Source: a virus
Length of the DNA stretch: 64,000 nt
Virus record (IMG/VR): IMGVR_UViG_3300017963_000024
Span: 22,833 to 86,832 of that record
Direction: 5' to 3' (one strand)
Shown: positions 1-64,000 of the stretch, piece after piece
Position numbering within the stretch: the stretch's first letter is position 1
Layout of the letters: each line of letters begins with the position of its first letter
Position numbers and translations under genes: made by a program
Notes under the pieces: model-generated
Databases searched by the model: none
Told to the model about the DNA's origin: nothing
Seen by the model: only the letters and a program-made list of their open reading frames with translations

Positions 1-333
1 GAATTCCGACCAGACAAAGTTCATGCGGTATTCGTAGTTGAGGGTACTCCAGATATTCCTATCATCTCTTGCTATGAGCACATCAATGGAATCGCCCTTG
101 CATCTAAGAAACTCCGTTGGTGCATTGAGAACTTCAAGGCAGAGGATGGAGAGCGTCTTGAAACGGGGATCATTTCTCCACAGGGAGAACGAACTCTTCT
201 CAATGAGAGGCTGGAAGTAATCGAGAAGCTTCCGCCTCACGTCATGTTTACATTGGAAGACGGGTGGGAGTTGGAAGTTCAAAAGCTTGCTGAGTCATTC
301 AGTAAATTTCTGGCAAAAGGAGGAGCGAAATGA
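1..333 (+). CDS. 5'-truncated hypothetical protein
   Basis: Frame 1 is open from base 1 (EFRPDKVHAVF...) to TGA at 331-333, overlapping the next ATG. Confidence 0.6.
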   Translation, partial: EFRPDKVHAVFVVEGTPDIPIISCYEHINGIALASKKLRWCIENFKAEDGERLETGIISPQGERTLLNERLEVIEKLPPHVMFTLEDGWELEVQKLAESFSKFLAKGGAK

Positions 334-563
334 GCAAGAGAATAAAGGCAACGTTCAGGAAAAGCTTCCAAGTTGGGCAGGGACCGTGGCAAACAGTCGA
401 ACTTGGAATCGAAGAGGACATCAAGAGCGAGAAGAACGCAATCGAAGAGGTACGGAAGCTTCACCGGGAACTGGTCATTCTAGGGGAAGAGATCGTAGCC
501 CAAGAGATTCGGAAGAGCCGTCCCGCGCCCGGAACGAAAAATCGTCAGTCAAAACTTTTTTAG
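330..563 (+). CDS. hypothetical phage protein
   Basis: Strong RBS AAGGAGGAGCGAA-ATG, ATGA overlap with the upstream gene. Confidence 0.7.
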   Translation: MSKRIKATFRKSFQVGQGPWQTVELGIEEDIKSEKNAIEEVRKLHRELVILGEEIVAQEIRKSRPAPGTKNRQSKLF

Positions 564-571
564 TTGGACAC

Positions 572-600
572 TTCACAGGGGCTTGACGACTTGATATAGT
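572..600 (+). promoter_or_regulatory. sigma70-like promoter of the recombination operon
   Basis: TTCACA-17 bp-TATAGT; shares GACTTGATA and an upstream GTCAAA-T-tract with the promoter at 9062. Confidence 0.5.
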
Positions 601-661
601 GTCGTGTGAGTGGGCAAGCACCGTTGGGATTCCTATTCCCTAAACTGAAAGGAGGAGCAGA

Positions 662-1225
662 ATGAAGCGACAGGAGAAGAACGAAGTGGACATCACAGAG
701 AATGAGGTGTCCATGTCAATTGATTTGAGTGGTCGGGTTTTCGATGAGGACCTTACCGCTCAACTGGCCTTCAGTTCGGACCCCCAAGGTCTGAATGAAG
801 CTTTGGTTGACCACGCAAATCGGTTTGCTCATTGGGCAGCGATGGAATGTGTGGCGAAAGAAAACTTGGAAGAGGCAAAGAATGGAATGAAGCTTTTGGA
901 AGCTGATCTCTTCCGGCGGATCGAGAAAACTTTGACCGAAGAACAGGACGGGAAAAAACCGACTCTCGACCGGATTCGGTCAGAGATGGTGAAGCGAGAC
1001 GACTACCAAGAAGGATCAGATACGGTTGCACGAGCACAAGTCATGCTCGACAGAATCGTTGTCGGGCGTCAAGCGATGATGCACCGGAAAGACTGTCTCA
1101 TCGAGGTAGCCAGAAACATGAGGGCGGAAATGGACGCTGGGCTGGTGGTTCAGAGCAGACCAGAGAAAGGAGTGGAAAACGCAAAGAGGAAAGAAGAAAG
1201 AGCGAGAAGGAAGAGGATGCAGTAA
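662..1225 (+). CDS. UvsY-like recombination mediator (coiled coil)
   Basis: Helical 187-aa protein with KPTLDRIRSEM and HRKDCLIEVARNMRAEM patterns, directly upstream of SSB and RecA. Confidence 0.55.
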   Translation: MKRQEKNEVDITENEVSMSIDLSGRVFDEDLTAQLAFSSDPQGLNEALVDHANRFAHWAAMECVAKENLEEAKNGMKLLEADLFRRIEKTLTEEQDGKKPTLDRIRSEMVKRDDYQEGSDTVARAQVMLDRIVVGRQAMMHRKDCLIEVARNMRAEMDAGLVVQSRPEKGVENAKRKEERARRKRMQ

Positions 1226-1264
1226 AGAGGGGCCAAGTTCAACCAACAGAGAAGGAGGATACAA

Positions 1265-2575
1265 ATGGCATTGAGCAAAGCGTTGAAAGAGGAAATGATG
1301 AAGCAAAGCGCCGCCGTCAAGCAGTCGATGTTTGGTGGTGGTAACCGGATCGACCTTTCTGGCAAGAACGCAATCGTGCAGCCGGGAAGTTCCGTGACGC
1401 TGCGTCTGCTGCCCCGGTGGGATGGTGACGACAACAAACCGATCTATGTGGCAGCCAAGCAGCACTGGCTCGACTCCGCGACTCAGCCGGGAGTCCGAAT
1501 TCCTGTCTGGTGTCGGAAGCAGTTCGGGAAAACTTGCCCCGTCTGTGAACAGTCGAAAGCTTTGTCCAAGAGCAAGGACCCAGACGAGCGGCAGACGGCA
1601 GTCGATCTCTCACCCTCTGAGGTGTTTCTTTACAACGTGGCGGTTGGCAAGAAGGAAGATCGGACCACTGACGACATCGGCTACGTGGTTCTGCAAGGAA
1701 CGCTCTTCACTCAGATCATCGACATTATGACCGGGGGCGGTGACGATGATGCTGCTTACGACGACGTGTCTGACATCAAGAAGGGATACGATCTCAGGTT
1801 CATCCGTCCTGCCAAGAAGGGCGACCGCTGGTCAGTCAAGCCCGTGAAGAACTCCTCGCCACTGTTCGATAAGGCGGACAAGCAAGAGTGGAAGGGGTGG
1901 GAAGACGAGATGGCTAACCTTGAAGAGATCGTGCAAGGCGACGTTCGTAGCTACTCCGAAATCTACAAGCTTTTGTTCGGAGTGGAACCGGATGAGGTCC
2001 CCAATGAGGACAATGCCTCTCCGAAGAAGTCCAAGGTGCGGAAGTCGAAGAGCAAGGCAAGCGACGACGAGGAAGAGGAAGAAGAGGACTTTGGCTTCGA
2101 CGACGAGGAAGAAGAGGACGAAGGCGAAGAAGAGGAGGAGACGGACGACGAGGAGGAAGAAGAGGGGGAAGAGGAGGACGACGAGGAAGAGGAAAGCGAC
2201 GAAGACGAGGAAGAGGAGGACGACGAGGAAGAGGAAAGCGACGAAGACGAGGAGGACGATGAGGAGGACTCCGACGAAGAGGGGGAAGAGGAGGACGACG
2301 ACGAGGAGGAAGAAAACGACGAAGACGAGGAGAATGAAGGTGACGATGAGGACGAGGAAGAGGATGACGAGGAGGATGACGAGGAGGATGATGAAGATGA
2401 TGACGATGACCTCTTCGCCGCTCTCGACAAAGAGGTGAGCAGCAAGGGCAAGGGCAAGAAGGCTCCTACCAAGAAAGCACCTCCAAAGAAACAGCCCGCC
2501 AAGAAGAAGGCTCCTGCCAAGAAGAAGGCGGCTCCGAAGAAGGCTCCTGCCAAGAAGGGGAAGGGCCGAAAGTAG
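1265..2575 (+). CDS. T4 gp32-like single-stranded DNA-binding protein with very long acidic tract and PAKK basic tail
   Basis: LRLLP...QHW...CRKQFGKTCPVCE Zn motif, GYDLRFIR, D/E-rich C-terminal region; recombination-operon context. Confidence 0.8.
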   Translation: MALSKALKEEMMKQSAAVKQSMFGGGNRIDLSGKNAIVQPGSSVTLRLLPRWDGDDNKPIYVAAKQHWLDSATQPGVRIPVWCRKQFGKTCPVCEQSKALSKSKDPDERQTAVDLSPSEVFLYNVAVGKKEDRTTDDIGYVVLQGTLFTQIIDIMTGGGDDDAAYDDVSDIKKGYDLRFIRPAKKGDRWSVKPVKNSSPLFDKADKQEWKGWEDEMANLEEIVQGDVRSYSEIYKLLFGVEPDEVPNEDNASPKKSKVRKSKSKASDDEEEEEEDFGFDDEEEEDEGEEEEETDDEEEEEGEEEDDEEEESDEDEEEEDDEEEESDEDEEDDEEDSDEEGEEEDDDEEEENDEDEENEGDDEDEEEDDEEDDEEDDEDDDDDLFAALDKEVSSKGKGKKAPTKKAPPKKQPAKKKAPAKKKAAPKKAPAKKGKGRK

Positions 2576-2584
2576 AGGTTAGCA

Positions 2585-3763
2585 ATGGGACGGAAGCCTA
2601 AGAGTGGTGACGCCGCTGATTATCGAAAAACTTTGATCGAACTGGCAAGCACAGCAGTCGAGAAGAGGTTCAAGAAGAAAGGCGGTGTTGCCATCGAGAC
2701 AGCTTCCGACTCCCTCATTACTCCCTCGCTGTGGGTGTCCACGGGGAGCTTGGCCCTAGACCGGGTCTGCCGGGGTTTCAACCCCGGTGGAATCCCGGTC
2801 GGCCCCAAGCGAGGTCGGCTTGTCCATATTGCGGGCAAGTGGAGCACACTCAAAAGTTTGATCCTCGACCATCTGTTCAAGTCGGTTCAAGAGTTGGAGG
2901 GGATTGCGGTGTGTACTGAGTCGGAGGGGAGTCGGGACCCGTACTTTCCAGACCGCATTGGACTTGATCTGTCGGAAGTGAAGATCATGTATCCAGATAC
3001 GATTGAGTCTGCTTTCGATGCGGGACTCAGCTTTGCCAGTACAATCCGTGCTGTCGATAAGGAGATACCTATTATTTGGGGTGTTGATTCAATCGAGGCA
3101 ATGGAAGCGAAGAAGACGGCAGACTCAGGGTTGTCTGAGAGTGGTTCCTTCCACTATGGAGGAGGAAGGACACAAGCTTTAGGTGCGGCCTTCAGAAAGG
3201 TCGTAGGCGAAACGAACAAGCACCCAACAACTGTAGTTCTCATCAACCAGACACGGACAAACCCAATGATCCTGTTCGGTGACAAGAGCACAACGGGGGG
3301 AGGCAATGCACCTCACTTTTACGCTTCTCTCGAAATCTTTCTCAATCCCTCACAGAAGGGTAAAGTGTTCTCCCCGTATCGCGGATCGAGGCTCCCGAAG
3401 GAACTCCGAAAGAAGCTAGGCTTGAAGGTTACGGAGAAGGGGCACGTCGCTGGCTTTTGGGTTCATGCCCGTGTAAACAAGTCCAAGGTTGGAGGAACGC
3501 TTGGGCGGGAATGTGACATCTACCTCGACTTCCAAACCGGGATCAATCCTGTAGCAGGACTTCTTGAAGTTCTGCTCGAAGAAGGCGTTGTGGACTTCGA
3601 TGGTAAGAAGGTTGTCCACCATCTTCCAACTGCAAAGAAGCGAACATTCTCTTCACAAGCTTTGTGGGAGGAGTGGATTCTGGACAATCTCGAAGTTCTC
3701 GGGCCGGAAAGTGTGAGGCGCAATGGCAAGAGGACTAAGAAGAAGAGACGTAAAGAAGATTGA
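2585..3763 (+). CDS. recA: RecA/UvsX-like recombinase
   Basis: STGSLALD, GGIP..GR, variant P-loop GKWSTLKS, VDSI Walker B, INQTR, TTGGGNAPHFYAS. Confidence 0.9.
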   Translation: MGRKPKSGDAADYRKTLIELASTAVEKRFKKKGGVAIETASDSLITPSLWVSTGSLALDRVCRGFNPGGIPVGPKRGRLVHIAGKWSTLKSLILDHLFKSVQELEGIAVCTESEGSRDPYFPDRIGLDLSEVKIMYPDTIESAFDAGLSFASTIRAVDKEIPIIWGVDSIEAMEAKKTADSGLSESGSFHYGGGRTQALGAAFRKVVGETNKHPTTVVLINQTRTNPMILFGDKSTTGGGNAPHFYASLEIFLNPSQKGKVFSPYRGSRLPKELRKKLGLKVTEKGHVAGFWVHARVNKSKVGGTLGRECDIYLDFQTGINPVAGLLEVLLEEGVVDFDGKKVVHHLPTAKKRTFSSQALWEEWILDNLEVLGPESVRRNGKRTKKKRRKED

Positions 3764-4268
3764 GAAAGCCTTTCACAAGGCCACCGAGCGCATTACTGAG
3801 GAAGTTTCAAAGGGGCAGGACAACTTGTTCGAGGAAGTTGTGTTTCCTTCTCCACAGTCAATGAATTCGCTGGTTAAGCTTCTAACTCTCACCAATGAAG
3901 CTGTCGCAGGTGCTATTTCAGATCACATCAGCGAGCCTCAGAATGAGGGTACTCTTAAAATCTTGGGGATGATAGACGCTGCTTGCGTGGAAATGGCTTC
4001 TGTAGTTGAAGCTGAAAAGACTTCTATTTGTCTATCCACGCCTCTTTGGGCGCACGTTATCCTATCCCTCGAAAGCTTTTCAGACGGATTGAAAAATAAG
4101 CTTGCTGATCCTGAATGTGGAAAGGAAGCGCGTATTACCTTTACATTGATGAAGGAAATGTCCTCAATCATTAGAGGACAAGCTTTGAACGCAGCAAAGG
4201 AGGCTGACAAGCTGAGTAACACTTATAATAACCATGTCGCTTCGATGAAACCAATGGGTTCGGCATGA
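3723..4268 (+). CDS. hypothetical protein
   Basis: 181-aa ORF filling the gap between recA and the Mre11-like gene; ATGA overlap with the next gene. Confidence 0.65.
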   Translation: MARGLRRRDVKKIEKAFHKATERITEEVSKGQDNLFEEVVFPSPQSMNSLVKLLTLTNEAVAGAISDHISEPQNEGTLKILGMIDAACVEMASVVEAEKTSICLSTPLWAHVILSLESFSDGLKNKLADPECGKEARITFTLMKEMSSIIRGQALNAAKEADKLSNTYNNHVASMKPMGSA

Positions 4269-5374
4269 ACTGCTGCTCATTCATACACACGGCAGATTGG
4301 CATCTACATCGCTTTCGGAGTTGTTCCAAGAACAACGGACTAGACCGGCTGAATGATGGTCTGTCCGTAGTCGAACAAATTTTTGATTACGCTTCTGAGT
4401 ACGAATGCCCCATCGTGGTTGCTGGTGATCTGAAACAGCAAAAAGGAACATGGGACCAGCTAGCTCTGAGCGGCCTCATCGACATCTGTGAACGGCACTC
4501 TCACGTTCAGGTCCTCGCTCTTTCAGGCAACGGTAATCACGACGGCACAGGGAAAGAGACAACGGGGGAGTCAGCATTGGCTCCCCTTCGCTTGCACATG
4601 AGATGCCATTCAGAACCCTTCGTCGGTCGCCTCGACATCTTCGATGAGATGCCCATCGCTCTTTGGCCTTGGCAACCAACACTGGAAGCCTTACCTCAGT
4701 TTCTTAGAGATGCTGAGTTCCACGGAGCGAGGATTCTCTTTGGTCATGGTATGTTCGAGGGGTCAGCCGTGGGTCCAATTGAATACCGACCATCGGGGGC
4801 ACCGCTCAAGCTTTCTGACTTTGGACTTTCAGGACCACCGAAGAACAGGAAGTTCGATGCCGCTTTCTTTGGGGACGTTCACAAGAAACAAAAACTTGGT
4901 GGCGTCTACTACTGTGGTAGTCCTTATGCTCAGAATTGGGGCGAGCGGGAAATCGACAAGGGTGTGTACTTTGTAGAGATCGACTGGAATGCTGAGAAGG
5001 GACGCATTGACAGCATCAAGGCTACTGAACTGCGGATCAAAGCACCACGGTATCGAGTGATCGACCTATCGAAGCGGCTTCCCAGCAAGGTGCCGTGGGG
5101 AAAGTTCAAGGATGACTTCGTTCGTGTGCTTGTTCCAGTGGGAATGAGTCTCAACACGGAACAGGTGCAGGAAGAAACCAAAGCCCGCTGGTTAGAGTTC
5201 AGACCAATTCGGAAGGTACAGAAGATCGAGAGAAAGGAGGAGATCAACGCTGCGATGTCTCCAGTGGACATCATCGAGGGCTACGTCCGGGCAGTGCCGC
5301 CGGGTGAGGAGTTTTCGGCACGAGACGTAGCAAAGCTTGGACTTAAACTCTGGAAGGAAGGAGGAGCGAAATGA
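4265..5374 (+). CDS. Mre11/SbcD (gp47-like) metallophosphoesterase nuclease
   Basis: Motifs ADWH, AGD, GNHD, GHG, GDVH, YCGSP. Confidence 0.9.
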   Translation: MNCCSFIHTADWHLHRFRSCSKNNGLDRLNDGLSVVEQIFDYASEYECPIVVAGDLKQQKGTWDQLALSGLIDICERHSHVQVLALSGNGNHDGTGKETTGESALAPLRLHMRCHSEPFVGRLDIFDEMPIALWPWQPTLEALPQFLRDAEFHGARILFGHGMFEGSAVGPIEYRPSGAPLKLSDFGLSGPPKNRKFDAAFFGDVHKKQKLGGVYYCGSPYAQNWGEREIDKGVYFVEIDWNAEKGRIDSIKATELRIKAPRYRVIDLSKRLPSKVPWGKFKDDFVRVLVPVGMSLNTEQVQEETKARWLEFRPIRKVQKIERKEEINAAMSPVDIIEGYVRAVPPGEEFSARDVAKLGLKLWKEGGAK

Positions 5375-5778
5375 GTAGAGGAAGATTTGAATTTTTCATC
5401 TGCTTAGGACAAAACGATTACCACTTCATGTTCTTTGCAGCACGGGTGATGCTGAACGATTCGGAGACAGGCGAGAATGTTCGCTGGTGTCGTTACATGG
5501 GCTGCCAAGTATCTGTAGACAATCATCCCATTGAACCGATACTGGCGCGGGTTTATCTGAGTGACAAAGACAAATGGGATACCCTCACCGGGCGAAGACG
5601 CGCTTTGGAACGTGCTCTCCAAATGTCGATGGTCGATAGGGAGGAGCGCATCAAAGTTTGGAATCGCTTCAACGAGCAACCAGAGATCAAGAAGCTGGTG
5701 GCTAGGGCTGCTGCAAAGTCGAAGAGTGAACGGGAGTGGGCTGCTTACTATGCTAAGTATCCCAAGCGATGCCGATGA
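5371..5778 (+). CDS. hypothetical phage protein
   Basis: RBS AAGGAGGAGCGAA-ATG; translational coupling. Confidence 0.65.
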   Translation: MSRGRFEFFICLGQNDYHFMFFAARVMLNDSETGENVRWCRYMGCQVSVDNHPIEPILARVYLSDKDKWDTLTGRRRALERALQMSMVDREERIKVWNRFNEQPEIKKLVARAAAKSKSEREWAAYYAKYPKRCR

Positions 5779-6284
5779 CCGTCGAGGAGTGTCAGGACTT
5801 TCTCCCGCTTTGGCACGGCAAAGGACTAAAGCTTGCACCAAAGGTTGAAGCGGTTACTGATTGGCTTCTCAGTCAGTATCAACCAAGAAATCGGGAATCT
5901 CTTCCTCCTGATATCGCTAAGGTGATGAAGGATTTTGGTGGACCGATCAAGGAATGCTTCCACACGACGCAGACGCTCGTGGCGAGCTTGGACAGAGCAC
6001 AGTACGTCGAAGGCTTTGTATTCAACTGTGCGATCATTCCCATCGAACACGCTTGGATCGAAGTAGACGGGTACGTTGTCGAACTGACTTTACGGTCAGA
6101 CCCGGAAAGAAAGGGTGAAGCGGTTATCACTCCTGACCCGGAGTGGATCTACATAGGAATTCCTATGGGTACTTCGTTTGTTTTGCATACGATGTTGGAG
6201 CGGAAGTTCACTGGCCCACTGAAGTATGTACTAGCAGCGAAGGCTCTTGGGTATCCAGAGGGAGAGTATCATGCTTGCTTTTGA
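5775..6284 (+). CDS. hypothetical protein, possible transglutaminase/papain-like fold
   Basis: ECF...YVEG...PIEHAWIE pattern (Cys...His-Trp). Confidence 0.5.
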   Translation: MTVEECQDFLPLWHGKGLKLAPKVEAVTDWLLSQYQPRNRESLPPDIAKVMKDFGGPIKECFHTTQTLVASLDRAQYVEGFVFNCAIIPIEHAWIEVDGYVVELTLRSDPERKGEAVITPDPEWIYIGIPMGTSFVLHTMLERKFTGPLKYVLAAKALGYPEGEYHACF

Positions 6285-8154
6285 GTTTCTGGAATTGGAA
6301 AACTTCATGTGCTTCCAATCCCCCGTGAAGATACCGCTACGGGATCAGGGTTTGGTTGTCATCAAAGGTGACAACCAAGTCAGCAACGTTTCCGATGCGA
6401 ACGGAGTTGGAAAGACGGTGGTGGCCGCTGATGGTTTGGCATGGGTTCTATACGGACAAACCCTTCGGGGCCTCAAGGCAGATGCCGTCATCAATCGCTT
6501 CTCTGGAAAGAAGACGTGCAAAGGCAAGCTAACGTTCGAGAGTGATGGTGAGTTGTGGAGGATCGTCCGTGAGCGCCCGCATCGAATCTATGTCGTCAAT
6601 GGAAGCAATGAGGAATGGACGGGACCGGAAGCTGAAGAGGTCATCCAGCGAAAGATTGGCATTGGCTTCAAAACTTTCTGCAATGCCGTTGTGTTCGGTC
6701 AGGGTGCATTCGAGCGATTTGCCAAGGCCGATCAAGCAACGAAGCTTCGGATGTTCGATGAGATTCAAGGGGTGGACTTCAGAAAGATGAGGGAAGCCGC
6801 TGTTGCTCTCCGTTCCAAGATCGAGGCAGAGCAATCTATCGTTGAATCAAAGCTCCAATCGCTGCGAAGCACTGGAGTAGACCTTGCCGACGAGAAGGAA
6901 CAACTCGAAAGGGAACGAGACGACTTCAAAGCGGCGCAGAAAAAACGGCTGGCAGCGCGTCGTAAGGCGGAGGAAGAAGCGTTGGACGAATACCTCCGGG
7001 CCAAGGAAGCTTTCGAGGAGTTCAAGGCAGAACAGGCTAAATTACCGGAATTACAGCGGAAAAAGGCAAAGCTTGAGAAGGCTGCTGAGATTCTGGACGA
7101 GATGAGAGACGAACTAAACTCCGCAGAGTCCGAGAAGCGGGTTATCGACACGATCATTGCCAACGAGTTGAAAAGCTTGGAAAAGCTTGTGGCAGAAGGA
7201 GTTTGTCCTACCTGCCGCCGGGAGGTGCTCGATAGGGGTGATGTGAATGTCGTGACGGAGGCTTTCGAGCGTGAGGTCGCACCCTCCATTGAAGCTCAGA
7301 AGGAAGCTGAGAAGACTATCACTAGGTGTGTAAAAGCTTTGAACAAGGCTCAAGCGAGGTACGACAAGGCTGTTGCCGACAGTGGGGGTGTGACTTCAAT
7401 CGAGATCGCCCGCTTAGAGGCAAAGTACGATGACGATGCCGAGGACATCCGACGAAAACGTCTGAAGACCCTCAAGGCCGCTGCGGAGAAAGCACGCGAC
7501 GAGTACCAAAATACTGTAACAACTGATACTTGGGGCGGTGAGCAAGCTTTAGCTAGGATAGTAGAGAAGCAACTGAAGGTTGGCAAGGAACTCAAGAAGC
7601 GAGTGAAGGAAAACGATAAGCTTCAACTCAAGTACGACATGGCGGACTATTGGGTGGTTGCGTTTGGTGATCGTGGGATTCGCTCCCGATTCCTCATGTC
7701 TCAGGCCGACTTTCTCAATGCTCGACTGTTGCAGCATCTCGAAACGTTAGCGGGTAGCGAAGCCGAAGTGCTCCTCTCACCAGAGAGGACAACAGGAAAG
7801 GGGGCAACCAAGCAGCAATTCAACATTCAGACGAAGTGGAATTGGGGCGGAGAAACCTACGAATCAGAAAGTGGAGGTCAAGAACGTCGGGTAGACCTTG
7901 CAATCTTTCTGGCTCTTCAAGACTTGGCAGAGAAAACCTCCGCGTCCCCGTTTCCTCTCCGAATGTGGGACCAGCCAGAAGAGGGCTTGGATGCGACGGG
8001 GTTGGAGATGTTCGGTAGGTGGATGAAGGTCGAAGCTCGTCGCAGAGGAACAGGTTTTCTAATCACACACAATCCAATTTTGGCGGAGGCAGTACAGGCG
8101 GATCAGGAATGGACAGTGCAGCTAACAGAAGATGGAAGTCGCTTAGTGCTCTAA
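6271..8154 (+). CDS. Rad50/SbcC (gp46-like) ABC ATPase
   Basis: LENFMCF, NGVGKT Walker A, VVFGQG Q-loop, coiled coils with CPTC zinc hook, SGGQ signature, LITH H-loop. Confidence 0.92.
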   Translation: MLAFEFLELENFMCFQSPVKIPLRDQGLVVIKGDNQVSNVSDANGVGKTVVAADGLAWVLYGQTLRGLKADAVINRFSGKKTCKGKLTFESDGELWRIVRERPHRIYVVNGSNEEWTGPEAEEVIQRKIGIGFKTFCNAVVFGQGAFERFAKADQATKLRMFDEIQGVDFRKMREAAVALRSKIEAEQSIVESKLQSLRSTGVDLADEKEQLERERDDFKAAQKKRLAARRKAEEEALDEYLRAKEAFEEFKAEQAKLPELQRKKAKLEKAAEILDEMRDELNSAESEKRVIDTIIANELKSLEKLVAEGVCPTCRREVLDRGDVNVVTEAFEREVAPSIEAQKEAEKTITRCVKALNKAQARYDKAVADSGGVTSIEIARLEAKYDDDAEDIRRKRLKTLKAAAEKARDEYQNTVTTDTWGGEQALARIVEKQLKVGKELKKRVKENDKLQLKYDMADYWVVAFGDRGIRSRFLMSQADFLNARLLQHLETLAGSEAEVLLSPERTTGKGATKQQFNIQTKWNWGGETYESESGGQERRVDLAIFLALQDLAEKTSASPFPLRMWDQPEEGLDATGLEMFGRWMKVEARRRGTGFLITHNPILAEAVQADQEWTVQLTEDGSRLVL

Positions 8155-8621
8155 CAACAGACAGTACCATCGTCCAGCGAATGTCGAAAAAGATCAAGAA
8201 GGGACCCGGATGCTGGGAGTGGACTGGCTCAAAAACTTTGTGTGGCTACGGGCAAATTCGCTTTGAGGGAAGATTGGAATTGGCCCATCGTGTCATGTGG
8301 ATATTGGTAAAGCTAAAGCGTATTCCAAAAAAGCTTTGTGTGATGCATTCTTGTGACAATCCCGGTTGTGTTCGTCCTACACACCTAAAGCTTGGAACAC
8401 ACGCTGAGAACTCGCTAGATATGAAAGAGAAAGGAAGAAGTGCTGTAATTAGAGGAGGTGACAGCCCGCGAGCAAAGCTTTCTTGGGATGATGCGTATGA
8501 GATTAGGCGACTGTGCTATAATGGATTGGCAAATCAGAAGCAGCTTGCAGAGCGATACGGTGTTACACAGCCAACTATTTCTTACATTGTAAACAAGAAG
8601 CATTACGTGAGACAGACATAG
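8019..8621 (+). CDS. HNH homing endonuclease with C-terminal HTH (real start probably ATG 8181)
   Basis: CWEWTG...GYG...AHR...HSCDNPGCVRPTHL..GTHAEN; C-terminal LAERYGVTQPTIS HTH. Confidence 0.9.
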   Translation: MDEGRSSSQRNRFSNHTQSNFGGGSTGGSGMDSAANRRWKSLSALTTDSTIVQRMSKKIKKGPGCWEWTGSKTLCGYGQIRFEGRLELAHRVMWILVKLKRIPKKLCVMHSCDNPGCVRPTHLKLGTHAENSLDMKEKGRSAVIRGGDSPRAKLSWDDAYEIRRLCYNGLANQKQLAERYGVTQPTISYIVNKKHYVRQT

Positions 8622-8645
8622 AGTGGCTAAAGAAAGGAATGTACG

Positions 8646-9035
8646 ATGACAATGTTTGCTTTCGTAAGAGGAAGTCACAGGGCACATGAGATTGCGGAGG
8701 ACAAAGTTCACACCCGATGTGGACTCATCTTTGATGAGGTGCAGGATATTACCCCTTGTGCGGCGACCAAGTTTTGTAAGGAGTGCCCACGAGAGGATGC
8801 CGCTTTTCCACCCGAAGCTGATATTCCAGAAGAGGTCGAGGTGAAGGAGTCCTCCCGTCAAAACGAGATCGAACAGAAGCTCGCTGCTCTAGATTCTCTC
8901 TTCCCTAACAATCCGTACTTCTGGAACGCGGCTCTGATGCTGGCCTTTGCAGAACCTCACCGATACGATTTTCGTTGTGATACAGCCATTGCCTTCATCA
9001 ACGAGGCCCGGAGGATGCGAAAACTCAAAGGGTGA
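8646..9035 (+). CDS. hypothetical protein (His/Cys Zn-binding N-terminus)
   Basis: RBS AAAGGA; H..TRCG..CKEC pattern. Confidence 0.55.
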   Translation: MTMFAFVRGSHRAHEIAEDKVHTRCGLIFDEVQDITPCAATKFCKECPREDAAFPPEADIPEEVEVKESSRQNEIEQKLAALDSLFPNNPYFWNAALMLAFAEPHRYDFRCDTAIAFINEARRMRKLKG

Positions 9036-9061
9036 GAGGTCAAAGTTTTTTCTTTCAGCCC

Positions 9062-9090
9062 TAGACAGCCAAAGCTTGACTTGATAGAGT
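9062..9090 (+). promoter_or_regulatory. sigma70-like promoter with AAGCTT in spacer
   Basis: TAGACA-17 bp-TAGAGT. Confidence 0.5.
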
Positions 9091-9694
9091 GAGCACAATG
9101 GAACACAGGTCACGGAGAGCCAAGGGAAGGCGGCTGCAAGTGAAGGTTGCCGAAGCTCTAGCTCGTGAATACAGCTTGACGATTGAGGCTGCTCCGCCCA
9201 GCAAACCGGGGATCAGGAAGGGAGTCCGATACGTTCCAGAGGGTTCCAATCCTGATCTCCGGGTCCGCGTCGGGGGTCAGCCGGGTGAGGATGTTGCTTT
9301 GGTATCGAAGAAGGCTCAAGAGGCGTGTGCAATTGGTGGAGACAAGCTCTACATCGAGTGCAAAAATGCGGAGGCTTGGGACTTCGGAGCAAACTTTTGG
9401 AACAAAGGAGGAAGACTAGAGTTCATCATCAGAGCGTTGGAGCAATCAGAGAGAGGCTTGGAGAAAAGGAGGGGGTCTTGGATTCCTGTCGCTTTCTTCT
9501 CGAAGAACCACTGGCCGATCCTTGTGGCTTTCACAGCACGGGGAGGCGAGATCATTCGGATGAGGGAAGAGACTCCGATCTTGGTTGCATCGGGATTCAT
9601 CGTTGTAACCCTCCCCGCCTTTCTCAAAACTCTGGATGGGAGGAGTCTCAATGAAGACCAAAAAGAAAAAGGCATCCAGTGCCTCACCGACTAA
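9089..9694 (+). CDS. PD-(D/E)XK Holliday junction resolvase-like nuclease
   Basis: AKGRRLQ..VA..L, GEDV, YIECKN motifs. Confidence 0.75.
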   Translation: MSTMEHRSRRAKGRRLQVKVAEALAREYSLTIEAAPPSKPGIRKGVRYVPEGSNPDLRVRVGGQPGEDVALVSKKAQEACAIGGDKLYIECKNAEAWDFGANFWNKGGRLEFIIRALEQSERGLEKRRGSWIPVAFFSKNHWPILVAFTARGGEIIRMREETPILVASGFIVVTLPAFLKTLDGRSLNEDQKEKGIQCLTD

Positions 9695-9932
9695 GAGGCA
9701 ACCCCCGAAGAAGAGAGAAGTAGCGAAGGGATCAAGTCAGCCCAAGGGCAACTACTACGCACAGATCACTGATGAGAAGACAGGAGTTGAGCGGAAGGCC
9801 CAGTTCCAGTACGTCGAGGATCGAGATGTGTGGTTCCTTGCTTGGGGCATCAGAGACGCGCTGGAGACGAAGGACAAAAAGTACCTCCGTGAATGTATCA
9901 CGCTCCTCAAGAAGATTCCGGTGCTGCACTGA
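9651..9932 (+). CDS. Lys-rich hypothetical protein
   Basis: GGAGGAG RBS before ATG 9651. Confidence 0.55.
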   Translation: MKTKKKKASSASPTKRQPPKKREVAKGSSQPKGNYYAQITDEKTGVERKAQFQYVEDRDVWFLAWGIRDALETKDKKYLRECITLLKKIPVLH

Positions 9933-10088
9933 TGGAAACTTTGAGAGAATTGGTGAGGCTAATCGTGCGGGAGTCGGCTTGGTGGCTTGTCGTCCTCTTC
10001 TGTGCCTACCAGCTTGGTTACATGACTGCCGTGAATCGAATGAGGGGAGCGGTCTTGGAAGAGCAGATGGTGGATAGCGAGGTCTACA

Positions 10089-10643
10089 GTGGCAGTGTTC
10101 AAAAGGAAAAACCGGGCAAGTCTCTCTGCGAACCAAAGCGTTCAAGACCGATTTCTAGCCAAGGTCAGCAAAGAATCTAGGGAAGATGGTTGCTGGATTT
10201 GGACAGCGTCAATCCGAACGGATGGCTACGGTCAGTTTGGTTGGAAGGGGCGGATCATCGGTGCTCACAAGTTTTCGTATATGCTCTTCGTTGGTGACGT
10301 TCCCGATCCACTTGTGGTGTGCCACAGATGCGACAATCAACTCTGCGTGAACCCGGACCACCTGTTTCTCGATACTCAGTCAGAAAACGTTTGGGATATG
10401 CGGAGAAAAAATAGGAACTTCAGGGCGACGGGTAACATGAACGGCATGAGACGACGACCAGACCGCGTGGCGAAAGGAGAAAAGCATGGACAGGCCAAGC
10501 TGACAAGAGAGACTGTGAAGGCGATCAAGCGTTTTGCAAAGCTTGGGTGGAAGCCGAAGGAGATAGCGGATCACTTCGGAGTCGGCCCCTCAACTATTCG
10601 TGATGTCCTCACGGGTAAGACATGGAAAGGAGACACAGCATGA
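10089..10643 (+). CDS. HNH homing endonuclease with C-terminal HTH
   Basis: CWIWT...GYG...AHK...CHRCDNQLCVNPDHL..DTQSEN; IADHFGVGPSTI HTH. Confidence 0.9.
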   Translation: MAVFKRKNRASLSANQSVQDRFLAKVSKESREDGCWIWTASIRTDGYGQFGWKGRIIGAHKFSYMLFVGDVPDPLVVCHRCDNQLCVNPDHLFLDTQSENVWDMRRKNRNFRATGNMNGMRRRPDRVAKGEKHGQAKLTRETVKAIKRFAKLGWKPKEIADHFGVGPSTIRDVLTGKTWKGDTA

Positions 10644-11113
10644 AGATGAAAAAGCGAAAGAAGAAGATCGGACTGGTCAACGCACTTGGCGGTGGCTCGG
10701 ATAAGCCCAAGAAGAAAAAGAAGCAGGTCGAGGAAGCTGCCATCGAAGAGAAGCCCAAGAAGAAAAAGAAGCTGAAGAAGACGAAGAAGACGAAGAAGGG
10801 CAAGAAGGACCTCGCTGAACTGAAAGATAAGGTCAAGGCCGAACGTAAGAAGCCGAAGGGCCGCACCATTGAGTTTCTCGATCTGAAGGTGGAGTACGAT
10901 GTCGAGATTCCAGCCAAGGGCCGCCCGTCCTTGAAACGGATTCCGTTCGACAAGCTGAACAAGAAGAACGCTTCTTTCTTCATTCCGTTCGAGGAGATGG
11001 CTCCTTCACAGGTCAACTCTGCCGTGGGTCAGGAAAATCTCCGTGCCGAAGGGAAGCGCAAGTACATCTACCGTTCGGTCGAAGGTGGCTCACGAGTCTT
11101 CCGAATCGACTAG
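10640..11113 (+). CDS. Lys-rich putative DNA-binding protein
   Basis: RBS AAAGGAG; poly-K N-terminus and small globular C-terminal domain (IPFDKL...SFFIP...RVFRID). Confidence 0.6.
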   Translation: MKMKKRKKKIGLVNALGGGSDKPKKKKKQVEEAAIEEKPKKKKKLKKTKKTKKGKKDLAELKDKVKAERKKPKGRTIEFLDLKVEYDVEIPAKGRPSLKRIPFDKLNKKNASFFIPFEEMAPSQVNSAVGQENLRAEGKRKYIYRSVEGGSRVFRID

Positions 11114-11114
11114 A

Positions 11115-11339
11115 ATGGCTGGTGTTTTTTCGAGAGACTACGGCTCGCACGTTGCAAAGTTTGAGGACGTGCGGGCCACAGGGCAGACGATGGGGGGTGC
11201 TCTGATTTGTGAGATCAACGGCAAGTCGGAGTTCATCCCCCAAGGCTGTATTGACGACACCAGCGAGGTTTGGGAACCGGGGCACGAGGGGACGCTTGTG
11301 ATTTGGGAGAAGATCGCAATCGAAAAAGGTCTGGTGTAG
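11115..11339 (+). CDS. small hypothetical phage protein
   Basis: ATG right after the upstream stop; FIPQGCID...IAIEKGLV. Confidence 0.55.
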   Translation: MAGVFSRDYGSHVAKFEDVRATGQTMGGALICEINGKSEFIPQGCIDDTSEVWEPGHEGTLVIWEKIAIEKGLV

Positions 11340-11893
11340 AATGTGTTCCCATGAAGCTTGCGACGAAGAGGTGGTTGCTGGCGGCTCTTGACGACATTCA
11401 AAAGCTTTCAGATGAGTTTGCGAATGACCCACGGGGAGTCGCTGATGCGTTATGGGAAGTGGGCTTTGAGGTGGAACAGGAACTAGCTTCAATGGATGGG
11501 CTACTGCCCAACGAAAGGAGTGATAATGAAGACAAGGCGAGTAACGGTGACGATGGAGATCGAGACTGACATCCCTCTGAGTGATCTTCGCAAGAAGGCG
11601 AACTGGCATACTGATGTGTGCCGAAGAGGAGAGCGAGTAGCTGAACCTGTGGATGTGAAGCAAGTCACGGTTCAGGTCGCCGCCAACTGACAAGCTTCGG
11701 TGTACCTGCGGGCTAGGCCAGCACATTGTTTAACCGTGAATAGAATACAGGCACTCATCCTCGTTGTCAGCGCAAAGAGCACGAGTAGCCTTTTTTCTTT
11801 TCCCTTAGACGATGTCGTGCGAAGTGTCCGCAGGAAACGGGCCGGGTTGCTGGTCCCCGGCCCACCCTTTGCAGATTCACGAGAAGGGGCGGT

Positions 11894-12208
11894 ATGGAGG
11901 ATAGAGCTTTCAACAATGTCTGGTTACTGCCTGAACTCTGGAGAGCGTTAATCTCAGGTGTATGCTTTGCTGAGAACCAATCCAGCAATAGGCGGTATGA
12001 TTACTCCGGTCTACTCCAAGCTTTGCTTCTCCTCGATCAGATGCGGGAGGACGACGACATCATCGAGATTCGCCTACTCAAGCCAGATGAGATCGGACTG
12101 AATGGGGAGGACTTGGGGTTGAACACGGAAGCTGTGACCGAGGTGCTGAGAGAAAAGCGGGTCATCAACGTAAGACAACTTAGGCAGTTGCGGAGGAGGG
12201 CTGGATGA
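11894..12208 (+). CDS. hypothetical protein
   Basis: ORF with upstream purine-rich RBS. Confidence 0.5.
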   Translation: MEDRAFNNVWLLPELWRALISGVCFAENQSSNRRYDYSGLLQALLLLDQMREDDDIIEIRLLKPDEIGLNGEDLGLNTEAVTEVLREKRVINVRQLRQLRRRAG

Positions 12209-12310
12209 GGACGTTCAACGTTTACGTTACATCACCCAATGGGGCAGGGCGGTTTTTCTCCGTTCCTGCCCCGTTCACTTTGAAGGGCAGAGCTAGAAAG
12301 GGGGAGCGAA

Positions 12311-12490
12311 ATGAGAGTCAATCTAGGAACCATCGACATCAGCGACAAAGCACGAAAGGCGATCACACGGCACCTGACCGATGGTAGGCGGGGCAGCTTG
12401 GCTGGCCGTGCCGAAGTCAAGGAAATCTTCCAGAAGGCGGGGAAGAAAGCCATCAAGAAGATGGTGAAGGAGTGGAGTGGGAGCGACTGA
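12311..12490 (+). CDS. small basic protein (59 aa, below ORF-track cutoff), paralog of 14221..14472
   Basis: GGGGGAGCGAA-ATG; MRVNLGTIDISDKARKAITRHL...LAGRAEVKEIF. Confidence 0.55.
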   Translation: MRVNLGTIDISDKARKAITRHLTDGRRGSLAGRAEVKEIFQKAGKKAIKKMVKEWSGSD

Positions 12491-12897
12491 TGCAAACGTT
12501 CCTCCCGTATGCCGACTTCGATCAGACTGCAAAGTGTTTGGACTTTCGTAGACTCGGCAAGCAGCGTGTTGAGGCAATGCAGATTCTCAAAGCATTGTGC
12601 TTCCCCGGCACGAGTCGGTGGGAACATCATCCCGCAGTGAAGATGTGGAGTGGTTGTGAAGAAGCCTTGGCCCTCTACTACAACACCATTGTACGTGAGT
12701 GGGTGCGGAGGGGATACAGAAACACGATGCCTTCCCTGTTGCTGGAGGACATCGTTCTTCCCTCTTGGCTGGGGAGCGAAAGTTTTCACGCAAGCCACCG
12801 ATCAAACTTGCTGCGGAAAGACCCTGAGTGGTACGGACAGTTTGGATGGGATGAGCCTTCGGACTTGCCGTACATCTGGCCGAAGGGGGAGCGATGA
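12490..12897 (+). CDS. pyrimidine-dimer DNA glycosylase/endonuclease V-like (MSMEG_6728 family)
   Basis: MQTFLPY.DF...LD.RRLGKQRVEA.QIL, HPAVKMW.G, HASHRSNLLRKDP. Confidence 0.85.
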   Translation: MQTFLPYADFDQTAKCLDFRRLGKQRVEAMQILKALCFPGTSRWEHHPAVKMWSGCEEALALYYNTIVREWVRRGYRNTMPSLLLEDIVLPSWLGSESFHASHRSNLLRKDPEWYGQFGWDEPSDLPYIWPKGER

Positions 12898-13379
12898 GAG
12901 CAATCACTCAAGAGGAGTTCGACAAACTTGAGTGCAACCAGTGTGGGGATTGTTGTGAACGTTTCTACCTTCCCCTCCCAACAAAACTTTGGTCTGGTTG
13001 TCAGTGGCCGCTCGATCACTACAACTGGTCCGAAGAAGAAAAGGTAGAAGCCCGGAAGATGGCGATGTGGGTGTCTTTCGGAGTGGAGCCACTGGATGAA
13101 CCGTTCACCGAGCGAAATAGGATGTCCTGCAAGTGCAACTGGTTCAGACGGATCACTCCAGACTACGGTGTCTGTACTCGCTACGAGGATCGCCCAAAAA
13201 CGTGTTCAAGCTTTCCTCTCCACTGTACCATTGGGGATGAATTTCCCCGCTGCGTCTACAAAGTTTTCTCAGAAGAGGAGCAAACCAGTGACGACGAAGG
13301 CGAGGAGAAATTCGAGAAAGACAGAGAAGAAGCTGAAGTCACGCAAGAACCGATTACTGTCGAAGGAGGAGCGAAATGA
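12894..13379 (+). CDS. YkgJ-family Cys-cluster (CxxCxxCC) Zn/Fe-chelating protein
   Basis: CNQCGDCC ... CTRYEDRPKTCSSFP. Confidence 0.75.
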   Translation: MRAITQEEFDKLECNQCGDCCERFYLPLPTKLWSGCQWPLDHYNWSEEEKVEARKMAMWVSFGVEPLDEPFTERNRMSCKCNWFRRITPDYGVCTRYEDRPKTCSSFPLHCTIGDEFPRCVYKVFSEEEQTSDDEGEEKFEKDREEAEVTQEPITVEGGAK

Positions 13380-13828
13380 ATGTGTTGGTGTGTGGATCGA
13401 GGACATGGACCGACCGGGAGAGAATGAAGAGCGTGCTTGAAAAACTCCGTGAAGAGTTCGAGGGGGAAATCCACCTCATCGTGGGGGGAGCGCGTGGAGC
13501 AGACGAGAGGGCTTGTCTGCTGGCAGAGGAACTTGGGTACACCTACGAGAACTACTACGCACAGTGGGACCGCTACGGAAGGTCTGCTGGCCCGATCAGG
13601 AACAAGAAGATGGTGGACATCCTCGTTGAGGAGGGCGGCAAGCTTGTCCTTGCCTTCTTCGGCCCCGGCCCCTGCAAGGGAACGTGGAACACCGTCAAGT
13701 ACGCCCGAACGAAGGAACTCACCGTCAGGGGGTTCCCGCAGGAAGGAATCTCCGTTGGCTTCAGCACAGAGGAGGACCATGATGGGAAAGGAAGTCGAGA
13801 AGTATCGACCAGTGTGGAAGGCAAGTAG
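13376..13828 (+). CDS. SLOG superfamily (DUF2493/YspA-like) protein
   Basis: VLVCGSR, GGARGAD, W..YG.SAGPIRN..M, KGT. Confidence 0.85.
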   Translation: MNVLVCGSRTWTDRERMKSVLEKLREEFEGEIHLIVGGARGADERACLLAEELGYTYENYYAQWDRYGRSAGPIRNKKMVDILVEEGGKLVLAFFGPGPCKGTWNTVKYARTKELTVRGFPQEGISVGFSTEEDHDGKGSREVSTSVEGK

Positions 13829-14220
13829 TGCGGGAGGACTCCACTACTACGGAGCGTGGTTGAAAGCTTGGACCTTCGATGAGATGTGGCGGTGTGAGCA
13901 CAGGCACAGAACCAGAGAAGAAGCTCTGGCCTGTGCAATGAAGTGGAAGCCGGGAAAGGCGGATGGATGACGTACAAACTTTGGTGCTGCTGTGATGGAA
14001 GGTTCAAGTTGTGGTGGAGGCGAATCCAGAAAGTTTTAAAGGAAACCTACGGAGGAAAGAGGGGCTACCAAGTGGTCAGCGTCGAGGAGTCCGAAGTCCC
14101 TCTGGAAGTCTTCGACCGGAGAAGAAGACTGGCAGGATTCGCTGGCCGGGGTAGATGCTCGTTCTGTGGGAGCAGGGACCCCCGGTACGAAGTCAAGCTT
14201 GAAATAGAAAGGAGGAGCGA

Positions 14221-14472
14221 ATGAAGGTGACGTTCTCAATCGACGTGGACGACCGGGTCAGGAGGGCACTCCGCGCCTACCGAGGAAAGAGAGGGCTTGC
14301 CTCCCGTGAAGAGGTCAGGCATTTCTATATCAGCCACGGAGGAGCGGTCCTCGATGACGTGATGTGGGAATTTGAGAGGGGGGAGCGGTCTGATGAGGAA
14401 GAGGAGAGCGATAAAAAAGCAGAGGGGGGCGGGTCCTCCGATACCGTCAGCCCGCCAAGCCAGCATCTTTGA
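14221..14472 (+). CDS. small hypothetical protein
   Basis: RBS AAGGAGGAGCGA-ATG. Confidence 0.55.
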   Translation: MKVTFSIDVDDRVRRALRAYRGKRGLASREEVRHFYISHGGAVLDDVMWEFERGERSDEEEESDKKAEGGGSSDTVSPPSQHL

Positions 14473-14902
14473 AATCTACCGTGGAACCAACTCAGCCCTG
14501 ACCAATCTGGTAGCCTCAGAAAGAGATCCGATTTTCATCCCCGGCGGGGTAAAAGACTCCACCCCGCCAGCTTTCAAATCCCCGGAAAAGAGGCTCATGG
14601 CTGCAATCCTAGAAGCAGCCCTAGACGACCTCCGCAAGAAACCCACCTACCTATCCAGCCACACCCCCGACGAGAGACAGAGAAAGAACCGTCTAATTCG
14701 CTTGAAAAACAATGCGATAGACTGGTTCGAGGACGATGACGACACCTACGTCTTCTCCTTCCCCTCAGTCACACAAACGCTCTTCTCAGCCCACCCAGCT
14801 TCCATTCGAGAAGCCCTGAGAGCGTCCCACCTCCTTGAAAAAGAATCACCAGAAATCCCCCGTCAATCACCCAAGAGAATCAAAAAGCCCGCCCACAAGT
14901 AA
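14372..14902 (+). CDS. hypothetical protein with PEKRLM.A.LE.A motif (start uncertain)
   Basis: SPEKRLMAAILEAALDDL...AIDWF..DD.YVFSF..V pattern recognised from bacterial hypothetical proteins. Confidence 0.6.
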   Translation: MRGGSGLMRKRRAIKKQRGAGPPIPSARQASIFEIYRGTNSALTNLVASERDPIFIPGGVKDSTPPAFKSPEKRLMAAILEAALDDLRKKPTYLSSHTPDERQRKNRLIRLKNNAIDWFEDDDDTYVFSFPSVTQTLFSAHPASIREALRASHLLEKESPEIPRQSPKRIKKPAHK

Positions 14903-15120
14903 TTCCCCGCCTGTTATATGTAAGGGGTAGATTCAAACTACCCCTCCCACCTGATTCAAAAACACCCTCAAAGATTTCAGGACAGAAAATCCAGCAAAAA
15001 CAACGGGAAGCGATTCCACACAACCCAAAACAAACGGGGAGAGTTGTGAAAAAGCGGCCCTACCGATTCCAAAAACCTTCAGGGGGACACATCGCTGAAA
15101 AAGGGGGTAATCTCGCCTTC

Positions 15121-15171
15121 AAAAGGTCCTAGAGGGGGTAATCCACCCTACAAAAGGTCCTAGAGGGGGTA
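15121..15171. repeat. direct repeat AAAAGGTCCTAGAGGGGGTA x2
   Basis: Copies at 15121-15140 and 15152-15171. Confidence 0.85.
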
Positions 15172-15218
15172 CACGCTTGAATGAAGTATCAATACTCGCT
15201 CGTGTGAGCACTGCGGTT

Positions 15219-15397
15219 GCAATACTCGTGAGTATTCGCACCGCTCACGGAGCGGCGTTCCTTATATAGACAGAAACCCATAGCAGCCCTCCTACGGTGC
15301 GAATACTCGTGAGTATTCGTGCCCTCCTACGGTGCGAATACTCGTGAGTATTCGTGCCCTCCTACGGTGCGAATACTCGTGAGTATTCGTGCCCTCC
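15219..15397. repeat. tandem 35-bp repeat x3 with palindromic core (plus one inverted partial copy); candidate origin iterons/operators
   Basis: GCCCTCCTACGGTGCGAATACTCGTGAGTATTCGT at 15286, 15321, 15356; core also at about 15219-15243. Confidence 0.9.
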
Positions 15398-15409
15398 CCC
15401 GCCCCCAAC

Positions 15410-15438
15410 TTGACAAAGCTTTGATAATGTGAGACAAT
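15410..15438 (+). promoter_or_regulatory. early sigma70 promoter P1
   Basis: TTGACA-AAGCTT...17 bp-GACAAT with extended TG. Confidence 0.75.
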
Positions 15439-15492
15439 ATGACCGTGGAAAAAGCCCATTCTAACGGTCACAGACCAGAAAGGAGGAACAGA

Positions 15493-15774
15493 ATGGCGGT
15501 ATCGAAATCATTGGAGGAGCAGTTGGCGGCTTTGACTGGAAAAGGGGGCAATACGAAGAAAGCCCCTGCCAAGAAGAAGGGGGGCCGCCCCAAGAAGACC
15601 GAGGCGGAAAAGATCGTGGAGAAGGTCCTGAAAAAGGGTCCGAAGTGCAACTTCTGCGGGCGTCCTGCCACGGTCGAAGTTCTCATCGCTGAACTGGACG
15701 GTAGCCATGTGAAATCGGTGATGCTCTGCAAGGGCTGCACGGGGAAGCGCATGAACTTCAGGAAGGAGGGGTAA
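15493..15774 (+). CDS. small Lys-rich Zn-ribbon protein
   Basis: RBS AAGGAGG; CNFC...CKGC. Confidence 0.7.
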   Translation: MAVSKSLEEQLAALTGKGGNTKKAPAKKKGGRPKKTEAEKIVEKVLKKGPKCNFCGRPATVEVLIAELDGSHVKSVMLCKGCTGKRMNFRKEG

Positions 15775-15775
15775 G

Positions 15776-16261
15776 ATGGTGGCGAAGAGCACGTTCGTTT
15801 CCCCGATTCGGTTCACAGAAACGTGGGAGCGGCTAACCGAGAAACAGAGGGAGTTCGTTCTGGATGCTTTCGATGGTACTTCACAGGACGAACTGGTGGA
15901 CGCGCTCACACGCATCGACACGATCATCGTCTACCACGGAATGCTCAAGGACGCGGAGGAGCACGAGAGGAACATGGACCCGAAACGCGGCACAGAGGAT
16001 GAGGACTGCACCTGTCCACAGTGTCGCGGGTTTGGGCACGATGACAGGATCGTGGTCGATCTCCAGAAGGAGAAAGCCACAACGGGGACGCTCATCTGTG
16101 AGCTACTCCAAACCTTCATCGACGATGTTCCCCGTAGCGAGATCCTCGATGCAATCCACAGACTCCGGGTGTGGGTCGAGCGGCATCCGGGTGTCAGCCC
16201 TGACATTCGTAATCTGAAATGCTCCGCTCCAGACTACGAACTCTTCGAGGTTTGTCCGTGA
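15776..16261 (+). CDS. hypothetical protein
   Basis: RBS GGAGG; CTCPQC motif. Confidence 0.65.
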   Translation: MVAKSTFVSPIRFTETWERLTEKQREFVLDAFDGTSQDELVDALTRIDTIIVYHGMLKDAEEHERNMDPKRGTEDEDCTCPQCRGFGHDDRIVVDLQKEKATTGTLICELLQTFIDDVPRSEILDAIHRLRVWVERHPGVSPDIRNLKCSAPDYELFEVCP

Positions 16262-16458
16262 GTACGCTCAAGCAACTCAGGAAGGTGCGTAACAAAGCTT
16301 ACCGGCTGTCGATCATACTCGGGGATGTGATCGCAATCCTCAACGGGACTTACATCAAGCGTGTGATGAGAAAGCACGCGCTGAAGCGGGCCGGTAGAGC
16401 AACGATGTGGGGCATCCCCGTTTCAAAGCTGAAAGGAAAAAGGAGGAAGCGCAGATGA
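16258..16458 (+). CDS. small basic protein, paralog of 22890..23060
   Basis: GTG overlapping the upstream TGA; AYRLSIILGDVIAILNG.YIKRVMRK. Confidence 0.6.
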   Translation: MSTLKQLRKVRNKAYRLSIILGDVIAILNGTYIKRVMRKHALKRAGRATMWGIPVSKLKGKRRKRR

Positions 16459-16736
16459 AGGGGAACTACGAAGAAGGGAAATTGGGGCGAACAGCGGCAG
16501 AGAGTCTGCTGGCGGCTGCCAACCTGATGGGAAACGAAGCAGAGGTTGATGCGTTCATGGACACGATCATGCGGTCCCACCGTACTCTGCAACAGGGGGC
16601 GGGGCGTTTCATCCAAGCTTTGATCTTCAACACGGCGGAGGACAAGTGGGGCCACGATCTCCGTAATGAAGCGTGGGTGGAGTTCTGCAAGGCAGCCAAA
16701 CCTCTCGTGTGGGACCACCCGCTGCCGTTCATGTAG
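16455..16736 (+). CDS. hypothetical protein
   Basis: RBS AGGAGG; HRTLQQ motif. Confidence 0.65.
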   Translation: MKGNYEEGKLGRTAAESLLAAANLMGNEAEVDAFMDTIMRSHRTLQQGAGRFIQALIFNTAEDKWGHDLRNEAWVEFCKAAKPLVWDHPLPFM

Positions 16737-16790
16737 CAGGGGGAGCGGCTCGCCATAGCGGGCCTACCCTGCTATGGCGGGACTGCTAAC

Positions 16791-16819
16791 TTGACAAAGC
16801 TTTGGGCATTTGGTACAAT
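16791..16819 (+). promoter_or_regulatory. early sigma70 promoter P2
   Basis: TTGACA-AAGCTT...17 bp-TACAAT. Confidence 0.85.
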
Positions 16820-16875
16820 GTGCCACCATCGAGAAACGGGGATTTCCCCCACACACACAACGAAAGGAGGAAGCG

Positions 16876-17481
16876 ATGGCAGTAGATCTGAAGAAGAAGT
16901 TGGCGGCCTTGAAGGCGAAGGCTGCCGCCGCGAAGAAGGAGTCCAACGGGAAGGTGCCGAAGAAGGGTGCTTTCAAGGAGGACAAGAAGGCAGCGGCAAA
17001 GGTGAAGGGTGAGGTGAAGAAGAAGGGGAAGAAGGACTACGACCCGGACAAGGAGGAGTTGTTCGGCGGGATGACCGAGAAGGAGATGAAGAAGATCGAG
17101 CGGACGACCAATCCGAGGGAACTCGATGTCTCCACCCGGCGTTACCTCCCGCAGATCAACGAGACGTGTGCCATCCTCCGGCAGATCGAGAAGCTGAACG
17201 AGGAAGTCTTCTGCGCGGTGGGGACGTTGCTGTTCGACAGGACGGTGGCGGGAGAATTGAAGTGGGCCAACCAGTGTCTCAAGGCCAACGACATGGGGCT
17301 GGACTTCAAGGGCGAGGTGGATCAGCCTGTCGAGAAGGTGCTCGACGTTCTGTATCTGGCAGGGTTCTACGTGGCGGAGGTGCAGAAGAAGCAGATTGCT
17401 TTGGCCCACCAGACGAGCAAGGCCAAGGCGGTGGTGCTGGCCGGGAAGGATTCCTGCAAGGTTGCCGTTGCCAAGGTGTAA
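16876..17481 (+). CDS. Lys/Ala-rich hypothetical early protein
   Basis: RBS AAAGGAGG; strong GC3 codon bias. Confidence 0.75.
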   Translation: MAVDLKKKLAALKAKAAAAKKESNGKVPKKGAFKEDKKAAAKVKGEVKKKGKKDYDPDKEELFGGMTEKEMKKIERTTNPRELDVSTRRYLPQINETCAILRQIEKLNEEVFCAVGTLLFDRTVAGELKWANQCLKANDMGLDFKGEVDQPVEKVLDVLYLAGFYVAEVQKKQIALAHQTSKAKAVVLAGKDSCKVAVAKV

Positions 17482-17508
17482 AGCGGCTCGCCATAGCGGG
17501 GAGGAAAG

Positions 17509-17537
17509 TTGACAAAGCTTTCCTCCCTTGCTATAAT
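17509..17537 (+). promoter_or_regulatory. early sigma70 promoter P3 (perfect consensus)
   Basis: TTGACA-17 bp-TATAAT with TG; AAGCTT in spacer; embedded in an inverted repeat 17493-17534. Confidence 0.9.
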
Positions 17538-17592
17538 GTATGCACAGTGAGGGAAGGGATTTCCCCTTCCCCTTAGACGAAGGAGGAGCGAA

Positions 17593-17844
17593 ATGGCAAC
17601 ATCGAAAGACAGAGAGATCGAGAAGCTGCGGAAGGAACTGGCTGCCATGAAGTCGAAGAAGTCGAAGGTGGAGTCGGGTCTGAACCTCTCGGTCACGTCG
17701 GGCAAGAACAGGCTGGCCGTGGCGGGGCTGGCCGGGATCAAGGGCTACGTGTTCACGTTCAAGCGGGCGACGATCATGGACATTCTGGAGAACGCGAAGC
17801 GCATCGTCGAGTTCCTCGACGAGCACCCCGAGATCGAGGAGTAG
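17593..17844 (+). CDS. small hypothetical early protein
   Basis: RBS AAGGAGGAGCGAA-ATG; followed by a GC hairpin with a UUCG loop. Confidence 0.75.
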   Translation: MATSKDREIEKLRKELAAMKSKKSKVESGLNLSVTSGKNRLAVAGLAGIKGYVFTFKRATIMDILENAKRIVEFLDEHPEIEE

Positions 17845-18182
17845 ACCGCCGGAGCACGGCCCCCTTCGGGGGGCCGCCCCCTCCCGAAACGAACCGCTCC
17901 CCGAGGAGCGGCCAGCCATAGGAGGCGAGTATGACGTTGGCAGTACAAGTTTGCCGCGTCTGCCTCCGACCGGAGAATCTCTGCAAGTGTACCGAAGCTC
18001 TCGAACGCGCCTATGCAGAGAGTGAAGGTCCTTGGATCATTCGGACGGAGGAGGAGATAGCGGCTTTGGATTGCAGGGGCAGACCATGAGCAAAACATTC
18101 AAGGATGATCGAGGCGATGGAGACAAACGTTACCGGCTGCTGATGAAGAAGGCGGAGCAGTCGAGGAAGGAACGGAGGAGGT

Positions 18183-18464
18183 ATGAAGCTTTCAGTCGAA
18201 GCGAAGAAAGAACTCGTCAGGGTCGTGGACAACACATGGAGCGCAATCGCAATCGACGTGCTCCAGTGCCTAGCTGATTGCGAAGGCAAGAAGGTCGAGG
18301 CGGTCACAGTGGACCGGGAGTCCGTGTGTGACTCTGTCCTCAACTATTGGGAAACGCACGGCGGGAAGATGAGTGACGAACTCAAAACCTTCCTCCGTTC
18401 GGGAAGCGATCTGGTCAGGAAGTCTGTCCGGGGGTGTCTGAAGTTCTCCCGTTACGGACTCTGA
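18183..18464 (+). CDS. hypothetical protein
   Basis: RBS GGAGGAGG. Confidence 0.65.
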   Translation: MKLSVEAKKELVRVVDNTWSAIAIDVLQCLADCEGKKVEAVTVDRESVCDSVLNYWETHGGKMSDELKTFLRSGSDLVRKSVRGCLKFSRYGL

Positions 18465-18635
18465 CCGCTACGGGCTGCTCCCTCTGTCCCCCCGGAGGGA
18501 GCGGTCCACCTCCCAGCCGCTTAGGGGTCGCCGCACAAGCGGCGCAATCTTTTTTTTAGCAAGCGGTGCAAGACCAGCCGCGAAGCGGCTGCTCATAAGG
18601 GCAACCCATAGGTGGGGGATAAGCCGCCTCTCGAT

Positions 18636-18664
18636 TTGACAAAGCTTCAAAGCTTTGCTATACT
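18636..18664 (+). promoter_or_regulatory. early sigma70 promoter P4
   Basis: TTGACA-AAGCTTCAAAGCTTTGC-TATACT (two AAGCTT in spacer). Confidence 0.88.
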
Positions 18665-18696
18665 GTAACCATCGAAAACAACCACGGAGGAAGGAC

Positions 18697-19164
18697 ATGA
18701 GAAAGACAAAGTATAGATGGCCCGCAATGACCAAGGCACTAGAGGCAAAGTACGAGAGAGCCAGAAAGGAGGTTCCGCGACTCTGGAACGGAATTGTGCT
18801 GGGACTCGGGGAAGAGTTCCTGCTCCACTGGAAGAACCAGAGAGAGTGCCATGATAACCGCGACCTCGAAGAAGTGTGGGAGGTGTGGAGGCACCTGACG
18901 AGTGGAGGTGGTGCCCGCCCCAAGACCCCGAACGACACCTACCGGATTGCAATGGCATGGCTCCCAAAGCTTGTCCACCGTACTACCTCCGCAGGTGAGG
19001 CAATCCGTTGGGTGCAGGGGGTTCTCAACGAAGACGGGGAACTGTCGGACAATGGTATCGCCATCCCCTTCTTTGCCGTCTCCCATCATGGGACAACCCG
19101 CGATGCTCTGGAGCACATTGCCATGAAGAGGCATGAAGAAGTCTTTGACATGGGTTCTTGCTAG
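18697..19164 (+). CDS. hypothetical early protein
   Basis: RBS GGAGGAAGG before ATG 18697. Confidence 0.65.
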   Translation: MRKTKYRWPAMTKALEAKYERARKEVPRLWNGIVLGLGEEFLLHWKNQRECHDNRDLEEVWEVWRHLTSGGGARPKTPNDTYRIAMAWLPKLVHRTTSAGEAIRWVQGVLNEDGELSDNGIAIPFFAVSHHGTTRDALEHIAMKRHEEVFDMGSC

Positions 19165-19225
19165 AAAGAGAGTGTGTGCGCGGCCCCCCGTGGGTGTGGG
19201 GGCCGCCGAACCATAGGAGGAGAAA

Positions 19226-19501
19226 ATGAAAGAACTACAGGGCAATGAATTCTTTGATCTGTTCGACCCGGAGGTTCACCAGACGCTCAAGGACGTGGCA
19301 AAGAAGTTCGACGCGGACGGGATGATCGTGTTCGAGAATCTCCAGATGGACTCCAGTCAGTTCGGGGAGCGAACTGCCGTGGTGTTCGGGTCATGCTGCA
19401 CCTACAAGACGGCGCAGGACGCGGAGGGGAAGTGGCTGTACGATCTCCCGTCTCAGAGGCAGTACGCAACGGCATGGGTGGATGCGGTGTGGTTGGATTA
19501 A
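19226..19501 (+). CDS. hypothetical protein
   Basis: RBS AGGAGG. Confidence 0.7.
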   Translation: MKELQGNEFFDLFDPEVHQTLKDVAKKFDADGMIVFENLQMDSSQFGERTAVVFGSCCTYKTAQDAEGKWLYDLPSQRQYATAWVDAVWLD

Positions 19502-19526
19502 CAGAAAACCATAGCGCGGGTCCAGC

Positions 19527-19555
19527 TTGACACTCCTTCAAAGCTTTGCTATACT
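19527..19555 (+). promoter_or_regulatory. early sigma70 promoter P5
   Basis: TTGACA-17 bp (contains AAAGCTTT)-TATACT. Confidence 0.85.
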
Positions 19556-19582
19556 GGTTGCAAATGGAGGAAGGAGATTCCA

Positions 19583-20068
19583 ATGACCAGAACCTATGAA
19601 GTTTGTGATCGGTGTTCCCGCGTCGTCAGCAAGTGGGAGAGAGATGCGGGCTGGGCTGCCTGTCATGGACGGGGAGTCATCGAGGTCCCCGAAGAGGCAG
19701 CTAAGGACTACGAGTCCTGCCGCCTCTGCGATGAGCCAGCCGTCGCTTACGTGGAGTGGGTGAGTGATGCTGATGGGTGGGACCGCAGGACGGGGCTGGC
19801 TACGGTGGTCGAACAGGTCGAACGGTTCCCGTACTGTTTGGAGCACGTTCAGACGACCATCTCCGATGGTGACGCTATCGGGAGTGAGCCTGTTGAGCCG
19901 CTGACGTTCGAGTTTCTGCTCAATATCTCGCGGAGTCTGGAGGATGTCTATGACTTCTTCTGGTCCTGCATGAAACACAAAGGAGTCTACCACCCGAACC
20001 ACAGGAAGCGTCGTGGTCTTGCGCGTGCCTTTCGGGGGATTGGAGGAAGGGTTCGCCGAGGAGGGTGA
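19583..20068 (+). CDS. Cys-rich hypothetical protein
   Basis: RBS GGAGGAAGGAG; CDRC, CRLC, CLEH. Confidence 0.65.
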   Translation: MTRTYEVCDRCSRVVSKWERDAGWAACHGRGVIEVPEEAAKDYESCRLCDEPAVAYVEWVSDADGWDRRTGLATVVEQVERFPYCLEHVQTTISDGDAIGSEPVEPLTFEFLLNISRSLEDVYDFFWSCMKHKGVYHPNHRKRRGLARAFRGIGGRVRRGG

Positions 20069-20217
20069 AAGCCCTACCTCATCCACCCGGTAGGCGGAAT
20101 CTTCGGATTCCGCCTATGGCTGACCCCCACCCGTGGGGCTGATCGTGCGTAGCACGCGGGATCGTGGGGAACACCTAGCGGGTGCTCATAACAGAAACCC
20201 ATAAGCCGCTAGTCCAT

Positions 20218-20245
20218 TTGACAAAGCTTTTAGATTTGCTATAAT
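20218..20245 (+). promoter_or_regulatory. early sigma70 promoter P6
   Basis: TTGACA-AAGCTT...16 bp-TATAAT. Confidence 0.85.
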
Positions 20246-20287
20246 GTAGTCACGTTGGAAATGAATCCAACAACAAAGGAGGAAGGT

Positions 20288-20857
20288 ATGCACGCAGAAG
20301 GAAAAGTTGGAGTAAGTGAGTTCGTGCGGAGGCAAACCCCGGAATCACGCTTCGGGCACTTCGAGGGAACGTAGGAAGAACTGGTGAAGATGGTCGAGGC
20401 AGTTGAAGTGGAGAAGTGGGAGCGTGGCTACCGGGATGGTGTGTGGCTCGTCCCCATAACGCGGAGTGAGCCGTGGGGGGGTGCGGTACAGAGATTCTTC
20501 ACCAGCATCGTTCCCACGAAAGGCCGAATCATGTACGGGAGGTGGGAGGCGAGGAGGCCGGGTGAGAAACCTGTGATGGTCCGAACGGTAGCTGGTGACA
20601 AAACCAGAGCTAACTTCGTGGCAATCGTGCTCTACGAAGATTGGGTGCTCGCGGAAGACAACGAACGGTCCACCGACAAGAAGTACGAGATCATCTCCAT
20701 CAACGCCTCCCCGTTGGACAAGGATGTTCCGATGACCCCGGAAACGATGAAGCGCAACATGAACCACGAGGCTGGGGGAACGAAGGGAACATACACAGAC
20801 GAGGAGTTCGCGGAGTCGGAGGCTTTCTGGAAGGCTCACGCAATGGTGGAGAGGTGA
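20288..20857 (+). pseudogene. DUF3228-like gene interrupted by in-frame TAG (20372-20374)
   Basis: Strong RBS and ATG 20288; FVRRQT...HFEGT*EELV continues in frame into GYRDGV...YEIISINA...PMTPETMKRN. Confidence 0.6.
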
Positions 20858-21059
20858 GATGCTGAAGACGATGCTGGGCGGACTGGTGAAGGAGGGGCTG
20901 AAACAAACGAGTGAGTTCAGGAATCGCCCCTCCGGGTTGTATGACAGGAACGAGGAAGAATTGACGTTCGAGGAGGTTTTCAAACACCTCCTCGATGCGC
21001 TAAGAAAAGGATAATCTGCGAGCGGTGAGACGGATACCTTCCCCCGTCACCCGTGTCGA

Positions 21060-21090
21060 GGGGCAGTCTTTCGGGACTGCCCCTTTTTTT
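21060..21090 (+). terminator. intrinsic terminator ending the early cassette array
   Basis: GGGGCAGTC-loop-GACTGCCCC followed by T7. Confidence 0.9.
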
Positions 21091-21433
21091 GTCCTCGTCG
21101 CTCTGTGGACGAGCGGTGCATTTGACTTGCTAGCGGCGCGCCTTACGCTTCGTGGAGGTCGTTCAGTCAAAGCTTTCCTGAAAACGCGCGGTGCAGCTTT
21201 TAACGGCAGACTCGACGCTTTTGGACCCCCCCCGAACAGAAGTTCGTACCCCCTGACCGACCCCCTGACCGGGGGTGTCAAAGCTTTGACGGTGCCGTGA
21301 AGTGTCACATGGTCAAAGTTTGTCACTTTCCAAAAGTCAAAGCTTTTCGACCACTTAGGGGGGAAGGTTCAAGGAAATTCGACCTTTGTGTCAAAGCTTT
21401 GACGGTAGTGCGAACAAACGTTCACGATAGGAC

Positions 21434-21494
21434 GTCAAGGACCGTGCCAAAAGCTTTGAACCTTCAAAGCTTTGACGTTGGCACGGTCCTAGCT
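21434..21494. promoter_or_regulatory. divergent pair of sigma54-like -24/-12 boxes forming an inverted repeat
   Basis: TGGCACGGTCCTAGCT (+, 21479) and TGGCACGGTCCTTGAC (-, 21449), flanking two AAAGCTTT. Confidence 0.55.
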
Positions 21495-21778
21495 ACCATT
21501 CCGAACCATGATCGGTTCACGTTCCCCCCCTTCGGTTCCCCTTCGGTCAAGCCTTCCCCTTGGAAGGTGAGGAACCAAAGGGGATTCGGCACCTTCCAAG
21601 GTGAGCAGTCAGGGATTGCAGAATAATCGTGGCTCCTGATTGGCCGAACGAAGGTTCGGTCACGTCACTCCAGTTCTGATGATCGAAACCTTGGAAGGGG
21701 TGACAGGGAAGGGGAACCCTTCCTACCGAATAAGAACCCAAAAGCTTTGAACCTACAACGATCAAGGGAAGGTGAGAA

Positions 21779-22831
21779 ATGGCTACTGACAAAACTGAGT
21801 TTGTTACTCCTGAAGGGTTTGTTTTCTACGTTCCTACCTCTGATGCCGATGTAATCATGCAACAGAGGAAGGAAGGCCGTCGAACCCTTCTCGAAATTCT
21901 AGAAGGAAGGGGATATGAGCCTTCCGAAGTGACCGAACCTTCCGAACCCTTGGAAGTGGTCAAAGGCTCCGAGCCTGAACTTCCGATTGAACTTACAGAC
22001 GTGGTCAACGAACCGAAGGTTCAAACGAAGCCACTTCGGAGAACAATCGTTGACCGTTCCCGTGAGTCAAAGCTTGAAGAACTGACAAGCCTTCTGACTC
22101 AACAGAACGAAGCTTTGAAAGCTCAGTTGCTTGAACTGAGGAAAGAAGCCAACGGGAACGAACCTGAAGCCAACGAAGCCACTTCGGAAACGGTCAACGG
22201 TCCTGTCACTCCTGAAATGGTCGAAGCCTTTTTCGTTTCCATTCTGGCAACAATCGGAAGGGATGTTAAAGCCTTCGTTTCCACGTTCGTTCGGTTCACC
22301 TTCAAGCTTGTTTCCTTCACCTTCAAGCTTGCCACTTCCCCCCTTTGGGTTCCTATCAAGTGGCTTGTCCGGTTCGGATTGTACCTGAACGGAGTTTCCC
22401 CTTCGGGAACGGTCAAGCCTTCAGGAACCGTCAAGGCTTCGGTTCCTTCCGAACCTTCCGAACCTTCGGGAACGAAGGGAACGAAGGGAACGAAGGGAAC
22501 GAAGGGAACGAAGGCAAAGTCAAAGCTTATCCCTGAAGCCACTTCCTACAAGGCTTTGACCGAACGAATCCGAACGAACTTTGGTTACGGTGCCGACCGT
22601 TGGCTTTGTGGCTGGATTGCAAACGAAGGTGAGGAACCGGGAGACGTTCCCGAACTTTCCAAAAGCCCTAGGATTGCAGACACGTTGGCTTTCCTTCATG
22701 CAATCAAGGAACGTGTTTTCAACGGGAACGAAGCTTTGACCGTCAAGTGGTACAACGAACACGTTCGGCAAGACAACGAATGGAAGGTTCGGAAGGGGAA
22801 GGCTTCAGCTAACGTCTACATTTCAGAGTGA
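21779..22831 (+). CDS. hypothetical protein with coiled coil, hydrophobic segment and EPS/GTK repeats
   Basis: 350-aa ORF, RBS GGGAAGGTGAG; 9-bp repeat GGAACGAAG x5 at 22469-22513. Confidence 0.75.
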   Translation: MATDKTEFVTPEGFVFYVPTSDADVIMQQRKEGRRTLLEILEGRGYEPSEVTEPSEPLEVVKGSEPELPIELTDVVNEPKVQTKPLRRTIVDRSRESKLEELTSLLTQQNEALKAQLLELRKEANGNEPEANEATSETVNGPVTPEMVEAFFVSILATIGRDVKAFVSTFVRFTFKLVSFTFKLATSPLWVPIKWLVRFGLYLNGVSPSGTVKPSGTVKASVPSEPSEPSGTKGTKGTKGTKGTKAKSKLIPEATSYKALTERIRTNFGYGADRWLCGWIANEGEEPGDVPELSKSPRIADTLAFLHAIKERVFNGNEALTVKWYNEHVRQDNEWKVRKGKASANVYISE

Positions 22832-22889
22832 AGCCAACGAAGGGGGGAACGTTCCTCAGTTCCCCCCTTTCCTGAAGGGAAGGTGAGGA

Positions 22890-23060
22890 ATGAACATCAG
22901 GAAGGCAAGGGGAAAGCTTTACAGGCTTGCAAGGGTACTCGGTGACGTTCAGGCAATGCTAGACGGTCCCGAAGCCTACGTGAAGAGGCTTGCAAGGAAA
23001 CAAGCCTTGAAGGCTTCGGGAAAGTCGATCAACCATGCAATCAGAAGGAAGGGAAGGTGA
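22890..23060 (+). CDS. small basic protein (56 aa, below ORF-track cutoff)
   Basis: RBS GGGAAGGTGAGGA-ATG; MNIRKARGKLYRLARVLGDVQAMLDGPEAYVKRLARK. Confidence 0.75.
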   Translation: MNIRKARGKLYRLARVLGDVQAMLDGPEAYVKRLARKQALKASGKSINHAIRRKGR

Positions 23061-23064
23061 GGAA

Positions 23065-23364
23065 ATGGAAATGAACTTCAGAAGGAACTACAACGATCAA
23101 AGCTTGATAGTTCCCCTTTGTGGACTGTGCAACGAACGGACAACAATCAACGAATTAACCGTGGCTACAGTGCAAAGGGAAGGTGAGGAACCGAAGGTGA
23201 AGGCCGTGTGCTTCGATTGCTTAGGAGCCTACTCCGACTCTGAAGTGTCGAAGATCACTCGGACGTCAATCGTGAAGGTTCGACCTTTTCCCGTTCGGGA
23301 AACTGAAGGGGGGGAACTGAAGGAACGTTCCTTCGGTAGAGTTCACCGATTCAACGTGTACTGA
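23065..23364 (+). CDS. small Zn-finger protein
   Basis: Same RBS; CGLC...CFDC. Confidence 0.7.
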   Translation: MEMNFRRNYNDQSLIVPLCGLCNERTTINELTVATVQREGEEPKVKAVCFDCLGAYSDSEVSKITRTSIVKVRPFPVRETEGGELKERSFGRVHRFNVY

Positions 23365-23380
23365 CAAAGCTTGAACAACG

Positions 23381-23420
23381 AAGGGGGGGAAGGGGGGAAC
23401 GTTCCCCTTCCCCCCTTTTT
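23381..23420 (+). terminator. intrinsic terminator
   Basis: G-rich/C-rich hairpin around GAACGTTC followed by a T tract. Confidence 0.8.
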
Positions 23421-23465
23421 CTGGCTTCGTTCCTTCAATCAAACGTCATTCTAAAAGCTTTGATA

Positions 23466-23651
23466 TGCAACGAACGTGCCACTTCCGAACCGTCAAAGCT
23501 TTGACACGTTCGGGAACCGTTGGCACAAAGCTTGCAAGCCAACAGACGTTTGGCCTAGTCAAACGATTCCCCTTCAAGGAACGTGCCAAGTGGCTTCCCC
23601 TTGCCAAGTAAAGCTTTGACAAAAAGTGGCACCGTAGCAACGAACGTGCCA
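23466..23651. promoter_or_regulatory. cluster of sigma54 -24/-12 consensus boxes on both strands
   Basis: TGGCAC-N5-TTGCW perfect at 23466-23481 (-), 23521-23536 (+), 23636-23651 (-); near match 23573-23588 (-). Confidence 0.65.
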
Positions 23652-24057
23652 AGGCCAGTAACAAAATTTGACCATGCACGGCTAGCACGAAGCCATTTTT
23701 GGCTGACCGACCCCTGACCGGGGACCCCTCTCCGCACGAATTTTCGTTCGTACCCCCTCTTTAGGACCCCCTCGAAAATATAGCGGAAAAATCTATCAAA
23801 ACTTGGAAATTTGGCGGAAAAATTTATCAAGTTTTGAGGACTGCCTTAATGCGAGCGGGGGGAAATGGTGAAATGTGTGAATTGAAAAAAGTTTCGTTGT
23901 GCAGTGGAAGATTTCCGCTCGGCGTGCTAGGGTCCCATGTGTAAGCTGGCAGTAGGTCGAATAGCTAGAAAGGAGTATGCACGATGGAAGATGCCGAAGT
24001 GGTCGAACTGGTCATGGCCCTGTCCCGCGAGATCGGGTGGAGGAACGAGGAGGAGTG

Positions 24058-24363
24058 ATGGACACAATTGACGCTGAACACTGGTCACGTCTACAAGACA
24101 TCTGGAAGCGACTCGATGACCTCAAGTGTGACATTCGCGGCATTGGGGCCGACGACCAGCGGATTGATAGCCAAGTGGATGATGTGGTCGAGCTACTCTA
24201 CACGGCACAGTGCCGCGTGGAGGAAGCGCAGGGTGCCATCGCAGACCACTATGACGAGATGATTGAACAGAAAAACCAGCGCATTGAGGAGCTGGAAGAA
24301 GAGGTTGCCAGACTAAAGAAACCCGGCTCAGTAACCGCAGCCCGCGAGACTGAGGAGGAGTGA
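24058..24363 (+). CDS. coiled-coil hypothetical protein
   Basis: RBS GAGGAGGAG before ATG 24058. Confidence 0.55.
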   Translation: MDTIDAEHWSRLQDIWKRLDDLKCDIRGIGADDQRIDSQVDDVVELLYTAQCRVEEAQGAIADHYDEMIEQKNQRIEELEEEVARLKKPGSVTAARETEEE

Positions 24364-24364
24364 G

Positions 24365-24682
24365 ATGAGGGCTACCGACACGCGAATTGTTTACGGCGCT
24401 AAGTGTACGTGGTGGGACGTAATCCAGACCGTCGCTACGCTCCCCCCGCGCATAGGAGATCGTGGTCTGGCGGGTCTACCATGCTGCCCACACTGCGACA
24501 GCGTCCTGATATTTGAGGTGGATGCCGCAACCGCGTGGCGCAACGTGGACGAATACGAACGGGATGGTCATCCGGGTTATAGGGCCATGATGGAGTGGGC
24601 ATGGAAGAAATGCTTCCCGTCGAGGGTATGGACTTGGAGTTCGAGGACGGTTACGGCTTCCGCATCGACTACATCAACGTGA
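24365..24682 (+). CDS. Cys-rich hypothetical protein
   Basis: CTWWD...LPCCPHC. Confidence 0.55.
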   Translation: MRATDTRIVYGAKCTWWDVIQTVATLPPRIGDRGLAGLPCCPHCDSVLIFEVDAATAWRNVDEYERDGHPGYRAMMEWAWKKCFPSRVWTWSSRTVTASASTTST

Positions 24683-24874
24683 AGCTGCCCAATGGTGAGA
24701 TCGTCCTGTCCGAGAAGGAGGAAAGGTTGCAGATCAGCAGTGATCCACAGCACCTCCGCGATGCGATGGTACATCTCGACAAGCTTGCCGAAGAGTGGAT
24801 AAGGAACGGATGGTCTGTCACCCGTTCGCCTGACATCAAGAAGATCGCAAATGAAGAGCGAGAGAGGAGGGCGA

Positions 24875-25189
24875 ATGAAGGCTAAGAGCACACTGGACTT
24901 CCTTCCGGGGTACAACCGGAAGAGGATGACAAGGCGGGAAGACTACGACACGAGCAACGAAGCTGCCGACAGAGTGTTCACAAAGCTTCGCCCGTTGCAG
25001 AAGAGGGTTCTGGCTGCGCTTAGAAAGAAGCCGATGACTGACAGGCAGCTTGAAGCTTTGCCGGAGTTCGAGGAGTATATGTACTCCACAGTTCGTAAGC
25101 GGAGGAGTGAACTTTTCCAAGACGGGCTGGTCGAGAAAGCCGGAAGGGACCCGGAGACTCGAATGACGATCTGGAGGGCTGCAAGATGA
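24875..25189 (+). CDS. winged helix-turn-helix protein
   Basis: TSNEAA...VLAAL...MTD.QL...STVRKRRSEL...GLVE. Confidence 0.7.
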   Translation: MKAKSTLDFLPGYNRKRMTRREDYDTSNEAADRVFTKLRPLQKRVLAALRKKPMTDRQLEALPEFEEYMYSTVRKRRSELFQDGLVEKAGRDPETRMTIWRAAR

Positions 25190-26213
25190 GCTTTGAAATC
25201 TGGAGGTTCTCCTGCAATTTCCTCCGCCGTGGAGTTTTCATCTTCTTCAGGTTCGGACCTAACAAGAAGACTGGTGGCTGGATAGATTACAGAAAAGTAA
25301 TCGGTTTCTATTGGCCTTGGTGGGGTTGGCTGGTCAGACGGGAGGAAAAGCGAAGGAGGCAGAAAGATGGGGTATCTATTTCTGACGGCGAAAGACGGTA
25401 GTGAAACAATCATCAATCTTTTGCACGTCAAGATGATCTGCACCTCCCGTGAAGGTGGAAGTGAGATCCGAATGAGCGATGGTGGTTACTACACGACAAC
25501 CACTTCCGTCAGTGAGTTGAAGAACCAAGTTGTTCAAGCCCTGCGGCAAGCTTTGTTTGGTCTAAGGGGTGTGTGATGGGCGTCGAATTCGGAGTTGATG
25601 GTCACAGTACACAGGACAAGCTTGCCCGAATGACCGAGAAGGCTCGCTTGCTGGACGAGCATCTGGTAAAAAGGACGGCAGAGAGAAACGCAATCATCTT
25701 CGAGATCGAAAGGATGGCCGAGAGCTACAGGGCGGAAGCAAGTGAAAGCTTGAAGGGGGCAGCTAGATTGCTGTACGGAACCATCGCCCGTGAACTGGAC
25801 GGGATAGCCAAACGTTTCAGGGGAGAGTTCAATGTCAGAGCAGTTGAAAGCGGAGTTGGACAAGAGGATCAGGGAGAACACGGCACTACGGAGAGAGAAT
25901 CGGGGAGCGAAACTTCGGATCAAGCATCTGGAGATTGAGAATGAAAGGTTGACGGACAAGCTTCGGGATGCTGGACTGGAGCCATGAAGCGTAGAGAGTG
26001 GAGGATCGGGATTTCGATGGCTACGTTGGGACAAGTTTTGTGTGGGATTGGTGTCCATGATTACAGGCTGGACACTTCGTCAGGCTCGCTCGACTCGACT
26101 TTCCGTATCTGCAAACGACCGGGTTGCCACCACAAACAACGGTGGGTATCCTACGAGGAACTACCCGACCCGCTCTATGGTCGGGCAACAGGAAGATGGG
26201 AGGACATAGAGGA

Positions 26214-26333
26214 ATGAAAAAGCTTTGTTTTCTGCTCATTTTCTTTACATTCATGGGCTGCGATGGCAAGTTCAACCCAATCACCAAGCAGCCTCGTCCG
26301 TTGCCAACCGCTGCCGTAGAGGTGCCACAATGA
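26214..26333 (+). CDS. tiny predicted lipoprotein
   Basis: MKKLCFLLIFFTFMGC lipobox-like signal. Confidence 0.5.
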   Translation: MKKLCFLLIFFTFMGCDGKFNPITKQPRPLPTAAVEVPQ

Positions 26334-27007
26334 GAAAACTTTGTTTGCTGCTGGTTTTTCTGTTTCTTTTCGGTTGTGGTTCTCTGGCCCACAACAATGC
26401 AGACCCACGACCAGACCTCGCCTTGCCTGATCTTTGGGAGGAGCAACCTGCATCCTTCTACTTCGCACCTCTGGCAATCGAGGATCACCCCGACAGTGAT
26501 GTTGTACGGGAGACGGAACGGTCGATCCGCTACCTCAAGAACCACTACCTCCCGTACCTCGGGATGTACGAGGACGAGGAGAATCCTGAGATCACGTTCC
26601 ATACTATCCTGTTCGAGGACAACGACGACATCAACTTCGGGCGAACGTATCACCTAACCAAAGCTTGCCGAATCGAGTTGAACGAGGACAGGATCAAGGA
26701 AGTTCCAGTTCTTTGGGACCGTGCTCTGAAGAACACCTACGTCCACGAAGCGGGTCACTGCCTTGGCCTTGTTGTCACACCAACAGAGTCGGCCCAAAGA
26801 TCACCGGGGGACACGCTTAACCATTGCCGTCATTTTGACTGTGCCATGACGATTCGTGGGATTGGCAGTGACCTCGATCAGTTTCTCGGCTGGCTGGAGA
26901 ATGTTGGGAGTGACGAGCCAACTTTCTGCCGCCACTGCGAGGAGTATCTAATGAAACGCTTGGAGGAGAGGCACAATGAGCAGGAGAATGCTTCGGTTGC
27001 CCACTGA
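26330..27007 (+). CDS. lipoprotein zinc metalloprotease (metzincin/archaemetzincin-like)
   Basis: Lipobox LFGC; HEAGHCLGL; HC..CAM Met-turn; FCRHC. Confidence 0.75.
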   Translation: MRKLCLLLVFLFLFGCGSLAHNNADPRPDLALPDLWEEQPASFYFAPLAIEDHPDSDVVRETERSIRYLKNHYLPYLGMYEDEENPEITFHTILFEDNDDINFGRTYHLTKACRIELNEDRIKEVPVLWDRALKNTYVHEAGHCLGLVVTPTESAQRSPGDTLNHCRHFDCAMTIRGIGSDLDQFLGWLENVGSDEPTFCRHCEEYLMKRLEERHNEQENASVAH

Positions 27008-27205
27008 GAACCCCTACCCGTTGGAGGGATCAGCGGCAGTACCGGGAACAAGGGCTAGGGGTACTTTCACCAGTGAAGAACTCGTCAAGCAAGTTTTGAT
27101 GAGGTTGGCCGAGAAAGGCTTTCTGCGTGACGACACAGACGAGCGGCGAGAAGGCATCCTCAAGACGGTGAGTGAAGTGATGACGATCACAGATTCGGAG
27201 GAAGA

Positions 27206-27436
27206 ATGGAAAGGGTTCCTGTCGTAAGCTCGAACATCCACAGCGTCGGGTACGATCCAGACACCGAGACGCTTCAAATCCAGTTCAAGACAAAGAACGG
27301 AGGACCGGGGTATGTCTACAACTATCCCGGTATTCCAGCCTCAAAACACGAAGATCTGATGACTGCTAAGTCGAAGGGAAAGTTCTTCGCAATGGAGATC
27401 AAGCCTCTCACCAAAGGTGAGCGGATTGAAGAGTAG
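27206..27436 (+). CDS. KTSC domain protein
   Basis: MERVPVVSSNIHSVGYD...L.IQF..G.VY.Y..I....L..A.SKG.FF...IK. Confidence 0.9.
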   Translation: MERVPVVSSNIHSVGYDPDTETLQIQFKTKNGGPGYVYNYPGIPASKHEDLMTAKSKGKFFAMEIKPLTKGERIEE

Positions 27437-27440
27437 GAGA

Positions 27441-27535
27441 GTTGGGGTCCCATCGGCATAGCCTGTTGTGAACCGTGCGTACTTCGACCTACGCCAGCCC
27501 GCAACGTGAGTGCTCCGGTAGGGACCCCGACACCA
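27441..27535 (+). ncRNA. candidate tRNA-like long hairpin RNA ending in ACCA
   Basis: 11-bp terminal stem GTTGGGGTCCC/GGGACCCCGAC plus ACCA overhang; inner stems; apical TTCGA loop. Confidence 0.5.
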
Positions 27536-28303
27536 AATTATGACGAACGAACAATTTGAGGAACTTCTAAACGAGATCAGGATAGGATTCGTGACTCTGA
27601 GTTCTGCCACACTGCACGGGTTTGACAATCTGGCGGAGTGCTTCAGAAAGTCACAGCACCAGTGGACTTCCCCGCATCAACTTGTTGACAAAGCCGAAGC
27701 TTTAATGGCAGATGTGAGGAGACACTATGGGACGATCAAAGACTAAGAGCAAGAAGCCGACGCAGGAGAAGAGGGCTAAGAAGAGGCGTGGCAAGAATCA
27801 CAACTGATGAAGCCACCGGGACATACGATGTACCACTGTGACACGGGTTTTGCCTGTGGTTCTCTTTGCCTTGTCGGAGATACAGTTTGTGCCGCCCATT
27901 CAGCACCAATCTTTCGGAAGTGGAATGGAACAAGGTACAACAGGACATGGAAGCTCAATCGTTTGGGAGGAGCGAAAAATGCCAAGAGCCAGTCCGTAGT
28001 AAGTCCTCAGAGAAAAATTTCGATCTGAAACCCAAAACCTAAGAGGAGAAAAGCGATGTCTATGAAAGTTTTGTTAGGAGTTCCTTCCCCCTGTGAGTGT
28101 GCGCCCGGATTGGTTGAGAACCTGATCGAGGAAGTGCTCGACGAGTTTGCCTATCCGCCGGGACAGGAAGACCTTTGGGCTGGAATGTTTCTTTGTGGCG
28201 TGCTGATGAGCCGCCAAGACATCCTCGACAAGCTTCCGAAATGGCCCGGTACGGATGTTCCGATGATTACCCCTGAGACGGTCAAGATCGGGATTCTCTC
28301 GAC

Positions 28304-29128
28304 ATGACCCGCTTTGCGCTTCTGCTGGCTCTGCTTGTCCCGGTGCTGGCCGGGGCGCAGACTTCCATCGACGTTAAGGCTGCCGTGGCTCGCGCTGAAA
28401 GTGCGGCCATTCGAGCCGAAGTAGCCGCAATCAAGGCCCAGCAAAAATCCACAGTGGCTACAGAGGCAGCCGAACGTGCCGAAGCGGTTGTCAGAATCAT
28501 GGAGGTTCCTCCAAAGCTTGAAGTAACTCCAGAGGAGCCTGTAATTACAGAATACACTGCCCCCTTAACCTTCGTACCTCGTAGAGCGTCAATGGGCGGA
28601 GGAGGGGGAACTGATGCGTGTGGGGTGGACCCCGGAGCCGTTACTACGGACGGCTTCGGGATGTACGAGATCACGAATATCGAGAGTGGCACGAAGATCA
28701 AGCCCTTCAAGGTTGGTGGAACGTGCAACGCAATTTCTGCTCTCGATGCCTCGTGGATTCTGCAATACGTGGTCGGAAAGAGGGAGTTCGACTCGTTCCA
28801 ACTTTTAGCCTGTGACACTACAGGAAATGGTACGTGTTCGTCTCTCGATGCAGCAAAGATTTTACAGTACATGGTGGGTAAGATTGACAGGCTCCCCGCT
28901 GCTGACCTCTGCTGCTCCGACTGGCTGTTTTGGCCCGTGATTTCGGCTCTTCCCGTTGGTGTGGATCTTGTGACGGTCGCTCCCAATTTCGCTGGAGGCG
29001 TCTGCACGATGGGTTCTGCTGAATATACTTGGGAAGAGCCTCCTCCTGACGGAAGGATCATAGGCCAGAATTACAAGGGGATCGTGATCGGTGACGTAAC
29101 CGGAAACTGGCAACCTTGTGAGGAGTAG
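28304..29128 (+). CDS. secreted protein with dockerin type I-like domain
   Basis: Signal peptide; duplicated ISALDASWILQYVVG / DTTGNGTCSSLDAAKILQYMVG; C-terminal IGDVTGNW. Confidence 0.7.
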   Translation: MTRFALLLALLVPVLAGAQTSIDVKAAVARAESAAIRAEVAAIKAQQKSTVATEAAERAEAVVRIMEVPPKLEVTPEEPVITEYTAPLTFVPRRASMGGGGGTDACGVDPGAVTTDGFGMYEITNIESGTKIKPFKVGGTCNAISALDASWILQYVVGKREFDSFQLLACDTTGNGTCSSLDAAKILQYMVGKIDRLPAADLCCSDWLFWPVISALPVGVDLVTVAPNFAGGVCTMGSAEYTWEEPPPDGRIIGQNYKGIVIGDVTGNWQPCEE

Positions 29129-29130
29129 AG

Positions 29131-29430
29131 ATGAATGTGTTTGTGACCATGCTGATTCAGACCGCTCTAAAGCTTTTGGGCGAACTCATCGTTGCTTTCA
29201 TCGAGAATCTTCGGAAGGCAAGGATGGATGATCCCGATCTCGCTGGTGTGGTTCTGAAGATCGTGCAGGGAATCAACAATGACCACCCTGAGTGGGACAA
29301 CGAACAGAAATGGCGTTACGCAAAGGACGCCGTCATCCAGTACGGCAAGGGCCTTGGAAAAGATTTCAAGGATTCGCTCATCAACACGCTGATCGAGCTT
29401 GCCGTGCAGAAAGTGAAGCTCAATGGCTAA
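29131..29430 (+). CDS. LL-H-family holin-like protein
   Basis: N-terminal hydrophobic helix; EQK..A...V...G...INTLIELAV. Confidence 0.5.
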   Translation: MNVFVTMLIQTALKLLGELIVAFIENLRKARMDDPDLAGVVLKIVQGINNDHPEWDNEQKWRYAKDAVIQYGKGLGKDFKDSLINTLIELAVQKVKLNG

Positions 29431-29732
29431 GAAATGTGGTGGAGGCAAACGGAAGAGGCAGCGCAAGGGCCAAGGGGCGAAGTGATGAATCACCACATCC
29501 ATGTCTACTTGGTTGCAGGGTTACGGGAGTATGACTTCAAGGATTGCACCGAGACAGAAGCTCTGCAACGCGCTCTCGACAACGCACTGGACGGCAGAAA
29601 GAAATTCAAGCAAGCTGACTGTGTAGTTGTCGCGCTCTCTCCTTCTAACCCAGCAAACAAGACACAGTCGAAACCAAAGGGCGCTCCCGGTTCTGTGTTC
29701 TCGACCAGTGATCTCAGAGGAGGATCAAGGTG

Positions 29733-29960
29733 ATGTCCGACGAGACACCAAAAACCCCTGTTGCAATGGAAGCCGCGTACAAGGAGGTATGCGAGCTTCG
29801 TGCAAAGCTTTCTGTGGCTCAAGAGGCTATGGAGGAGCGAGCCAAAGCGCACGACCTGACGAGGCGAGAGTTGGATCGCGCTGCTACGGTTCGAGACAAC
29901 CTTAAAGAGCAACTCGACAAGGCTCTGCAAAAGTTTCAGAACGCGACTTTGAAGGCTTGA
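29733..29960 (+). CDS. small coiled-coil protein
   Basis: RBS and heptad pattern. Confidence 0.5.
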   Translation: MSDETPKTPVAMEAAYKEVCELRAKLSVAQEAMEERAKAHDLTRRELDRAATVRDNLKEQLDKALQKFQNATLKA

Positions 29961-30016
29961 CTTTGGTCTTGGCTACTTTACCCTAGAGAAGGGTGGATCG
30001 CTGTCCGCCTTCCTCC

Positions 30017-30058
30017 TTGGTGACGGGGGCTAGCCCCCCTTCAGGCCCCCGTCACCAA
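30017..30058 (+). terminator. strong hairpin, possible terminator or processing site
   Basis: 14-bp perfect stem TTGGTGACGGGGGC/GCCCCCGTCACCAA. Confidence 0.55.
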
Positions 30059-30234
30059 CCCAAACTTGGATTTTTTAGAACAGGGTGTTGACTTTCATGG
30101 GAGAGTTGTGACCAAAATATGCACAATCCTCTTTCCCCCTCGTGGGGCGGCCCTGATGGTGGCCGAAGTTTTGTCCCCCGACCATCAGGGTCGCCCGCCT
30201 CGGAGGAAGAGGGGATGAGGAAAGGAGAGAGAGG

Positions 30235-30873
30235 ATGAGAGATCAGAGGTTCTTCGGGGTTCTTACAACCCTGATTGTGCTGACGCTTCTTGGGCTTATT
30301 CTTCTGGCGTCTCCAACTTACGGTCAGGAAACCCCAACCGACACTCCAACGGACACGCCTACGGAGACTCCGACAGAGACTCCAACGGATACGCCTACGG
30401 CAACTCCAACAGACACCCCAACCGAAACACCGACACCCACCGACACGCCTACAGAGACTCCAACTGACACTCCAACGGACACGCCTACCGACACACCTAC
30501 TTCGACGCCAACCAGCACTCCAACAGCAACGCCAACAACCACATCTACGAACACTCCGACACCAACAGCTAGACCCGCTGGTTTCATGGGACCAATCTCA
30601 TCGTGTCCAAGTCCTCCTTGTTGCACAAACATCATGGGAGGTCTGACCAAAGGTTTGAAGACGGTTTCGGTTAAGCAGACAGGCACGGCAACTATGAAAG
30701 TGATGTGCCGCGTCTGTGACGACTTCAGTTGCCCGTTTGTGCAGATTGGTTCTGACATTACCGATTCAGCCGCACTCCTGACCTTTAGTGACTGGTGTTC
30801 AGAGTTAAAGCTTTGCGTCGATCCTTACACAGACGGCTCTTCAATGGGATGGGTCCGGTCTACAGGCAAATAG
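30235..30873 (+). CDS. secreted Pro/Thr-repeat protein with Cys-rich C-terminal domain
   Basis: Signal peptide; (TPTD/E)n linker. Confidence 0.8.
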
Positions 30874-30881
30874 GAGAAAGT

Positions 30882-31631
30882 ATGGATATTTTAGCAGCGG
30901 CAATGGCCGCTTGGCTCATTGGAGCGCAGGACAAGCCAACCAGAACTCCCCGTCCACAGAGAACTCCACGCCCCACCCGTACTCTGAAAGCTGTCCCTAC
31001 CATTGGAGATAAGGACCACGGGGGCAAAGGAAAGAGTGAGAAGGCCAAGGCGGCAGACAAGAGCAAGACGAAGGACATTTGGAACAACGCCAAGCCAGAA
31101 GACGCTCCCGGTCAGGTCAAGAAGCTGGCCGAGATCACGCAAATGTGCATGGCGGACAATCCAACAAACACTGACAAGTGGGACAGAAAGTGGGGTAATG
31201 CCAATGGTCGAGGACGTGTGCTGAAGAAGAGTGGCAAAACTTTGGCTTTCACTACTCTTCCTCCAGCGTTTGAGGAAAGCGTCAGGAATATCAACGGAAA
31301 GATGTACTGCCCGTTCGACATCATTGTTCTCAACACTCAGGAAGCTGACGTTCAGGACGATGGTATTGCACTCTACAAGACGTTCTCAATGGACGTTGTG
31401 GGCGACTTGCAGGGAATGGGCTATGATGGCCTCTACGTCATCACACCAAAGCGCATTGGCGATTCGGACGACAAGCTTCCCGGCTACTTTGTGACTCTCG
31501 GTGAACTCGGGTTCACTGAGTACGTCTACAAAATGGACGTGGATGGAAATGCAACGAAGTGGCTTTACACGGTTGACTTCAACGAAGTGCAGACAGGGAT
31601 GATTCTCGATGCGGCGAGAGGAGGGGTGTGA
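30882..31631 (+). CDS. hypothetical (possibly exported) protein
   Basis: RBS AGGAG before ATG 30882; PTRTPRP repeats. Confidence 0.65.
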   Translation: MDILAAAMAAWLIGAQDKPTRTPRPQRTPRPTRTLKAVPTIGDKDHGGKGKSEKAKAADKSKTKDIWNNAKPEDAPGQVKKLAEITQMCMADNPTNTDKWDRKWGNANGRGRVLKKSGKTLAFTTLPPAFEESVRNINGKMYCPFDIIVLNTQEADVQDDGIALYKTFSMDVVGDLQGMGYDGLYVITPKRIGDSDDKLPGYFVTLGELGFTEYVYKMDVDGNATKWLYTVDFNEVQTGMILDAARGGV

Positions 31632-32797
31632 TGAAGTTGGTCAAATTTTTGCTGACTCTTCTTCTGCTAGGCTCTCCAGCCTTCGGCCAGATTTGGCCCA
31701 CTCCCCCTGCTGTAACTCCGACTCCTCAGACTGGTGGCCCTATCGCCGCTGATGTTGTCATGTTTGAGGGGACGTTCGAGGACACGCTTGAGGTTCTACA
31801 CTTTTACGAGGGCGAATTCACTCCCGAGACTATCGAACCCACATGGGTTGGTGTATTTCCCTCCAAAGGTGGTGGCTTAGGCAACCTTACCCGTGCGCTT
31901 TATCAGTTGAACCTCTACGACATTGGAGCAGAACCGGGTGACACAATTCTTCAGTGCCTTGTAGGGCTGGTAACTGAGGAGGTTGGTGTAGGCTTCTCTG
32001 ACGGCGAGGTTTACAAAACTACAGTTCCTTGGGAGCCTGTGCCGGGGCCTACATGGTGGACGGCTGCTGGGGATATAGTAAAGCTTTATGGTTTTTACGA
32101 AGATCCTGGCATTATAGAGGATGCGGGATTTGAAATGACGCCTCCTCTTCCTTTTGGTGCAACAGACCCCGGTTGGCCCACCTCAACGATTGGGGACTCG
32201 ACCGTCATCTACCGCTCGCCTTATACGAACCTTCGGACGTGGGAAACTTCGGGAGGTGACTGGACTGTTACCGATGGAATTACTGGCATCGTTTGTGACA
32301 CGGTCGATGAGTGGCTAATCCTTGATGTTCTGCCTTGGTGCAAGGACGCGGTTGAAGGTGGTGGAAACGGGGTTGTGCAATTCATTTTCAAACGTGCCTC
32401 AGAGGATGTAACCGCAGGGGTGTGTGGCTACTCTGGAACAGACCACGCGGACGAGAGCCGCCATCCAGTCTTCGGCCTCAGTCTTCTTCGTGGTTCTGGT
32501 TTTGGACAGGTCGAAACGTGCTCGTCTGCTCCGTGCGCTTCTCCCCGAAAGCTTACAGGAGCAACTGTTGGACGAAAGACTATATCCATCAACAACGAAG
32601 AGGGAGCCTCAGTTTCGGTCTATTGCCGGATCAGCAGTGAATTTGCCGCCCCTCCCGTTGTGATCGACAGCACAACGACTTCCGAAAACATTGTCTTCGA
32701 TGATTGGTGCGAGGAAGTCTGGTACGAAGTAACGGCTACGTGCGATCCTTGCAATGTCACAGCTACTCTACGGATCGACAAAGGAGCTTGTTTGTAA
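31631..32797 (+). CDS. secreted protein, DNRLRE-like beta-sandwich plus Cys-rich C-terminal domain
   Basis: Signal peptide; RALYQLNL, W.T.GGDW, DV..W patterns. Confidence 0.6.
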   Translation: MKLVKFLLTLLLLGSPAFGQIWPTPPAVTPTPQTGGPIAADVVMFEGTFEDTLEVLHFYEGEFTPETIEPTWVGVFPSKGGGLGNLTRALYQLNLYDIGAEPGDTILQCLVGLVTEEVGVGFSDGEVYKTTVPWEPVPGPTWWTAAGDIVKLYGFYEDPGIIEDAGFEMTPPLPFGATDPGWPTSTIGDSTVIYRSPYTNLRTWETSGGDWTVTDGITGIVCDTVDEWLILDVLPWCKDAVEGGGNGVVQFIFKRASEDVTAGVCGYSGTDHADESRHPVFGLSLLRGSGFGQVETCSSAPCASPRKLTGATVGRKTISINNEEGASVSVYCRISSEFAAPPVVIDSTTTSENIVFDDWCEEVWYEVTATCDPCNVTATLRIDKGACL

Positions 32798-33375
32798 TGT
32801 CTAAGGGGGCTAAACCCAAAGTGAGTGCGGAAGTTCCCTCCGCTCATGGAGGGAAACGCCCCGGTGCTGGCCGACCAAGAGGCTCAAAGAACGCACCAAG
32901 GCCCACTGCTAGTTCACTTGCTAAGATGTCACGTCGGGAAGCTCGTGAAAAATTTAAGGAGCTTCTCGAACCAGTTGAGCGCGCCGCAGCAGTGAGGCTC
33001 ACTCAAATCTTGCTAAAGGAAACAAAGGATCGACCAGACCTCGCGCTGGAAGCGTGTCGGTTGGTGTTTGAGTTCCGTCAGGGCAAACCGGCTCCGATGG
33101 AGTGGCTGGACGAGATGCCAGAAGGACTTGTGTCCGGGCAACAGCAACCTCAGATCGGACAACAAGCGAACATTGGCGTCCTGATGATCGGGGGAAACGA
33201 AGAGGAGTACAAAGAAGGTCTTCGTATGCTCCGAATGAAGATGAGGGGAACTGCCGAGCCTCAACAGGTTGACCTCTCCAAGATTCCTCCACCCCTTCCA
33301 GCCCCCGTGCAGTCCGACGTTGTGGACGTAACTCCTGAAGAGGAGTCAGAAGCGACGGGAACCGATGGCGACTAA
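32797..33375 (+). CDS. terminase small subunit (putative)
   Basis: HGGKRPGAGRPRGSKN N-terminal motif; position upstream of TerL. Confidence 0.7.
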   Translation: MSKGAKPKVSAEVPSAHGGKRPGAGRPRGSKNAPRPTASSLAKMSRREAREKFKELLEPVERAAAVRLTQILLKETKDRPDLALEACRLVFEFRQGKPAPMEWLDEMPEGLVSGQQQPQIGQQANIGVLMIGGNEEEYKEGLRMLRMKMRGTAEPQQVDLSKIPPPLPAPVQSDVVDVTPEEESEATGTDGD

Positions 33376-33652
33376 CGACGTTGATTTCAAGTTTACTTGG
33401 AAGATTCTCTCTTGGCCTGAACAGGAAGAAGGCTTTCTAACAAAGCTTTTTGATCCTGATCGCCTTGGATTTCCTCTCGATCCTGACGAGAAGATTACTT
33501 CCGAGCGTATTAGAAGAGCCTTGGAATCTCCTCAATTCCGAGATGAGTTCAGACGGAACTTGAATGAGATTGTGGAGGAAACGGCTAGAAAGATATTTCG
33601 AGAAGCTTTGGAAAAGGGTTTTACGGCCATTGAGCTAGAGCCAACACCATGA
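33365..33652 (+). CDS. hypothetical protein
   Basis: Coupled between TerS and TerL. Confidence 0.55.
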   Translation: MATNDVDFKFTWKILSWPEQEEGFLTKLFDPDRLGFPLDPDEKITSERIRRALESPQFRDEFRRNLNEIVEETARKIFREALEKGFTAIELEPTP

Positions 33653-36093
33653 GTGAAGTAGCCTTTGATCCGCTTTCGGTAATCGACGACAGCACTCCTT
33701 GTGCTTTTAGTCGGTTTCCTCAGACGGACGACGAACTTTGGGAGTTCGTGGCAACGGTTTGGGGCGTTGAGATCCCAAGGAAAAAGATTTGCCCCCAGCA
33801 CTGTGCTCCGTTCGATGCTTTTGCCGATGCCTTCTTCTGTAAAGCGGAAAACGCGATCTGGCTCGCAAGCCGTGGGTTGGGTGGCAAGAGTTTCCTTCTT
33901 GCTACGCTGGGCCTCACTGAAGCAGTTTGTCTTGGGGCGACGGCAACGGTCCTTGGTGGATCAGGCGCACAATCACAAAACGTTCACAGGTATATGCAAG
34001 ATATGTGGAGTTACCCTGCCGCGCCACGTCAATTGCTTGCGGAGGACCCCACGAAAATGAGGACCGTTCTTAAGAACGGTGCCTATGTTCAAGCTTTGCT
34101 GGCTTCATCCACCAGTGTTCGTGGCCCTCACCCTGTAAGGCTTCGGTGCGACGAGTGCCTCACTGGAGATTCACTCGTTCTAATGGCTGATGGTTCTAAG
34201 AAACGTTTGGACAGGGTAGAACCCTCAGACAAGGTGGTTACTTTCTATAGGGGTTGTTTATGTGAGGGTGTTGTGTTAGCCTCTGAGTATAAGGGTGTCA
34301 GAGAGACACTAAAGCTTAGAACGGAGGCTGGTAATGAAATCGTCTGCACAAAAGAACATCCGGTCCTCGGAGAAAGTGGTTGGCGAGAAGCGTCTACCTT
34401 TGCAGCGGGGGATTACATCTGGCTATCCGATAACTCTGCCGACGTACTCCCACCGGGACGTGAAGAAGTGTCTCGACTGTGGGAAAGCTTTGAAGCACAA
34501 GATGGCTCGGCTGGTGACGGGGTACTGCAAAGAGTGTCTAACGGAGAAGGTCAAGAAACCGAAGTTCTGCGAAGAATGCGGGACTCAGGTTGGAAGCCAA
34601 TCGAAGCTTTGTCGGCCCTGTTGCTTCAAACGAAGGAAGAAGTCAAAAGCTTTTTGCAAGGATTGTGGAACCGAATTGCGTTTAGCTTCTACGAAGCGTT
34701 GTCGCCCCTGCCACCTCAAGTTCATGTCCTCGGAACGCATGGTTTCGAGGATGTCGGCTTCCAGAGCTACGGCTATGAAAAACAGGGAGGAGAGATCGAG
34801 AGCCGAAACACAGGCGGCGGAGCTTCTTCGACTGTTCAAGATAAACTTTCGAGAGCAAGTTCCAGCCTCCCGTTATATTCTGGACTTCGTTCTGGACGAC
34901 TACAAGGTTGTGATCGAGGTACACGGGGCGTATTGGCACGACAGGCCCGCTGCGAAGAAAAGGGATCAAGCAAAAAAGAAAGCTTTGGAGAAGAGGGGTT
35001 GGCAGGTTCTTTTCTGGCGAACCGAAAAGCTCCACCTGTGGTGGCTCGATCTCGTGTCGCCTCCATTCAACAAGCTGGGAGAAGTGGAGTCTATGATATA
35101 AGAGTTTCTCCTGGCAAGAGCTTCGTCGCTAACGGTATCATTGTTCATAACTGTGACGAGATGAAGCTCGACATTCTCGATGCGGCTCTAGGCCAGCCGA
35201 TGTCGAAGGACGGAATTCCCGCTCAAACAGTAATGTCCTCGACGCACCACTATCCTGACGGTACGGTCACAGAGCTTCTGAATCGAGCCAAAGAACGTGG
35301 GATGCCCGTCTATAACTGGTGCTACCGGGAAAGTATGGCCGGGGGCTGGCTTTCCCCTGCCGATGTGGAAGCCGCCCGTGCTCGTGTTCCACTGGCAATG
35401 TGGGATGTTGAGTTTGAGCTTCAGGAGCCGAGTCCTGAAGGACGCGCCATCCAGCCACAAGCTGTAGAGTGGACTTTCGATCAAAGCTTGGGATACTTTG
35501 AAGGCCAAGCGAATGAAAAGATCGTGCTTGAACCCCCACAGGAGGGGGCTAAGTACGTGACCGGGGCAGATTGGGCGAAGGAGAGTGACTGGACAGTCAT
35601 CATTACGTTCCGAATTGACGTTACTCCTTGGAAGCTTGTCATGTTCGAGCGGCTTGGCCGACGCCCTTGGCCGGAAATGGTTGAAAAATTCAATGACAGG
35701 CTTACTCGCTACCGAGGTGTCGGCGTCCACGATGCAACAGGGCTGGGAAATGTTGTGGATGACTTCGTGACCAACAGAGCCGCCAGAGGGGAAGTTTTGG
35801 TGGGAAAGAATAGGGCTGAAATTTTCTCTGAATACGTTGCAGCACTGGAAAACCGTGAAGTGGTTGCACCGAGAATTGACTTCATGTATGCAGAGCACAA
35901 GTATTGCACGGTGGATGATTTGTGGGGGAGTGGGCACCCGCCTGATTCCTTTGTTGCTGGTGCGCTGGCATGGCGAGGCAAACGTTTCAGCCAGTCTACG
36001 GGAACCGTAAGGTCCATTGTGTCCCACCCGAAGTGGAAAGAGCGGTCGGACGAGAGGATCGCACGTCGGCTTGAACCTTGGAAGTTCGACTAG
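33649..36093 (+). CDS. terL: terminase large subunit containing an intein
   Basis: ASRGLGGKS Walker A; RG.H...LRCDE(CDEM) Walker B; C-terminal RNase H-like GADWA, DATGLG, DSFVA. Confidence 0.92.
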   Translation: MSEVAFDPLSVIDDSTPCAFSRFPQTDDELWEFVATVWGVEIPRKKICPQHCAPFDAFADAFFCKAENAIWLASRGLGGKSFLLATLGLTEAVCLGATATVLGGSGAQSQNVHRYMQDMWSYPAAPRQLLAEDPTKMRTVLKNGAYVQALLASSTSVRGPHPVRLRCDECLTGDSLVLMADGSKKRLDRVEPSDKVVTFYRGCLCEGVVLASEYKGVRETLKLRTEAGNEIVCTKEHPVLGESGWREASTFAAGDYIWLSDNSADVLPPGREEVSRLWESFEAQDGSAGDGVLQRVSNGEGQETEVLRRMRDSGWKPIEALSALLLQTKEEVKSFLQGLWNRIAFSFYEALSPLPPQVHVLGTHGFEDVGFQSYGYEKQGGEIESRNTGGGASSTVQDKLSRASSSLPLYSGLRSGRLQGCDRGTRGVLARQARCEEKGSSKKESFGEEGLAGSFLANRKAPPVVARSRVASIQQAGRSGVYDIRVSPGKSFVANGIIVHNCDEMKLDILDAALGQPMSKDGIPAQTVMSSTHHYPDGTVTELLNRAKERGMPVYNWCYRESMAGGWLSPADVEAARARVPLAMWDVEFELQEPSPEGRAIQPQAVEWTFDQSLGYFEGQANEKIVLEPPQEGAKYVTGADWAKESDWTVIITFRIDVTPWKLVMFERLGRRPWPEMVEKFNDRLTRYRGVGVHDATGLGNVVDDFVTNRAARGEVLVGKNRAEIFSEYVAALENREVVAPRIDFMYAEHKYCTVDDLWGSGHPPDSFVAGALAWRGKRFSQSTGTVRSIVSHPKWKERSDERIARRLEPWKFD
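34156..35151 (+). mobile_element. intein (332 aa, TerL residues 170-501) inserted in the Walker B region
   Basis: N-terminal CLTGDSLVLMADG, block B CTKEHPV, block F VYDIRV, C-terminal IIVHN followed by extein Cys. Confidence 0.93.
34334..35101 (+). CDS. Zn-finger repeat plus DUF559/Vsr-like endonuclease nested in the +1 frame of the intein
   Basis: GGAGG at 34323-34327 before ATG; six CxxC pairs; FREQ...YILDF...VIEVHGAYWH...RD..K...L...GW.VL. Confidence 0.85.
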   Translation: MKSSAQKNIRSSEKVVGEKRLPLQRGITSGYPITLPTYSHRDVKKCLDCGKALKHKMARLVTGYCKECLTEKVKKPKFCEECGTQVGSQSKLCRPCCFKRRKKSKAFCKDCGTELRLASTKRCRPCHLKFMSSERMVSRMSASRATAMKNREERSRAETQAAELLRLFKINFREQVPASRYILDFVLDDYKVVIEVHGAYWHDRPAAKKRDQAKKKALEKRGWQVLFWRTEKLHLWWLDLVSPPFNKLGEVESMI

Positions 36094-36101
36094 GAGTGGT
36101 C

Positions 36102-37667
36102 ATGTCCCGAAGCAAAAAGCGAATAATGAAGACCGGGGGAGCCGTTCAGGTTTCCAAATCAACGGTCGTCAAAGAAGATCAAGAACCACTCCTGCCGACG
36201 ATGTTCGTGAGGGTCATTAAGGCGGCAAAGCCAGTGACTTCTACTCCTCCAAGTCAGCAGATTACAAACGATGACTTCAGTTCGTACTACGAAGGCGAGG
36301 TTGTCGTCCAACCTTATGTAGACCCTTCTGCGCTTCTAAACCTCGCTCAAGAGAATCCTGTTCATTGTGCTTGCATCACTGCTGTTGCGGCTGATGCTAC
36401 TGGCCGGGGTTGGAAATTGGAGTGGTCTGGTCAGCCTGATCTTAGGATCGAGCAGAAGGATGTGAAGCAAGCACAGCAAGAACTTTGGCAAAAGCTTGAA
36501 GACATTACACCAAATCTCACGTTTTCCGAACTCCTTCGTCAGGCAGTTTGGGAGCTTCGGGCAATTGGGTGGGCCGCTTGGGAGGTCGCTCGTGACAGCA
36601 GTGGCGAAATTGGTGCTCTCTACCCAATTCCCGCCCACACCGTTCGAGTTTTGAAGGACAAGACTGGTTACATCCAGATTCGAGGTGGCAAAGCTCGATA
36701 TTTCCGAAACTTTGGTCAGGAGGGCGCGCTTCCAGAAGGTGTGGAGTTCGTGAATGTGGATACAGGCGATGCTTCCCGAGCCAATGAACTTCTTTTCTTC
36801 CAATCTTACCATCCACGAACTCCTTTCTATGGACTTCCCGATTGGGTTTCCGCCGTTTCGTCGATGGCTGAGATGACTCAGATTCGAGAGTTCAATATGT
36901 CGTTCTTCTCAAGTGGAGGGATGGCAGACAGAATCATCACTGTAAAAGCCGATAACGAGGCAGTTGCCGATGCGCTTGGTAAAAAGATCGAGGAGCAAGT
37001 CCAAGCTGCTAAAGGTCTAGCTCACGTTTCCATAGTAATCAGTGGAACGACTGATGTTGAAGTTCGTGTGGAATCAATGAGCCGAACCGAGGGCGATAGG
37101 GATGGTCAGTTCAGAACTCGGCGGGATGACCTCGTAAAAGAAATTCTCATGGCCCACAGTGTTCCTCCATACAGAATCGGCTTTGCCGAGCTAGGAACTC
37201 TTGGAGGATCAGCAGCCCGTGAAATGCTTCGAGCCTACCGCTTTGGGGCAATCGAGCCTGTCCAGACAATCATCGAAGACCGACTAACTCAAACTTTGTT
37301 CGGTCAACAAGGCTTGCAGATTCCATCAAGCATGAGATGGGTTCTGCAAGACGTTGATTTTGAGTTGGTTGATTTGAATCTTCTCATCGCTACCCGAGGA
37401 GTTCAAAATGGTTTTGCCACTCCCTCACAAGCTGGACAGTTGATGGGATTCGAGCCAACTGACGATCCAGCGGCAAACCGTCTCTATATGGATGGTGTTC
37501 CTATCACTGGAGATGTTCGTGAAGGCCAACCATCTGGATTATCTACAGAGCAACCAAGCGGATTGCCAGAAGGAATGGCTCCGACCGCCCCGACACCGAT
37601 GGAGACTCCAGCACCACAGAGCGGGGGCAATGGTCGAGGAGGAACGATTGAGGTTGCTTCCGCGTGA
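36102..37667 (+). CDS. portal protein (PBSX-like)
   Basis: HCACI, GWAAWEV.R, FYGLPDW, HSVPP; follows TerL. Confidence 0.88.
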   Translation: MSRSKKRIMKTGGAVQVSKSTVVKEDQEPLLPTMFVRVIKAAKPVTSTPPSQQITNDDFSSYYEGEVVVQPYVDPSALLNLAQENPVHCACITAVAADATGRGWKLEWSGQPDLRIEQKDVKQAQQELWQKLEDITPNLTFSELLRQAVWELRAIGWAAWEVARDSSGEIGALYPIPAHTVRVLKDKTGYIQIRGGKARYFRNFGQEGALPEGVEFVNVDTGDASRANELLFFQSYHPRTPFYGLPDWVSAVSSMAEMTQIREFNMSFFSSGGMADRIITVKADNEAVADALGKKIEEQVQAAKGLAHVSIVISGTTDVEVRVESMSRTEGDRDGQFRTRRDDLVKEILMAHSVPPYRIGFAELGTLGGSAAREMLRAYRFGAIEPVQTIIEDRLTQTLFGQQGLQIPSSMRWVLQDVDFELVDLNLLIATRGVQNGFATPSQAGQLMGFEPTDDPAANRLYMDGVPITGDVREGQPSGLSTEQPSGLPEGMAPTAPTPMETPAPQSGGNGRGGTIEVASA

Positions 37668-37678
37668 GAGGTGAGATC

Positions 37679-39622
37679 ATGGCAGCAATGAAAACGGAAA
37701 GGGGCATGAAGTTCCCCTCCAAAGCCTACGCATACGTTCCAGATGCGTCCAAACCTTCAACATGGAAACTTCGTCTCTGGTCAACCCCGACCAGTGGAGT
37801 GACGGCCCAACAGGTAGGAGCCGCAATCGCAGCAGTGGGTCCCAAAGGCTTCCGTGGGAAACGAGTTCAGATTCCGAGTTCCGCGATGGGTTCCGTGAAG
37901 CAAAAGATCAGGGGGGCTTTCAAAAAGTTGCACCCCGGTCGAATGCTCCCGGCAGCCCTCAAGAAAAGCTTTGAGGCCATCGAAAAAGCCGTTGAGCGGC
38001 TGGAGAAATCGGACAACGTCCTGAAAGCTTGTGGGGCCTGTATGTTTCCGACTCTCCCCGATGATCCTCTCTGCCAGTGGTGCGGAAGTCCTCTCGCAGA
38101 AACAGCCGAGGAGCTTATGAAAGAAGAAGTAAAGAAGGTCACTGGAGGAATCGAAGAGACGGATCGCAGCTACCGCGTTCGTGTGACGGCCCCGAAGGGC
38201 TTTCTCAAAGGAACCATGCGTCACAAGGAAATGACAGGTGGTGTTACAGGCTTGTTCGGAAAAAAGTCAGCTTCCGGCAAAATGATTCTGCGGACTCTAA
38301 TCTTCGACAAGTCGGCGTTCAAGGACACCAGAGCTGTCCGGGCGTGGATGACCCGCAACAAGGTCAAGAAAACCGAGGATGGGTACGAGCAGCCGACCTT
38401 CCCTCTCTGGCTGGAAGACGACAAGGAGTTCGTTCTTGTAAAAGCTTTGATCGACTCCGATCAGGTTGCCGAGTACAGCTATATGCAGATCAACCGAAAG
38501 GATGGGGTCCGAATCTCGCTGGAGCACAACGGAACCGAGTGGTATGTCTCCAGCCTTGGATTCAGCCGTGATCCCTACCCAACGATGGAGCAAGCCGAAG
38601 CGTGGATCAACGAGACGCGCTCGACGGTAGAAGCCTCGAAGAACAAGTGGTCGGAGGGTGCCGTTCTTCCTCTGGATGGTGGCCCACAAAAATTTGTCAT
38701 TCACGCTTCATTTGATGGCTTGTCGCAGAAGGAATCCACAGAATCCTTCCCGATTCTCAAGGAGAAGTTTCAGCCTGTGTTTGATGTACGATTCGGAACC
38801 TCACGGGATCGCAGTGGGTTCTTCGGCTGGCGCACAGACACAGATCTCTCCAAAGCTTGCCCGATCCTGAAACGGGCACCGGGTCCCGCGTTCTGGCTAG
38901 ACACCGACAACGTGGCCCCTAAAGTCATCAAGACAGCCGGAGCCTACCCTCCCGTCTCGACATATCGTGAGACATTCGTGATGGACTATGGAGAGTGGCG
39001 GCTGCGGCACGCAACTCCCACCAATCTTTCGATTTCCATCGAAAGTGCTCTCAAGAAGTTTTCCGGTGACGTTGAATTGGTCTATGACGAAGACATTGGC
39101 TGGTTGTGGTTGCCCGCTGCCAAAGCTTCTGACCCCGGTGATCGAATTACTTGGGCCAAGAAGGAACTGGAGTGGGTGATCGTTCCAGATGGTGCCACAC
39201 ACACGAAGATTGACGTGGATGCCTCCGCGACAAAGCTTCGTCAGTACAACGTTATCAAGTCCACCGGGGAACGTCGATTCACTCTCGGAGTAGCTTATCC
39301 GGTTGCTGAACTCGATGCTCACAAGGACTACATGACCAAGGAGCGACTGGAAGAAGCTGCTTGGCTCTACATGGCGAAGTGTCAGGACATCGGCTTGTAC
39401 CACAAGGATGGAACAAGTGGTTCCGGTCAAGTGGTGGAGTCCTACATCTATCGGGGTCCTGATTGGGAAGTTGGAGATCAGATCATCAAGTCTGGTGACT
39501 GGCTTCTCGGTGTGCTCTGGAGCGAGGAAGCTTGGGAAGTTGTGAAAAGTGGAAAAGTGAAGGGTTACAGCTTCCAAGGGCTTGCCAAGAGGGTAATTCG
39601 AGAACTCAAGAATGCCGCCTAA
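37679..39622 (+). CDS. multidomain protein with C-terminal XkdF-like prohead protease
   Basis: C-terminal GVAYP...DAHKD...LYH...VVESYI...GDWLLG...W..VK.G...GYSFQG. Confidence 0.8.
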   Translation: MAAMKTERGMKFPSKAYAYVPDASKPSTWKLRLWSTPTSGVTAQQVGAAIAAVGPKGFRGKRVQIPSSAMGSVKQKIRGAFKKLHPGRMLPAALKKSFEAIEKAVERLEKSDNVLKACGACMFPTLPDDPLCQWCGSPLAETAEELMKEEVKKVTGGIEETDRSYRVRVTAPKGFLKGTMRHKEMTGGVTGLFGKKSASGKMILRTLIFDKSAFKDTRAVRAWMTRNKVKKTEDGYEQPTFPLWLEDDKEFVLVKALIDSDQVAEYSYMQINRKDGVRISLEHNGTEWYVSSLGFSRDPYPTMEQAEAWINETRSTVEASKNKWSEGAVLPLDGGPQKFVIHASFDGLSQKESTESFPILKEKFQPVFDVRFGTSRDRSGFFGWRTDTDLSKACPILKRAPGPAFWLDTDNVAPKVIKTAGAYPPVSTYRETFVMDYGEWRLRHATPTNLSISIESALKKFSGDVELVYDEDIGWLWLPAAKASDPGDRITWAKKELEWVIVPDGATHTKIDVDASATKLRQYNVIKSTGERRFTLGVAYPVAELDAHKDYMTKERLEEAAWLYMAKCQDIGLYHKDGTSGSGQVVESYIYRGPDWEVGDQIIKSGDWLLGVLWSEEAWEVVKSGKVKGYSFQGLAKRVIRELKNAA

Positions 39623-39962
39623 GATGGCTGAAGAAATTACAGAGAGTGCTGCCCTCAGTAAGTTGAGGGAGGTCAAAGACATCAACCGTCTGTTTGTTGA
39701 CGTGCGCTGCCGCAAGTGCCGCAAGCTTTTCTTCAAATGGTTACCCGTGCAGCAGATCATGTTTGAGGTCAAGTGCAGTCGGTGTGGGCACATCGAAACT
39801 CGGAATATGTGCGGCATATTGACGCCGGACTTTTTTCCAGAAAGGGGTTGCAAAAAACAAAACAGCGGATTAAAAGTTGGGACCGATGAGGAAGAAACTG
39901 AAGTGTCTGAGCACCCTTCAAGAGTGCCATCGAATGAAGCCATTCAAACTTTTGGAGGGTGA
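39612..39962 (+). CDS. Mu Com-like zinc-ribbon protein
   Basis: VRCRKCRKLFFK...EVKCSRCG. Confidence 0.65.
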   Translation: MPPKMAEEITESAALSKLREVKDINRLFVDVRCRKCRKLFFKWLPVQQIMFEVKCSRCGHIETRNMCGILTPDFFPERGCKKQNSGLKVGTDEEETEVSEHPSRVPSNEAIQTFGG

Positions 39963-39965
39963 ACC

Positions 39966-40568
39966 ATGAGTCTGTTCAGCTTTACCGTTGCAGACAAGCC
40001 GGAGACGGAACTCGAAAAGCTCCAAGTCGCCCGCGTGGATGCTGTCGAGGACCCGGCAACAGGCCGATCTTTCATCATTACGAAATCGGAAGACACGGCT
40101 GAACTGCGGGCGAATATCGAGAAGCTTGCGAAGAAGACCGACGAGGTACTTCGCAAGATTCACAAGTCGAGTCCAAAGCTTTCGGACGAGGCAGTTGTGA
40201 CTTCTCTCAACGAACTTTCAACGCTACTCGGTACGGAGAAAGACGTGAAGTTCGAGTACGCGAAGAAGGAAGAGGGTGATAAGCCCTCCGATGCTCCGGC
40301 AACGGAGGCCACGAAACCCGAAGACGACAAGGACAAGGTGGAGACACCGGAAACTCCGGCAACAGAAGCCGCCAAGTCCGCTCCCACTGTGGAGGAGATC
40401 GCCGATGCCGTCATCAAGAAGCTCGAAACAAAGCTTCAGAAGGACGACGGCAAGGAGAAGAGCAAGCCAGCTTCCCAGCAAGTTCAGGCGGGCGACGATG
40501 TGAAGAAGTCGAAGAAGCCCGATTTGGGAGAGGGCCTGTTCGAGAGTGTCGTCTTCTCGCAAGAGTAG
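39966..40568 (+). CDS. putative capsid scaffolding protein
   Basis: Acidic/Lys-rich helical protein immediately upstream of the major capsid gene. Confidence 0.55.
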   Translation: MSLFSFTVADKPETELEKLQVARVDAVEDPATGRSFIITKSEDTAELRANIEKLAKKTDEVLRKIHKSSPKLSDEAVVTSLNELSTLLGTEKDVKFEYAKKEEGDKPSDAPATEATKPEDDKDKVETPETPATEAAKSAPTVEEIADAVIKKLETKLQKDDGKEKSKPASQQVQAGDDVKKSKKPDLGEGLFESVVFSQE

Positions 40569-40608
40569 ACGGACAACCTCAAATCTTTTCTGAGTGAGGA
40601 GAAGAAAC

Positions 40609-41628
40609 ATGAATCTTTCACAGTGGTTGGAGAAGGCAACTTTTACGACCGACGACATCGACCCCTCGATCACCGCAGGAGCAGGTGGGCTTCTCTCTCC
40701 GCGTCAGACGCAGCAGTTCCTTCGCATCGCAATCGAAGCACAGGTAATTGCGCGTGAGGCCCGGATCGAGACTTCCCCCTCTCCGAAGTTCGAGGTTCCC
40801 CGGCTGGCAATGGCCGACCGCATCATGCGGGCTGGTGTCGAAGGTGCTCGCGTAGTGGATGGTGACAGGGTTAAGCCCCGTACCGGACTGATGGAGTTGT
40901 CCACGGTCCTCCTGAAGGGCGAAATGCCCGTCACTGACGAACTGTTCGAGGATCAGATCGAACGGGGTGCCATCGCAGACACTCTGATGATGATGCTCGC
41001 ACAGGGAGTCGGTCGAGACATCGAAGAACTCGCCATCAAGGGTGACACCGACAGAACGGCAGCCGATGACGGTCTGCTCGGAACCAGCGAGCGGGAATTC
41101 ATGGCGTCGATGGACGGTATCGTCAAGCACGCGCAGGACGACTTCGATGCTGGTGTTCTGGTGGACGCGAGCACGATCACGAGCTACGAAGACCTCTTCG
41201 CAGCAATGATCGAAGCTTTGCCTCCGCGTTATCGCCGGAACTACGGCCAGCTTCGGTTCTACGTTCCTGTGGTAGTGGCTGACGGCTACCAGAAGTCCCT
41301 GTCGGCACGCGGAACAAACCTTGGAGATCAGGCGATCATCGACAATCTCCAGACCCGTCTCGGGTACAGGGGAATTCCGGTTGTCTCCGTTCCTCTGCTG
41401 GACGGGGAGAGTTCGATCAACGGGACGGCAATCGACTACTCGAAGTTCTGCTTCTTGACGCCTCCGACGAACATCATTTTTGGCTACCATCGTCGGGTCA
41501 GGGTCGAAAGGTGGCGTGATCCGCGTGCGGGTCTGACCAGCTACTTGCCGACTGTCCGGTTCGACGTGAATTGGGTCAACCCGGAGAGTCAGTCGGTCAT
41601 GGCATCGAATGTGGACATCACCGTCTAG
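40609..41628 (+). CDS. major capsid protein (HK97 fold, XkdG-like)
   Basis: GGLLSP.Q..F, E..EDQIE, DIEELAI.GD, LPPRY, YRGIPV; followed by a hairpin. Confidence 0.88.
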   Translation: MNLSQWLEKATFTTDDIDPSITAGAGGLLSPRQTQQFLRIAIEAQVIAREARIETSPSPKFEVPRLAMADRIMRAGVEGARVVDGDRVKPRTGLMELSTVLLKGEMPVTDELFEDQIERGAIADTLMMMLAQGVGRDIEELAIKGDTDRTAADDGLLGTSEREFMASMDGIVKHAQDDFDAGVLVDASTITSYEDLFAAMIEALPPRYRRNYGQLRFYVPVVVADGYQKSLSARGTNLGDQAIIDNLQTRLGYRGIPVVSVPLLDGESSINGTAIDYSKFCFLTPPTNIIFGYHRRVRVERWRDPRAGLTSYLPTVRFDVNWVNPESQSVMASNVDITV

Positions 41629-41692
41629 CTTTGAGTAGGCCCCCGGTTCCGCTGGGGGCCTCCTCAAACCAAAAGTTTGGAGGAGAAAAGAA

Positions 41693-42592
41693 ATGAGAGA
41701 TCCAAACAGAGGGAAGCTGGTCGGGTTCGGTGAAAGCTCCCCGTTTGGCCTCGGCAGCATTCCGTTTGCTGTCCTCAGTCAGACGGGCGATGGAGTCACG
41801 GGTGAGCAACTCGTTTTTGGTGATACGGTTGATGCTGAAGTCTACGAACTCAGTGTCGTCGCCACCGATACGACTGTGAACACGGCAGACGACGAACTGA
41901 ACAACACCAACGGCTTTGCCGTGGTGACGATCACCGCACATGGGTTGTCTGTGGGTGATCTGATTCGTGTCGAAGACGAGATTATGAAGATCATCGAAGT
42001 CATCGACGTGAATACAGTTCGTGTCTCTCGTGAGCACAGTGGAACGACGATTGCTGCTCATGCCGATGGTGAGGACATCCTCAAAGCTGCGGCGGCTGCA
42101 ACTGCCGGGGCGAAAGAGGTGGGCCTCGGGGCTGACGTTACCAATGCGTCAGTTACGACTGCTCTGGCTGCGGTTATCGACGCTGAAACCAACATCGGGT
42201 TGAATGCCGAGAAAATCGCAGATGACGAGTTGCTCGTGGCTCTTTCGGCTGGTGCTCAGAATGCTTTGGCGGTGTCCACGGACTTTTCCAACGGTACGTG
42301 GCTCACTGGAGCAAACATGGTTGCCGGGGTCAACCCGAACGATTCGGTTGGCCCGATGGTCGTTCAATCTCGTGTGCCTCTGGCAAACGAGGTTGCGGCA
42401 GCCAAGATGCACTTCGTTCTTCCCTTCGCTCCTGTCTACGTGGGCGTTCTCGTGACGGTCACGGCAACCGGGGTCCAGAAGGTGTGGGACGGACTCATCA
42501 CCATTGTTGGGAACAGAGTAACTCTCGACGATGGGGCGGCAACGGAGCCTTTCGCAGCTACCGACACGATCCGACTGGTCGCACTCCAGTAA
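41693..42592 (+). CDS. putative capsid decoration/accessory structural protein
   Basis: Beta-rich Ala/Val/Thr protein after the major capsid gene; followed by hairpin 42607-42630. Confidence 0.5.
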   Translation: MRDPNRGKLVGFGESSPFGLGSIPFAVLSQTGDGVTGEQLVFGDTVDAEVYELSVVATDTTVNTADDELNNTNGFAVVTITAHGLSVGDLIRVEDEIMKIIEVIDVNTVRVSREHSGTTIAAHADGEDILKAAAAATAGAKEVGLGADVTNASVTTALAAVIDAETNIGLNAEKIADDELLVALSAGAQNALAVSTDFSNGTWLTGANMVAGVNPNDSVGPMVVQSRVPLANEVAAAKMHFVLPFAPVYVGVLVTVTATGVQKVWDGLITIVGNRVTLDDGAATEPFAATDTIRLVALQ

Positions 42593-42653
42593 AGAAAGCT
42601 TGAGAGTGACCGGGGGAAAACCCCCGGTCATGTCTCAGGAAGGGCCGAGATGA

Positions 42654-43292
42654 ATGTCCACTCTCGTCACACTAGACCAAGCGAAGGAGCGGCTGGGCAT
42701 CGCCCCGGCTAACACGACTGAAGACGTTTCCATTCAACTAGCCCTTGATTCTGCCGAAGAGCATCTCGTTGAACTCTACGGCTACACCTTCACTGCTGGC
42801 GAGAAAACAGACATCCTACGCAACAAGAGACTTCAAGACCAAATCTTTCTAGCTTATCGGCCTGTAACCTCGATCACATCAGCCAAAGCCCGCTACCGGG
42901 GAGCCGATTCAGAGGTCTACGATCTTGAACCTGACCTCATCGACCCGGACGAAGGCATCATCGCCCTTTGGCCTGATCCAGAAGCTTTGTTCCCACCTAG
43001 CTACTGGTACAATTACTCTCCGTTCAACATCATCACACGATGGCGGTATCAAAATTGGCCTGTCGTCACCGTGGTCTACCAAGTCACGGCACTGGAAGAA
43101 GCAACTGCTCCTGTTTCCTTGAAGGACACTGTTCTCGATCTTGGAATTTACTGGCATCGTCGGGGAGGCGCGGCAGAGCATCTATCCTCGAACATTGGTG
43201 GAGTTCAGGAAACGTTTCTGGCAATGGGAGTTCCCCGTTGGGTGGCAGCACGAATACCACATAAACGAAGACAGTCTGTGCGGGTGGTGTAA
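42654..43292 (+). CDS. head-tail connector (gp6-like adaptor)
   Basis: LVTLDQAKERLGI...ED..I...LDSA; P..LK. Confidence 0.75.
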   Translation: MSTLVTLDQAKERLGIAPANTTEDVSIQLALDSAEEHLVELYGYTFTAGEKTDILRNKRLQDQIFLAYRPVTSITSAKARYRGADSEVYDLEPDLIDPDEGIIALWPDPEALFPPSYWYNYSPFNIITRWRYQNWPVVTVVYQVTALEEATAPVSLKDTVLDLGIYWHRRGGAAEHLSSNIGGVQETFLAMGVPRWVAARIPHKRRQSVRVV

Positions 43293-43633
43293 TGAGACGG
43301 GCTAGCTCCCAGCATCTTCTGAAGGAGCACGTCACCATCCTTCATCCTGTAATAACCACCGATGGGATGGGTGGGCACACAGAAAGCTTTGTTCCAGAAG
43401 CAACTATCAGGAGAGCACGATTCCAAGCTTTGAAAGGCGAAACAGAAGCTTTCTTCGCCGGGACGATAGAAGCCGATGGCATGACTCAGGTTTGGGTTGA
43501 GCCTTATCCCATTCCCGTAGAGAGTGATGATCGTGTTCTGGATGATGAGGATAAGCAGTGGGAAATCGTTAGCATAATGAACATCGAGGGTCTTCAACGC
43601 TTGACGTGTAAGGACATCGGAAGGGAGCCATGA
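43292..43633 (+). CDS. head closure protein (SPP1 gp16-like)
   Basis: VTI.....DGMGG....F; WEIVSI. Confidence 0.75.
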   Translation: MRRASSQHLLKEHVTILHPVITTDGMGGHTESFVPEATIRRARFQALKGETEAFFAGTIEADGMTQVWVEPYPIPVESDDRVLDDEDKQWEIVSIMNIEGLQRLTCKDIGREP

Positions 43634-44079
43634 TCTTTCGCGCAGACTTAGTGGGCTGGCGTTTGCTTCTCTCAAGATGGGAAAAAGCTGCCTACCTTTT
43701 GAGTGCAGCCGCACAACTTGATGCTTTGAAAGAAGTTGCTGAGAAAATTGCGGAAGCAGCCCGCGAGATGGCTCCGAAAGCTTTTGGTGATCTGATCGAG
43801 TCAATTGTTGTGGAGGAACATCCAACTTGGGTAGCTGTTCTCGTAAAAGCACCCTACGGAGGTTACGTCGAGTTCGGAACAAAACCACATTGGCCGCCTC
43901 TTGAGGCTGTTAGGGCTTGGGCTGAATTGAAGGGCTGGACTGCCGAAGAAATCCAAGCTGGAATTGCTAAGAAAGGTACTCCCGCTCAACCTTTCTTCAT
44001 ACCAGCTTGGGAAAAGTACGAAGATGAAGTTCCGGTAGCCTTTCGTGGAAAAATACAAAAGCTTTGGAAGAGAGTATGA
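43630..44079 (+). CDS. HK97 gp10-like tail completion protein
   Basis: AP...G.L..SI; Y..YVEFGT; AQPFF.PA. Confidence 0.85.
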   Translation: MIFRADLVGWRLLLSRWEKAAYLLSAAAQLDALKEVAEKIAEAAREMAPKAFGDLIESIVVEEHPTWVAVLVKAPYGGYVEFGTKPHWPPLEAVRAWAELKGWTAEEIQAGIAKKGTPAQPFFIPAWEKYEDEVPVAFRGKIQKLWKRV

Positions 44080-44489
44080 TCTCCTTCGAGGAAGTGCAGC
44101 AAGCGGCTTACAACCGACTTGTTGGGGATGTAACCCTTACTTCAAAGCTTGCTCAAGGTGCGAGCAGCGTCATGGATCAGATGGAGCAAGAGCCTCCGTA
44201 TCCTCTGGTTCACCTCGACTACATAACAGCTACTCCTTATTGGGTCCACGGTGAAACGCCTACAGCGGATACTGCCTATTTGCACATGGCTGTCTGGTCA
44301 AAGAAGAATAGCTGGGCCGAAGCTGACGCGATTGCGCGTGACGTGGTCAGACTTCTAGGGCGGTATCAAGTAGTGCAGGGAGACTACAATCTTCAGTTCA
44401 TGTACGGATGGGCACACCAAATTCGCTCCCCGGACGGCAAGCTTCGTCAGATTGCCTTTCGGTTCAAAGTTCTGGCTCTCGATCCGTAG
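44076..44489 (+). CDS. tail terminator (DUF3168/SPP1 gp17-like)
   Basis: Q.A.Y..L; YP.V; VWS....EA..IA. Confidence 0.75.
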   Translation: MISFEEVQQAAYNRLVGDVTLTSKLAQGASSVMDQMEQEPPYPLVHLDYITATPYWVHGETPTADTAYLHMAVWSKKNSWAEADAIARDVVRLLGRYQVVQGDYNLQFMYGWAHQIRSPDGKLRQIAFRFKVLALDP

Positions 44490-44533
44490 GGTCTTGGCTT
44501 TTGAGGCAATCTCGCTTATAGGAGAGAGTGACG

Positions 44534-44785
44534 ATGGAAAAGAAGAAGGTTTTTTTCTACAAGGGGTACACGCACCGTCACGAAGGCGGACGTATCGCAA
44601 CAAGTTGGGGGAGAGGCTTGGCTTCTCTTCCGGTTGATGTAGCTGATCGGCTCATCGCAGAAGGTGCTGCGACTGATCCGAACGCCCCCGCACCAGTTGA
44701 GGAAGAAGAAGCTCCTACTGAAGCTCCAGAGAATCCAACGGAACCATCAAACGACATGGAGGACGTAGGAGATGGCAATTCTTGA
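44534..44785 (+). CDS. small hypothetical structural-region protein
   Basis: RBS GGAGAG; acidic tail. Confidence 0.5.
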   Translation: MEKKKVFFYKGYTHRHEGGRIATSWGRGLASLPVDVADRLIAEGAATDPNAPAPVEEEEAPTEAPENPTEPSNDMEDVGDGNS

Positions 44786-45128
44786 GATTCCCGTAACGAC
44801 GGTCGAGCGGTTCGGTGTTCTCGATGTTTCGCCGGGAGAAGCTGACGAGACAGACGGGAACTACCCTGACGGCAACGACTACAACAACAACGAACAGGAT
44901 GTGATTTTGCACATTCACAACACAGGCGTAGTGACACGCAACATCATCATCGAGTCCATTGACGATCCCTACGGTCGGCAGGAGGACATCCCTATTGCGA
45001 TAGACGCTGGGGACACAAAGATTGTAGGCCCTCTGAGGTCCATAGCCTTTGGTCGGAGAGTAGCTATCACCATCAGCGAGGACTCGACCGATCTCAAGTT
45101 TTGGGCGCTCCGCTTCAAGTACAACTAG
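44772..45128 (+). CDS. hypothetical structural protein
   Basis: Coupled ORF upstream of the tail tube gene. Confidence 0.6.
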   Translation: MAILEIPVTTVERFGVLDVSPGEADETDGNYPDGNDYNNNEQDVILHIHNTGVVTRNIIIESIDDPYGRQEDIPIAIDAGDTKIVGPLRSIAFGRRVAITISEDSTDLKFWALRFKYN

Positions 45129-45159
45129 GACCGGGGACGCTCACTAGGAGGACTTTCAG

Positions 45160-45612
45160 ATGGCAACGGAAGCAATTGCTGGCTTTAAGTCGATGGTCTA
45201 CATCTCGCAGACTGAGGATGGAACCTACAACCGTCTGTGCGAGTTGAAGGAAGTCACTCTCAGCATCGAGCGTGATACCATCGACGTGTCCAACCACTGT
45301 AGCGGAGGGTGGAAAGACAACATCAACGGGATGGCTCAGTGGAGCGCGTCGGCGGAAGCTCTCTACATCTTCGACAACACGGCACAGGAAGATGTGTGGG
45401 ATGCCCTGATCGACGAGAATCCACTGTGGTTCCGCTTCGTTCCTCGTGGCTCGGAAGGTGTTGTCGGTACGCATTACAAGTACGAGGGTCAGGGGATCAT
45501 TACTTCTTGGGAACTCTCCGGGCCGAATGACGATGCGGCTGCAATCAGCATCGAGATTCTCGGTGTAGGCCAACTCGACAGAGCAGTTCTGGAGGCGGGT
45601 GACAATCCATAA
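45160..45612 (+). CDS. major tail tube protein (TP901-1 family)
   Basis: TIDVS....GWK..I.G...WS; G.GIITS......DD...SIE..G.G. Confidence 0.85.
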   Translation: MATEAIAGFKSMVYISQTEDGTYNRLCELKEVTLSIERDTIDVSNHCSGGWKDNINGMAQWSASAEALYIFDNTAQEDVWDALIDENPLWFRFVPRGSEGVVGTHYKYEGQGIITSWELSGPNDDAAAISIEILGVGQLDRAVLEAGDNP

Positions 45613-45643
45613 GTAAAGCTTTCAACGAAAGGAGAGCACTACG

Positions 45644-46036
45644 ATGCCAAAGTTTCGCACAGTTCCGTTTGATCTGCTGGACAGGCCACGGAACATCAGG
45701 TTCGATGTCAATGCGCTGGCCGATCTCGAAGAAAAACTCGGGATCGGTCCCGCGCAAATTTTTTCTGAGGAACGTACCGGCTACGCCACGATTCGTGGTC
45801 TGCTTTGGGCTGGTATAAAGTGGGAAGACAAGAGGATTACCGTCGATAGGGCGGGCGAACTCTTGCAGACTTTCCTCGAAAAAGGCGGCGAGTTAGAGAA
45901 GCTGATGATGCCTCTGGCTGAAGCTTTGACCAACTCAGGTATCTTCCCTAGAGAGGAGGAGATACCTGAATCAAAAAACGAGGAAGCGGGGGGGACGACG
46001 AAGGAAAACCCCTCCGTACCTTCAGAGAATGGATAG
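45644..46036 (+). CDS. tail assembly chaperone G
   Basis: RF..NAL.DLEE.LG; RGLLWAG; between tail tube and tape measure. Confidence 0.8.
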   Translation: MPKFRTVPFDLLDRPRNIRFDVNALADLEEKLGIGPAQIFSEERTGYATIRGLLWAGIKWEDKRITVDRAGELLQTFLEKGGELEKLMMPLAEALTNSGIFPREEEIPESKNEEAGGTTKENPSVPSENG

Positions 46037-46359
46037 ACGCTGCTTTACCTGCTGCGTTGGGGCCGTTGGCACTCTCTCACGATGAATTCTTTCGGCTTAC
46101 CGTGAGAGAGTTCAATGAGCTAATTGAGGGCTACAAGTGGCGCGAGCAGCGAAAGTGGGAAGAAAACGCGGTCGTTGTTGCGACAACGATTGCTCCACAT
46201 CTCAAGAAAGGGAAGAGTCTTTCACCGAAAAAGCTTTTACAGAAGTGGGGTATAGGGGAAGTTAGCCGCGAAGACAAAATATCAAAGTTTGAGGAGCTAA
46301 AGCGACGACTCGAAGAACGTCAACGACGTGCTAGGATGGCGGAGAGGAACCTACGGTAA
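45973..46359 (+). CDS. -1 frameshift extension of the tail chaperone (GT)
   Basis: Slippery A AAA AAC at 45973-45979 in the G frame; the -1 frame is open through to 46359 (F..LT.REF). Confidence 0.75.
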   Translation, partial: KKRGSGGDDEGKPLRTFREWIDAALPAALGPLALSHDEFFRLTVREFNELIEGYKWREQRKWEENAVVVATTIAPHLKKGKSLSPKKLLQKWGIGEVSREDKISKFEELKRRLEERQRRARMAERNLR

Positions 46360-49300
46360 TGGCAGCATCGGGGGCAGCTAGCTCAATCGCGTCGATGATG
46401 GTTCGGCTCGGTGTCGATCCGAAAGCTCTCTTCGTCGGTTTGGCTCGCGCCACAAACGCGATTCTTGCATTCAAAGGCAAAGTTGGCGGTTTGGCTGCTG
46501 CTGGCTCTGCCATTGGCATAGGCTTTGGTGTCGCAATCGCAAACGTCATTGATGAAGCTCGTGAATTTCAAGACACGTTCACGAATGTTGCAAAGACGGT
46601 TGCTGGAGACGCGAAGGAGCTTGAGCCAAAACTCGGTGATCTGGCTCGTCAGTTCCAGAGGTTGTCAACGACTATTCCGATGACAACCACTGAGATCAAC
46701 CGGGTTGGTGAGATCGCTGGTCAGCTTGCTGTTCCAATCGACTTCATCGAGACATTTACCAAGACAATGCTTGGAGTTGGTGTCGCAACCAACTTGTCTG
46801 CCGAAGAAGCTTCGATGGCAATGGCAAAGCTTTTGAACGTAACGGGGATGGGGTATGACCAAATCGAGAATTTGTCCTCCGCTCTCGTTCAACTTGGTAA
46901 TACATCTGCGACCACTGAACGTGATATTGTAAACTTTGCCGTCAGAATGGCTCCGGCAGCCAAACAAGTTCAACTAACTGCCGATCAAGTTTTGGCATTT
47001 TCAGCTAGTATCTCAGAGTTGGGTATCTTGACTGAAGCGGGGGCTACCGCAATCAGCCGTGCAATTGTAGATATGTCGGCTGCTGTGAGTCGGGGTGGCA
47101 CAAAGCTTGCTGTTATGGCGGACACCGCTCAAATGTCCGTCGAAGATTTTTCCACAGCTTTCAGAGAGAAACCCGCAGAAGCCATCCATGCTTTCTTGCG
47201 GGGTTTGGGGGAGCTTGGAGTTGAGTCTGGTAAAGCTTTCTTGAGACTGGCGCAGTTAGGTTCTACATTTGTTGGTCAGCGTGTTCGTAATACTTTGCTT
47301 GCGCTTGCTGGAGCAAGTGACAAGTTGAAGAAGCACCTTGCTGATGCTTCTTCCGAAATGCTTCACGCACAAGCTTTGTCAAATGAGTTTAATCGTAGGT
47401 TGGGCACCCTGACGAGTAACCTACAGATGCTTGGAAATTCCTATGTTCGGATCAAACAGCACATAGGCTCGATTTTCATACCCTCGCTCACAGACGCGAC
47501 CAAAGCAATCAAAAAGGTTGTAGACCGCATAGGTGACTGGACTGAAGGCTCTACTGAGTGGGAAGACTCCACCAAGAAAATGTCTGTAAAGCTTGGATTG
47601 GTGACTGTTGGCGTAACAACACTCATCGGTACTTTCTCCCTCCTAATTGGTGCTCTTCAGCTTGTCTCCAAAGCCATCAGCGTAGTAGCCGTACTCAGGT
47701 ACGCAAGCATTTGGGGGCTTGTTGCTGTTGGAATCGGTACTTTTGTATCACAGGTCATAAAGTATTGGGACGATATTGTTATGGGCACCAAGCGCGCAAC
47801 TGCGTCGGTTGTAAGAGGTGCCTCCATCGTCGCAGAAGCTATTGCGTATCTTACTGGTTGGGATGGCTTGAAGATAAGCGCAGCAGCTTGGGAGGAGTGG
47901 GCCGATTCCGTTGAGGAGTCAGCCTTTCGTGGCTACTCGGCTGCTACAAGCGGACCTGAAGGGGGCAAAGACGAAACAGGGCCTAAACCACCCGAACAGA
48001 TACTTGAAGAGGCTGGCATCGAGTGGGCGCAGATGATGGGGGAGCACGTTGAAGCCATCGCTTCTGCCATTCAAGGACTAGCAGCCATCGACATAAAGGC
48101 ACCAAAACTGAAGTGGGACGAAGAGCAGATCAGAGATGAAACTATAAAACTCTTGGAAAAGGTCTTTACTGATCTCCCGTTTGAAGCTTTCGAGAATATG
48201 CCGCCTGAGTTGCAGGATTTTCTCGATCTTCTGAACCGGCTTAAAGACCCCATTAACACACTCCAAAAAGATTTGTCGCACTTGGAGACAATCTGGCAGC
48301 TTAACGGCAAAACACTGGAGTATGTCTCAAATGTTTGGGATCGCTACGACACCGAAATTCAAAGCTTGTCGCGTAACATGGACAAGCACGGCGCAACAGT
48401 TGTGAAGCTGACAGACGAGCAAGCGGCCTTTGCTAGGTCGTTCGATGTTGTCGGCTTATCCATAGACAATGCAACCAGTGAGCTTACGTCGTTTTCGTCA
48501 GCGGAGGACCAACTCAAAGCGGTGATTAAGGGCATACAAGATGCTCTCCCCATTCTTGCCAAAATGTACGGCCTAAATAGCCAGATGGTTGCTAAGTGGC
48601 GCGAAGAGCTAGAAGGCTTGCAACTTCAACTAAAGGCTATGGGGGAAATAAAAACTGAAGTCTCACTCGGCGAGGTGACGCAAAACTTTGACAAAAGTAT
48701 AAGAGGTGCCGAGCGTCTTGCCGCTGCTTACTGGAGTATTGGAGAACCTTTCGATCTCCTTGAAGCAAAAGCTTCTGAGTACAGGTCCGCTCTACAAGAA
48801 ATTTATGAATCGAACACTATCGACAAGAATGCGGAGGATGTCAAAAATCTTTTAGTAGGCTTGCAAAATCTTCGGAATGTCCAGAAAGTTTTTAATGTCA
48901 TCGAAGGCTCGATTGACAGCGTAGCTAACTCGATCACCTCGACGTTCGATCAGTCCCTCGAAGGCATTATCAACGGAACTGTTTCCGTCGAACAAGCCTT
49001 TGCGAACTTAGGCCGCAATATCGCTCTGATGTGGGCAAAGACAATGGTGAACATGGCTGTTAAGTCTGCTGCTCGCTGGGCAAAAGAGAAAGTTTTGATT
49101 GCTCTGTCTAAATCGACGAAAGCCGCAGCCGATCAAGCCGAAGTTGCATCACACTTAGCCAAGGAAACTGAAAAGACAGGAATCACAGCAGCCGGAACAG
49201 CTACCCGCGAGGAGCTTACTTGGTGGGAAGCCACGAGTGCTGTGCTCGCAAAGTGGTGGGAAAAAGCCGAGTGGCTAGGGACCGAAATACAAAAGACAGC

Positions 49301-49973
49301 TATCTCCATTTGGGGTTCTGTCCAGCGTAACGCAATCCAGATGTGGGAGTTTGCACAGGAGAAAGCTGGAAAGCTTGCTGAGACGGCACTCTGGATAATG
49401 ACTGAAGGCTGGAAGGCTGCCGTTACTTGGGTGACGAACACAGCATTGTGGGGGCAAGTCACCGCTCTTTGGGCTGTAATCGCACCCCTTGTTGCTTCGG
49501 CAGCAAAGTGGCTCCTCCTAGCCGCAGCACAGATGATCTCAGCAATCATGGGGGCTGCTGCCTCCGCTGCACAGATCCCCTACATTGGATGGGTGCTAGC
49601 TATCGTGGCTGCTGCGACTCTGGGTGGCATACTTGGAGCTTACCTCTCTTCGGCTGCCAAAGGTGGTGTGCTAGGCGAAGATACACTCCTCTTTGCTCAC
49701 AAAAAGGAAATGATCCTCCCGCCTGATCTGTCGGTTGGCCTACAGAATATGATTCGTGGCAAGGGCTTCTCAAGTGACGACTACATTGGAGAATTGGGAA
49801 TCGCTGGTCCTACGGAAACTAGAGAAGCCCCCATTACATTTATAATTCAGGCTGCCGATAGCAAAGACGTTAAACGTTTGTTCATGCGGAACGGCCCAGC
49901 GTTGGCAAAAGCTGGAAGGAAGCAGTTCCGTAATTTCAACAAGGACACGCGGATTCCGAGGAAACGAGGATGA
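46359..49973 (+). CDS. tape measure protein (TP901 family)
   Basis: 1204 aa, LGN..AT.E..I core, Trp-periodic C-terminal repeats. Confidence 0.92.
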   Translation: MAASGAASSIASMMVRLGVDPKALFVGLARATNAILAFKGKVGGLAAAGSAIGIGFGVAIANVIDEAREFQDTFTNVAKTVAGDAKELEPKLGDLARQFQRLSTTIPMTTTEINRVGEIAGQLAVPIDFIETFTKTMLGVGVATNLSAEEASMAMAKLLNVTGMGYDQIENLSSALVQLGNTSATTERDIVNFAVRMAPAAKQVQLTADQVLAFSASISELGILTEAGATAISRAIVDMSAAVSRGGTKLAVMADTAQMSVEDFSTAFREKPAEAIHAFLRGLGELGVESGKAFLRLAQLGSTFVGQRVRNTLLALAGASDKLKKHLADASSEMLHAQALSNEFNRRLGTLTSNLQMLGNSYVRIKQHIGSIFIPSLTDATKAIKKVVDRIGDWTEGSTEWEDSTKKMSVKLGLVTVGVTTLIGTFSLLIGALQLVSKAISVVAVLRYASIWGLVAVGIGTFVSQVIKYWDDIVMGTKRATASVVRGASIVAEAIAYLTGWDGLKISAAAWEEWADSVEESAFRGYSAATSGPEGGKDETGPKPPEQILEEAGIEWAQMMGEHVEAIASAIQGLAAIDIKAPKLKWDEEQIRDETIKLLEKVFTDLPFEAFENMPPELQDFLDLLNRLKDPINTLQKDLSHLETIWQLNGKTLEYVSNVWDRYDTEIQSLSRNMDKHGATVVKLTDEQAAFARSFDVVGLSIDNATSELTSFSSAEDQLKAVIKGIQDALPILAKMYGLNSQMVAKWREELEGLQLQLKAMGEIKTEVSLGEVTQNFDKSIRGAERLAAAYWSIGEPFDLLEAKASEYRSALQEIYESNTIDKNAEDVKNLLVGLQNLRNVQKVFNVIEGSIDSVANSITSTFDQSLEGIINGTVSVEQAFANLGRNIALMWAKTMVNMAVKSAARWAKEKVLIALSKSTKAAADQAEVASHLAKETEKTGITAAGTATREELTWWEATSAVLAKWWEKAEWLGTEIQKTAISIWGSVQRNAIQMWEFAQEKAGKLAETALWIMTEGWKAAVTWVTNTALWGQVTALWAVIAPLVASAAKWLLLAAAQMISAIMGAAASAAQIPYIGWVLAIVAAATLGGILGAYLSSAAKGGVLGEDTLLFAHKKEMILPPDLSVGLQNMIRGKGFSSDDYIGELGIAGPTETREAPITFIIQAADSKDVKRLFMRNGPALAKAGRKQFRNFNKDTRIPRKRG

Positions 49974-50596
49974 GCAACCGAGTCTTTCCACCCGATGAGG
50001 CTTACCTCACGGACAAAATCGCGTGGAACAACACAAAGACTCCTCTGTTTACAACTCTGACTCAAATGTCGAGTTCGGGGCGGGAGTCTCGTGTAATGCA
50101 GGAAGTGTATCCTCGTTGGCAATTCGAGGTGGAGTTCAAAGGTTTGTTCGATGATGAACCTCATGGCGATCAAGTCAACGCAATGTACGCCTTCTTTTTG
50201 CAGCATCATGGGCAGTACGAAACGTTCCTCTACAAGGACACACAGGACAATCACTTGGAAGAGCAGCAAATTGGTGTTGGAGATGGCACACAGCGGGTGT
50301 TCCAGATCGTCCGTTCGATGGGTGGCATATTTGCCGAGCCGATCTTCGACATAGATGCAAGCTCTCTTGAAATCTATCACTACATCGGCGGAATCAAGAC
50401 GCCGATTCTGACAGGCTGGGAGGAAGACAACGGGCGTATTACGTTCGATCTAGGAAACGAGCCGACAGGTCCGGTGCTTGTGACGTGTGACTTTTACTAC
50501 CGCGTTAGGTTCTCCTCTGACGAGCTAACGCTTGAGCAACTTCTAACCGCAGTTTGGAGATCGGGGACGATTACCCTTGTCTCAGTCAAACCATGA
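49970..50596 (+). CDS. DUF2460-like distal tail protein (GTA-like)
   Basis: SGRE.R, FF....G....FLYKD, GDG....FQ, F...VRF..D. Confidence 0.85.
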   Translation: MSNRVFPPDEAYLTDKIAWNNTKTPLFTTLTQMSSSGRESRVMQEVYPRWQFEVEFKGLFDDEPHGDQVNAMYAFFLQHHGQYETFLYKDTQDNHLEEQQIGVGDGTQRVFQIVRSMGGIFAEPIFDIDASSLEIYHYIGGIKTPILTGWEEDNGRITFDLGNEPTGPVLVTCDFYYRVRFSSDELTLEQLLTAVWRSGTITLVSVKP

Positions 50597-53500
50597 AACT
50601 GGCAACCAAAGAATTGGTAAGCCTCCTGACTACTCCCGGTCGCCGGGAGTTCTGGATGGCCGACCTGTACCGCTTTCGTCTAAAGTCTGGACAGGATCTC
50701 CGGTGGGCGTCGTCTGACGTAAACGTAAAGCTTTCTTATCGAGACATCATTGTCGGGTCCCACCCGATTGCGTACTTTCCCCTCAGTGGTGATGTGCTGG
50801 ATGAACTTCCAGCGGCACACGACGGGAGAGCCTACAACCTCACGTATGCCAGTGACTCCCCGTTAAACGATGGTAGTGAGGATCAGCAATGTGCCGTCTT
50901 CAATGGAGCGGACTCCGTAGTTGAATTTGACCTGTACGGAGGATGGTTTCGAGTCCTTCGTGCGTTTACCTACGAGTGTTGGTTCAAGGGGGACAACAGC
51001 GCAGACGGCACACACAATCAAGTTTTGATGGGGAGCAATGCTGGTGGTTTTCAATTCTCATGGGACCAAGTTGGTAAAGGCTTGAATGCTTCAGCGGGGT
51101 CTATAACCAACCTTGAATGGATTGGAGCGGAGACTATCCAGACAGGCGCTTCAAAGCTTTATCCGGCTGGAGGGGTTTGGTATCATCTCATTGCAACTTG
51201 GGATGGTGTTTTTCTTCGCCTCTACACCAACGGTGTTCTTGACAACCAGAGCACAGAAACCGATCTAACTCTGAACCCTTATGATGAGTATGTGAAAGAC
51301 AACGATGTGGGCCACTTCCGCATTGGTCTTGGCCCTGAAGCTTTGTCGAGTACAGCTTGGCTTGCTGGCCGATTGGCTCACGTTGCAGTGTACCCATATT
51401 GTATGCCCCCGGAACAGGTGGCGTACCACTATGAGGCGAGGAACGGCATTCTCTTCAGGGCCGACGGGCCTCCGATGGAGAGAGAAGGAGTTCGAGAAAC
51501 GGTTGGAGTCGAAGCAGCGGACATGGAAATGACCGTGTTCCCCCGCGCCGAGGATATGCTGCCTTCGATTGAGGAAAGTGTCGGGAGTACCAATCTGACA
51601 ATCAGGAAAGCTTTGGCAAATCACTACTTCGATCTCGCTGATGTGACTCTCTATCGTGCGTTTGCGTGCAATGTCCTCTGGCCGACTCCTTCTATCACGG
51701 CAGATGTAAACTATGCCGCACATACGAAGTACAATCGTAATGTCTCCGGTGGAGTAGTTTGGATCAACGAGGACAACGCTCTAGGCGAACCAGATGGGTC
51801 TTTTGCGTATCAAGATTTGATCCAAGGAGATACCACTAAGCCTCTGATGTCATTCGGCCACAACTTTGAAGTTCCAGCCGATGCGACAATTACAGGTGTA
51901 AAGGCTACAATTCGGCGGAGAAATGTAAAGATTGATCCAGAGACAGAAGATGTTGGTTCTATCTTCGTGATGCTTGTCGTCAACGCAGATCGTTATGATC
52001 TAGGCTTACCCGATCCCGCTCTTATTGGTGTGTCCCAAGATGATCTTTTCGGTCCAGCTTGGAGTGTTGGCAGTTGGGAAGACAAAGTTTACGGTGGACC
52101 GAACGAGCTGTGGGGCGCAACCCTAACACCTGAAATTGTGAATGATCCGGGATTTGGAGTCGCCTTCAATGCTCACGGGTCTGGCGGGGGAACCCACCCA
52201 CGTCAAGCACAGGTTGATTCGATCCTCTTGGAAGTTTTCTTCGACCACGATGGGACGGAATACAGTCATCCATCGAAGTACCCCGGAGCGGTTACTTCGG
52301 GGAACGTGATTGGTCATGTCCCCGGTACACCTGACTGGATCAATCAATCGAATGTGCTTGTTGAAGACGACACTGGCACCTCTATAACGCTAGCCGCAAA
52401 CCAGTTCGGTAAAGCTTTGCTAGTATCGAACTTTGGTTTCGAGATTCCAGATGGGGCTGAAATCAAAGGACTCAGAATGGGAGTCCGCCTTAAAACATCT
52501 GGAGCAGGAGCCTACATCTGGTACGCGAACGTTCACCATGACGTGACAACGCTTACTTACGATGGCGACACGAAGGGAGTTCTTCCTTATACCAACACAG
52601 ATTGGGAAACAGCTTGGTTCGGAAGCGTTGCTGATGATTGGGGAGCTTCACTCACCCCAGCTATCGTCAGTTCTGAAAACTTTGGTGTTTCTATCCAGCC
52701 GCGCGGATTTTCCAGTGGTCCTAGTGTGATGGAAGTGGACTCCATTCAAGTAATCGTAACGTATTCCTTGGGAGGTGGCACAGACGGAGAGTGCGTCAGC
52801 TACGTCAACACCTCCGACCTAGTGAATAGTGGACCTTTTGTTAAACCACCGGGAGCACTTCTTCGATTTGCTGGAATAATTGGAACGGTACAGGTGAAGC
52901 CAGCGCAAACCGATATGACGGTTCGGAGCAAAATGATCCTCCTCAATGCTCCCGTTCCAAAAAACATCATCAAGCCGGGGTGCTCTTGGTCCCTCTTCGA
53001 CGCGGGCTGTGGAAAACGGCTTACCGACGAAACCTTGTACTTCCAGACAGCCGTTGGACCGGGGTCTACGGCAAGTATTCTTCAACTCCAGTCCTCACCC
53101 GCCTCAAGCTTTTCGTCTACTGTGGCCCCCACACTTCGTTCTCAGGCAAACTACGCAAGAAAGGCGTATGACTACGCTTCAGGTGGTGGCTCTCAGCCTT
53201 GGACCTCCCCGGAAAACTTGGGAGAGTTCAATACACCTTCAACCGTTGCAACCTGTCAGGTCAGAAACGTGACGGGAGAAAATGTCTCTCACCCTCTACT
53301 CCTCTTTGATTATGGATTTGCTCTACCCGATGACGCGGTGGTCGAGGGCGTTGTGGTCACGTACACTCGCCGTCTCCCCGGTAAGAGTGACGACCACAAT
53401 GTTTGGAATTACAACCTGAGTTCCGCTCTATGGGAAAATTGCCAGAACTACGAGTCTGGTTCTCCGGTTCCTATCAAGATTGGTAACGACAAAGCGGACT

Positions 53501-54021
53501 GGAATGGACCCGACTGGTGGGGTGGTTGGGAGTACAAAACGCACGGTAACGAGTCCGACTTGTGGGGAACAGCAGGTGCTTTAACTCCTGAGTTGGTAAA
53601 TTCAGAGGGGTTTGGTTTTGACATTCAGGTCATCAGTGCAGACGACAGCGACAACTGGAGAATTCCAGAAGTTGACGCTGTTAGGGTAACTCTCTACTAC
53701 CGTAGCGCGTCCGAGGATATTGCTGAAGGCGTAGAGGGGCAGAACACAGTTGGCTTCTTCAACCTTGGGCATATCAAATTTTTGACAGGAGATATGGCCG
53801 GATTGCAACGAAGCATCAAGCGACAGACTGGAACTTATGTCGAGCTAGCTCAACCATTTCCCTTTGCCCCACAAGTGGGGGAGACGGTGAGAATGTGGGC
53901 TGGATGCGACAAGACACATACCATGTGCGAGCAAAAGTTTAGGAACCTTCAACGTTTCAGAGGATTCCCGTTAATTACTCCAGCAGATTTGCAACAAGGC
54001 TTTGCACAGGTCAACGCATGA
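50593..54021 (+). CDS. DUF2163-like baseplate hub protein with LamG and triple beta-sandwich insertions
   Basis: N-terminal ADLY.F; C.WSLFD.GC; C-terminal GCDK...C..KF.N..RFRGFP. Confidence 0.8.
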   Translation: MKLATKELVSLLTTPGRREFWMADLYRFRLKSGQDLRWASSDVNVKLSYRDIIVGSHPIAYFPLSGDVLDELPAAHDGRAYNLTYASDSPLNDGSEDQQCAVFNGADSVVEFDLYGGWFRVLRAFTYECWFKGDNSADGTHNQVLMGSNAGGFQFSWDQVGKGLNASAGSITNLEWIGAETIQTGASKLYPAGGVWYHLIATWDGVFLRLYTNGVLDNQSTETDLTLNPYDEYVKDNDVGHFRIGLGPEALSSTAWLAGRLAHVAVYPYCMPPEQVAYHYEARNGILFRADGPPMEREGVRETVGVEAADMEMTVFPRAEDMLPSIEESVGSTNLTIRKALANHYFDLADVTLYRAFACNVLWPTPSITADVNYAAHTKYNRNVSGGVVWINEDNALGEPDGSFAYQDLIQGDTTKPLMSFGHNFEVPADATITGVKATIRRRNVKIDPETEDVGSIFVMLVVNADRYDLGLPDPALIGVSQDDLFGPAWSVGSWEDKVYGGPNELWGATLTPEIVNDPGFGVAFNAHGSGGGTHPRQAQVDSILLEVFFDHDGTEYSHPSKYPGAVTSGNVIGHVPGTPDWINQSNVLVEDDTGTSITLAANQFGKALLVSNFGFEIPDGAEIKGLRMGVRLKTSGAGAYIWYANVHHDVTTLTYDGDTKGVLPYTNTDWETAWFGSVADDWGASLTPAIVSSENFGVSIQPRGFSSGPSVMEVDSIQVIVTYSLGGGTDGECVSYVNTSDLVNSGPFVKPPGALLRFAGIIGTVQVKPAQTDMTVRSKMILLNAPVPKNIIKPGCSWSLFDAGCGKRLTDETLYFQTAVGPGSTASILQLQSSPASSFSSTVAPTLRSQANYARKAYDYASGGGSQPWTSPENLGEFNTPSTVATCQVRNVTGENVSHPLLLFDYGFALPDDAVVEGVVVTYTRRLPGKSDDHNVWNYNLSSALWENCQNYESGSPVPIKIGNDKADWNGPDWWGGWEYKTHGNESDLWGTAGALTPELVNSEGFGFDIQVISADDSDNWRIPEVDAVRVTLYYRSASEDIAEGVEGQNTVGFFNLGHIKFLTGDMAGLQRSIKRQTGTYVELAQPFPFAPQVGETVRMWAGCDKTHTMCEQKFRNLQRFRGFPLITPADLQQGFAQVNA

Positions 54022-54482
54022 CCGAAAACGAACAAAGAGAAGAAGTGGTCCGAGAGGCCCGGAGTTGGCTGGACACACCTTATCACCATGCCGCAAGGAC
54101 GAAGGGTGTTGGGGTGGATTGCGCCTATCTCCTTCTAAAAGTGTACGAGGCTGTAGGCATTGCTCCTCCGTTTGATCCCGGTCCCTACAAACCGGGATTG
54201 GCAATGTATCTGAAGGGGGAAAGACTGTATAGGAAAGTTTTGTCTTCTTTGGCGCAGCCTGTGAATCGAGAGCCTCTTCCCGGCGATATTCAAGTTTTCC
54301 GCATTCGGGTTGGAAACGCCACACACAATGTCGTTGCCACTCATGGAGGCATTGTGACCGATTGGCCGAAGTTCGTTCATGCTGATGCTGTGCAGCACGC
54401 TGTCAGTGAAGATAATGCTCTTCGTCTTCCTGCTCACGCGACTCTCGCTCAACTTTGGACTCCGAAAGCTTGGGTGATGTGA
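54018..54482 (+). CDS. NlpC/P60 tail-associated peptidase
   Basis: ARSWLDTPYHH...GVDC; PGD; HGGI; VHA. Confidence 0.9.
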   Translation: MTENEQREEVVREARSWLDTPYHHAARTKGVGVDCAYLLLKVYEAVGIAPPFDPGPYKPGLAMYLKGERLYRKVLSSLAQPVNREPLPGDIQVFRIRVGNATHNVVATHGGIVTDWPKFVHADAVQHAVSEDNALRLPAHATLAQLWTPKAWVM

Positions 54483-57400
54483 TGGGTGGGGGAAAGATCA
54501 GCCAGAAAGAACCAGAAGCGCAGGGCCTCCAGCTTCAGACTTCTGTGTACGGGAGAAGCTTGCCTCTTCAGTACGGTCGAAACCGTATTGCTGGAAATCT
54601 CATCTGGACTGGAAATTTCACTCCAGCCCAATTTGTGAACGTCGAGAAGGTTGATGACTTCATAGCGGGGGATGGTTTTGGTGGTGCTCCTCCGGGTAGC
54701 AAGCAGTTTTACTACTTTCTAAGCGCATTCACCGCATTCTGCGAAGGCCCGATTCGTTCTTTTCGACAGGGCTACCGCGAACAAATCCGATCACCCTTCT
54801 CTCCGTATTCTATTGGAAAAGGAAATTATGCTTTCGACCCAGCTATCCTGACGACAGACGATAAAATTCATCTCGTTCACAGTTGGGACATTGCCCACGC
54901 CGATCTGTATGCGTATCGAGGTACTTACGCGCAGCAAGCTTTCTCACAAAATTCGGTAATGGTCCTCAAAATAGATGGCAGTCGGGCGTACATAAATATG
55001 CCCGCTCCAAGCTTGCAGTTGTCCTACTCACGAACGGCTTATATTTCTCGACCTGTGTGGGGTGTGGGCAGCAGTCCTCAGATGCGGAATCTGACTGTCG
55101 AGATCGAAGGTTTGTTTTGCAGCTACGTTGAATACTTGTACGGAGTGAAGGGCATCACGTTCGTAGAGCTTGACGAACCCCGCGATCACTGGTTTCCTTT
55201 CCAGCCTTCTCCAATTCCTGTCTACTGGACGTGGAGAGGGTTCAGCCACATCTGCACAGGTAAAATTTCAACTGTTGATGGGCAACCCGGCGTTCTTAGC
55301 TTTCTTAACACCGACCCTTCCACACACGAGACTCTGGACTACATCTATCTCAACAAAGGAAACATCCAGAGCGTACAAAACTTTCCATCTGGTACTTACG
55401 GAATCGTTCGTGGTGCAGACCCCGCTGATGTAATCATTGACTTCGTAACTCATCCGTATCGAGGGACTGCTGTGCAGATGGGACCTCATCTTGGAAACTT
55501 TGCGCCCTACACATACTACGTTGGTGCAATCGACGTTCCTGTAAATCCTTCTTACATCGAGCCAGTGGCCGCCGCAGACGCAATCGTTGAACTTCTCAAG
55601 ATCACGAACTCTGAAGCCGTGTTCTCCCAAGGCTTTCTGAAAATCATACCAAAGGGCGATCAACAAATTATCCATAGGGACTGGTACGACAATCGTCGGC
55701 GTATGCAGCGAAACTACACGCCGGATTTCATGGACTACAGTGTAAATCCTCCCGTAGTGAAAGCTTTATTCAGTCTGGACGAGGATGATTTCGAGGAAGG
55801 AGACACCGTAATTGAGATTAGTCCTCCAGACTCAGAAGATGTGGTCAACTCTGTTAGCGTCGAATTTGCTGACGCTGAAAACTTTTATCAAACCCGAACA
55901 GTGGACTACACCGATCAAGCATCAGTTCTTGTGTACGGCCTACGCGAGGGTGAAAGTGTTAGAGCTACAATGCTCATCGACGAGGGGACCGCAGGAATCG
56001 TTGCTGCTCTCGTTGGTCAGGAATCGTCGGCTCTCAAAAACAAGTACAGCTTTTCGCTTCCGTGGAAGTTCGTTCTGATAGACCCGATGGACGTTCTCGT
56101 GTTTTCATTTCCAGATTTGGAAATCGAGGACAAAGCTATCCGGGTGCTTACCGTTGAAGAGAACTCAGAGGGGACCTTAGCGATTGAAGCGGAAGAACTT
56201 CTTACTGGACATAGTAGTTCGTACCTGTACGAGCATGAGGGGCCTCAGACAGAACTTCCAGACTACAACGCCGAACCGGGCAACGTAACTCGTCCATTCA
56301 TCTTCGAGCCTCCGTATCACCTCTCGAAAGGCCAGTTCTCAATTTGGATTGCTGCGGCAGGAGAAAGCCCGAATTGGGGTGGAGCAACTCTAAAGCTTTC
56401 TGAGGATGACGGAATTGAGTACAACGCTGTAGGCACTGTTTTGCCTACGGCGGGTCTTGGCTACCTTATTTCTGATTTTACCGAGGGCTACACGGAAGAA
56501 ATAGTCAGGGGGATAACAGTCTACAAGGCTACGGATGCCTCCATTGACATTCAACTTCTGACTCCGAGAATGGAGCTTCCGACATTCGACGAGTACCAGG
56601 CGGTGAATTTCAATCTCCCCTTCATTCTTGGAAACCGAAATCGCTTCGAGATTCTCTCGTATGAAGGTGCAGAACTGATCTATACCGATGATGACGGGAG
56701 AAATAGGTACAGGCTAACCAACATCTACCGAAAAGGTTTTGGAACAGAAGCGATCCAGCACTTTCTAGGCAGCAGCACATTTGCAATGCTGGGGTCGAAC
56801 GTCATCAAGATTCCAATCACAAAGCGATACGCTAACAAAACTTTGAAGTTCAAGTTCGTTAGTTGGAACACCTACAATGCCGCTCGTCAGGTCGAGACTG
56901 ATGTTGACGACTTTTCTTTCCGAGCAACCGGAAAGAAGTTCGCCATCGGCGCACCTATCCCAAAGAGGCTGACAGCGGAGTACAACGATAGACGTGGAAG
57001 CTTGGAACTACAGTGGAAGCAACTGGATTTTGTTGCGAACCGCCCCGGCTTGTTCGTGGAAATCAGAAAAGCTCCTTTACAAGTTCCTCAAAAGCTTTTA
57101 GACATCTTTCCCGGTTTGGATGTAACTGATCCCACGTCTTTATGGACAGTCGCAGCGCGACTCGGCTACACGCATGAGCCAAACTTTAAGGTGCAAGGGG
57201 ATGGTGTCTACCTTGTTGCCCTCCGTTGTGGTGATCCTGTTGATGCCGAGCTTTCTGATATTGAGGGAACTCCAGCGGCATACGGTGTTCCTGCCGATCT
57301 GGTGATTGAAGGTACAGAAAACGTTGTTGGCGAGAATACCATCGTTTCCCGTCAGGAAGTTCCTGTTTCTGACAATAACTATGACTACGAAGCTTTGGCA

Positions 57401-59680
57401 GATGCGGACGAACCTGCATTGTGGTTGCAGATGGGTGATCGTCCTCTTGTTGAACCGGGAATCCTTGAGGAACTAACGGACGAGCCTTTCGTTGACGCTG
57501 AGTACAAGACCTACGGATCGGCAACGATTGAGTTTCGTGCCGTAAAACGTGTGTTTGACACTCTCAGAGAGCGGACGGTAAAGTTTCAGCCTACCGATAC
57601 AAGTGTAACTGGATGCTGGATGGAGTTTCCAAACACAGATGGACTCCTAGACTTTCCCGACGCTGATTGGAGTGTCCTCATCTGGTGTGCTCCTGAAACA
57701 GGAAGCGCCGAACCTGCATTGTTGTTCGGTCGTGAGGAAGGCTCTTGGATCAAAGTCGATCATATCGCTAAGACGATCACTTGGCAGTCTGACGTTGATA
57801 CTCCTGTTCAGACAGCCCCTTGGAATTTCAGTGAAGGGGATTTCCATCTAATTGTAGTCGCTTATGACTACAGCAGACAGCGACTCTTTGTGTTCGACAA
57901 TGATAAGCGGGCTGCTCTCTTCGAGAATGTCATCATCACGAAGAAGACGGGTGCTGTGTACGTCGGAGCACGAGGCTGGCTCACGAGTGGAATGCAGTCC
58001 TTCAAGGGAAATCTCTACGGATTTTCTTTCCACCATGAGCGTATTAGACTTGCGAGTATTGAAACTCTCGTCACAGCAACTCGATTGAGCGCGGATCTCT
58101 ACCATCGGCGTTTGAACCGACTCAGTCAGGTCGCTTATGCCCGGACGCAGGAAAAGCCTGAAGGAACAATGGTAGATCGGTCACCCATCGGAGACGGTGG
58201 CTATCTCGATCTCAATCCTGAATTGCCTCTCGCTGTTGGACTCGTGCAGGGTGCGGAAGACGAAGCACGACTGGTAGACGGCACGTTCAACCGATTTTGG
58301 GGCATAAATCAACGGATTCGGAACATTACCACTGAATTCACGATGATGTGCCTTGTTCGCCTGACTGCGGTAGATAAGGAACAATACCTCTTTCATTGGG
58401 GGGACTATGGTGGTGGAGATGATGCTGTAGAATTCTACATTAGTGCCGCCAATTATCTTGAAGTAACAATCACAGACCAGCCGGGAACAACAAGCCTCAC
58501 ATGGGACTCGATAGGTTCTGGCATTCAGCTTGAAGCTGGCAAAGTTTACCATCTCGCTGCAACCTACAACTACAATAATGTCGGAGTGCGGGGCAGAATC
58601 TTTATCAACGGACGTGTGGTAAGCGAAGAGGTAAGTGGCCTCATCATAGGAGGTACTTTTCCGTATTGCTCTTCAAACTTCATAGCCTCGAAGACTGATG
58701 GAACTTCAAAGCTTGATGGTATTCTCGATGAGCCTATGGTGTTTACGAAGGAACTTACTCCAAACAGAATCCGAGAGTACGCCGAGCAAGCCTTGCAGTC
58801 TAACGTCTACCAGAATCTCCGACTGACAGAAGAAGGCTACGTCTCAGCGTTGCCAAACACCGAAGGAATCTTCGCTCCGAACTACACTCTTTCTCTGAGC
58901 AGCGGCCCCGACACTGTTCAGTTCTCCAGCACGTTTGATCTGGTGCCTCTACCTGAAGAACAGTTTCTCCTGTTTTCCACTATCCGACTGATGCCAGAAA
59001 TCGGACGGGTAGACCCTGTTCAGCACATTCGAGGGAATCCGATTCTGAAGACATCGTTGATGGACTACCAGACGCCTTACTACGTTTCGGAGGACATCAC
59101 GGTAAACGCTGCTGGTCAATACTTTGAAGACCTGAGTGGGGGCTTTACTCCTCTACCGAAGGCTGGCGAATACTTCCGGGTTATCTATGCTGACAACTTT
59201 GAGAACAGAGGAGAATTCCTTGTCACCGGAACCGAGACAAACCGAATCTACGTGGATGCTCCAAACCTCGTGAACGAGAGTGGATCGGAGATGACCGTTC
59301 AGTGGTACACTGGCTGGAAGGAACTCATTAGTTCTGGAGCCACGTATGGGCGGCATTTTTGGGTAGGCTTTTCTCTTGCCAGTAGTGGGCAGGACTTGGT
59401 AGCCCTCCTTTCAAAGTTTGTCTGGTATGCAGATGTGCCTGACATCGTGAAGAGTGCCACAGCAATCAGCGATGACTCTACCCCTCCGTACTGGACGGCA
59501 GTGACCTACTCCTCTGCTTTTTCGGACGTGCCAAAGCTCATGGGAATCATCCAATCTCCCGATCTAGGAGATACGCTTGAAATCCAGAACGAGACGGCTA
59601 CAGGCTTTGAGTTTCGGGTTGCAACTGTCTATGGAACTTACGTGCAAAAGAGTGTACGCTTCTACGCGAGAGGATTTTGA
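54482..59680 (+). CDS. tail tip / host-specificity protein with LamG domains
   Basis: TS.YG..LP..YG.NRIAGNLIW, CEGPI, N.V.VEF.D, EI..Y; LamG-like segments in the C-terminal half. Confidence 0.85.
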   Translation: MGGGKISQKEPEAQGLQLQTSVYGRSLPLQYGRNRIAGNLIWTGNFTPAQFVNVEKVDDFIAGDGFGGAPPGSKQFYYFLSAFTAFCEGPIRSFRQGYREQIRSPFSPYSIGKGNYAFDPAILTTDDKIHLVHSWDIAHADLYAYRGTYAQQAFSQNSVMVLKIDGSRAYINMPAPSLQLSYSRTAYISRPVWGVGSSPQMRNLTVEIEGLFCSYVEYLYGVKGITFVELDEPRDHWFPFQPSPIPVYWTWRGFSHICTGKISTVDGQPGVLSFLNTDPSTHETLDYIYLNKGNIQSVQNFPSGTYGIVRGADPADVIIDFVTHPYRGTAVQMGPHLGNFAPYTYYVGAIDVPVNPSYIEPVAAADAIVELLKITNSEAVFSQGFLKIIPKGDQQIIHRDWYDNRRRMQRNYTPDFMDYSVNPPVVKALFSLDEDDFEEGDTVIEISPPDSEDVVNSVSVEFADAENFYQTRTVDYTDQASVLVYGLREGESVRATMLIDEGTAGIVAALVGQESSALKNKYSFSLPWKFVLIDPMDVLVFSFPDLEIEDKAIRVLTVEENSEGTLAIEAEELLTGHSSSYLYEHEGPQTELPDYNAEPGNVTRPFIFEPPYHLSKGQFSIWIAAAGESPNWGGATLKLSEDDGIEYNAVGTVLPTAGLGYLISDFTEGYTEEIVRGITVYKATDASIDIQLLTPRMELPTFDEYQAVNFNLPFILGNRNRFEILSYEGAELIYTDDDGRNRYRLTNIYRKGFGTEAIQHFLGSSTFAMLGSNVIKIPITKRYANKTLKFKFVSWNTYNAARQVETDVDDFSFRATGKKFAIGAPIPKRLTAEYNDRRGSLELQWKQLDFVANRPGLFVEIRKAPLQVPQKLLDIFPGLDVTDPTSLWTVAARLGYTHEPNFKVQGDGVYLVALRCGDPVDAELSDIEGTPAAYGVPADLVIEGTENVVGENTIVSRQEVPVSDNNYDYEALADADEPALWLQMGDRPLVEPGILEELTDEPFVDAEYKTYGSATIEFRAVKRVFDTLRERTVKFQPTDTSVTGCWMEFPNTDGLLDFPDADWSVLIWCAPETGSAEPALLFGREEGSWIKVDHIAKTITWQSDVDTPVQTAPWNFSEGDFHLIVVAYDYSRQRLFVFDNDKRAALFENVIITKKTGAVYVGARGWLTSGMQSFKGNLYGFSFHHERIRLASIETLVTATRLSADLYHRRLNRLSQVAYARTQEKPEGTMVDRSPIGDGGYLDLNPELPLAVGLVQGAEDEARLVDGTFNRFWGINQRIRNITTEFTMMCLVRLTAVDKEQYLFHWGDYGGGDDAVEFYISAANYLEVTITDQPGTTSLTWDSIGSGIQLEAGKVYHLAATYNYNNVGVRGRIFINGRVVSEEVSGLIIGGTFPYCSSNFIASKTDGTSKLDGILDEPMVFTKELTPNRIREYAEQALQSNVYQNLRLTEEGYVSALPNTEGIFAPNYTLSLSSGPDTVQFSSTFDLVPLPEEQFLLFSTIRLMPEIGRVDPVQHIRGNPILKTSLMDYQTPYYVSEDITVNAAGQYFEDLSGGFTPLPKAGEYFRVIYADNFENRGEFLVTGTETNRIYVDAPNLVNESGSEMTVQWYTGWKELISSGATYGRHFWVGFSLASSGQDLVALLSKFVWYADVPDIVKSATAISDDSTPPYWTAVTYSSAFSDVPKLMGIIQSPDLGDTLEIQNETATGFEFRVATVYGTYVQKSVRFYARGF

Positions 59681-60489
59681 TGGCACAGGAAGATTTGGTA
59701 ATTGATCCCGGTTTGAACGGGGAAGCCTACACGGAGCAGCTAAACGCTGCGATCCGCTCGTTGTTCACTCTCTACTACGGGGCTGCCGACCCGATCAACA
59801 TTGCCGGAGAAGATAGTGATGAATGGGCACCTGTGGGGCCGGGGGCGATGTGGTGGGACTCCGGTGGCTCTCCTGTTGTGCTCAAAGTCTACGATGGTTC
59901 CGATTGGATCGTAATCGCTCGTCTTGATGGTCTGCCTCACCAGTCTTTACAAGACCTCCTCGATGACAAGATGACCCTTGCTGGTGGCACCATCGAGGAT
60001 GGCGGGAACAGAAACCAGCTTGGAACGAATGGAGTCATTCGAGTTCATTCAAGCTTTTGGCCGTCAAGCGATTATGATCTTGTTCACAAAGCTTACGTGG
60101 ATGCCAAAGCTTATTCGGATTCCGTATCCTTTCTCTTTCAAGGTAACGTGTCGATCACGGAAAACCTCATGGGTAGAGTGCTCGACAAGGAAGGCTTCTG
60201 GAGTGGCATCAGAGTTCGCGTGGGAACCGCCCCGGTTGGTTCTCCCTTGATCGTTCGCGTTTCCCAACTGCCGGGAGAGAATCATCCGAGCGGATTTAGC
60301 GATTCTCCCATTGATTCAGAGACGGCTACTGTTCCGAGTGGGCAGAAATACGTTGATGCTACTTTCTCTTCAATTCAAGTCTACCCCGGAGACATCTTGC
60401 GACTGGACATCGACGACATAGGGGCGACGACCCCCGGAGGAAATGATTTGTACGTCACTTGTACGATTGATCCGAACATTCCGAGTTAG
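59680..60489 (+). CDS. tail-associated hypothetical protein
   Basis: WWDS...LKVYDG..W and K.YVD fiber-like motifs. Confidence 0.6.
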   Translation: MAQEDLVIDPGLNGEAYTEQLNAAIRSLFTLYYGAADPINIAGEDSDEWAPVGPGAMWWDSGGSPVVLKVYDGSDWIVIARLDGLPHQSLQDLLDDKMTLAGGTIEDGGNRNQLGTNGVIRVHSSFWPSSDYDLVHKAYVDAKAYSDSVSFLFQGNVSITENLMGRVLDKEGFWSGIRVRVGTAPVGSPLIVRVSQLPGENHPSGFSDSPIDSETATVPSGQKYVDATFSSIQVYPGDILRLDIDDIGATTPGGNDLYVTCTIDPNIPS

Positions 60490-60498
60490 GGGTGAACC

Positions 60499-63459
60499 AT
60501 GCCAACTTCCTACCCCGGTGCTCTCGATTCCTTCACTGTCAAGTTGAATGATCCCGGCGGTGACGTAGTCTACGCAGAGCACGTCAATGATCTTCAAGAT
60601 GCCATTTCTGCTCTCGAAGCAAAGCTTGGAGTGAACGGAAGTGGCGACACTACCTCGATTGATTACCTTCTGAAAAACCCGGTGTCTCAGGACCCCGGCC
60701 ATCGTCATTCTGTCGCGAGTTTGGACAGCTTTGAAGCCTCGAATCTCGCATACTCGGGGTTGACCTCCGGTCACGCGCTAATGGCAGATTCTCCTACGTC
60801 TGCCGATTTTCGAGCAATCCAAGAAACAGACATTGCCCCCGGTGGCTCGATCTTTGCGAAGGTCGCCAGCAATCATGTCATCACAGGCTACTGGAACTTG
60901 ACGAATCTTGCCGAGTTCACACTCAAGAATGCGGGTGATCCCTATGTTGACCTCGAATACACTCATTTTGGATTTGGCAGTGATGTCATTCTGTATTGGT
61001 GGGCAGGGGCGACAATTGGTGCAGGAGTTCCCGATGTTGGGCTGAGAAGGTCGAACACGGCAACATTGCGTGTGACGTATGCCGACGATGCACCGGGACC
61101 AAATGACATTGCCGATCTCGAACTTGGAAAGCTTTACTTCTACGAGTATGGCGGAAATTACTACAATTCGTTCATTACTTCAGCCAGTGCATCTAGCAGC
61201 TACAATTACACCCTTCCCGTTGGGGGTCCTGTTGCTGACTATTACTTGAAGACTGATGCGCTTGGAAATCTTTCGTGGGCACCCGCTTCAGGCGGAGGTG
61301 TTTCCCCCGGAGGTGCAAACACTCAGGTTCAGTTTAATGACAGTGGAGTTTTTGGTGGAGACTCTGATCTGACGTGGAACAAGACTACCAATGTTCTGAC
61401 TTTGGCGGGAGACGGTACGGTTGATTCACCAAATGTCATCACGGGTGATCTTCAGGTCTACACAGGCGCACAGCAAGTTTTGAGAACTTGGCCGGTTGGC
61501 GGAAGAACAGAGCTAGCTCCTTGGCCGGATACCGAGCAAACCGCATTTACTTGGGGTGGCCTGAAAGTCACGTACAGCTTCAACCCAACAGGCGCTTCTC
61601 TAGTTTACGGTCGAGGTATTTGGTCTTGGACGTACATCGACAATGCTTGTGCTCAAAGCTTTACTAACCCTCTCGATGCAGTCTTTGCCGATATGTGGCA
61701 TCGAGGCACAGGCGCAGCACAGCAATTGAATGCTGTCCGTGCAAGAGCGGACGTTGAATCTGGTGCCACGGTCGTAAATCTCTCGGCCATCAGAGCGGAA
61801 GTGAACATCAACTCAACAACGGTCACAACAGCTTCCGCCATTCGTATTCCAGCTTTTACAGGAGCACAAGCCGCTTCGGCACCTTGGGCTATTCTCCAAG
61901 AAGGACCGGAGTGCAGTGTCTTCGCCGGATGTGCTCGCTTTGGTTCTCTCACAGCCCCGGAACGTCATGTCCATGTGGACGAAGCTTTGAGAATTCAGCC
62001 ACAAGCTTCTCCTCCCGCATCTGCGGCTCTCGGGGACTTCTACGTGGATTCGGACGATAGTAAAGCTTACTTCTACAATGGCTCGACGTGGCAAGCTTTC
62101 ACTGGAGCGGCTGGAGGCCCTGTTCCTTTCAACGATTTAACAGACGCTACAAACACAAACACCCTCAACAATGGAACATACAGCCAATACTGGAATTGGG
62201 GGACACTTGCTGCGCTTGCTTATGGCCTTAGCCTCGCGGCAGGTGGAGGAGCGGACTCCAGCGTTCTAGGCATCACAACAACTTCTTCGGGTATTCGTGG
62301 AATCACGATTGACTGTGCTTCAGGCGGAGGCGACCCTAATACTGGCCTTTGGGTCAACATGGGAACCTCGACCGTTGCTGGGTACGGAATCGAACTCGAA
62401 AGCGGAAACAGTGCTGGGTCAGTTGCCTTCAGGCGTGTAACAATCAATTCTCTAGGCTCTAACCTCCGTCTGGTTGTGAACAACACGGCTGGAAGCGCGG
62501 TTGGAACTCAAACTCAGCACATTCGGTATTACTCCGAAGACACAAGCCACACAGAAACAGAAATGTGCCGTCTCAGTACCGTACATGATGGAGATTGGGA
62601 CAACGCGAAGTTTGAGATTGCTACCCGAAGACTAGGCGGCACAACTGTACTTGCCACGTTCGGAAACGACATTGAGTTCACCCGCCCGCTCACAAAGCTT
62701 CATGGCTTGATTGCTGGGTCGAATTGGGGGACTCCGAGTGCAAACGACGGCAACAACAACATCTCGTTACTGGACACCAGCGAAACAAAGATTCGGATTG
62801 GCGAGCAACAAGTAGGGGCTGCAACCCCATATCAAGTCACACTCTCTTCCGATTCCTACCTTGGTTGGCAAAACAGTCTTGATTGTGATGCGGGCCTTAC
62901 AGCGGTTGGTTTCGAGTACGTTTCTGGTGGAGTCCTCCGCCTGACTGACGGGCAATCCGGTGCGGATTATACCGCAAAGCTTCAATTGCGTGAGATCGAG
63001 TTCTACGATCCAACCGGGCCGACGACGGTTATCCATAAAGCGATTCCCACGGCTGGTGGCTCTGCAACTTACCAGTGGCCTACATCGGCCCCCGCTGGAA
63101 CATTCCTCCGTAACATTGCCGGGGGTGTTCTCCAATGGTCATTGGCGAGCCAGAAGAAAGTCACTGTTGTCACTACAACTTCCTATCTGGCACAGGACAC
63201 GGACGAATTCATTATTGCCGACACTGCTAGTGTGGGCGCGGCGATCACGATCAATCTCCCGACTGCTTCTGGCAGGTCGGGAAAGATGTACTACATCAAG
63301 AATCGAACAACTGGATCGGCTCCTTACTACAACTGCATCATTGACGCCTACTTGACCGAACAGATTGACGGCGCATTAACGACAACAGCAGCCGCAACGT
63401 GGGGCTTCAAGACTATCATTTGCGACGGAACGCGCTGGCTGATTCTCTCGACGAGTTAA
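60499..63459 (+). CDS. tail fiber / receptor-binding-like protein
   Basis: YPGALD...HVNDLQDA..ALE.KLG N-terminus; PGG.NTQVQFN..G.FGG; T.NLP.A...GK.Y.IK C-terminal module. Confidence 0.75.
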   Translation: MPTSYPGALDSFTVKLNDPGGDVVYAEHVNDLQDAISALEAKLGVNGSGDTTSIDYLLKNPVSQDPGHRHSVASLDSFEASNLAYSGLTSGHALMADSPTSADFRAIQETDIAPGGSIFAKVASNHVITGYWNLTNLAEFTLKNAGDPYVDLEYTHFGFGSDVILYWWAGATIGAGVPDVGLRRSNTATLRVTYADDAPGPNDIADLELGKLYFYEYGGNYYNSFITSASASSSYNYTLPVGGPVADYYLKTDALGNLSWAPASGGGVSPGGANTQVQFNDSGVFGGDSDLTWNKTTNVLTLAGDGTVDSPNVITGDLQVYTGAQQVLRTWPVGGRTELAPWPDTEQTAFTWGGLKVTYSFNPTGASLVYGRGIWSWTYIDNACAQSFTNPLDAVFADMWHRGTGAAQQLNAVRARADVESGATVVNLSAIRAEVNINSTTVTTASAIRIPAFTGAQAASAPWAILQEGPECSVFAGCARFGSLTAPERHVHVDEALRIQPQASPPASAALGDFYVDSDDSKAYFYNGSTWQAFTGAAGGPVPFNDLTDATNTNTLNNGTYSQYWNWGTLAALAYGLSLAAGGGADSSVLGITTTSSGIRGITIDCASGGGDPNTGLWVNMGTSTVAGYGIELESGNSAGSVAFRRVTINSLGSNLRLVVNNTAGSAVGTQTQHIRYYSEDTSHTETEMCRLSTVHDGDWDNAKFEIATRRLGGTTVLATFGNDIEFTRPLTKLHGLIAGSNWGTPSANDGNNNISLLDTSETKIRIGEQQVGAATPYQVTLSSDSYLGWQNSLDCDAGLTAVGFEYVSGGVLRLTDGQSGADYTAKLQLREIEFYDPTGPTTVIHKAIPTAGGSATYQWPTSAPAGTFLRNIAGGVLQWSLASQKKVTVVTTTSYLAQDTDEFIIADTASVGAAITINLPTASGRSGKMYYIKNRTTGSAPYYNCIIDAYLTEQIDGALTTTAAATWGFKTIICDGTRWLILSTS

Positions 63460-63472
63460 TCGGAGAAAGCTT

Positions 63473-64000
63473 ATGACGTATGATGACTCTTATCTCTTCG
63501 TGGCGCTCGGGTATGACCCAACCCGGATGCTGAAGAAAGTTGTGGGCGTCAATTGGGATGTTGGCACAAGCTTTGAAGACATTTGGGCTGGAGGTGCCAA
63601 TCTCAATTGGCCTCAAGCGGCTCAAAAATTAGAAATCATCTCAAGTGATGCTGCCGACGACTATGGTTCTGGTGACAATGCGTGGGTTGTTCGCCTTTGC
63701 GGACTGAACGAGAATTGGGAACTCATCAAAGACATCGACGTTCAGCTTCAGGGACTATCAGCGAGCGCACAAACAACAGAGCAGTTTATTCGTGTGCTCG
63801 ATGCAAGGGTGATTCAAGTTGGCTCTTACGGAGCCTCGAACAAAGGAACTCTGACAATTCGTGGAGCGGACGGCTCTACCCTCTTTGGAAAAATCGGAGT
63901 GTCACCTGATGGGGAAGGTACAGGACAACTCCTTTCGTCCGCCTTTACAATCCCCGCCAATTGGACTGGTTTTTTTCTCGGGGGGACGGTCTACGTCGCA
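63473..64000 (+). CDS. 3'-truncated hypothetical phage protein
   Basis: ATG after GGAG RBS; reads G.N.DV....DIW...SSDAAD...GL..NW and runs off the window end. Confidence 0.6.
   Translation, partial: MTYDDSYLFVALGYDPTRMLKKVVGVNWDVGTSFEDIWAGGANLNWPQAAQKLEIISSDAADDYGSGDNAWVVRLCGLNENWELIKDIDVQLQGLSASAQTTEQFIRVLDARVIQVGSYGASNKGTLTIRGADGSTLFGKIGVSPDGEGTGQLLSSAFTIPANWTGFFLGGTVYVA

What the first reader, a model, noticed from the sequence alone, without database searches (positions are those of the whole stretch)
1..64000. AAGCTT is a highly iterated palindrome across the whole genome window
Seen: a manual tally gives about 160 AAGCTT sites, often as AAAGCTTT, against about 16 expected at random (64000/4096). 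They occur in coding regions in several frames (KL, KA-L/F, -SF) and in intergenic DNA, and are densest at 21.1-23.6 kb. Phages normally purge 6-bp palindromes, so this resembles the cyanobacterial HIP1 phenomenon with a different motif. Inference: a selected mark such as a methylation/modification target for self-recognition, a nucleoid- or packaging-protein site, a recombination hotspot, or a decoy titrating a host HindIII-like system.
Basis: seen in the sequence. Interest (0 to 1): 0.85.

Follow-up and report, generated by a model that had tools for sequence, protein, structure and literature searches.

The report
Iterated AAGCTT in a palindrome-purged phage
An uncultured 87-kb marine-sediment phage that has erased almost every other six-letter palindrome from its DNA has written one of them, AAGCTT, into its genes and promoters about once every 400 bases at unusually even spacing, so something still unidentified must read this word along the whole phage chromosome.

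Summary
There are 162 AAGCTT sites in the window against 19.4±4.5 expected, and 212 in the 86,832-bp genome; it is the commonest hexamer. The excess survives amino-acid-, codon- and dinucleotide-preserving shuffles (82–129 expected, z 13–29). It also survives a shuffle forbidden to create purged words (78±4.5), so it is not a by-product. AAGCTT is written at 172 of 402 (43%) positions where synonymous codons allow it, uniformly across genes and more evenly spaced than chance (P≈0.007). Meanwhile 40 of 64 hexamer palindromes are absent, as are CCWGG and several asymmetric and interrupted words, which is extreme restriction-site avoidance. Flanks are symmetric (tCAAAGCTTTGa). The best matches sit in the spacers of eight consensus promoters and in arrays around an island at 21.2–23.7 kb. 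The sister virus has a weaker excess (16%), and its promoters read AACGTT at the same spot. No DNA methyltransferase was found, neighbouring words are not depleted, and surviving forbidden sites are not shielded. My best reading (0.4) is a symmetric, probably dimeric DNA-binding reader with sites selected for density. Rivals are a modification mark and a repair drive. This scan has noted iterated palindromes, including AAGCTT, in other phages; my literature searches found no published viral case.

The parts
1..64000 (.). Genome-wide iterated palindrome AAGCTT: 162 sites in the window and 212 in the genome, one per ~405 bp. Symmetric extended consensus t-C-A-AAGCTT-T-G-a.
   Evidence: counts; nulls; synonymous choice; 172 of 402 encodable positions used; flanks; even spacing.
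15410..15438 (+). Sigma-70-type early promoter TTGACA-17-GACAAT with AAGCTT directly after the -35 box (TTGACAAAGCTTTG).
16791..16819 (+). Early promoter TTGACA-17-TACAAT with TTGACAAAGCTTTG.
17509..17537 (+). Early promoter with 12 of 12 consensus matches; AAGCTT directly after the -35 box.
18636..18664 (+). Early promoter whose 17-nt spacer is built from two AAGCTT copies (TTGACAAAGCTTCAAAGCTTTGC-TATACT).
19527..19555 (+). Early promoter with CAAAGCTTTG in the downstream half of the spacer; it supplies the TG of the extended -10.
20218..20245 (+). Early promoter with 12 of 12 consensus matches; AAGCTT directly after the -35 box.
21170..23616 (.). AAGCTT-dense island (20 sites in 2.45 kb) with its own word usage and a ribosome-binding motif GGGAAGGTGAGG. 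It holds a 350-aa ORF (21779-22831) of no known family and two small ORFs. No homologue in the sister virus.
21275..21293 (.). Operator-like perfect palindrome GTGTCAAAGCTTTGACGGT, copy 1.
   Evidence: families D4, I2, I22.
21388..21406 (.). Identical second copy of GTGTCAAAGCTTTGACGGT.
21461..21479 (.). Third copy (79% identical) with core TCAAAGCTTTGAC, next to another AAAGCTTTGA at 21449-21458.
23489..23507 (.). Inverted, 100% complementary copy (ACCGTCAAAGCTTTGACAC) on the far side of the island.
   Evidence: I2, I3.
23608..23622 (.). Further TAAAGCTTTGACA copy at the right edge of the island.
   Evidence: I15.

Best explanation
AAGCTT is the core of a longer symmetric word, tCAAAGCTTTGa. 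I propose it is read on double-stranded DNA by a symmetric, most likely dimeric, sequence-specific DNA-binding factor, probably encoded by the phage. Weak, additive selection on the number and coverage of sites has rewritten synonymous codons all along the chromosome.

The best matches serve as operators. They sit inside the spacers of the early sigma-70-type promoters, where a bound dimer would block RNA polymerase. They also form palindromic arrays bracketing the island at 21.2-23.7 kb. The many bare hexamers would act as low-affinity loading or marking sites for a chromosome-wide job such as coating, compaction, replication or recombination loading, or protection.

Shown: the DNA-level excess, its independence from codon usage and from the purge, its symmetry, its even spacing, its placement in promoters and arrays, and its restriction to this lineage.

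For: 1. The excess is positive pressure at the DNA level. 77 of 145 Lys-Leu pairs are AAG-CTT (22.4 expected). Ala between NAA and TNN is GCT in 71 of 98 cases. Lys before GCT-T is AAA 34 times and AAG 5 times, although AAG is twice as common overall.
2. 172 of 402 (43%) encodable positions are used, against 4-15% for tolerated palindromes and 0% for purged ones. No gene differs significantly.
3. It is not a by-product of the purge. A constrained synonymous shuffle gives 78.1±4.5 (largest 87) against 212, and the tolerated palindromes fit that null.
4. The flanks are symmetric and graded. In coding sites: -1 A in 102 of 173, +6 T in 85 of 173, -2 C in 67, +7 G in 63. In non-coding sites they are stronger: 33, 25, 21 and 24 of 39.
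5. One-mismatch neighbours are not depleted and are mildly raised (AAGTTT/AAACTT 1.52×, AAGCTG/CAGCTT 1.37×). Graded affinity would do this.
6. The spacing is more even than a random choice among encodable positions: CV 0.907 against 1.051 (P=0.006), and largest gap 1,710 against 2,570 bp (P=0.008).
7. All 6 of the best promoters in window 8000-27900 carry AAGCTT in the spacer. So do 8 of the 12 plus-strand promoter-like sites in the genome.
8. Perfect 14-19-bp palindromes GTGTCAAAGCTTTGACGGT flank the island in direct and inverted copies.
9. In the sister virus the same promoter position reads TTGACAAACGTTTG (3 promoters). The arms are the same, the centre is CG instead of GC, and both versions are palindromes. 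That looks like an operator whose centre switched.
Against: - No reader has been identified.
- The promoter word and the genome-wide word are not strictly coupled. The sister virus has AACGTT in its promoters, yet AAGCTT is its most significantly enriched palindrome (69 against 37.1±4.9, z 6.5; AACGTT 50 against 38.0, z 2.6).
- The promoters within each virus look like copies of one cassette, so '8 promoters' is not eight independent events. A genome-wide AAGCTT-making pressure could simply have converted a pre-existing AAANNTTT spacer.
- About 170 sites inside genes could obstruct transcription if they were bound tightly.
- Site positions are not demonstrably conserved between the two viruses: 4 shared among 41 jointly encodable aligned positions, odds ratio 2.3, p=0.41.
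- The 17-mer promoter-operator module occurs in no other IMG/VR virus beyond chance: 14 single hits, 13 of them in AT-rich contigs. The system therefore has no independent replicate.
Confidence: 0.4

Rival explanations
1. Epigenetic or chemical mark. AAGCTT is the target of a DNA-modifying enzyme: a host orphan HindIII-type methyltransferase, or an unrecognised phage enzyme. The modified sites serve the phage, for example in strand discrimination for repair, in timing early promoters through their methylation state, or as a self-mark.
For: The site is a strict six-letter palindrome of the type II recognition kind, and it is tolerated where about 50 other such words are banned. HIP words in cyanobacteria go with cognate methyltransferases (Elhai 2015, PMC4390886; abstract and passages read). 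AAGCTT sits in promoter spacers, where methylation could modulate transcription. The phage encodes a ParB-DUF4417 protein whose ParB domain is 50-60% identical to that of ParB-N6_N4-methylase fusions. This fusion class is reported as phage-enriched (bioRxiv 10.1101/2025.10.10.680097, passages read).
Against: No DNA methyltransferase was found. Pfam scans of 50 proteins found none, and six-frame searches for PF01555, PF00145, PF02384 and PF02086 gave 0 hits at E≤1. None of the 44 surviving forbidden sites overlaps AAGCTT (1.2 expected), and their distances to the nearest site are random, so there is no shielding signature. DUF4417 homologues occur in 507 phage records, mostly mycobacteriophages, so the domain has no specific tie to this word. 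The graded symmetric flank preference is less typical of strict type II recognition. A mark explains tolerance of the site, but not why more sites would be better.
Confidence: 0.25
2. Neutral drive. A context-specific repair or gene-conversion bias, like the methylation-dependent mismatch-repair ratchet proposed for HIP1, keeps converting near-matches into AAGCTT. The word itself has no function.
For: The saturation is uniform over all genes, whether early, replication or structural. Positional conservation with the sister virus cannot be shown. The same pressure, only weaker, is present in the sister. Elhai's model gives a precedent (PMC4390886).
Against: One-mismatch neighbours are not depleted. 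The deamination products AAGTTT/AAACTT stand at 1.52× expectation, and there is no bias towards the outer positions of the kind reported for HIP1. The spacing is more even than chance, which a blind drive does not predict. The best matches are placed precisely in promoter spacers and palindromic arrays. No Vsr-like or methylase gene was seen among the 60 proteins scanned against Pfam or PHROGs.
Confidence: 0.12
3. Nuclease-control or recombination signal. AAGCTT acts like a Chi site or a nicking or loading site. It tames a host exonuclease, or it starts recombination-dependent replication by the phage's own UvsX-, SSB- and SbcCD-like machinery.
For: The phage encodes UvsX-like, SSB-like, SbcC-like and SbcD-like proteins. 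The site density (one per ~400 bp), the additive benefit per site and the even coverage are what such signals would show.
Against: From memory, every characterised Chi site is asymmetric and orientation-biased, whereas this word and its flanks are symmetric. No enzyme is linked to the word. The hypothesis does not explain the placement in promoter spacers.
Confidence: 0.08
4. By-product. With dozens of words banned, AAGCTT is simply one of the few spellings left, or it reflects codon and dinucleotide usage.
For: Two earlier cases in this scan were explained this way. A maximal-order Markov model reproduces the count (146.9 expected).
Against: Tested directly and rejected. A synonymous shuffle that never creates any of 89 forbidden hexamers gives 78.1±4.5 (largest 87) against 212 observed, while the tolerated palindromes fit that null. 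All five gene-aware shuffles give z ≥ 13. Every alternative Lys-Leu spelling is under-used. Non-coding DNA is even denser in sites: 39-41 sites in ~11% of the genome.
Confidence: 0.02
5. Decoy. Many AAGCTT sites titrate a host HindIII-like restriction system.
For: Only the fact that AAGCTT is a restriction-type word that this phage does not avoid.
Against: From established knowledge of type II systems, each extra unmodified site raises the chance of cleavage. The same genome removes about 50 other such words completely, which shows that its strategy is to have fewer sites. No supporting gene was found.
Confidence: 0.03

Closest known systems
HIP1 (GCGATCGC) and alternative highly iterated palindromes of cyanobacteria (Elhai 2015, PMC4390886, abstract and passages read; Xu, Lawrence & Durand 2018, PMC5861425, abstract read)
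   Same: A short perfect palindrome is hyper-abundant in coding DNA (all frames) and non-coding DNA, written through synonymous codons, with no known function. For HIP1, selection rather than neutral replenishment, and a role in chromosome structure, have been argued.
   Different: This is a six-letter word in a virus, not a cell, set against near-total palindrome avoidance. No cognate methyltransferase was found in the genome. One-letter variants show no outer-position bias. The best matches are promoter operators and arrays. Positional conservation is not shown.
Restriction-site (palindrome) avoidance in phages (Rusinov et al. 2018, PMC6286503, abstract read)
   Same: The background of this genome is an extreme case. 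40 of 64 hexamer palindromes are absent. CCWGG is found 4 times against 147 expected. Asymmetric and interrupted restriction-type words are also purged.
   Different: AAGCTT goes the opposite way (2.6-12× excess), and the avoidance does not produce that excess.
Phage repressors with many operators scattered over the genome: mycobacteriophage L5 gp71 'stoperators' and P1 C1 operators (recalled, not read here)
   Same: One phage-encoded DNA-binding protein acts at promoters and also has tens of further sites throughout the genome, including in or between genes.
   Different: As I recall them, those sites are 13-17 bp, asymmetric and number about 20-35. Here the word is a symmetric 6-12-mer with 212 copies and graded matches, and the phage shows no lysogeny genes among the proteins scanned.
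Genome-coating phage proteins that also switch early promoters, such as phi29 p6 (recalled, not read here)
   Same: A chromosome-wide nucleoprotein role is combined with repression of early promoters. This is the kind of job proposed here.
   Different: As I recall, p6 reads bendability rather than a defined word. No homologue was sought or found here.
Iterated palindromes noted earlier by this scan in other phages (AI notes, unchecked): AAGCTT in a 49-kb soil phage (e1-3291849), AGTACT in a jumbo phage (e1-302725), GC-rich words in marine and rumen phages
   Same: The same signature: a synonymous-codon-level excess of one palindrome, often evenly spaced and lineage-specific, with an unknown reader.
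   Different: Here the contrast with the purge is the most extreme. A sister genome shows a weaker excess plus a CG/GC switch at the promoter position.

Membership tests
HIP-type highly iterated palindrome | A short perfect palindrome many-fold over-represented against composition- and codon-aware nulls | tested here: met
   212 observed against 71-129 in five gene-aware shuffles, 78 in the purge-constrained shuffle, and 19.4 for the window in dinucleotide shuffles.
HIP-type highly iterated palindrome | Present in all reading frames and in non-coding DNA | tested here: met
   77, 71 and 23 sites in frames 0, 1 and 2, plus 39-41 non-coding.
HIP-type highly iterated palindrome | A cognate (orphan) DNA methyltransferase for the word or its core in the same genome (Elhai 2015) | tested here: not met
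   No methyltransferase in 50 proteins scanned against Pfam. PF01555, PF00145, PF02384 and PF02086 gave 0 hits in six frames. The host genome is unknown, so a host enzyme is untested.
HIP-type highly iterated palindrome | Sites conserved at orthologous positions between genomes (Xu et al. 2018) | tested here: inconclusive
   41 jointly encodable aligned positions with the sister virus, 4 shared sites, odds ratio 2.3, p=0.41.
HIP-type highly iterated palindrome | One-letter deviations biased to the outer letters (Elhai 2015) | tested here: not met
   Neighbour ratios range from 0.58 to 1.52 with no outer-position pattern.
Restriction-site avoidance (applies to the background, not to AAGCTT) | Restriction-type words depleted against synonymous-codon nulls | tested here: met
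   The other 63 palindromes total 186 against 758-1042 expected (z -26 to -28). 21 asymmetric hexamer pairs and 8 interrupted palindromes outside the TTA/TAA words have O/E ≤0.25.
Restriction-site avoidance (applies to the background, not to AAGCTT) | Purged words match the recognition sites of enzymes in the host | not testable with these tools
   The host is unknown and REBASE is not on hand. The match of purged and tolerated words to known enzymes rests on my recall only.
Target of a phage-borne HindIII-type modification system | An N6-adenine (beta-class) methyltransferase gene in the genome | tested here: not met
   PF01555 gave 0 hits at E≤1 in six frames. That M.HindIII belongs to this Pfam family is recalled.
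Chi-like recombination hotspot | An asymmetric word with orientation bias relative to DNA ends or replication | tested here: not met
   The word and its flanks are symmetric. Orientation cannot exist for a palindrome.
Operator of a dimeric phage regulator | A palindromic site placed within or overlapping core promoter elements, in several promoters | tested here: met
   8 of 12 plus-strand promoter-like sites have AAGCTT in the spacer, 6 of them directly after TTGACA. 14-19-bp perfect palindromes lie around the island.
Operator of a dimeric phage regulator | An identified cognate DNA-binding protein | not tested
The genome has HTH-bearing proteins: an HTH_36/DnaD-like initiator and two HNH-HTH proteins.

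The most novel reading that the evidence does not exclude
A phage-encoded chromosome-marking system. A dimeric reader recognises tCAAAGCTTTGa, and the phage has paved its whole genome with evenly spaced copies of the core as self-identity or loading sites, for example for coating, replication or recombination loading, or protection. The strongest copies double as early-promoter operators. This would be a viral counterpart of the unexplained cyanobacterial HIP elements, with an identifiable reader, and one instance of a wider class of iterated palindromes in phages.
Probability: 0.3. Interest if true: 0.85.

Novelty: new variant of a known kind. Interest (0 to 1): 0.72.

Why it matters
Highly iterated palindromes have been known in cyanobacteria for about 30 years without an agreed function. 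Here the same signature appears in a small genome of 106 genes that otherwise bans palindromes, so the word cannot be dismissed as tolerated noise. The list of possible readers is short. The strongest sites (promoter operators and island arrays) give direct handles for pull-down or gel-shift experiments. A sister virus with a CG/GC switch at the same promoter position offers a natural specificity control. The genome is also one of the most extreme examples of restriction-site avoidance, which makes it useful for studying how far recoding can go.

Tried and rejected
- **By-product of the purge or of codon usage:** rejected.
- **VSP- or HIP-type repair signature:** neighbouring words are not depleted.
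- **Shielding of forbidden sites by AAGCTT:** 0 of 44 overlap, with 1.2 expected.
- **Phage methyltransferase:** none found.
  - The Atlas's nearest structural cluster is automatically named 'Queuine tRNA-ribosyltransferase'.
  - 507 annotated phage records hold homologues. None of the 40 listed rows is labelled TGT; the labels are nuclease, ParB-like nuclease, DNA modification methylase or hypothetical.
  - The 7-deazaguanine papers I searched do not mention the family (passages only; supplements closed).
  - A profile search of PDB sequences gave nothing below E=0.3. I dropped the lead.
- **Close relatives sharing the trait:** of 59 related loci of 8 kb or more found through the capsid, none has a comparable excess. 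The sister virus reaches 16-17% saturation against 43% here.
- **Other viruses sharing the promoter-operator 17-mer:** 14 single hits. One contig (G001) has a modest excess (30 of 158 encodable positions, 19%) but is unrelated, and its match lies inside a gene.
- **Population variants:** the two runs holding the virus give identical contigs with 0 differences over 20 kb, so there is no information on gain or loss.
- **Host search:**
  - No tRNA genes in the window or in genome 1-20000.
  - Public names for the sister's proteins carry no organism.
  - The Dehalococcoidia and Thermogutta MAGs with related capsid genes are not enriched in AAAGCTTT (1 against 7, and 80 against 121).
  - Among 301 Chloroflexota genomes sampled, the highest CAAAGCTTTG count is 37 in 6.5 Mb. 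The top five have AAGCTT at 0.31-0.49 per kb against 2.44 per kb in the virus. No host candidate emerged and no other phylum was searched.
- **Literature:** searches (listings) returned no report of AAGCTT enrichment or of an iterated palindrome in a phage. The library omits most subscription journals.
- **Positional conservation with the sister:** underpowered.

I therefore made no folds and no fold searches, and did not use complex prediction.

Full report
**What the window is.** The window is bases 22833-86832 of a single 86,832-bp contig. IMG/VR classes it as a complete virus with terminal repeats. Its two ends repeat the same stretch of sequence, which I read as a circular assembly. It is a tailed phage with a portal, an HK97-type capsid protein, a tape-measure protein and a large terminase. 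It also has UvsX-, SSB-, SbcC- and SbcD-like recombination proteins, a DnaB-like helicase, a primase-like protein and a family A polymerase. A self-trained codon model genes, 104 of them on the plus strand. The nearest annotated phages share under 30% portal identity. Two public runs hold the DNA, labelled sediment and seawater metagenome. Their contigs are identical, so they are probably one data set. The host is unknown.

**The observation.** AAGCTT occurs 162 times in the window, against 19.4±4.5 in dinucleotide shuffles, and 212 times in the genome. It is the most frequent hexamer of all. Sites lie in frame 0 (77, all Lys-Leu), frame 1 (71), frame 2 (23) and non-coding DNA (39-41).

**Null models.** With 200 shuffles each on the whole genome, the expectations are as follows. 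A synonymous shuffle per gene gives 82.4±5.3, and genome-wide it gives 77.2±5.6. An amino-acid- and dinucleotide-preserving shuffle gives 108.0±6.4, or 129.4±6.3 when done per gene. Codon permutation gives 71.4±4.8. Each figure includes about 40 fixed non-coding sites, so the coding excess is about 4-fold.

The codon detail is blunt. 77 of 145 Lys-Leu pairs are spelt AAG-CTT (22.4 expected), and every other spelling is under-used. Ala between NAA and TNN is GCT in 71 of 98 cases. Lys before GCT-T is AAA 34 times and AAG 5 times, against 540:1059 overall. The Lys-Leu dipeptide itself is not enriched (145 against 132). Overall, AAGCTT is written at 172 of the 402 positions where synonymous codons could write it (43%). 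Tolerated palindromes stand at 4-15% and purged ones at 0%. No gene departs significantly from the mean.

**The background is an extreme purge.** Forty of the 64 palindromic hexamers are absent from the genome. The 63 palindromes other than AAGCTT total 186 copies against 758-1042 expected. Four-letter palindromes are not purged: TCGA occurs 442 times and GATC 318 times in the window, yet they almost never have symmetric flanks. As a class, the avoidance is confined to uninterrupted hexamers: O/E is 0.14 at spacer 0, 0.84-0.91 at spacers 1-2, and about 1 beyond.

Specific other words are also erased. CCWGG is found 4 times against 147 expected. GAGACC, ACTGGG, CAGCTC, ACATGC, GAGCCC and GCAGGC are purged, as are CCTNAGG, GCTNAGC, CAGNNNCTG, CACNNNNGTG, CCANNNNNTGG and GCCNNNNNGGC. 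I recall all of these as type II recognition sequences. I also recall that several of the tolerated palindromes (AAATTT, TTGCAA, TAGCTA, TAATTA) have no known enzyme. REBASE was not available, so this match rests on recall only. This part is a very strong case of the known anti-restriction strategy (Rusinov et al. 2018, PMC6286503, abstract).

**Is AAGCTT just what is left?** Two earlier cases in this scan were explained that way, so I tested it. I defined 89 forbidden hexamers (45 of them palindromes) and ran a synonymous-codon swap chain that rejects any swap creating one. AAGCTT then settles at 78.1±4.5 (largest 87) against 212 observed. AACGTT, TTGCAA, GAATTC, CAATTG, AAATTT and GCTAGC fit this null (28, 32, 30, 24, 22 and 17 expected against 34, 32, 24, 19, 16 and 14 observed). 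The by-product reading is rejected.

**Anatomy of the word.** The flanks are symmetric. In coding sites, -1 is A in 102 of 173 and +6 is T in 85 of 173; -2 is C in 67 and +7 is G in 63. In non-coding sites the same preferences are stronger (33, 25, 21 and 24 of 39, and +8 is A in 22). The consensus is tCAAAGCTTTGa. One-mismatch neighbours are not depleted, and some are raised (AAGTTT/AAACTT 1.52×, AAGCTG/CAGCTT 1.37×).

The spacing is more even than a random choice of 172 among the 402 encodable positions. The CV is 0.907 against 1.051 (P=0.006), and the largest gap is 1,710 bp against 2,570 bp (P=0.008).

**Where the best matches are.** Following a lead from earlier notes, I found that all six strongest sigma-70-type promoters in window 8000-27900 carry AAGCTT in their 16-17-nt spacer. 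All six score 10-12 of 12 consensus matches and have a TG-extended -10. In five the word follows TTGACA directly, and one spacer is made of two copies. In the whole genome, 8 of 12 plus-strand promoter-like sites do so; two of the four without it lie inside a late gene. Around the island at 21.2-23.7 kb, the perfect palindrome GTGTCAAAGCTTTGACGGT occurs twice in direct and once in inverted orientation, with weaker copies nearby. The island has its own vocabulary and ribosome-binding motif. It encodes a 350-aa protein of no known family.

**Relatives.** A capsid alignment retrieved 77 loci. Among the 59 of 8 kb or more, none shows a comparable excess. A few distant ones (L053, L054, L056) show an equally extreme purge with other tolerated words.

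The sister virus has 68% capsid identity and 61% ParB-DUF4417 identity. I recovered it as two contigs that overlap by 127 bases, 73.8 kb in all. 44 of our 106 genes have a homologue there. The block from window 11.3 to 33.4 kb, which holds the early cassettes and the island, has almost none: one short match.

The sister has a weaker purge and a weaker but real AAGCTT excess: 69 against 37.1±4.9 (z 6.5), with saturation of 66 of 401 (16%). Its flank preferences are the same (-1 A in 35 of 69, +6 T in 33 of 69). Its promoters, however, read TTGACAAACGTTTG (3 promoters), TTGACAAGCGTTTG (1) or carry AAACGCTTG (1), and none has AAGCTT. The arms of the promoter palindrome are therefore conserved and only the centre differs (CG against GC). 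This argues that a symmetric reader acts at the promoters. It also shows that the promoter word and the genome-wide word are not strictly coupled.

Positional conservation of sites is not demonstrable: 4 shared among 41 jointly encodable positions, p=0.41. Of 108 of our sites in aligned regions, only 10 have identical residues in the sister (~14 expected). Five are Lys-Leu here and Arg-Leu there.

**Tests of the rivals.**
- No DNA methyltransferase was found by Pfam scans of 50 proteins or by six-frame searches for four methylase families.
- None of the 44 surviving forbidden sites overlaps AAGCTT.
- The ParB-DUF4417 protein has a ParB domain 50-60% identical to that of ParB-methylase fusions. 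Such fusions are reported as phage-enriched (10.1101/2025.10.10.680097, passages). But DUF4417 is common in phages generally (507 records), and nothing ties it to this word. An automatic 'queuine tRNA-ribosyltransferase' label found no support.
- No other IMG/VR virus shares the promoter-operator 17-mer beyond chance.
- No genome among 301 sampled Chloroflexota, nor the two MAGs with related capsid genes, is rich in the word.

**Reading.** The data show a weak, additive, genome-wide pressure at the DNA level for a symmetric word. The pressure extends to selection for coverage, and the strongest copies sit at regulatory positions. A symmetric, probably dimeric DNA-binding reader accounts for the most features (confidence 0.4). 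A modification mark (0.25) and a repair drive (0.12) remain open. Chi-like, decoy and by-product readings are weak or rejected.

The closest known phenomenon is HIP1 (Elhai 2015; Xu et al. 2018). Two of its proposed hallmarks are not met here: a cognate methylase in the genome and an outer-letter deviation bias. This scan has noted iterated palindromes in other phages, including AAGCTT in a 49-kb soil phage (AI notes, unchecked). My literature searches found no published viral case.

Noticed in passing
whole genome (window 1-64000 and the 22.8 kb before it): One of the most extreme restriction-site purges I have seen. 40 of 64 hexamer palindromes are absent, CCWGG is found 4 times against 147 expected, and asymmetric words (GAGACC, ACTGGG, CAGCTC, ACATGC, GAGCCC, GCAGGC) and interrupted palindromes (CCTNAGG, GCTNAGC, CAGNNNCTG, CACNNNNGTG, CCANNNNNTGG) are erased. 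Four-letter palindromes are kept. From recall only, the tolerated palindromes largely coincide with words for which few or no enzymes are known.
   Followed up: yes
window 21170-23740: An island with its own DNA vocabulary. It has the ribosome-binding motif GGGAAGGTGAGG before its three ORFs, a 9-bp tandem repeat (GGGAACGAA) inside the 350-aa ORF at 22459-22517, G-rich hairpins, and AAGCTT palindromes at both borders. There is no homologue in the sister virus and no family hit.
   Followed up: partly
genome 3413-4717 (19.4-18.1 kb before the window; locus L078): A ParB-DUF4417 fusion protein. Its ParB domain is 50-60% identical to the N-termini of ParB-N6_N4 DNA methylase fusions, so DUF4417 occupies the 'methylase slot'. 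Homologues occur in 507 annotated phage records; in the D29-like mycobacteriophages listed, the match lies in the first ~1 kb and several records number the gene 1. Function unknown.
   Followed up: partly
window 11270-33400: A ~22-kb block of small ORFs (early cassettes, the island, accessory genes) has almost no counterpart in the sister virus: one short match. The flanking replication and structural modules are syntenic. AAGCTT saturation is nevertheless the same in both kinds of region.
   Followed up: partly
loci L053, L054, L056 (IMG/VR contigs of 63-94 kb, GC 0.64-0.66): Distant capsid relatives (about 33% identity) show an equally extreme hexamer-palindrome purge (O/E 0.17-0.26; 45-53 of 64 absent in 21 kb) with a different tolerated set (CGCGCG, CGTACG, TCGCGA, CGGCCG).
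   Followed up: no
sister virus (G002+G003; loci L097, L176, L177, L178, L002): TCCGGA, a palindrome absent from our genome, is over-represented in the sister (40 against 23.6±3.9, z 4.3). The two viruses therefore face different restriction pressures and may each favour more than one palindrome.
   Followed up: no
Chloroflexota genomes G149, G104, G228, G053, G194, G065 and others (5.5-7.4 Mb): A subset of large Chloroflexota genomes carries CAAAGCTTTG 20-37 times against 0-3 for the reversed control. This is about 5 per Mb, far below the phage, and is possibly just avoidance of the TTCGAA-containing control.
   Followed up: partly
window 14001-34000, runs X1 and X2: The 'sediment 2018' and 'seawater 2021' runs yield contigs of identical lengths and sequence over this stretch, so they look like one data set filed twice. 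They should not be counted as two habitats.
   Followed up: partly

Follow-up and report, generated by a model that had tools for sequence, protein, structure and literature searches.

The trinucleotide GCG and its reverse complement CGC are wholly missing from a three-gene island of an uncultured 87-kb phage, are kept out of it by selection at the nucleotide level and are tiled evenly over the remaining genome. The coordinates below refer to a window of 64,000 nt (positions 22,833-86,832 of the 86,832-base record IMGVR_UViG_3300017963_000024). The case made by void and tiling consists of statistics from one genome; it points, with a probability that we put at roughly 0.4, to a candidate reader or marker of GCG on double-stranded DNA from which the island operon would be exempt. 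The existence of such a reader, its kind and the benefit of the exemption are what we infer from this pattern.

A script count returned neither GCG nor CGC from 21410 to 23733, a gap of 2323 bp; the second-largest gap was 235 bp, whether the window alone (787 GCG and 678 CGC) or the full record of 86,832 bases was counted. At rest-of-genome rates the island was expected to hold 29.4 GCG and 25.4 CGC (~55) and held none, in agreement with the initial annotation, which had reported the words absent at 21413-23731 where dozens were expected. TAT was the next most depleted trinucleotide of the island (4 copies against 13.6 expected), and several further 4-mers were depleted on both strands. With the expectation taken from the island's own dinucleotides, 21217-23732 contained one GCG/CGC site against 48.2. 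A k-mer depletion scan, which the annotation had suggested, was run on all reverse-complement 2- to 5-mer pairs and gave the GCG/CGC gap as the extreme outlier (log10 p about -19.6; next independent word -5.5). The words had also been described as common on both sides, and GCG density in fact peaks beside the island (32-38 sites per kb in the left flank and 40 per kb in the right; genome mean ~23). The early promoter array sits in the most GCG-rich DNA of the genome.

Permutation of synonymous codons in the three island ORFs gave 13.1±2.9 GCG/CGC sites, with a minimum of 4 in 5000 permutations, against 0 observed, and the codon junctions of these ORFs are arranged so as to avoid the two words. 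Of the non-coding island flanks, one held 1 site where 7.3 were expected and the other none where 10.6 were. Single substitutions that create a site amount to 660 of 7548 (8.7%), a share equal to that of three control regions. Since synonymous permutation still yields sites and 8.7% of substitutions create one, we conclude that selection maintains the void. Selection at the nucleotide level is supported, codon usage or chance being no explanation, and the earlier description of the island as motif-purged DNA is borne out to this extent.

The spacing of GCG/CGC outside the island was assessed by synonymous permutation within 71 ORFs, which were crude longest-ORF calls, using the other trinucleotide pairs as controls. 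There were 1968 sites against 2268±28 in the permutations, and the gap CV was 0.887 against 1.127±0.022. Gaps of 5-40 bp numbered 639 against 932 permuted, those of 60-100 bp 483 against 322 and those of at least 150 bp 24 against 53.7; the maximum of 235 bp compares with a permuted mean of 346 bp and a minimum of 249 bp in 300 permutations. The gap histogram shows a plateau between 10 and 90 bp, beyond which it drops. Of all bases, 4.5% were over 50 bp away from the nearest site, against 9.0±0.6% expected and 12.2% at matched site number. Among the 32 trinucleotide pairs the even spacing was unique to GCG/CGC (z -12.1; next -2.9), and with sites less than 10 bp apart merged the observed/expected CV was 0.696, the other 31 pairs giving 0.947-1.215. 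In a relative used as a negative control (G002) a similar z for GAT/ATC was due solely to a purge of GATC (0 against 271), the remaining histogram being as expected. The tiling was seen in none of the five related contigs examined. The long-gap deficit is present only with GCG and CGC pooled, and CGC alone is not even (z -1.1); for the preferred reading this would mean that the word acts in either orientation on DNA.

Even tiling with fewer sites than expected, together with the complete void, indicates that GCG is retained elsewhere and forbidden in the island. Plain restriction avoidance has no explanation for a word that is required in one region and excluded from another. To our knowledge GCG is not a restriction recognition site. 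The genome is an extreme case of site avoidance, with 40 of 64 hexamer palindromes at zero copies; five of the eight that contain GCG have zero copies, GCGC and CGCG are depleted, and it seems that a GCG mark gives overlapping restriction sites no protection. The avoidance of palindromes by phages is a known concept (PMC6286503). Restriction-site avoidance predicts depletion, and depletion on both strands beyond composition was found here (0 GCG/CGC against ~55), but the phage adds even spacing: its remaining sites are evenly tiled with too few long gaps, not randomly scattered.

A six-frame genome search for PF01702, PF00145, PF01555, PF00303 and PF02384, covering TGT/DpdA, C5 methylase, N4/N6 methylase, N6_Mtase and thymidylate-synthase-like families, returned none of the five modification-enzyme families (control searches gave hits in 9-14 of 14 reference genomes), and hence no reader or marking enzyme among them. 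A ParB-DUF4417 protein is encoded in the genome. Phage CAjan carries dPreQ0 at GA and GGC, so that a word of 2-3 nt sets the marked places on its own DNA (PMC7544227, abstract). The short word is the likeness to the phage studied here, which differs in having no DpdA/TGT or other tested modification gene; the CAjan abstract mentions neither motif-free islands nor even spacing (PMC7544227).

The island is probably an autonomous three-gene operon with its own predicted promoter, ribosome-binding sequence and terminator (Table 1). As the initial annotation had placed it, this predicted unit of transcription has the early promoter array on one side and later genes on the other. Its putative promoter (TTGACG, 16-nt spacer, TACCAT) is a weak match in a consensus scan (9 of 12 consensus positions), and the inverted repeat over it has a single-stranded DNA folding energy of -24 kcal/mol (z -7.85), which none of 200 shuffles equalled. 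An 18-nt block, AAGGGAAGGTGAG(A/G)AA, lies upstream of all three island starts (21764, 22875 and 23049), with one extra copy inside ORF3. GGAGG does not occur in the island (7.1 expected) and its place as ribosome-binding sequence is taken by AGGTGA; the reported switch of Shine-Dalgarno sequence thus holds, and a terminator-like hairpin at 23392-23411 is in line with the claim of a separate terminator. The void reaches ~250-310 bp past the predicted transcription unit on both sides.

Table 1. Features of the GCG/CGC-free island and its edges (window coordinates).
Feature	Position	Strand	Remarks
Run of 8 C	21226..21233		Longest G/C homopolymer in genome, only G/C run of at least 8; left edge of GCG-poor zone
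Left boundary block	21234..21275	+	GAACAGAAGTTC, GTTCGTACCCCCT, then CCCCTGACCG twice; exact matches
14-bp palindrome GTCAAAGCTTTGAC, two copies	21277-21290, 21390-21403		10-bp core CAAAGCTTTG
Sole GCG between 21216 and 23733	21410..21412	+	Script count
53-nt near-perfect inverted repeat	21438-21490	+	Overlaps weak sigma-70-like promoter 21472-21499 (feature span 21438..21499)
Leader hairpin (inverted repeat I10)	21555..21604	+	Pairs one GGAAGGTGAGGAA motif copy; z -2.43; 4/200 shuffles as good
ORF1, 350 aa	21779..22831	+	Without relatives; mean pLDDT 51
Tandem 9-bp repeat GGGAACGAA, five copies	22459..22517	+	(GTK)n within ORF1; families D1 and D2
ORF2, 56 aa, very basic	22890..23060	+	Coding score +0.143 in frame
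ORF3, 99 aa, two CxxC pairs	23065..23364	+	109 aa if start = 23035
Terminator-like G/C-run hairpin (23392-23411), then T run	23384..23420		Consensus scan
Right non-coding flank	23467..23651		Three TGGCAC-N5-TTGC boxes, third GTCAAAGCTTTGAC, GCAACGAACGTGCCA repeats
Right boundary block	23703..23758	+	CTGACCGACCCCTGACCGGGG, then GTTCGTACCCCCT; GCG/CGC back from 23733

The island edges are sharp and each carries unique direct repeats: exact matches in the window are found only at 21250, 21262 and 23711 for CCCCTGACCG and only at 21242 and 23746 for GTTCGTACCCCCT. The third copy of GTCAAAGCTTTGAC is at 23492-23505, and the palindromes near the putative promoter look operator-like. The core CAAAGCTTTG has nine copies in the genome, five in sigma-70-type promoters (spacers of early promoters) and four in the island flanks. 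Three of the four exact genome matches to TGGCAC-N5-TTGC fall within 23467-23651 (one on the plus and two on the minus strand); we take this motif to be the sigma-54 promoter consensus with -24 GG and -12 GC boxes. The right-flank boxes contain both elements of this consensus and would form a putative sigma-54-dependent promoter cluster if the host has sigma-54 and an activator ATPase is present.

The narrow word set noted earlier was recovered in numbers. The island has 1172 distinct 6-mers against 1681±65 in same-size windows, with GAAC (54 against 13.6 expected) and CCTT (36 against 7.7) enriched, and its composition is unlike that of its neighbours. AAGCTT occurs 19 times in the 2.5-kb island and is enriched genome-wide too. 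Short internal repeats are numerous and fall into families of 65-94% identity.

ORF1 has 50 N-terminal residues confidently predicted as a domain, together with a predicted coiled coil, hydrophobic helices, repeats of low complexity and a C-terminal part that is helical. Its coding score of +0.337 in frame drops to -0.11 and -0.28 in the other two frames, and its 351 codons exceed every one of 1000 Markov-2 simulations (maximum 301). Judged by its Nc of 44.2, the lowest of 48 ORFs, it is the most codon-biased gene of the genome; the codon preferences of the island run in the same direction as those of the genome and are stronger. Logan contigs break at the GGGAACGAA tandem repeat. ORF3 is probably a zinc ribbon and matched only itself among 5.8 billion clusters. 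Relatives, family matches and fold matches were sought for ORF1-3 and none was found; the anti-defence role given to the three proteins in the initial annotation is putative. PHROG/Pfam at E <= 0.01 gave nothing but one weak tail-fiber hit that came without a stretch.

Under the preferred reading, GCG in either orientation on double-stranded DNA would be a functional word read by some activity, the candidate reader being a covalent mark, a DNA-binding coat or an enzyme acting within ~50 bp of a site. Selection would keep the sites few, yet leave hardly any base of the chromosome far from one. Because the island, as the single such stretch, is wholly GCG-free, its operon would lie beyond the reach of the reader, and its expression, from 'unlabelled' DNA, would be timed differently from that of the other genes. 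Early expression from unlabelled DNA is not a general rule here, since the early promoter array, presumably expressed first, is the most GCG-dense DNA. More doubtful is the fuller picture of a chromosome labelled with minimal copies of a three-letter word no more than ~100 bp apart and of one unlabelled operon that a factor treats differently; if true, a word would set a group of genes apart from all others of the chromosome, be it by timing or by self-recognition.

The pairing of void and tiling would imply a reader of very short DNA words. That DNA which enters early can locally lack a defence target is already known from T5 and Autographiviridae; a full-text literature search found no published case of a 3-nt-word void under selection combined with even tiling, here across the remaining 84 kb. 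Should the reader prove to be a DNA mark or coat, the phage would offer a natural experiment with ~1970 sites, one exempt operon and sharp edges, which would help to find the enzyme and to learn what exemption buys. The island was absent from all relatives examined (47 loci and five contigs; portal identity 26-55%), none of which was close enough for synteny. The spacing test, with synonymous permutation and other trinucleotides as controls, is applicable to any phage genome and could show how common such architectures are.

It is unlikely that the island enters the cell ahead of all other phage DNA and has lost a very short host-nuclease target so that pioneer genes are expressed before the rest enters or is protected, as for the first-step-transfer DNA of T5. 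The whole genome relies on site avoidance (the zero-copy palindromes above; two CCWGG sites), purging a 3-nt target is feasible only locally and the strongest codon bias of the genome lies in the island. A purely harmful site, however, would not predict even GCG spacing elsewhere, the consensus early promoters are found not in the island but in the DNA richest in GCG, and a pioneer function of general protection would render the genome-wide hexamer purge needless. Hexamer palindromes found nowhere else are moreover tolerated in the island, which holds the only genomic copies of GACGTC (2) and CCTAGG (1). Two Logan contigs end and begin exactly at the run of eight C at the left edge, overlapping by these 8 bases alone, with no loose ends in X1; a repeat was searched for at this run and none was found. 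The break may reflect either length heterogeneity or a physical end, and a C8/C9 polymorphism would give the same break, X2 being 1 base longer there.

The initial annotation had read the island as a terminal repeat or first-injected segment. Metagenome contig means of Logan depth were 35.3 and 32.4 for the island and 34.4 and 32.4 for its flanks; because depth was not doubled, a collapsed terminal repeat is not supported, although contig means speak against it without being final. In T5/BF23, where DNA transfer has two steps, the pre-early region lies in a ~10-kb direct terminal repeat at the first-injected end and the injection stop region has paired DnaA boxes, whereas none of the five window matches to the box motif TTWTNCACA lies within 21000-24000, and PHROG/Pfam gave no protein related to the T5 pre-early genes A1/A2/dmp among the three island ORFs. 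We know of no reported tiling of a word across the remaining T5 genome.

A motif-free early-injected region is reported to be sufficient for escape in Autographiviridae (PMC12455610) and T5 (10.1101/866236). In the former, Murciavirus facing the Mme2I Type I system resembles the island in that local absence of a motif is decisive though the motif is present elsewhere (PMC12455610). Its Type I site occurs a few times per genome and its leading end is known; the word here is of 3 nt, with ~1970 copies evenly spaced elsewhere. Leading regions of conjugative plasmids, too, have first-acting genes that are more codon-adapted, as ORF1 appears to be from its Nc, although that study found no consistent motif depletion (PMC13478746). 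Codon adaptation of this kind may be shared with the present island; motif depletion is not.

Morons are autonomous promoter-gene-terminator units of deviating composition between gene blocks, and the island resembles them in its composition and its place, with a promoter and a terminator that are putative. A cassette acquired by horizontal transfer from a phage with GCG-free DNA, whose composition was inherited and has not yet adapted, is a distinctly unlikely origin. It would fit the sharp edges with unique direct repeats on either side, the promoter and terminator from consensus scans (the promoter weak, at 9/12), the different ribosome-binding sequence, the three genes without relatives and a less complete hexamer purge, 4 of 23 rare-palindrome copies lying in this 2.9% of the genome. 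A search for a donor or related DNA found none, however; the island has the CAAAGCTTTG core in common with the early promoters and AAGCTT enrichment in common with the genome, its codon preferences parallel the genome's, and the question of why GCG is absent is merely shifted to the donor. A moron leaves both the selected void of a full word and the common operator core unexplained, and such an origin is compatible with the preferred reading, not opposed to it.

Evasion by island transcripts of a sequence-specific endoribonuclease or RNA-modifying defence is very unlikely. T4 RegB is a nuclease that cuts Shine-Dalgarno sequences, and replacement of GGAGG by AGGTGA would also spare transcripts from a RegB-like nuclease. 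Enzymes acting on mRNA at short motifs are known (10.1101/2024.02.24.581662). The coding strand nevertheless lacks both GCG and CGC, the void exceeds the predicted transcription unit on each side, other depleted 4-mers are low on both strands and the tiling elsewhere needs both orientations pooled.

Origin of the void without selection, as young low-complexity DNA from duplicated GCG-free seeds or by context-specific mutational scrubbing, is highly improbable. The low complexity and many short internal repeats would suit it, as would an ACG and CGT surplus (~41 copies) near the number of missing GCG/CGC (~55). Against it, just 5% divergence would be expected to bring ~11 new sites and the repeat families are only 65-94% identical; GCG is avoided at codon junctions, the ORFs carry coding signal and no known process is limited to one sharp-edged 2.5-kb unit.

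Primases recognise trinucleotides. That GCG is the recognition triplet of the DnaG-like primase which the phage encodes with a DnaB-like helicase, leaving the unprimed island single-stranded on the lagging side where its inverted repeats, including the strong hairpin overlapping the promoter, can fold, is scarcely credible: priming works strand by strand, unlike the spacing signal, which is lost for CGC alone and in its long-gap deficit appears only on pooling, and Okazaki priming needs far sparser sites than the spacing of at most 100 bp found here.

The scan bore out the absence of GCG and CGC described in the initial annotation: both words are missing from 21410 to 23733, which leaves a gap of 2323 bp, and the runner-up in both the window and the whole genome measures 235 bp. 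On the frequencies in the remaining genome, 29.4 + 25.4 sites would be expected in this island, and over 21217–23732 a single site was seen against 48.2 predicted from the island's own dinucleotides. All reverse-complement pairs of 2- to 5-mers were scanned and the GCG/CGC gap was the most extreme (log10 p of about -19.6; next independent gap -5.5). The dinucleotide CG is not depleted in the island (139 versus 147). The edges of the void are sharp and the genome's highest GCG density lies in the two flanks. Duplex stability was rejected as a structural idea, the island being average (about the 60th percentile), and no AA/TT periodicity of 10–11 bp was found. As a separate observation, AGAT/ATCT is nearly missing from 21014–23252 (1 and 0 copies versus 12.0 and 9.2); further 4-mers depleted on both strands are GCCC/GGGC, CAGC/GCTG, CTGC/GCAG, CATC/GATG, CGAG/CTCG and GAGA/TCTC.

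GCG and CGC codons are not used in the three ORFs of the island. In 5000 synonymous-codon permutations of these ORFs, codon junctions gave rise to 13.1±2.9 sites and never to fewer than 4, with none in the observed sequence, and the non-coding flanks are purged as well (1 versus 7.3 and 0 versus 10.6 sites). Single substitutions that create a site make up 660 of the 7548 possible, a share equal to that in control regions, and 5% divergence would add about 11 sites to the island. Because such substitutions are common and the internal repeat families of the island are only 65–94% identical, the void must be maintained by selection; codon usage and ancestry are not its cause.

Each ORF scores as coding in its own frame. 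ORF1 exceeds in length every ORF from 1000 Markov-2 simulations, and its effective number of codons (44.2) is the lowest of 48 ORFs (median 57.1). The changed Shine–Dalgarno sequence reported earlier for the unit was confirmed: AAGGGAAGGTGAG precedes each of the three ORFs, GGAGG, common elsewhere, being absent. A predicted terminator hairpin in the right flank would close the unit, in line with the terminator reported earlier. The coordinates of the features are collected in the table.

Features of the island and of the packaging gene (window coordinates)
Feature	Position	Size or number	Remarks
Early-array terminator	21058–21085		Left flank begins after it and a run of 8 C
Left-flank palindromes		Two copies, 14 bp each	GTCAAAGCTTTGAC
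Inverted repeat	Left flank	53 nt	z -7.85; overlaps a weak sigma-70-like promoter
ORF1 (+)	21779–22831	350 aa	
ORF2 (+)	22890–23060	56 aa	
ORF3 (+)	23065–23364	99 aa	
Exact TGGCAC-N5-TTGC boxes	23467–23651 (right flank)	Three within 185 bp	One on +, two on -; third palindrome also present
Terminase large subunit	33649–36093	814 aa	Contains intein splicing domain

The TGGCAC-N5-TTGC boxes, which by consensus are of sigma-54 type, have one other exact copy in the genome, at 47096, and one near-match in the left flank (21480–21493). In the window, the boundary word CCCCTGACCG is present only at 21250, 21262 and 23711, and GTTCGTACCCCCT only at 21242 and 23746. The palindrome core CAAAGCTTTG recurs within the spacers of early promoters of consensus type, which links the island to regulation by the phage itself. 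GAAC-N4-GTTC boxes, which resemble the Gram-positive LexA box, were set aside as weak: three of the four genome sites fall in the left non-coding flank (21234–21657), with about 0.7 expected from the island word counts. The motif GAAGGTGAGGAACC(A/G) also occurs away from gene starts, at 21563, 22625 and 23179, and the copies within ORF1 and ORF3 both encode EGEEP.

Site avoidance is a general habit of the phage. Over its 86.7 kb, 40 of the 64 hexamer palindromes are missing altogether and a further 14 occur one to three times; CCWGG has two sites in the genome, and GAGACC, GGGCTC and GCAGGC have none. Only AAATTT, CAATTG, GAATTC, TTGCAA, AACGTT, GCTAGC, TAGCTA and AAGCTT reach ordinary levels or exceed them. 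AAGCTT breaks this pattern: it has 212 copies versus about 19 expected, distributed over the codon phases as 66/64/23, with 59 copies outside ORFs, at roughly random spacing (CV 0.90). Its density peaks in the island, where 19 copies fall within 2.5 kb. The island is less fully purged of palindromes than the rest and holds the genome's only GACGTC (two) and CCTAGG (one). A 63,957-base relative (G002, L054–L057) has no GATC versus 271 from synonymous permutation, and lacks 46 of the 64 hexamer palindromes.

For the 84 kb outside the island, the expectation was taken from permuting synonymous codons within 71 ORFs. GCG/CGC sites are fewer than expected (1968 versus 2268±28), and so are both long gaps (24 of at least 150 bp versus 53.7; largest 235 bp versus a mean of 346) and gaps of 5–40 bp (639 versus 932), with an excess at 60–100 bp (483 versus 322). 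Between 10 and about 90 bp the gap histogram stays level, and beyond that it falls off. Of all bases, 4.5% have no site within 50 bp, versus 9.0±0.6% expected and 12.2% with matched site numbers. By the CV of gaps, GCG/CGC alone is even among 32 trinucleotide pairs (z -12.1; next -2.9), and with overlapping sites merged its ratio of observed to expected CV is still 0.696 (0.947–1.215 for the other 31 pairs). The long-gap deficit appears only when GCG and CGC are pooled; the unit is therefore a double-stranded DNA word in either orientation. GCGG/CCGC and AGCG/CGCT have retained their copy numbers and recur at regular intervals, and GCGC and CGCG are depleted. A chi-like role was rejected, AGCGG being neither enriched (132 versus 137) nor evenly spaced.

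Tiling was absent from all five related contigs examined. The GAT/ATC signal of G002 reflects its complete GATC purge only and serves as a negative control. Two candidate analogues of the island were rejected: a 770-bp GCG gap in G005, another related contig, lies within a tail gene, and a CTA/TAG gap in G002 corresponds to one 975-aa ORF.

A merely harmful site would be expected to be depleted and scattered; GCG is instead sparse with full coverage, and forbidden in one operon. We therefore favour, at a probability of roughly 40%, the reading that GCG is read by some factor from which the island operon is exempt. That reader could take the form of a mark, of a coat or of an enzyme reaching about 50 bp. 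Against it, none of five families of known modification genes was found in the genome, GCG-containing palindromes are purged like others, the early promoter array is the genome's most GCG-dense DNA, and one genome only shows the tiling. Searches of the full-text literature outside subscription journals gave no account of a phage that combines the void of a short word with its even tiling. We regard the void and the tiling as a variant of known motif avoidance; that they represent a new kind of system is doubtful.

The initial annotation took the island for a terminal repeat or first-injected segment, purged of defence targets and carrying anti-defence genes. A terminal repeat was not supported by mean contig depth, which is 35.3 and 32.4 in the island versus 34.4 and 32.4 in the flanks, for contigs of two runs that are perhaps one data set. 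Logan contigs (metagenome assemblies) dead-end on both sides of the run of 8 C at 21226–21233, having only those eight bases in common; the run was not counted as a terminus, because a C8/C9 length polymorphism predicts the same break and one Logan assembly set (X2) has one extra base there. A search for terminase relatives informative on the termini gave matches to the intein only. First entry of the island into the cell has real precedents in T5 and Autographiviridae but leaves the tiling unexplained, and we consider it unlikely.

An acquired cassette would fit the sharp edges, the tolerated palindromes and the absence of relatives. Island DNA had no match in the phage collection, nor had its 19-nt palindrome in viral contigs. 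ORF1 gave nothing by tblastn against phages and viral contigs or against 5.8 billion clusters and 1.84 billion representatives, and ORF3 matched only itself in the 5.8 billion clusters. Pfam, PHROGs and PADLOC yielded nothing useful for the island proteins; in the ESM Atlas ORF1 had no usable match and ORF3 matched unnamed small proteins only. The AlphaFold2 model of ORF1 has a mean pLDDT of 51, and Foldseek against the PDB returned no match at E 0.001 or better and no recognised fold. Rfam gave no family at threshold, and the tRNA search found no tRNA. Acquisition only shifts the question to the donor, however, and is quite unlikely. Each of three further readings, one at the RNA level, one by way of the primase and one without selection, founders on a particular result.

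The window makes up most of an 86,832-base record, whose first 124 bases reappear at its end, so the assembly closes into a circle. The source is sediment and seawater metagenomes, and none of the sequencing runs listed as containing it is an RNA data set. The tailed phage encodes a portal, a protease and the intein-containing terminase large subunit, together with SbcCD, RecA, single-strand binding protein, DnaB-like and DnaG-like proteins and a family A polymerase. The portal shares no more than 55% identity with anything in viral contigs and less than 30% with any named phage. It also encodes a ParB-DUF4417 protein, which, like two further proteins of no assigned function, has no relative of solved structure. 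Three tandem 35-bp units (15290–15395) lie directly upstream of the first early promoter. This is also a break point of the Logan contigs, whose depth steps from 24.5 (2498–15315) to 34.4 (15368 onward), and another break lies near position 21,024 of the whole record; the step and the breaks suggest that two variants occur together and that the replication and recombination module is where they differ.

Follow-up and report, generated by a model that had tools for sequence, protein, structure and literature searches.

Transcription by the sigma-54 form of RNA polymerase is commonly assigned to regulons of metabolism and cell stress, and it is not known to proceed without an ATPase activator. 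The GAFTGA loop is a motif of these activators, and the extended sigma-54 consensus has a pyrimidine (Y) before TGGCAC. In phage lambda, the late operon, with its lysis, terminase, head and tail genes, follows one promoter, pR′. The use of sigma-54 is documented for very few phages, and our literature search found only Pseudomonas phage YuA, which is reported to depend on both the host sigma-70 and the host sigma-54 (Ceyssens et al. 2008, as cited in the available part of bioRxiv 10.1101/2023.10.13.562163).

Here we analyzed a window of 64,000 nt (the whole stretch of DNA studied, whose numbering is used throughout) from the 86,832-bp record (~87 kb) of an uncultured phage. The window contains a compositionally distinct island of ~2.4 kb, from which 22 tetranucleotides are missing (random pieces of the same length lack 2.9 on average), and in which AAGCTT is denser than in the rest of the phage. 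The features of the island, of its edges and of the preceding block are as follows.

15410-20245, plus strand: six sigma-70 promoters, TTGACA-16/17-TGnTAnnnT, 10-12 of 12 positions matched; first hexamers start at 15410, 16791, 17509, 18636, 19527 and 20218, and each is followed by a small gene at 56-172 nt
21058-21085, plus strand: strong intrinsic terminator, a 12-pair stem and then T8, closing the sigma-70-driven block
21242 and 23746: shared word GTTCGTACCCCC, one copy on each island flank
21253-21274 (left copy) and 23703-23723 (right copy): flanking direct repeat CTGACCGACCCCCTGACCGGGG, 21/22 nt
21277-21290, 21390 and 23492-23505: palindrome GTCAAAGCTTTGAC, the only three copies in the genome, all at the island edges
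21434-21449, minus strand: box TGGCACGGTCCTTGAC, two mismatches including the C of the -12 element, which reads TGA; left arm of the left palindrome
21438-21490: left palindrome, 53 nt and near-perfect, made up in order of GGACCGTGCCAA, two AAAGCTTTGA units and TTGGCACGGTCC
21479-21494, plus strand: box TGGCACGGTCCTAGCT, one mismatch, TAGC at -12; faces the ATG of ORF1 at 21779, 285 nt on
21779-22831, plus strand: island ORF1, 350 aa
22890-23060, plus strand: island ORF2, 56 aa, a basic protein
23065-23364, plus strand: island ORF3, 99 aa, CxxC...CxxC, a zinc-ribbon protein
23384-23421 (also given as 23384-23415), both strands: G/C-rich hairpin closing the island unit, terminator-like by scan and bidirectional
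23466-23481, minus strand: perfect box TGGCACGTTCGTTGCA, pointing left to the hairpin at 23384-23415, with no gene ahead
23467-23535: right back-to-back pair, GCAA-N5-GTGCCA, a 39-nt gap, TGGCAC-N5-TTGC
23521-23536, plus strand: perfect box TGGCACAAAGCTTGCA, 441 nt before the ATG (23977) of the rightward block
23573-23588, minus strand: box TGGCACGTTCCTTGAA, one mismatch, -12 element TGA (TTGA)
23627, plus strand: seventh edge TGGCAC, without a -12 element
23636-23651, minus strand: perfect box TGGCACGTTCGTTGCT, paired across 13 nt with the TGGCAC at 23627
47096-47111, plus strand: fourth perfect box, in sense inside a 1204-aa ORF; its first 15 bases are those of the box at 23521

An initial annotation, made from the letters alone, had reported three perfect matches to TGGCAC-N5-TTGCW within 190 bp, and these were indeed found at 23466(-), 23521(+) and 23636(-), where they span 186 bp. 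Its near matches at 23573(-) and 21479(+) were also recovered, with one mismatch each, but the one placed at 21449(-) is the box 21434-21449(-) and carries two. It had further stated that only the box at 21479 points at genes; this box does face ORF1 of the island, but the box at 23521(+) also faces a gene, with its ATG at 23977. The window holds four perfect matches against 0.08 expected (100 shuffles, none reaching four), and the whole 86,832-bp record holds the same four and no more, with three of the four located at the island edge. When the island itself was used to train Markov models of orders 1 to 5, none of the 3000 simulations run at each order reached three perfect matches; on this result and the shuffles, a chance origin of the boxes was rejected. 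Across the genome, TGGCAC by itself shows no enrichment (54 copies, with ~42 expected; 7 of the 54 at the island edges); followed by N5-TTG it is found in 7 of the 54 against ~0.84 expected, and five of those seven are at the island edges.

At each edge of the island, the boxes are arranged as inverted-repeat arms on either side of AAGCTT-centred palindromes, and every edge TGGCAC has an inverted GTGCCA partner. The gaps inside the back-to-back pairs are of 29 nt and 39 nt, the centre of the latter being the GTCAAAGCTTTGAC copy at 23492-23505, and an AAGCTT overlaps the -12 element of the box at 23521. As ssDNA, the left palindrome has a computed fold of -24 kcal/mol (z -7.85). Five boxes have the common core TGGCACG[GT]TC[CG], which includes the spacer G[GT]TC[CG]; they are copies of two repeat families, GCAACGAACGTGCCA (3 copies) and the 12-nt arms of the left palindrome, and therefore represent fewer independent events. 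The -12 element of the boxes at 23521 and 47096 comes from the word AAAGCTTGC, which is abundant in the genome (9 copies). The two island ends carry the same modules, namely GTGTCAAAGCTTTGACGGT, ATGGTCAAAKTTTGTYAC and the TGGCAC boxes, in inverted order.

Three perfect boxes and one near box (23466-23651) lie within a gap without credible genes (23365-23976). A same-strand gene is found downstream of the boxes at 21479(+) and 23521(+), and no credible gene is found for those at 21434(-), 23466(-), 23573(-) and 23636(-). The neighbouring genes all run in the same direction, so that the site is not a divergent hub. Sigma-70-like matches number nine in the region 14800-24500 against 2.5 expected, six of them scoring 10-12 of 12 with the TG, and three in the region 23300-36000 against 5.8 expected, all of them 9 of 12 and without the TG. 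After the promoter at 20218, a genome-wide scan for intergenic plus-strand matches of at least 10 of 12 found none until the next one, ~55 kb on. A near-consensus sigma-70 promoter is missing both before the island genes and before the long rightward block (first ATG at 23977), which carries the genes for lysis, packaging and the virion, and each of these units begins after a terminator and is headed by a rightward box. The box at 21479 falls between the two hexamers of TTGACG-16-TACCAT, a weak sigma-70-like match (9 of 12). Of the 10 intergenic sigma-70 promoters, 8 have an AAGCTT palindrome in the spacer or after the -35 hexamer. The initial annotation had considered first transcription from sigma-54, but the six near-consensus sigma-70 promoters with an extended -10 at 15410-20245 are better early candidates.

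When the form of the right pair, GCAA-N5-GTGCCA-N20-50-TGGCAC-N5-TTGC, was searched in IMG/VR, at least 119 stretches matched, and the reversed pattern, which was the one control arrangement used, gave 0 matches. From the at least 119 stretches, 80 loci were examined, which had 30-68% GC and contained 78 unique pairs in 51 sequence clusters. At positions left free by the pattern, the 102 boxes taken from the cluster representatives followed sigma-54 preferences: TGGCAC was followed by G in 74 and by A in 21, TTGC was followed by W in 78, and T preceded TGGCAC in 60. An eye tally of the 29 Salmonella intergenic sites given in the available part of PMC3844500 gives 19 with G and 10 with A directly after TGGCAC, and 27 with W. 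The ChIP-enriched sites of that set include one with TGA and the glnA site with CGC (PMC3844500, same part), and the imperfect -12 elements of the phage boxes (TGA or AGC) are within this range. The view of the initial annotation that the boxes are of the sigma-54 type is thus upheld by the ChIP-bound Salmonella range (PMC3844500, in the part available), by the recurrence in viral stretches against none for the control, and by the sigma-54-like flanks.

Among the matches listed, 53 of the 84 pair entries had three or more perfect boxes within 400 nt on either side, and the distance from a box to the next same-strand ORF had a median of 305 nt (126 boxes, crude ORF calls), so that leaders as long as those here (285 and 441 nt) are nothing unusual in the class. 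At one matched locus a terminase large subunit was encoded 189 nt behind the pair, and 4 of the 10 downstream ORFs tested at matched loci belonged to a PHROG family. No relative of the phage or of its island turned up when IMG/VR was scanned for peptides of ORF1, the DUF3228 protein and the portal, and none was obtained by blastn against cultured phages; protein matches to cultured phages are all of 22-31% identity and scattered across many host phyla. As far as the sequences go, the same bipartite site in unrelated phages is explained only by a factor conserved across their hosts. The composite GTGCCA..AAAGCTTT..TGGCAC occurred at 30 IMG/VR loci, which is about the chance level by a rough estimate for a collection whose size is not known, and 0 of the 30 had -12 elements on both arms. 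The 19-mer GTGTCAAAGCTTTGACGGT was found at five loci in metagenome contigs, none related by blastn or tblastx. Two small contigs that bear GTGTCAAAGCTTTGACGGT carry three AAAGCTTTGA repeats.

Each of the three island ORFs is preceded by the ribosome site GGAAGGTGAG(G/A)A, which is restricted to the island. Family searches and a search of 5.8 billion proteins with ORF1 found no family and no homologue for these ORFs, and the Atlas models of island proteins were of low confidence (pLDDT 0.50 and 0.54), with structural matches that were unusable. Known RNA families gave only sub-threshold hairpin matches in the phage. The phage lacks the PF00158 activator domain as well as the Sigma54_DBD and Sigma54_CBD domains, and a search of its six frames for a GAFTGA-like loop had no match. 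A phage sigma factor was also considered as the reader of the boxes and rejected, as Sigma70_r2 had no match and Sigma70_r4_2 had two sub-threshold matches only.

We consider it fairly probable that the edge boxes are bound by sigma-54 as such, in a host to which the portal, PolA and RecA matches and the lysis-region proteins do not point. The preceding block would be driven by the six strong sigma-70 promoters, and the host sigma-54 RNA polymerase holoenzyme would dock at the back-to-back pairs around the AAGCTT-centred palindromes, with extra boxes on the right edge. The box at 21479(+) would then be an activator-dependent promoter for the three island genes, and that at 23521(+) one for the long rightward lysis, packaging and virion block. 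The leftward boxes, with no gene to serve, would probably hold closed complexes or give rise to short non-coding RNAs that end at the bidirectional hairpins. This complete assignment, with paired holoenzyme sites, rightward boxes as activator-dependent promoters and leftward ones as parked or short-RNA sites, is our tentative reading, and we regard it as a close call. The sequences themselves show the motif with its symmetry and location, that it recurs in other phages, and that sigma-70 promoters are lacking; we infer that sigma-54 reads the boxes, that transcription may start there, and that this would need a host activator or a phage factor; the layout of the boxes probably starts or gates the phage late genes. 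Against this reading count the lack of an activator gene in the phage, the four boxes that face no credible gene, the descent of five boxes from two repeat families, the AAAGCTTGC word behind the -12 element of two boxes, and the gaps of 29 and 39 nt, which are too tight for a conventional enhancer lying 70-150 bp upstream.

A DNA-binding protein of the phage or of the island could also account for the arrays if the boxes were half-sites in dyads that regulate or join the island edges, their likeness to sigma-54 sites being incidental. The inverted GTGCCA partner of each TGGCAC, the 53-nt near-perfect palindrome with its z of -7.85, and a core shared by five boxes that extends into a spacer unread by sigma-54 would all suit such operators; the AAGCTT centres, present also at 8 of 10 intergenic sigma-70 promoters, look like phage operator elements, and candidate proteins are at hand in the winged-helix protein encoded at 24875-25189, 1.3 kb downstream of the boxes, and in the basic 56-aa and zinc-ribbon proteins of the island. 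However, agreement with a foreign consensus at 16 positions would then be a coincidence that happened with two unrelated spacers (GTTCG and AAAGC), and it would be left unexplained why the same pair, with flanks like those of sigma-54 sites, is found in at least 51 viral loci of distinct sequence. Moreover, the winged-helix homologues are found at 20 loci in high-GC phages that are not kin, and 0 of these 20 have a perfect box. It is the recurrence of the pair against 0 for the reversed control that leads us to prefer sigma-54 over a phage operator, which we judge unlikely. The boxes could, on the other hand, be holoenzyme sites and yet not promoters, acting as a roadblock or insulator, as a polymerase store or sponge, or as an element of a physical genome end. 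Counting for such roles, most boxes face no gene and the phage encodes no activator; moreover, the available part of PMC4591121 describes DNA binding by the sigma-54 holoenzyme as transcriptionally inactive, with classical promoters at only a minority of the E. coli sites. Against them, the two units that lack a sigma-70 promoter would still need one, and we find a non-promoter role distinctly unlikely.

With regard to a genome end, two Logan contigs at the left edge of the island share only the C8 run at 21226-21233 and not the usual k-1 overlap, a break that could mark a physical end; variation in homopolymer length explains it equally well. The holin-like gene at 29131-29430, directly before the unannotated ORFs that precede the portal, would by analogy with lambda place the packaging site near 30 kb and not at 21.2 kb. 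The idea that the island is a terminal repeat or genome end is not supported, since the contig depth inside the island is not doubled (35.3 against 34.4 and 32.4 in the flanks), and a collapsed terminal repeat was rejected on this ground; this depth rests on contigs, and the two sequencing runs gave identical contigs that are maybe one data set and maybe the source of the record, so that they are not independent support. A protelomerase site was likewise rejected, because the centre of the left palindrome is not perfectly palindromic and a tyrosine-recombinase fold was not found. If the arrays were instead the sub-terminal sites of a mobile insertion, the island would be a transposon-like or integrative element, as its 21/22-nt direct repeat and the further shared words on its flanks, its ends with the same modules in inverted order, its distinct composition and its own ribosome site might suggest. 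Yet neither a serine nor a tyrosine recombinase (PF00239, PF00589) is encoded by the phage, and site-specific recombination or transposition was rejected for that reason; the island proteins match no family, no second copy, empty site or joined form was found among the contigs searched, and the higher density of AAGCTT in the island argues for long residence. A mobile origin of the arrays thus appears very improbable.

If sigma-54 reads the boxes, the island and the entire late programme of the phage are entrusted to a host pathway that is silent until triggered. The tight geometry of the pair in at least 51 distinct viral loci would, if this is true, point to a mode of activation or parking outside the textbooks, and the boxes would offer a handle for host prediction, as the host must carry rpoN. 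A more speculative proposal, which we hold to be doubtful, is that unrelated phages keep pairs of holoenzyme sites 20-50 bp apart, with neither an activator of their own nor room for an enhancer, for an undescribed use of the polymerase. Were it correct, a non-AAA+ phage factor might release parked polymerases, so that the late operon takes over from early transcription by sigma-70, or else the complexes, while parked, might insulate the motif-purged island.

Compared with the bacterial RpoN -24/-12 promoters, as they appear in the available parts of PMC3844500 and PMC4591121, the phage boxes have the same bipartite element, spacing and adjoining preferences, and we count as a further likeness that bacterial sites can be bound without firing and in some cases have long 5′ leaders. 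They differ from bacterial sigma-54 promoters in that they are found in a lytic-phage setting, with no activator gene and no room for an enhancer, and in that most of them face no gene. Their back-to-back pairs are 29-39 nt apart, whereas the divergent hycA/hypA sites of Salmonella are ~114 bp apart (PMC3844500, in the part available). Like lambda pR′, a single regulatory region heads a run of lysis, packaging and virion genes that is very long and points one way, but the type of promoter is different and no Q-like antiterminator was identified in this phage. With YuA, to which no sequence relation was found, the phage would share the combination of sigma-70 promoters and a host sigma-54-type promoter, here predicted, in a virulent phage; the available part of the source on YuA (bioRxiv 10.1101/2023.10.13.562163) describes one sigma-54-like promoter and mentions no bidirectional array, palindromic pairs or island such as those found here.

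The window contains four perfect matches to the sigma-54 (RpoN) -24/-12 consensus TGGCAC-N5-TTGCW, against 0.08 expected, and no further one was found in the whole 86,832-bp source record, which carries a 123-bp assembly overlap and of which the window covers bases 22833-86832. The three perfect boxes and two of the near matches described in the initial annotation were recovered; its leftmost box has two mismatches.

23466 (-), 23521 (+), 23636 (-) and 47096 (+): perfect boxes
21479 (+) and 23573 (-): boxes with one mismatch
21434-21449 (-): box with two mismatches

All but the box at 47096 lie at the edges of a compositionally distinct island of three ORFs. In Markov simulations trained on the island (orders 1-5), three perfect matches appeared in 0 of 3000 for each order. 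TGGCAC by itself is not enriched (54 copies, 7 of them at island edges), and it is followed by N5-TTG in 7 of the 54 copies vs ~0.84 expected. These counts and simulations indicated that the box cluster is a real, non-random element. Against a sigma-54 reading, however, the boxes belong to just two families of repeats, which lowers the number of independent events, and in the boxes at 23521 and 47096 the -12 element is supplied by an abundant word, AAAGCTTGC (9 copies).

The boxes at the island edges are arranged in inverted pairs:

P_L, left edge: 53-nt palindrome, arms 21434 (-) and 21479 (+), folding at -24 kcal/mol (z -7.85)
P_R, right edge: 71-nt imperfect palindrome, arms 23466 (-) and 23521 (+), centre GTCAAAGCTTTGAC
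Third inverted pair: 23627 (+) and 23636 (-)

The 14-mer GTCAAAGCTTTGAC has only three genome copies, all at island edges, and GCAACGAACGTGCCA forms a direct repeat of three copies. The gaps within pairs (29 and 39 nt) leave no room for an enhancer, which again speaks against sigma-54. The island-edge 19-mer, followed by two GTGCGAAAGCTTTGA repeats, was also seen in a gene-free gap of two small metagenome contigs (L029, 2870-2950; L032, 1-80), in which no other likeness to this phage was found.

The island extends over ~21275-23701, between other shared words and a direct repeat:

21253-21274 and 23703-23723: flanking direct repeat, 21/22 nt

GTTCGTACCCCC and GGACCCCC occur on both flanks, in mirrored order and direct orientation. 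The island lacks CGC, has a single GCG, and misses 22 tetranucleotides, where random pieces of the same size miss 2.9 on average. Its ribosome site is absent from the rest of the genome; all four copies of GGAAGGTGAGGA lie in the island (21562, 22878, 23052, 23178), two of them preceding an ATG, and ORF1 (350 aa) is preceded by a close variant, GGAAGGTGAGAA; elsewhere in the phage the site is AAGGAGGAGCGAA. Family and protein searches found no family and no homologue for the three proteins, and a G/C hairpin terminator closes the island. Inside ORF1 (22462-22513) the 9-nt unit GGAACGAAG is repeated five times in tandem, encoding a Gly-Thr-Lys repeat, and Logan contigs break there. A collapsed terminal repeat is not supported, as a contig wholly inside the island has a depth of 35.3 vs 34.4 and 32.4 in the flanks. 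The sole C8 run of the genome lies at 21226-21233, where abutting Logan contigs overlap by these 8 bases alone in both runs; this junction could be a cohesive end filled during library preparation, or homopolymer-length variation.

The credible genes in the ORF survey of the window are all on the + strand. The phage encodes a DnaB-type helicase, a primase-like protein, a family A polymerase and a RecA-like protein, a set that points to a bacterial host, as well as the following:

24875-25189 (+): winged-helix-like small protein, invariant motif STVRKRRSEL
29131-29430 (+): holin-like gene
36102-37667 (+): portal

Homologues of the winged-helix-like protein were found in 20 high-GC viral contigs (37-51% identity). 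Best matches to cultured phages reach only 22-31% identity and are scattered across many host phyla, and blastn against cultured phages, IMG/VR and protein searches found no relative in which box conservation could be compared.

The region directly upstream of the island has these features:

14903-15492: gene-free block of 590 nt just ahead of the first sigma-70 promoter, with 3-4 copies of the palindrome GAATACTCGTGAGTATTC
15410-20245 (+): six sigma-70 promoters, TTGACA-16/17-TGnTAnnnT, scoring 10-12/12, each 56-172 nt ahead of a small gene
21058-21085: strong terminator ending this block

At the gene-free block Logan contig depth rises from 24.5 to 34.4, which could reflect a packaging start or strain variation. 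The extended -10 TG is present in 10/10 intergenic sigma-70 promoter matches (window 15410-20245; genome positions 11685-23404), and in 8/10 AAGCTT directly follows the -35 hexamer or lies in the spacer (TTGACAAAGCTTT); from this placement, the palindrome resembles an operator that forms part of the early promoters. In the whole 86.8-kb record AAGCTT has 212 copies vs ~19 expected, mostly as CAAAGCTTTG. Of the 64 six-base palindromes, 40 are wholly missing (16-26 copies of each expected), other survivors being AACGTT, TTGCAA, GAATTC, CAATTG, AAATTT, GCTAGC and TAGCTA. In several viral contigs of ~41% GC among L153-L182 (IMG/VR), many of them from one sample, AAGCTT stands at 4-6x the expected density, with the search word itself biased toward such genomes.

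The strong upstream sigma-70 promoters argue against the sigma-54-driven "first transcription" proposed initially. Downstream, a scan of 23300-36000 gave 3 weak sigma-70 matches vs 5.8 expected, and the genome-wide scan found no intergenic + strand match of at least 10/12 from 20218 to ~55 kb further. The terminators and these scans thus place the starts of both the island genes and the rightward lysis/packaging/virion block past a terminator and without a sigma-70 promoter, each with a rightward box at its head and a leader of 285 nt (island) or 441 nt (rightward block) from box to first gene.

The P_R-type back-to-back pair was then sought in IMG/VR as GCAA-N5-GTGCCA-N20-50-TGGCAC-N5-TTGC. 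At least 119 stretches matched, whereas the same pattern read backwards gave 0. The 80 loci examined comprised 78 unique pairs in 51 sequence clusters, with locus GC of 30-68%, and among the matches listed 53 of 84 had at least three perfect boxes in the pair's neighbourhood (400 nt to each side). With sufficient flank in 48 pairs, the divergent arrangement was the commonest clear type (14), the co-directional one seen here occurring in 6. Four of ten ORFs downstream of pairs had a PHROG family, one being a terminase 189 nt behind its pair. That phages so unlike in composition share one bipartite site is best accounted for by a reader that their hosts have in common, and the sigma-54 holoenzyme is a reader of this kind.

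This recurrence also displaced the reading favoured at first, that the boxes are operators of a phage-encoded protein. The palindromic pairing and a spacer G[GT]TC[CG] common to five boxes agree with operators, as do the four boxes with no gene ahead and the phage's own content, in which domain searches found neither a PF00158 activator domain nor sigma-54 domains, and no GAFTGA-like loop was found; the idle boxes and the missing activator count against sigma-54 as well. PF00158 is likewise missing from 5/5 other pair-bearing phage records. Given the recurrence, operators now seem unlikely. A bound sigma-54 holoenzyme in a non-promoter role is less probable still, and box arrays as the ends of a mobile element are highly improbable.

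Our reading, in which we infer binding, initiation and the activator from sequence facts, is that the boxes are probably bound by sigma-54; that the rightward ones act as promoters is a tentative proposal, at somewhat under even chances. Early transcription by sigma-70 polymerase would come first. Sigma-54 holoenzyme would dock at 21479 (+) and 23521 (+), and a host activator or some phage factor would then open it for transcription of both the island and the late block. Boxes facing left would hold closed complexes, or yield short RNAs ending at the hairpins 23384-23415 and 21058-21118.

The literature searched yielded no publication that describes arrays of sigma-54 boxes in phages, and YuA was the only phage precedent for sigma-54 use found in the sources consulted. 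The positions left free by the pair pattern can be compared with known sites. Of the 102 boxes from cluster representatives, 74 have G directly after TGGCAC and 21 have A; W follows TTGC in 78, and T precedes TGGCAC in 60. In the printed table of 29 ChIP-enriched intergenic Salmonella sites (PMC3844500), tallied by eye, the first of these positions is G in 19 sites and A in 10, and the second is W in 27. The bound sites in that table include some with TGA or CGC at the -12 element, so that the imperfect boxes described here fall inside the known range.
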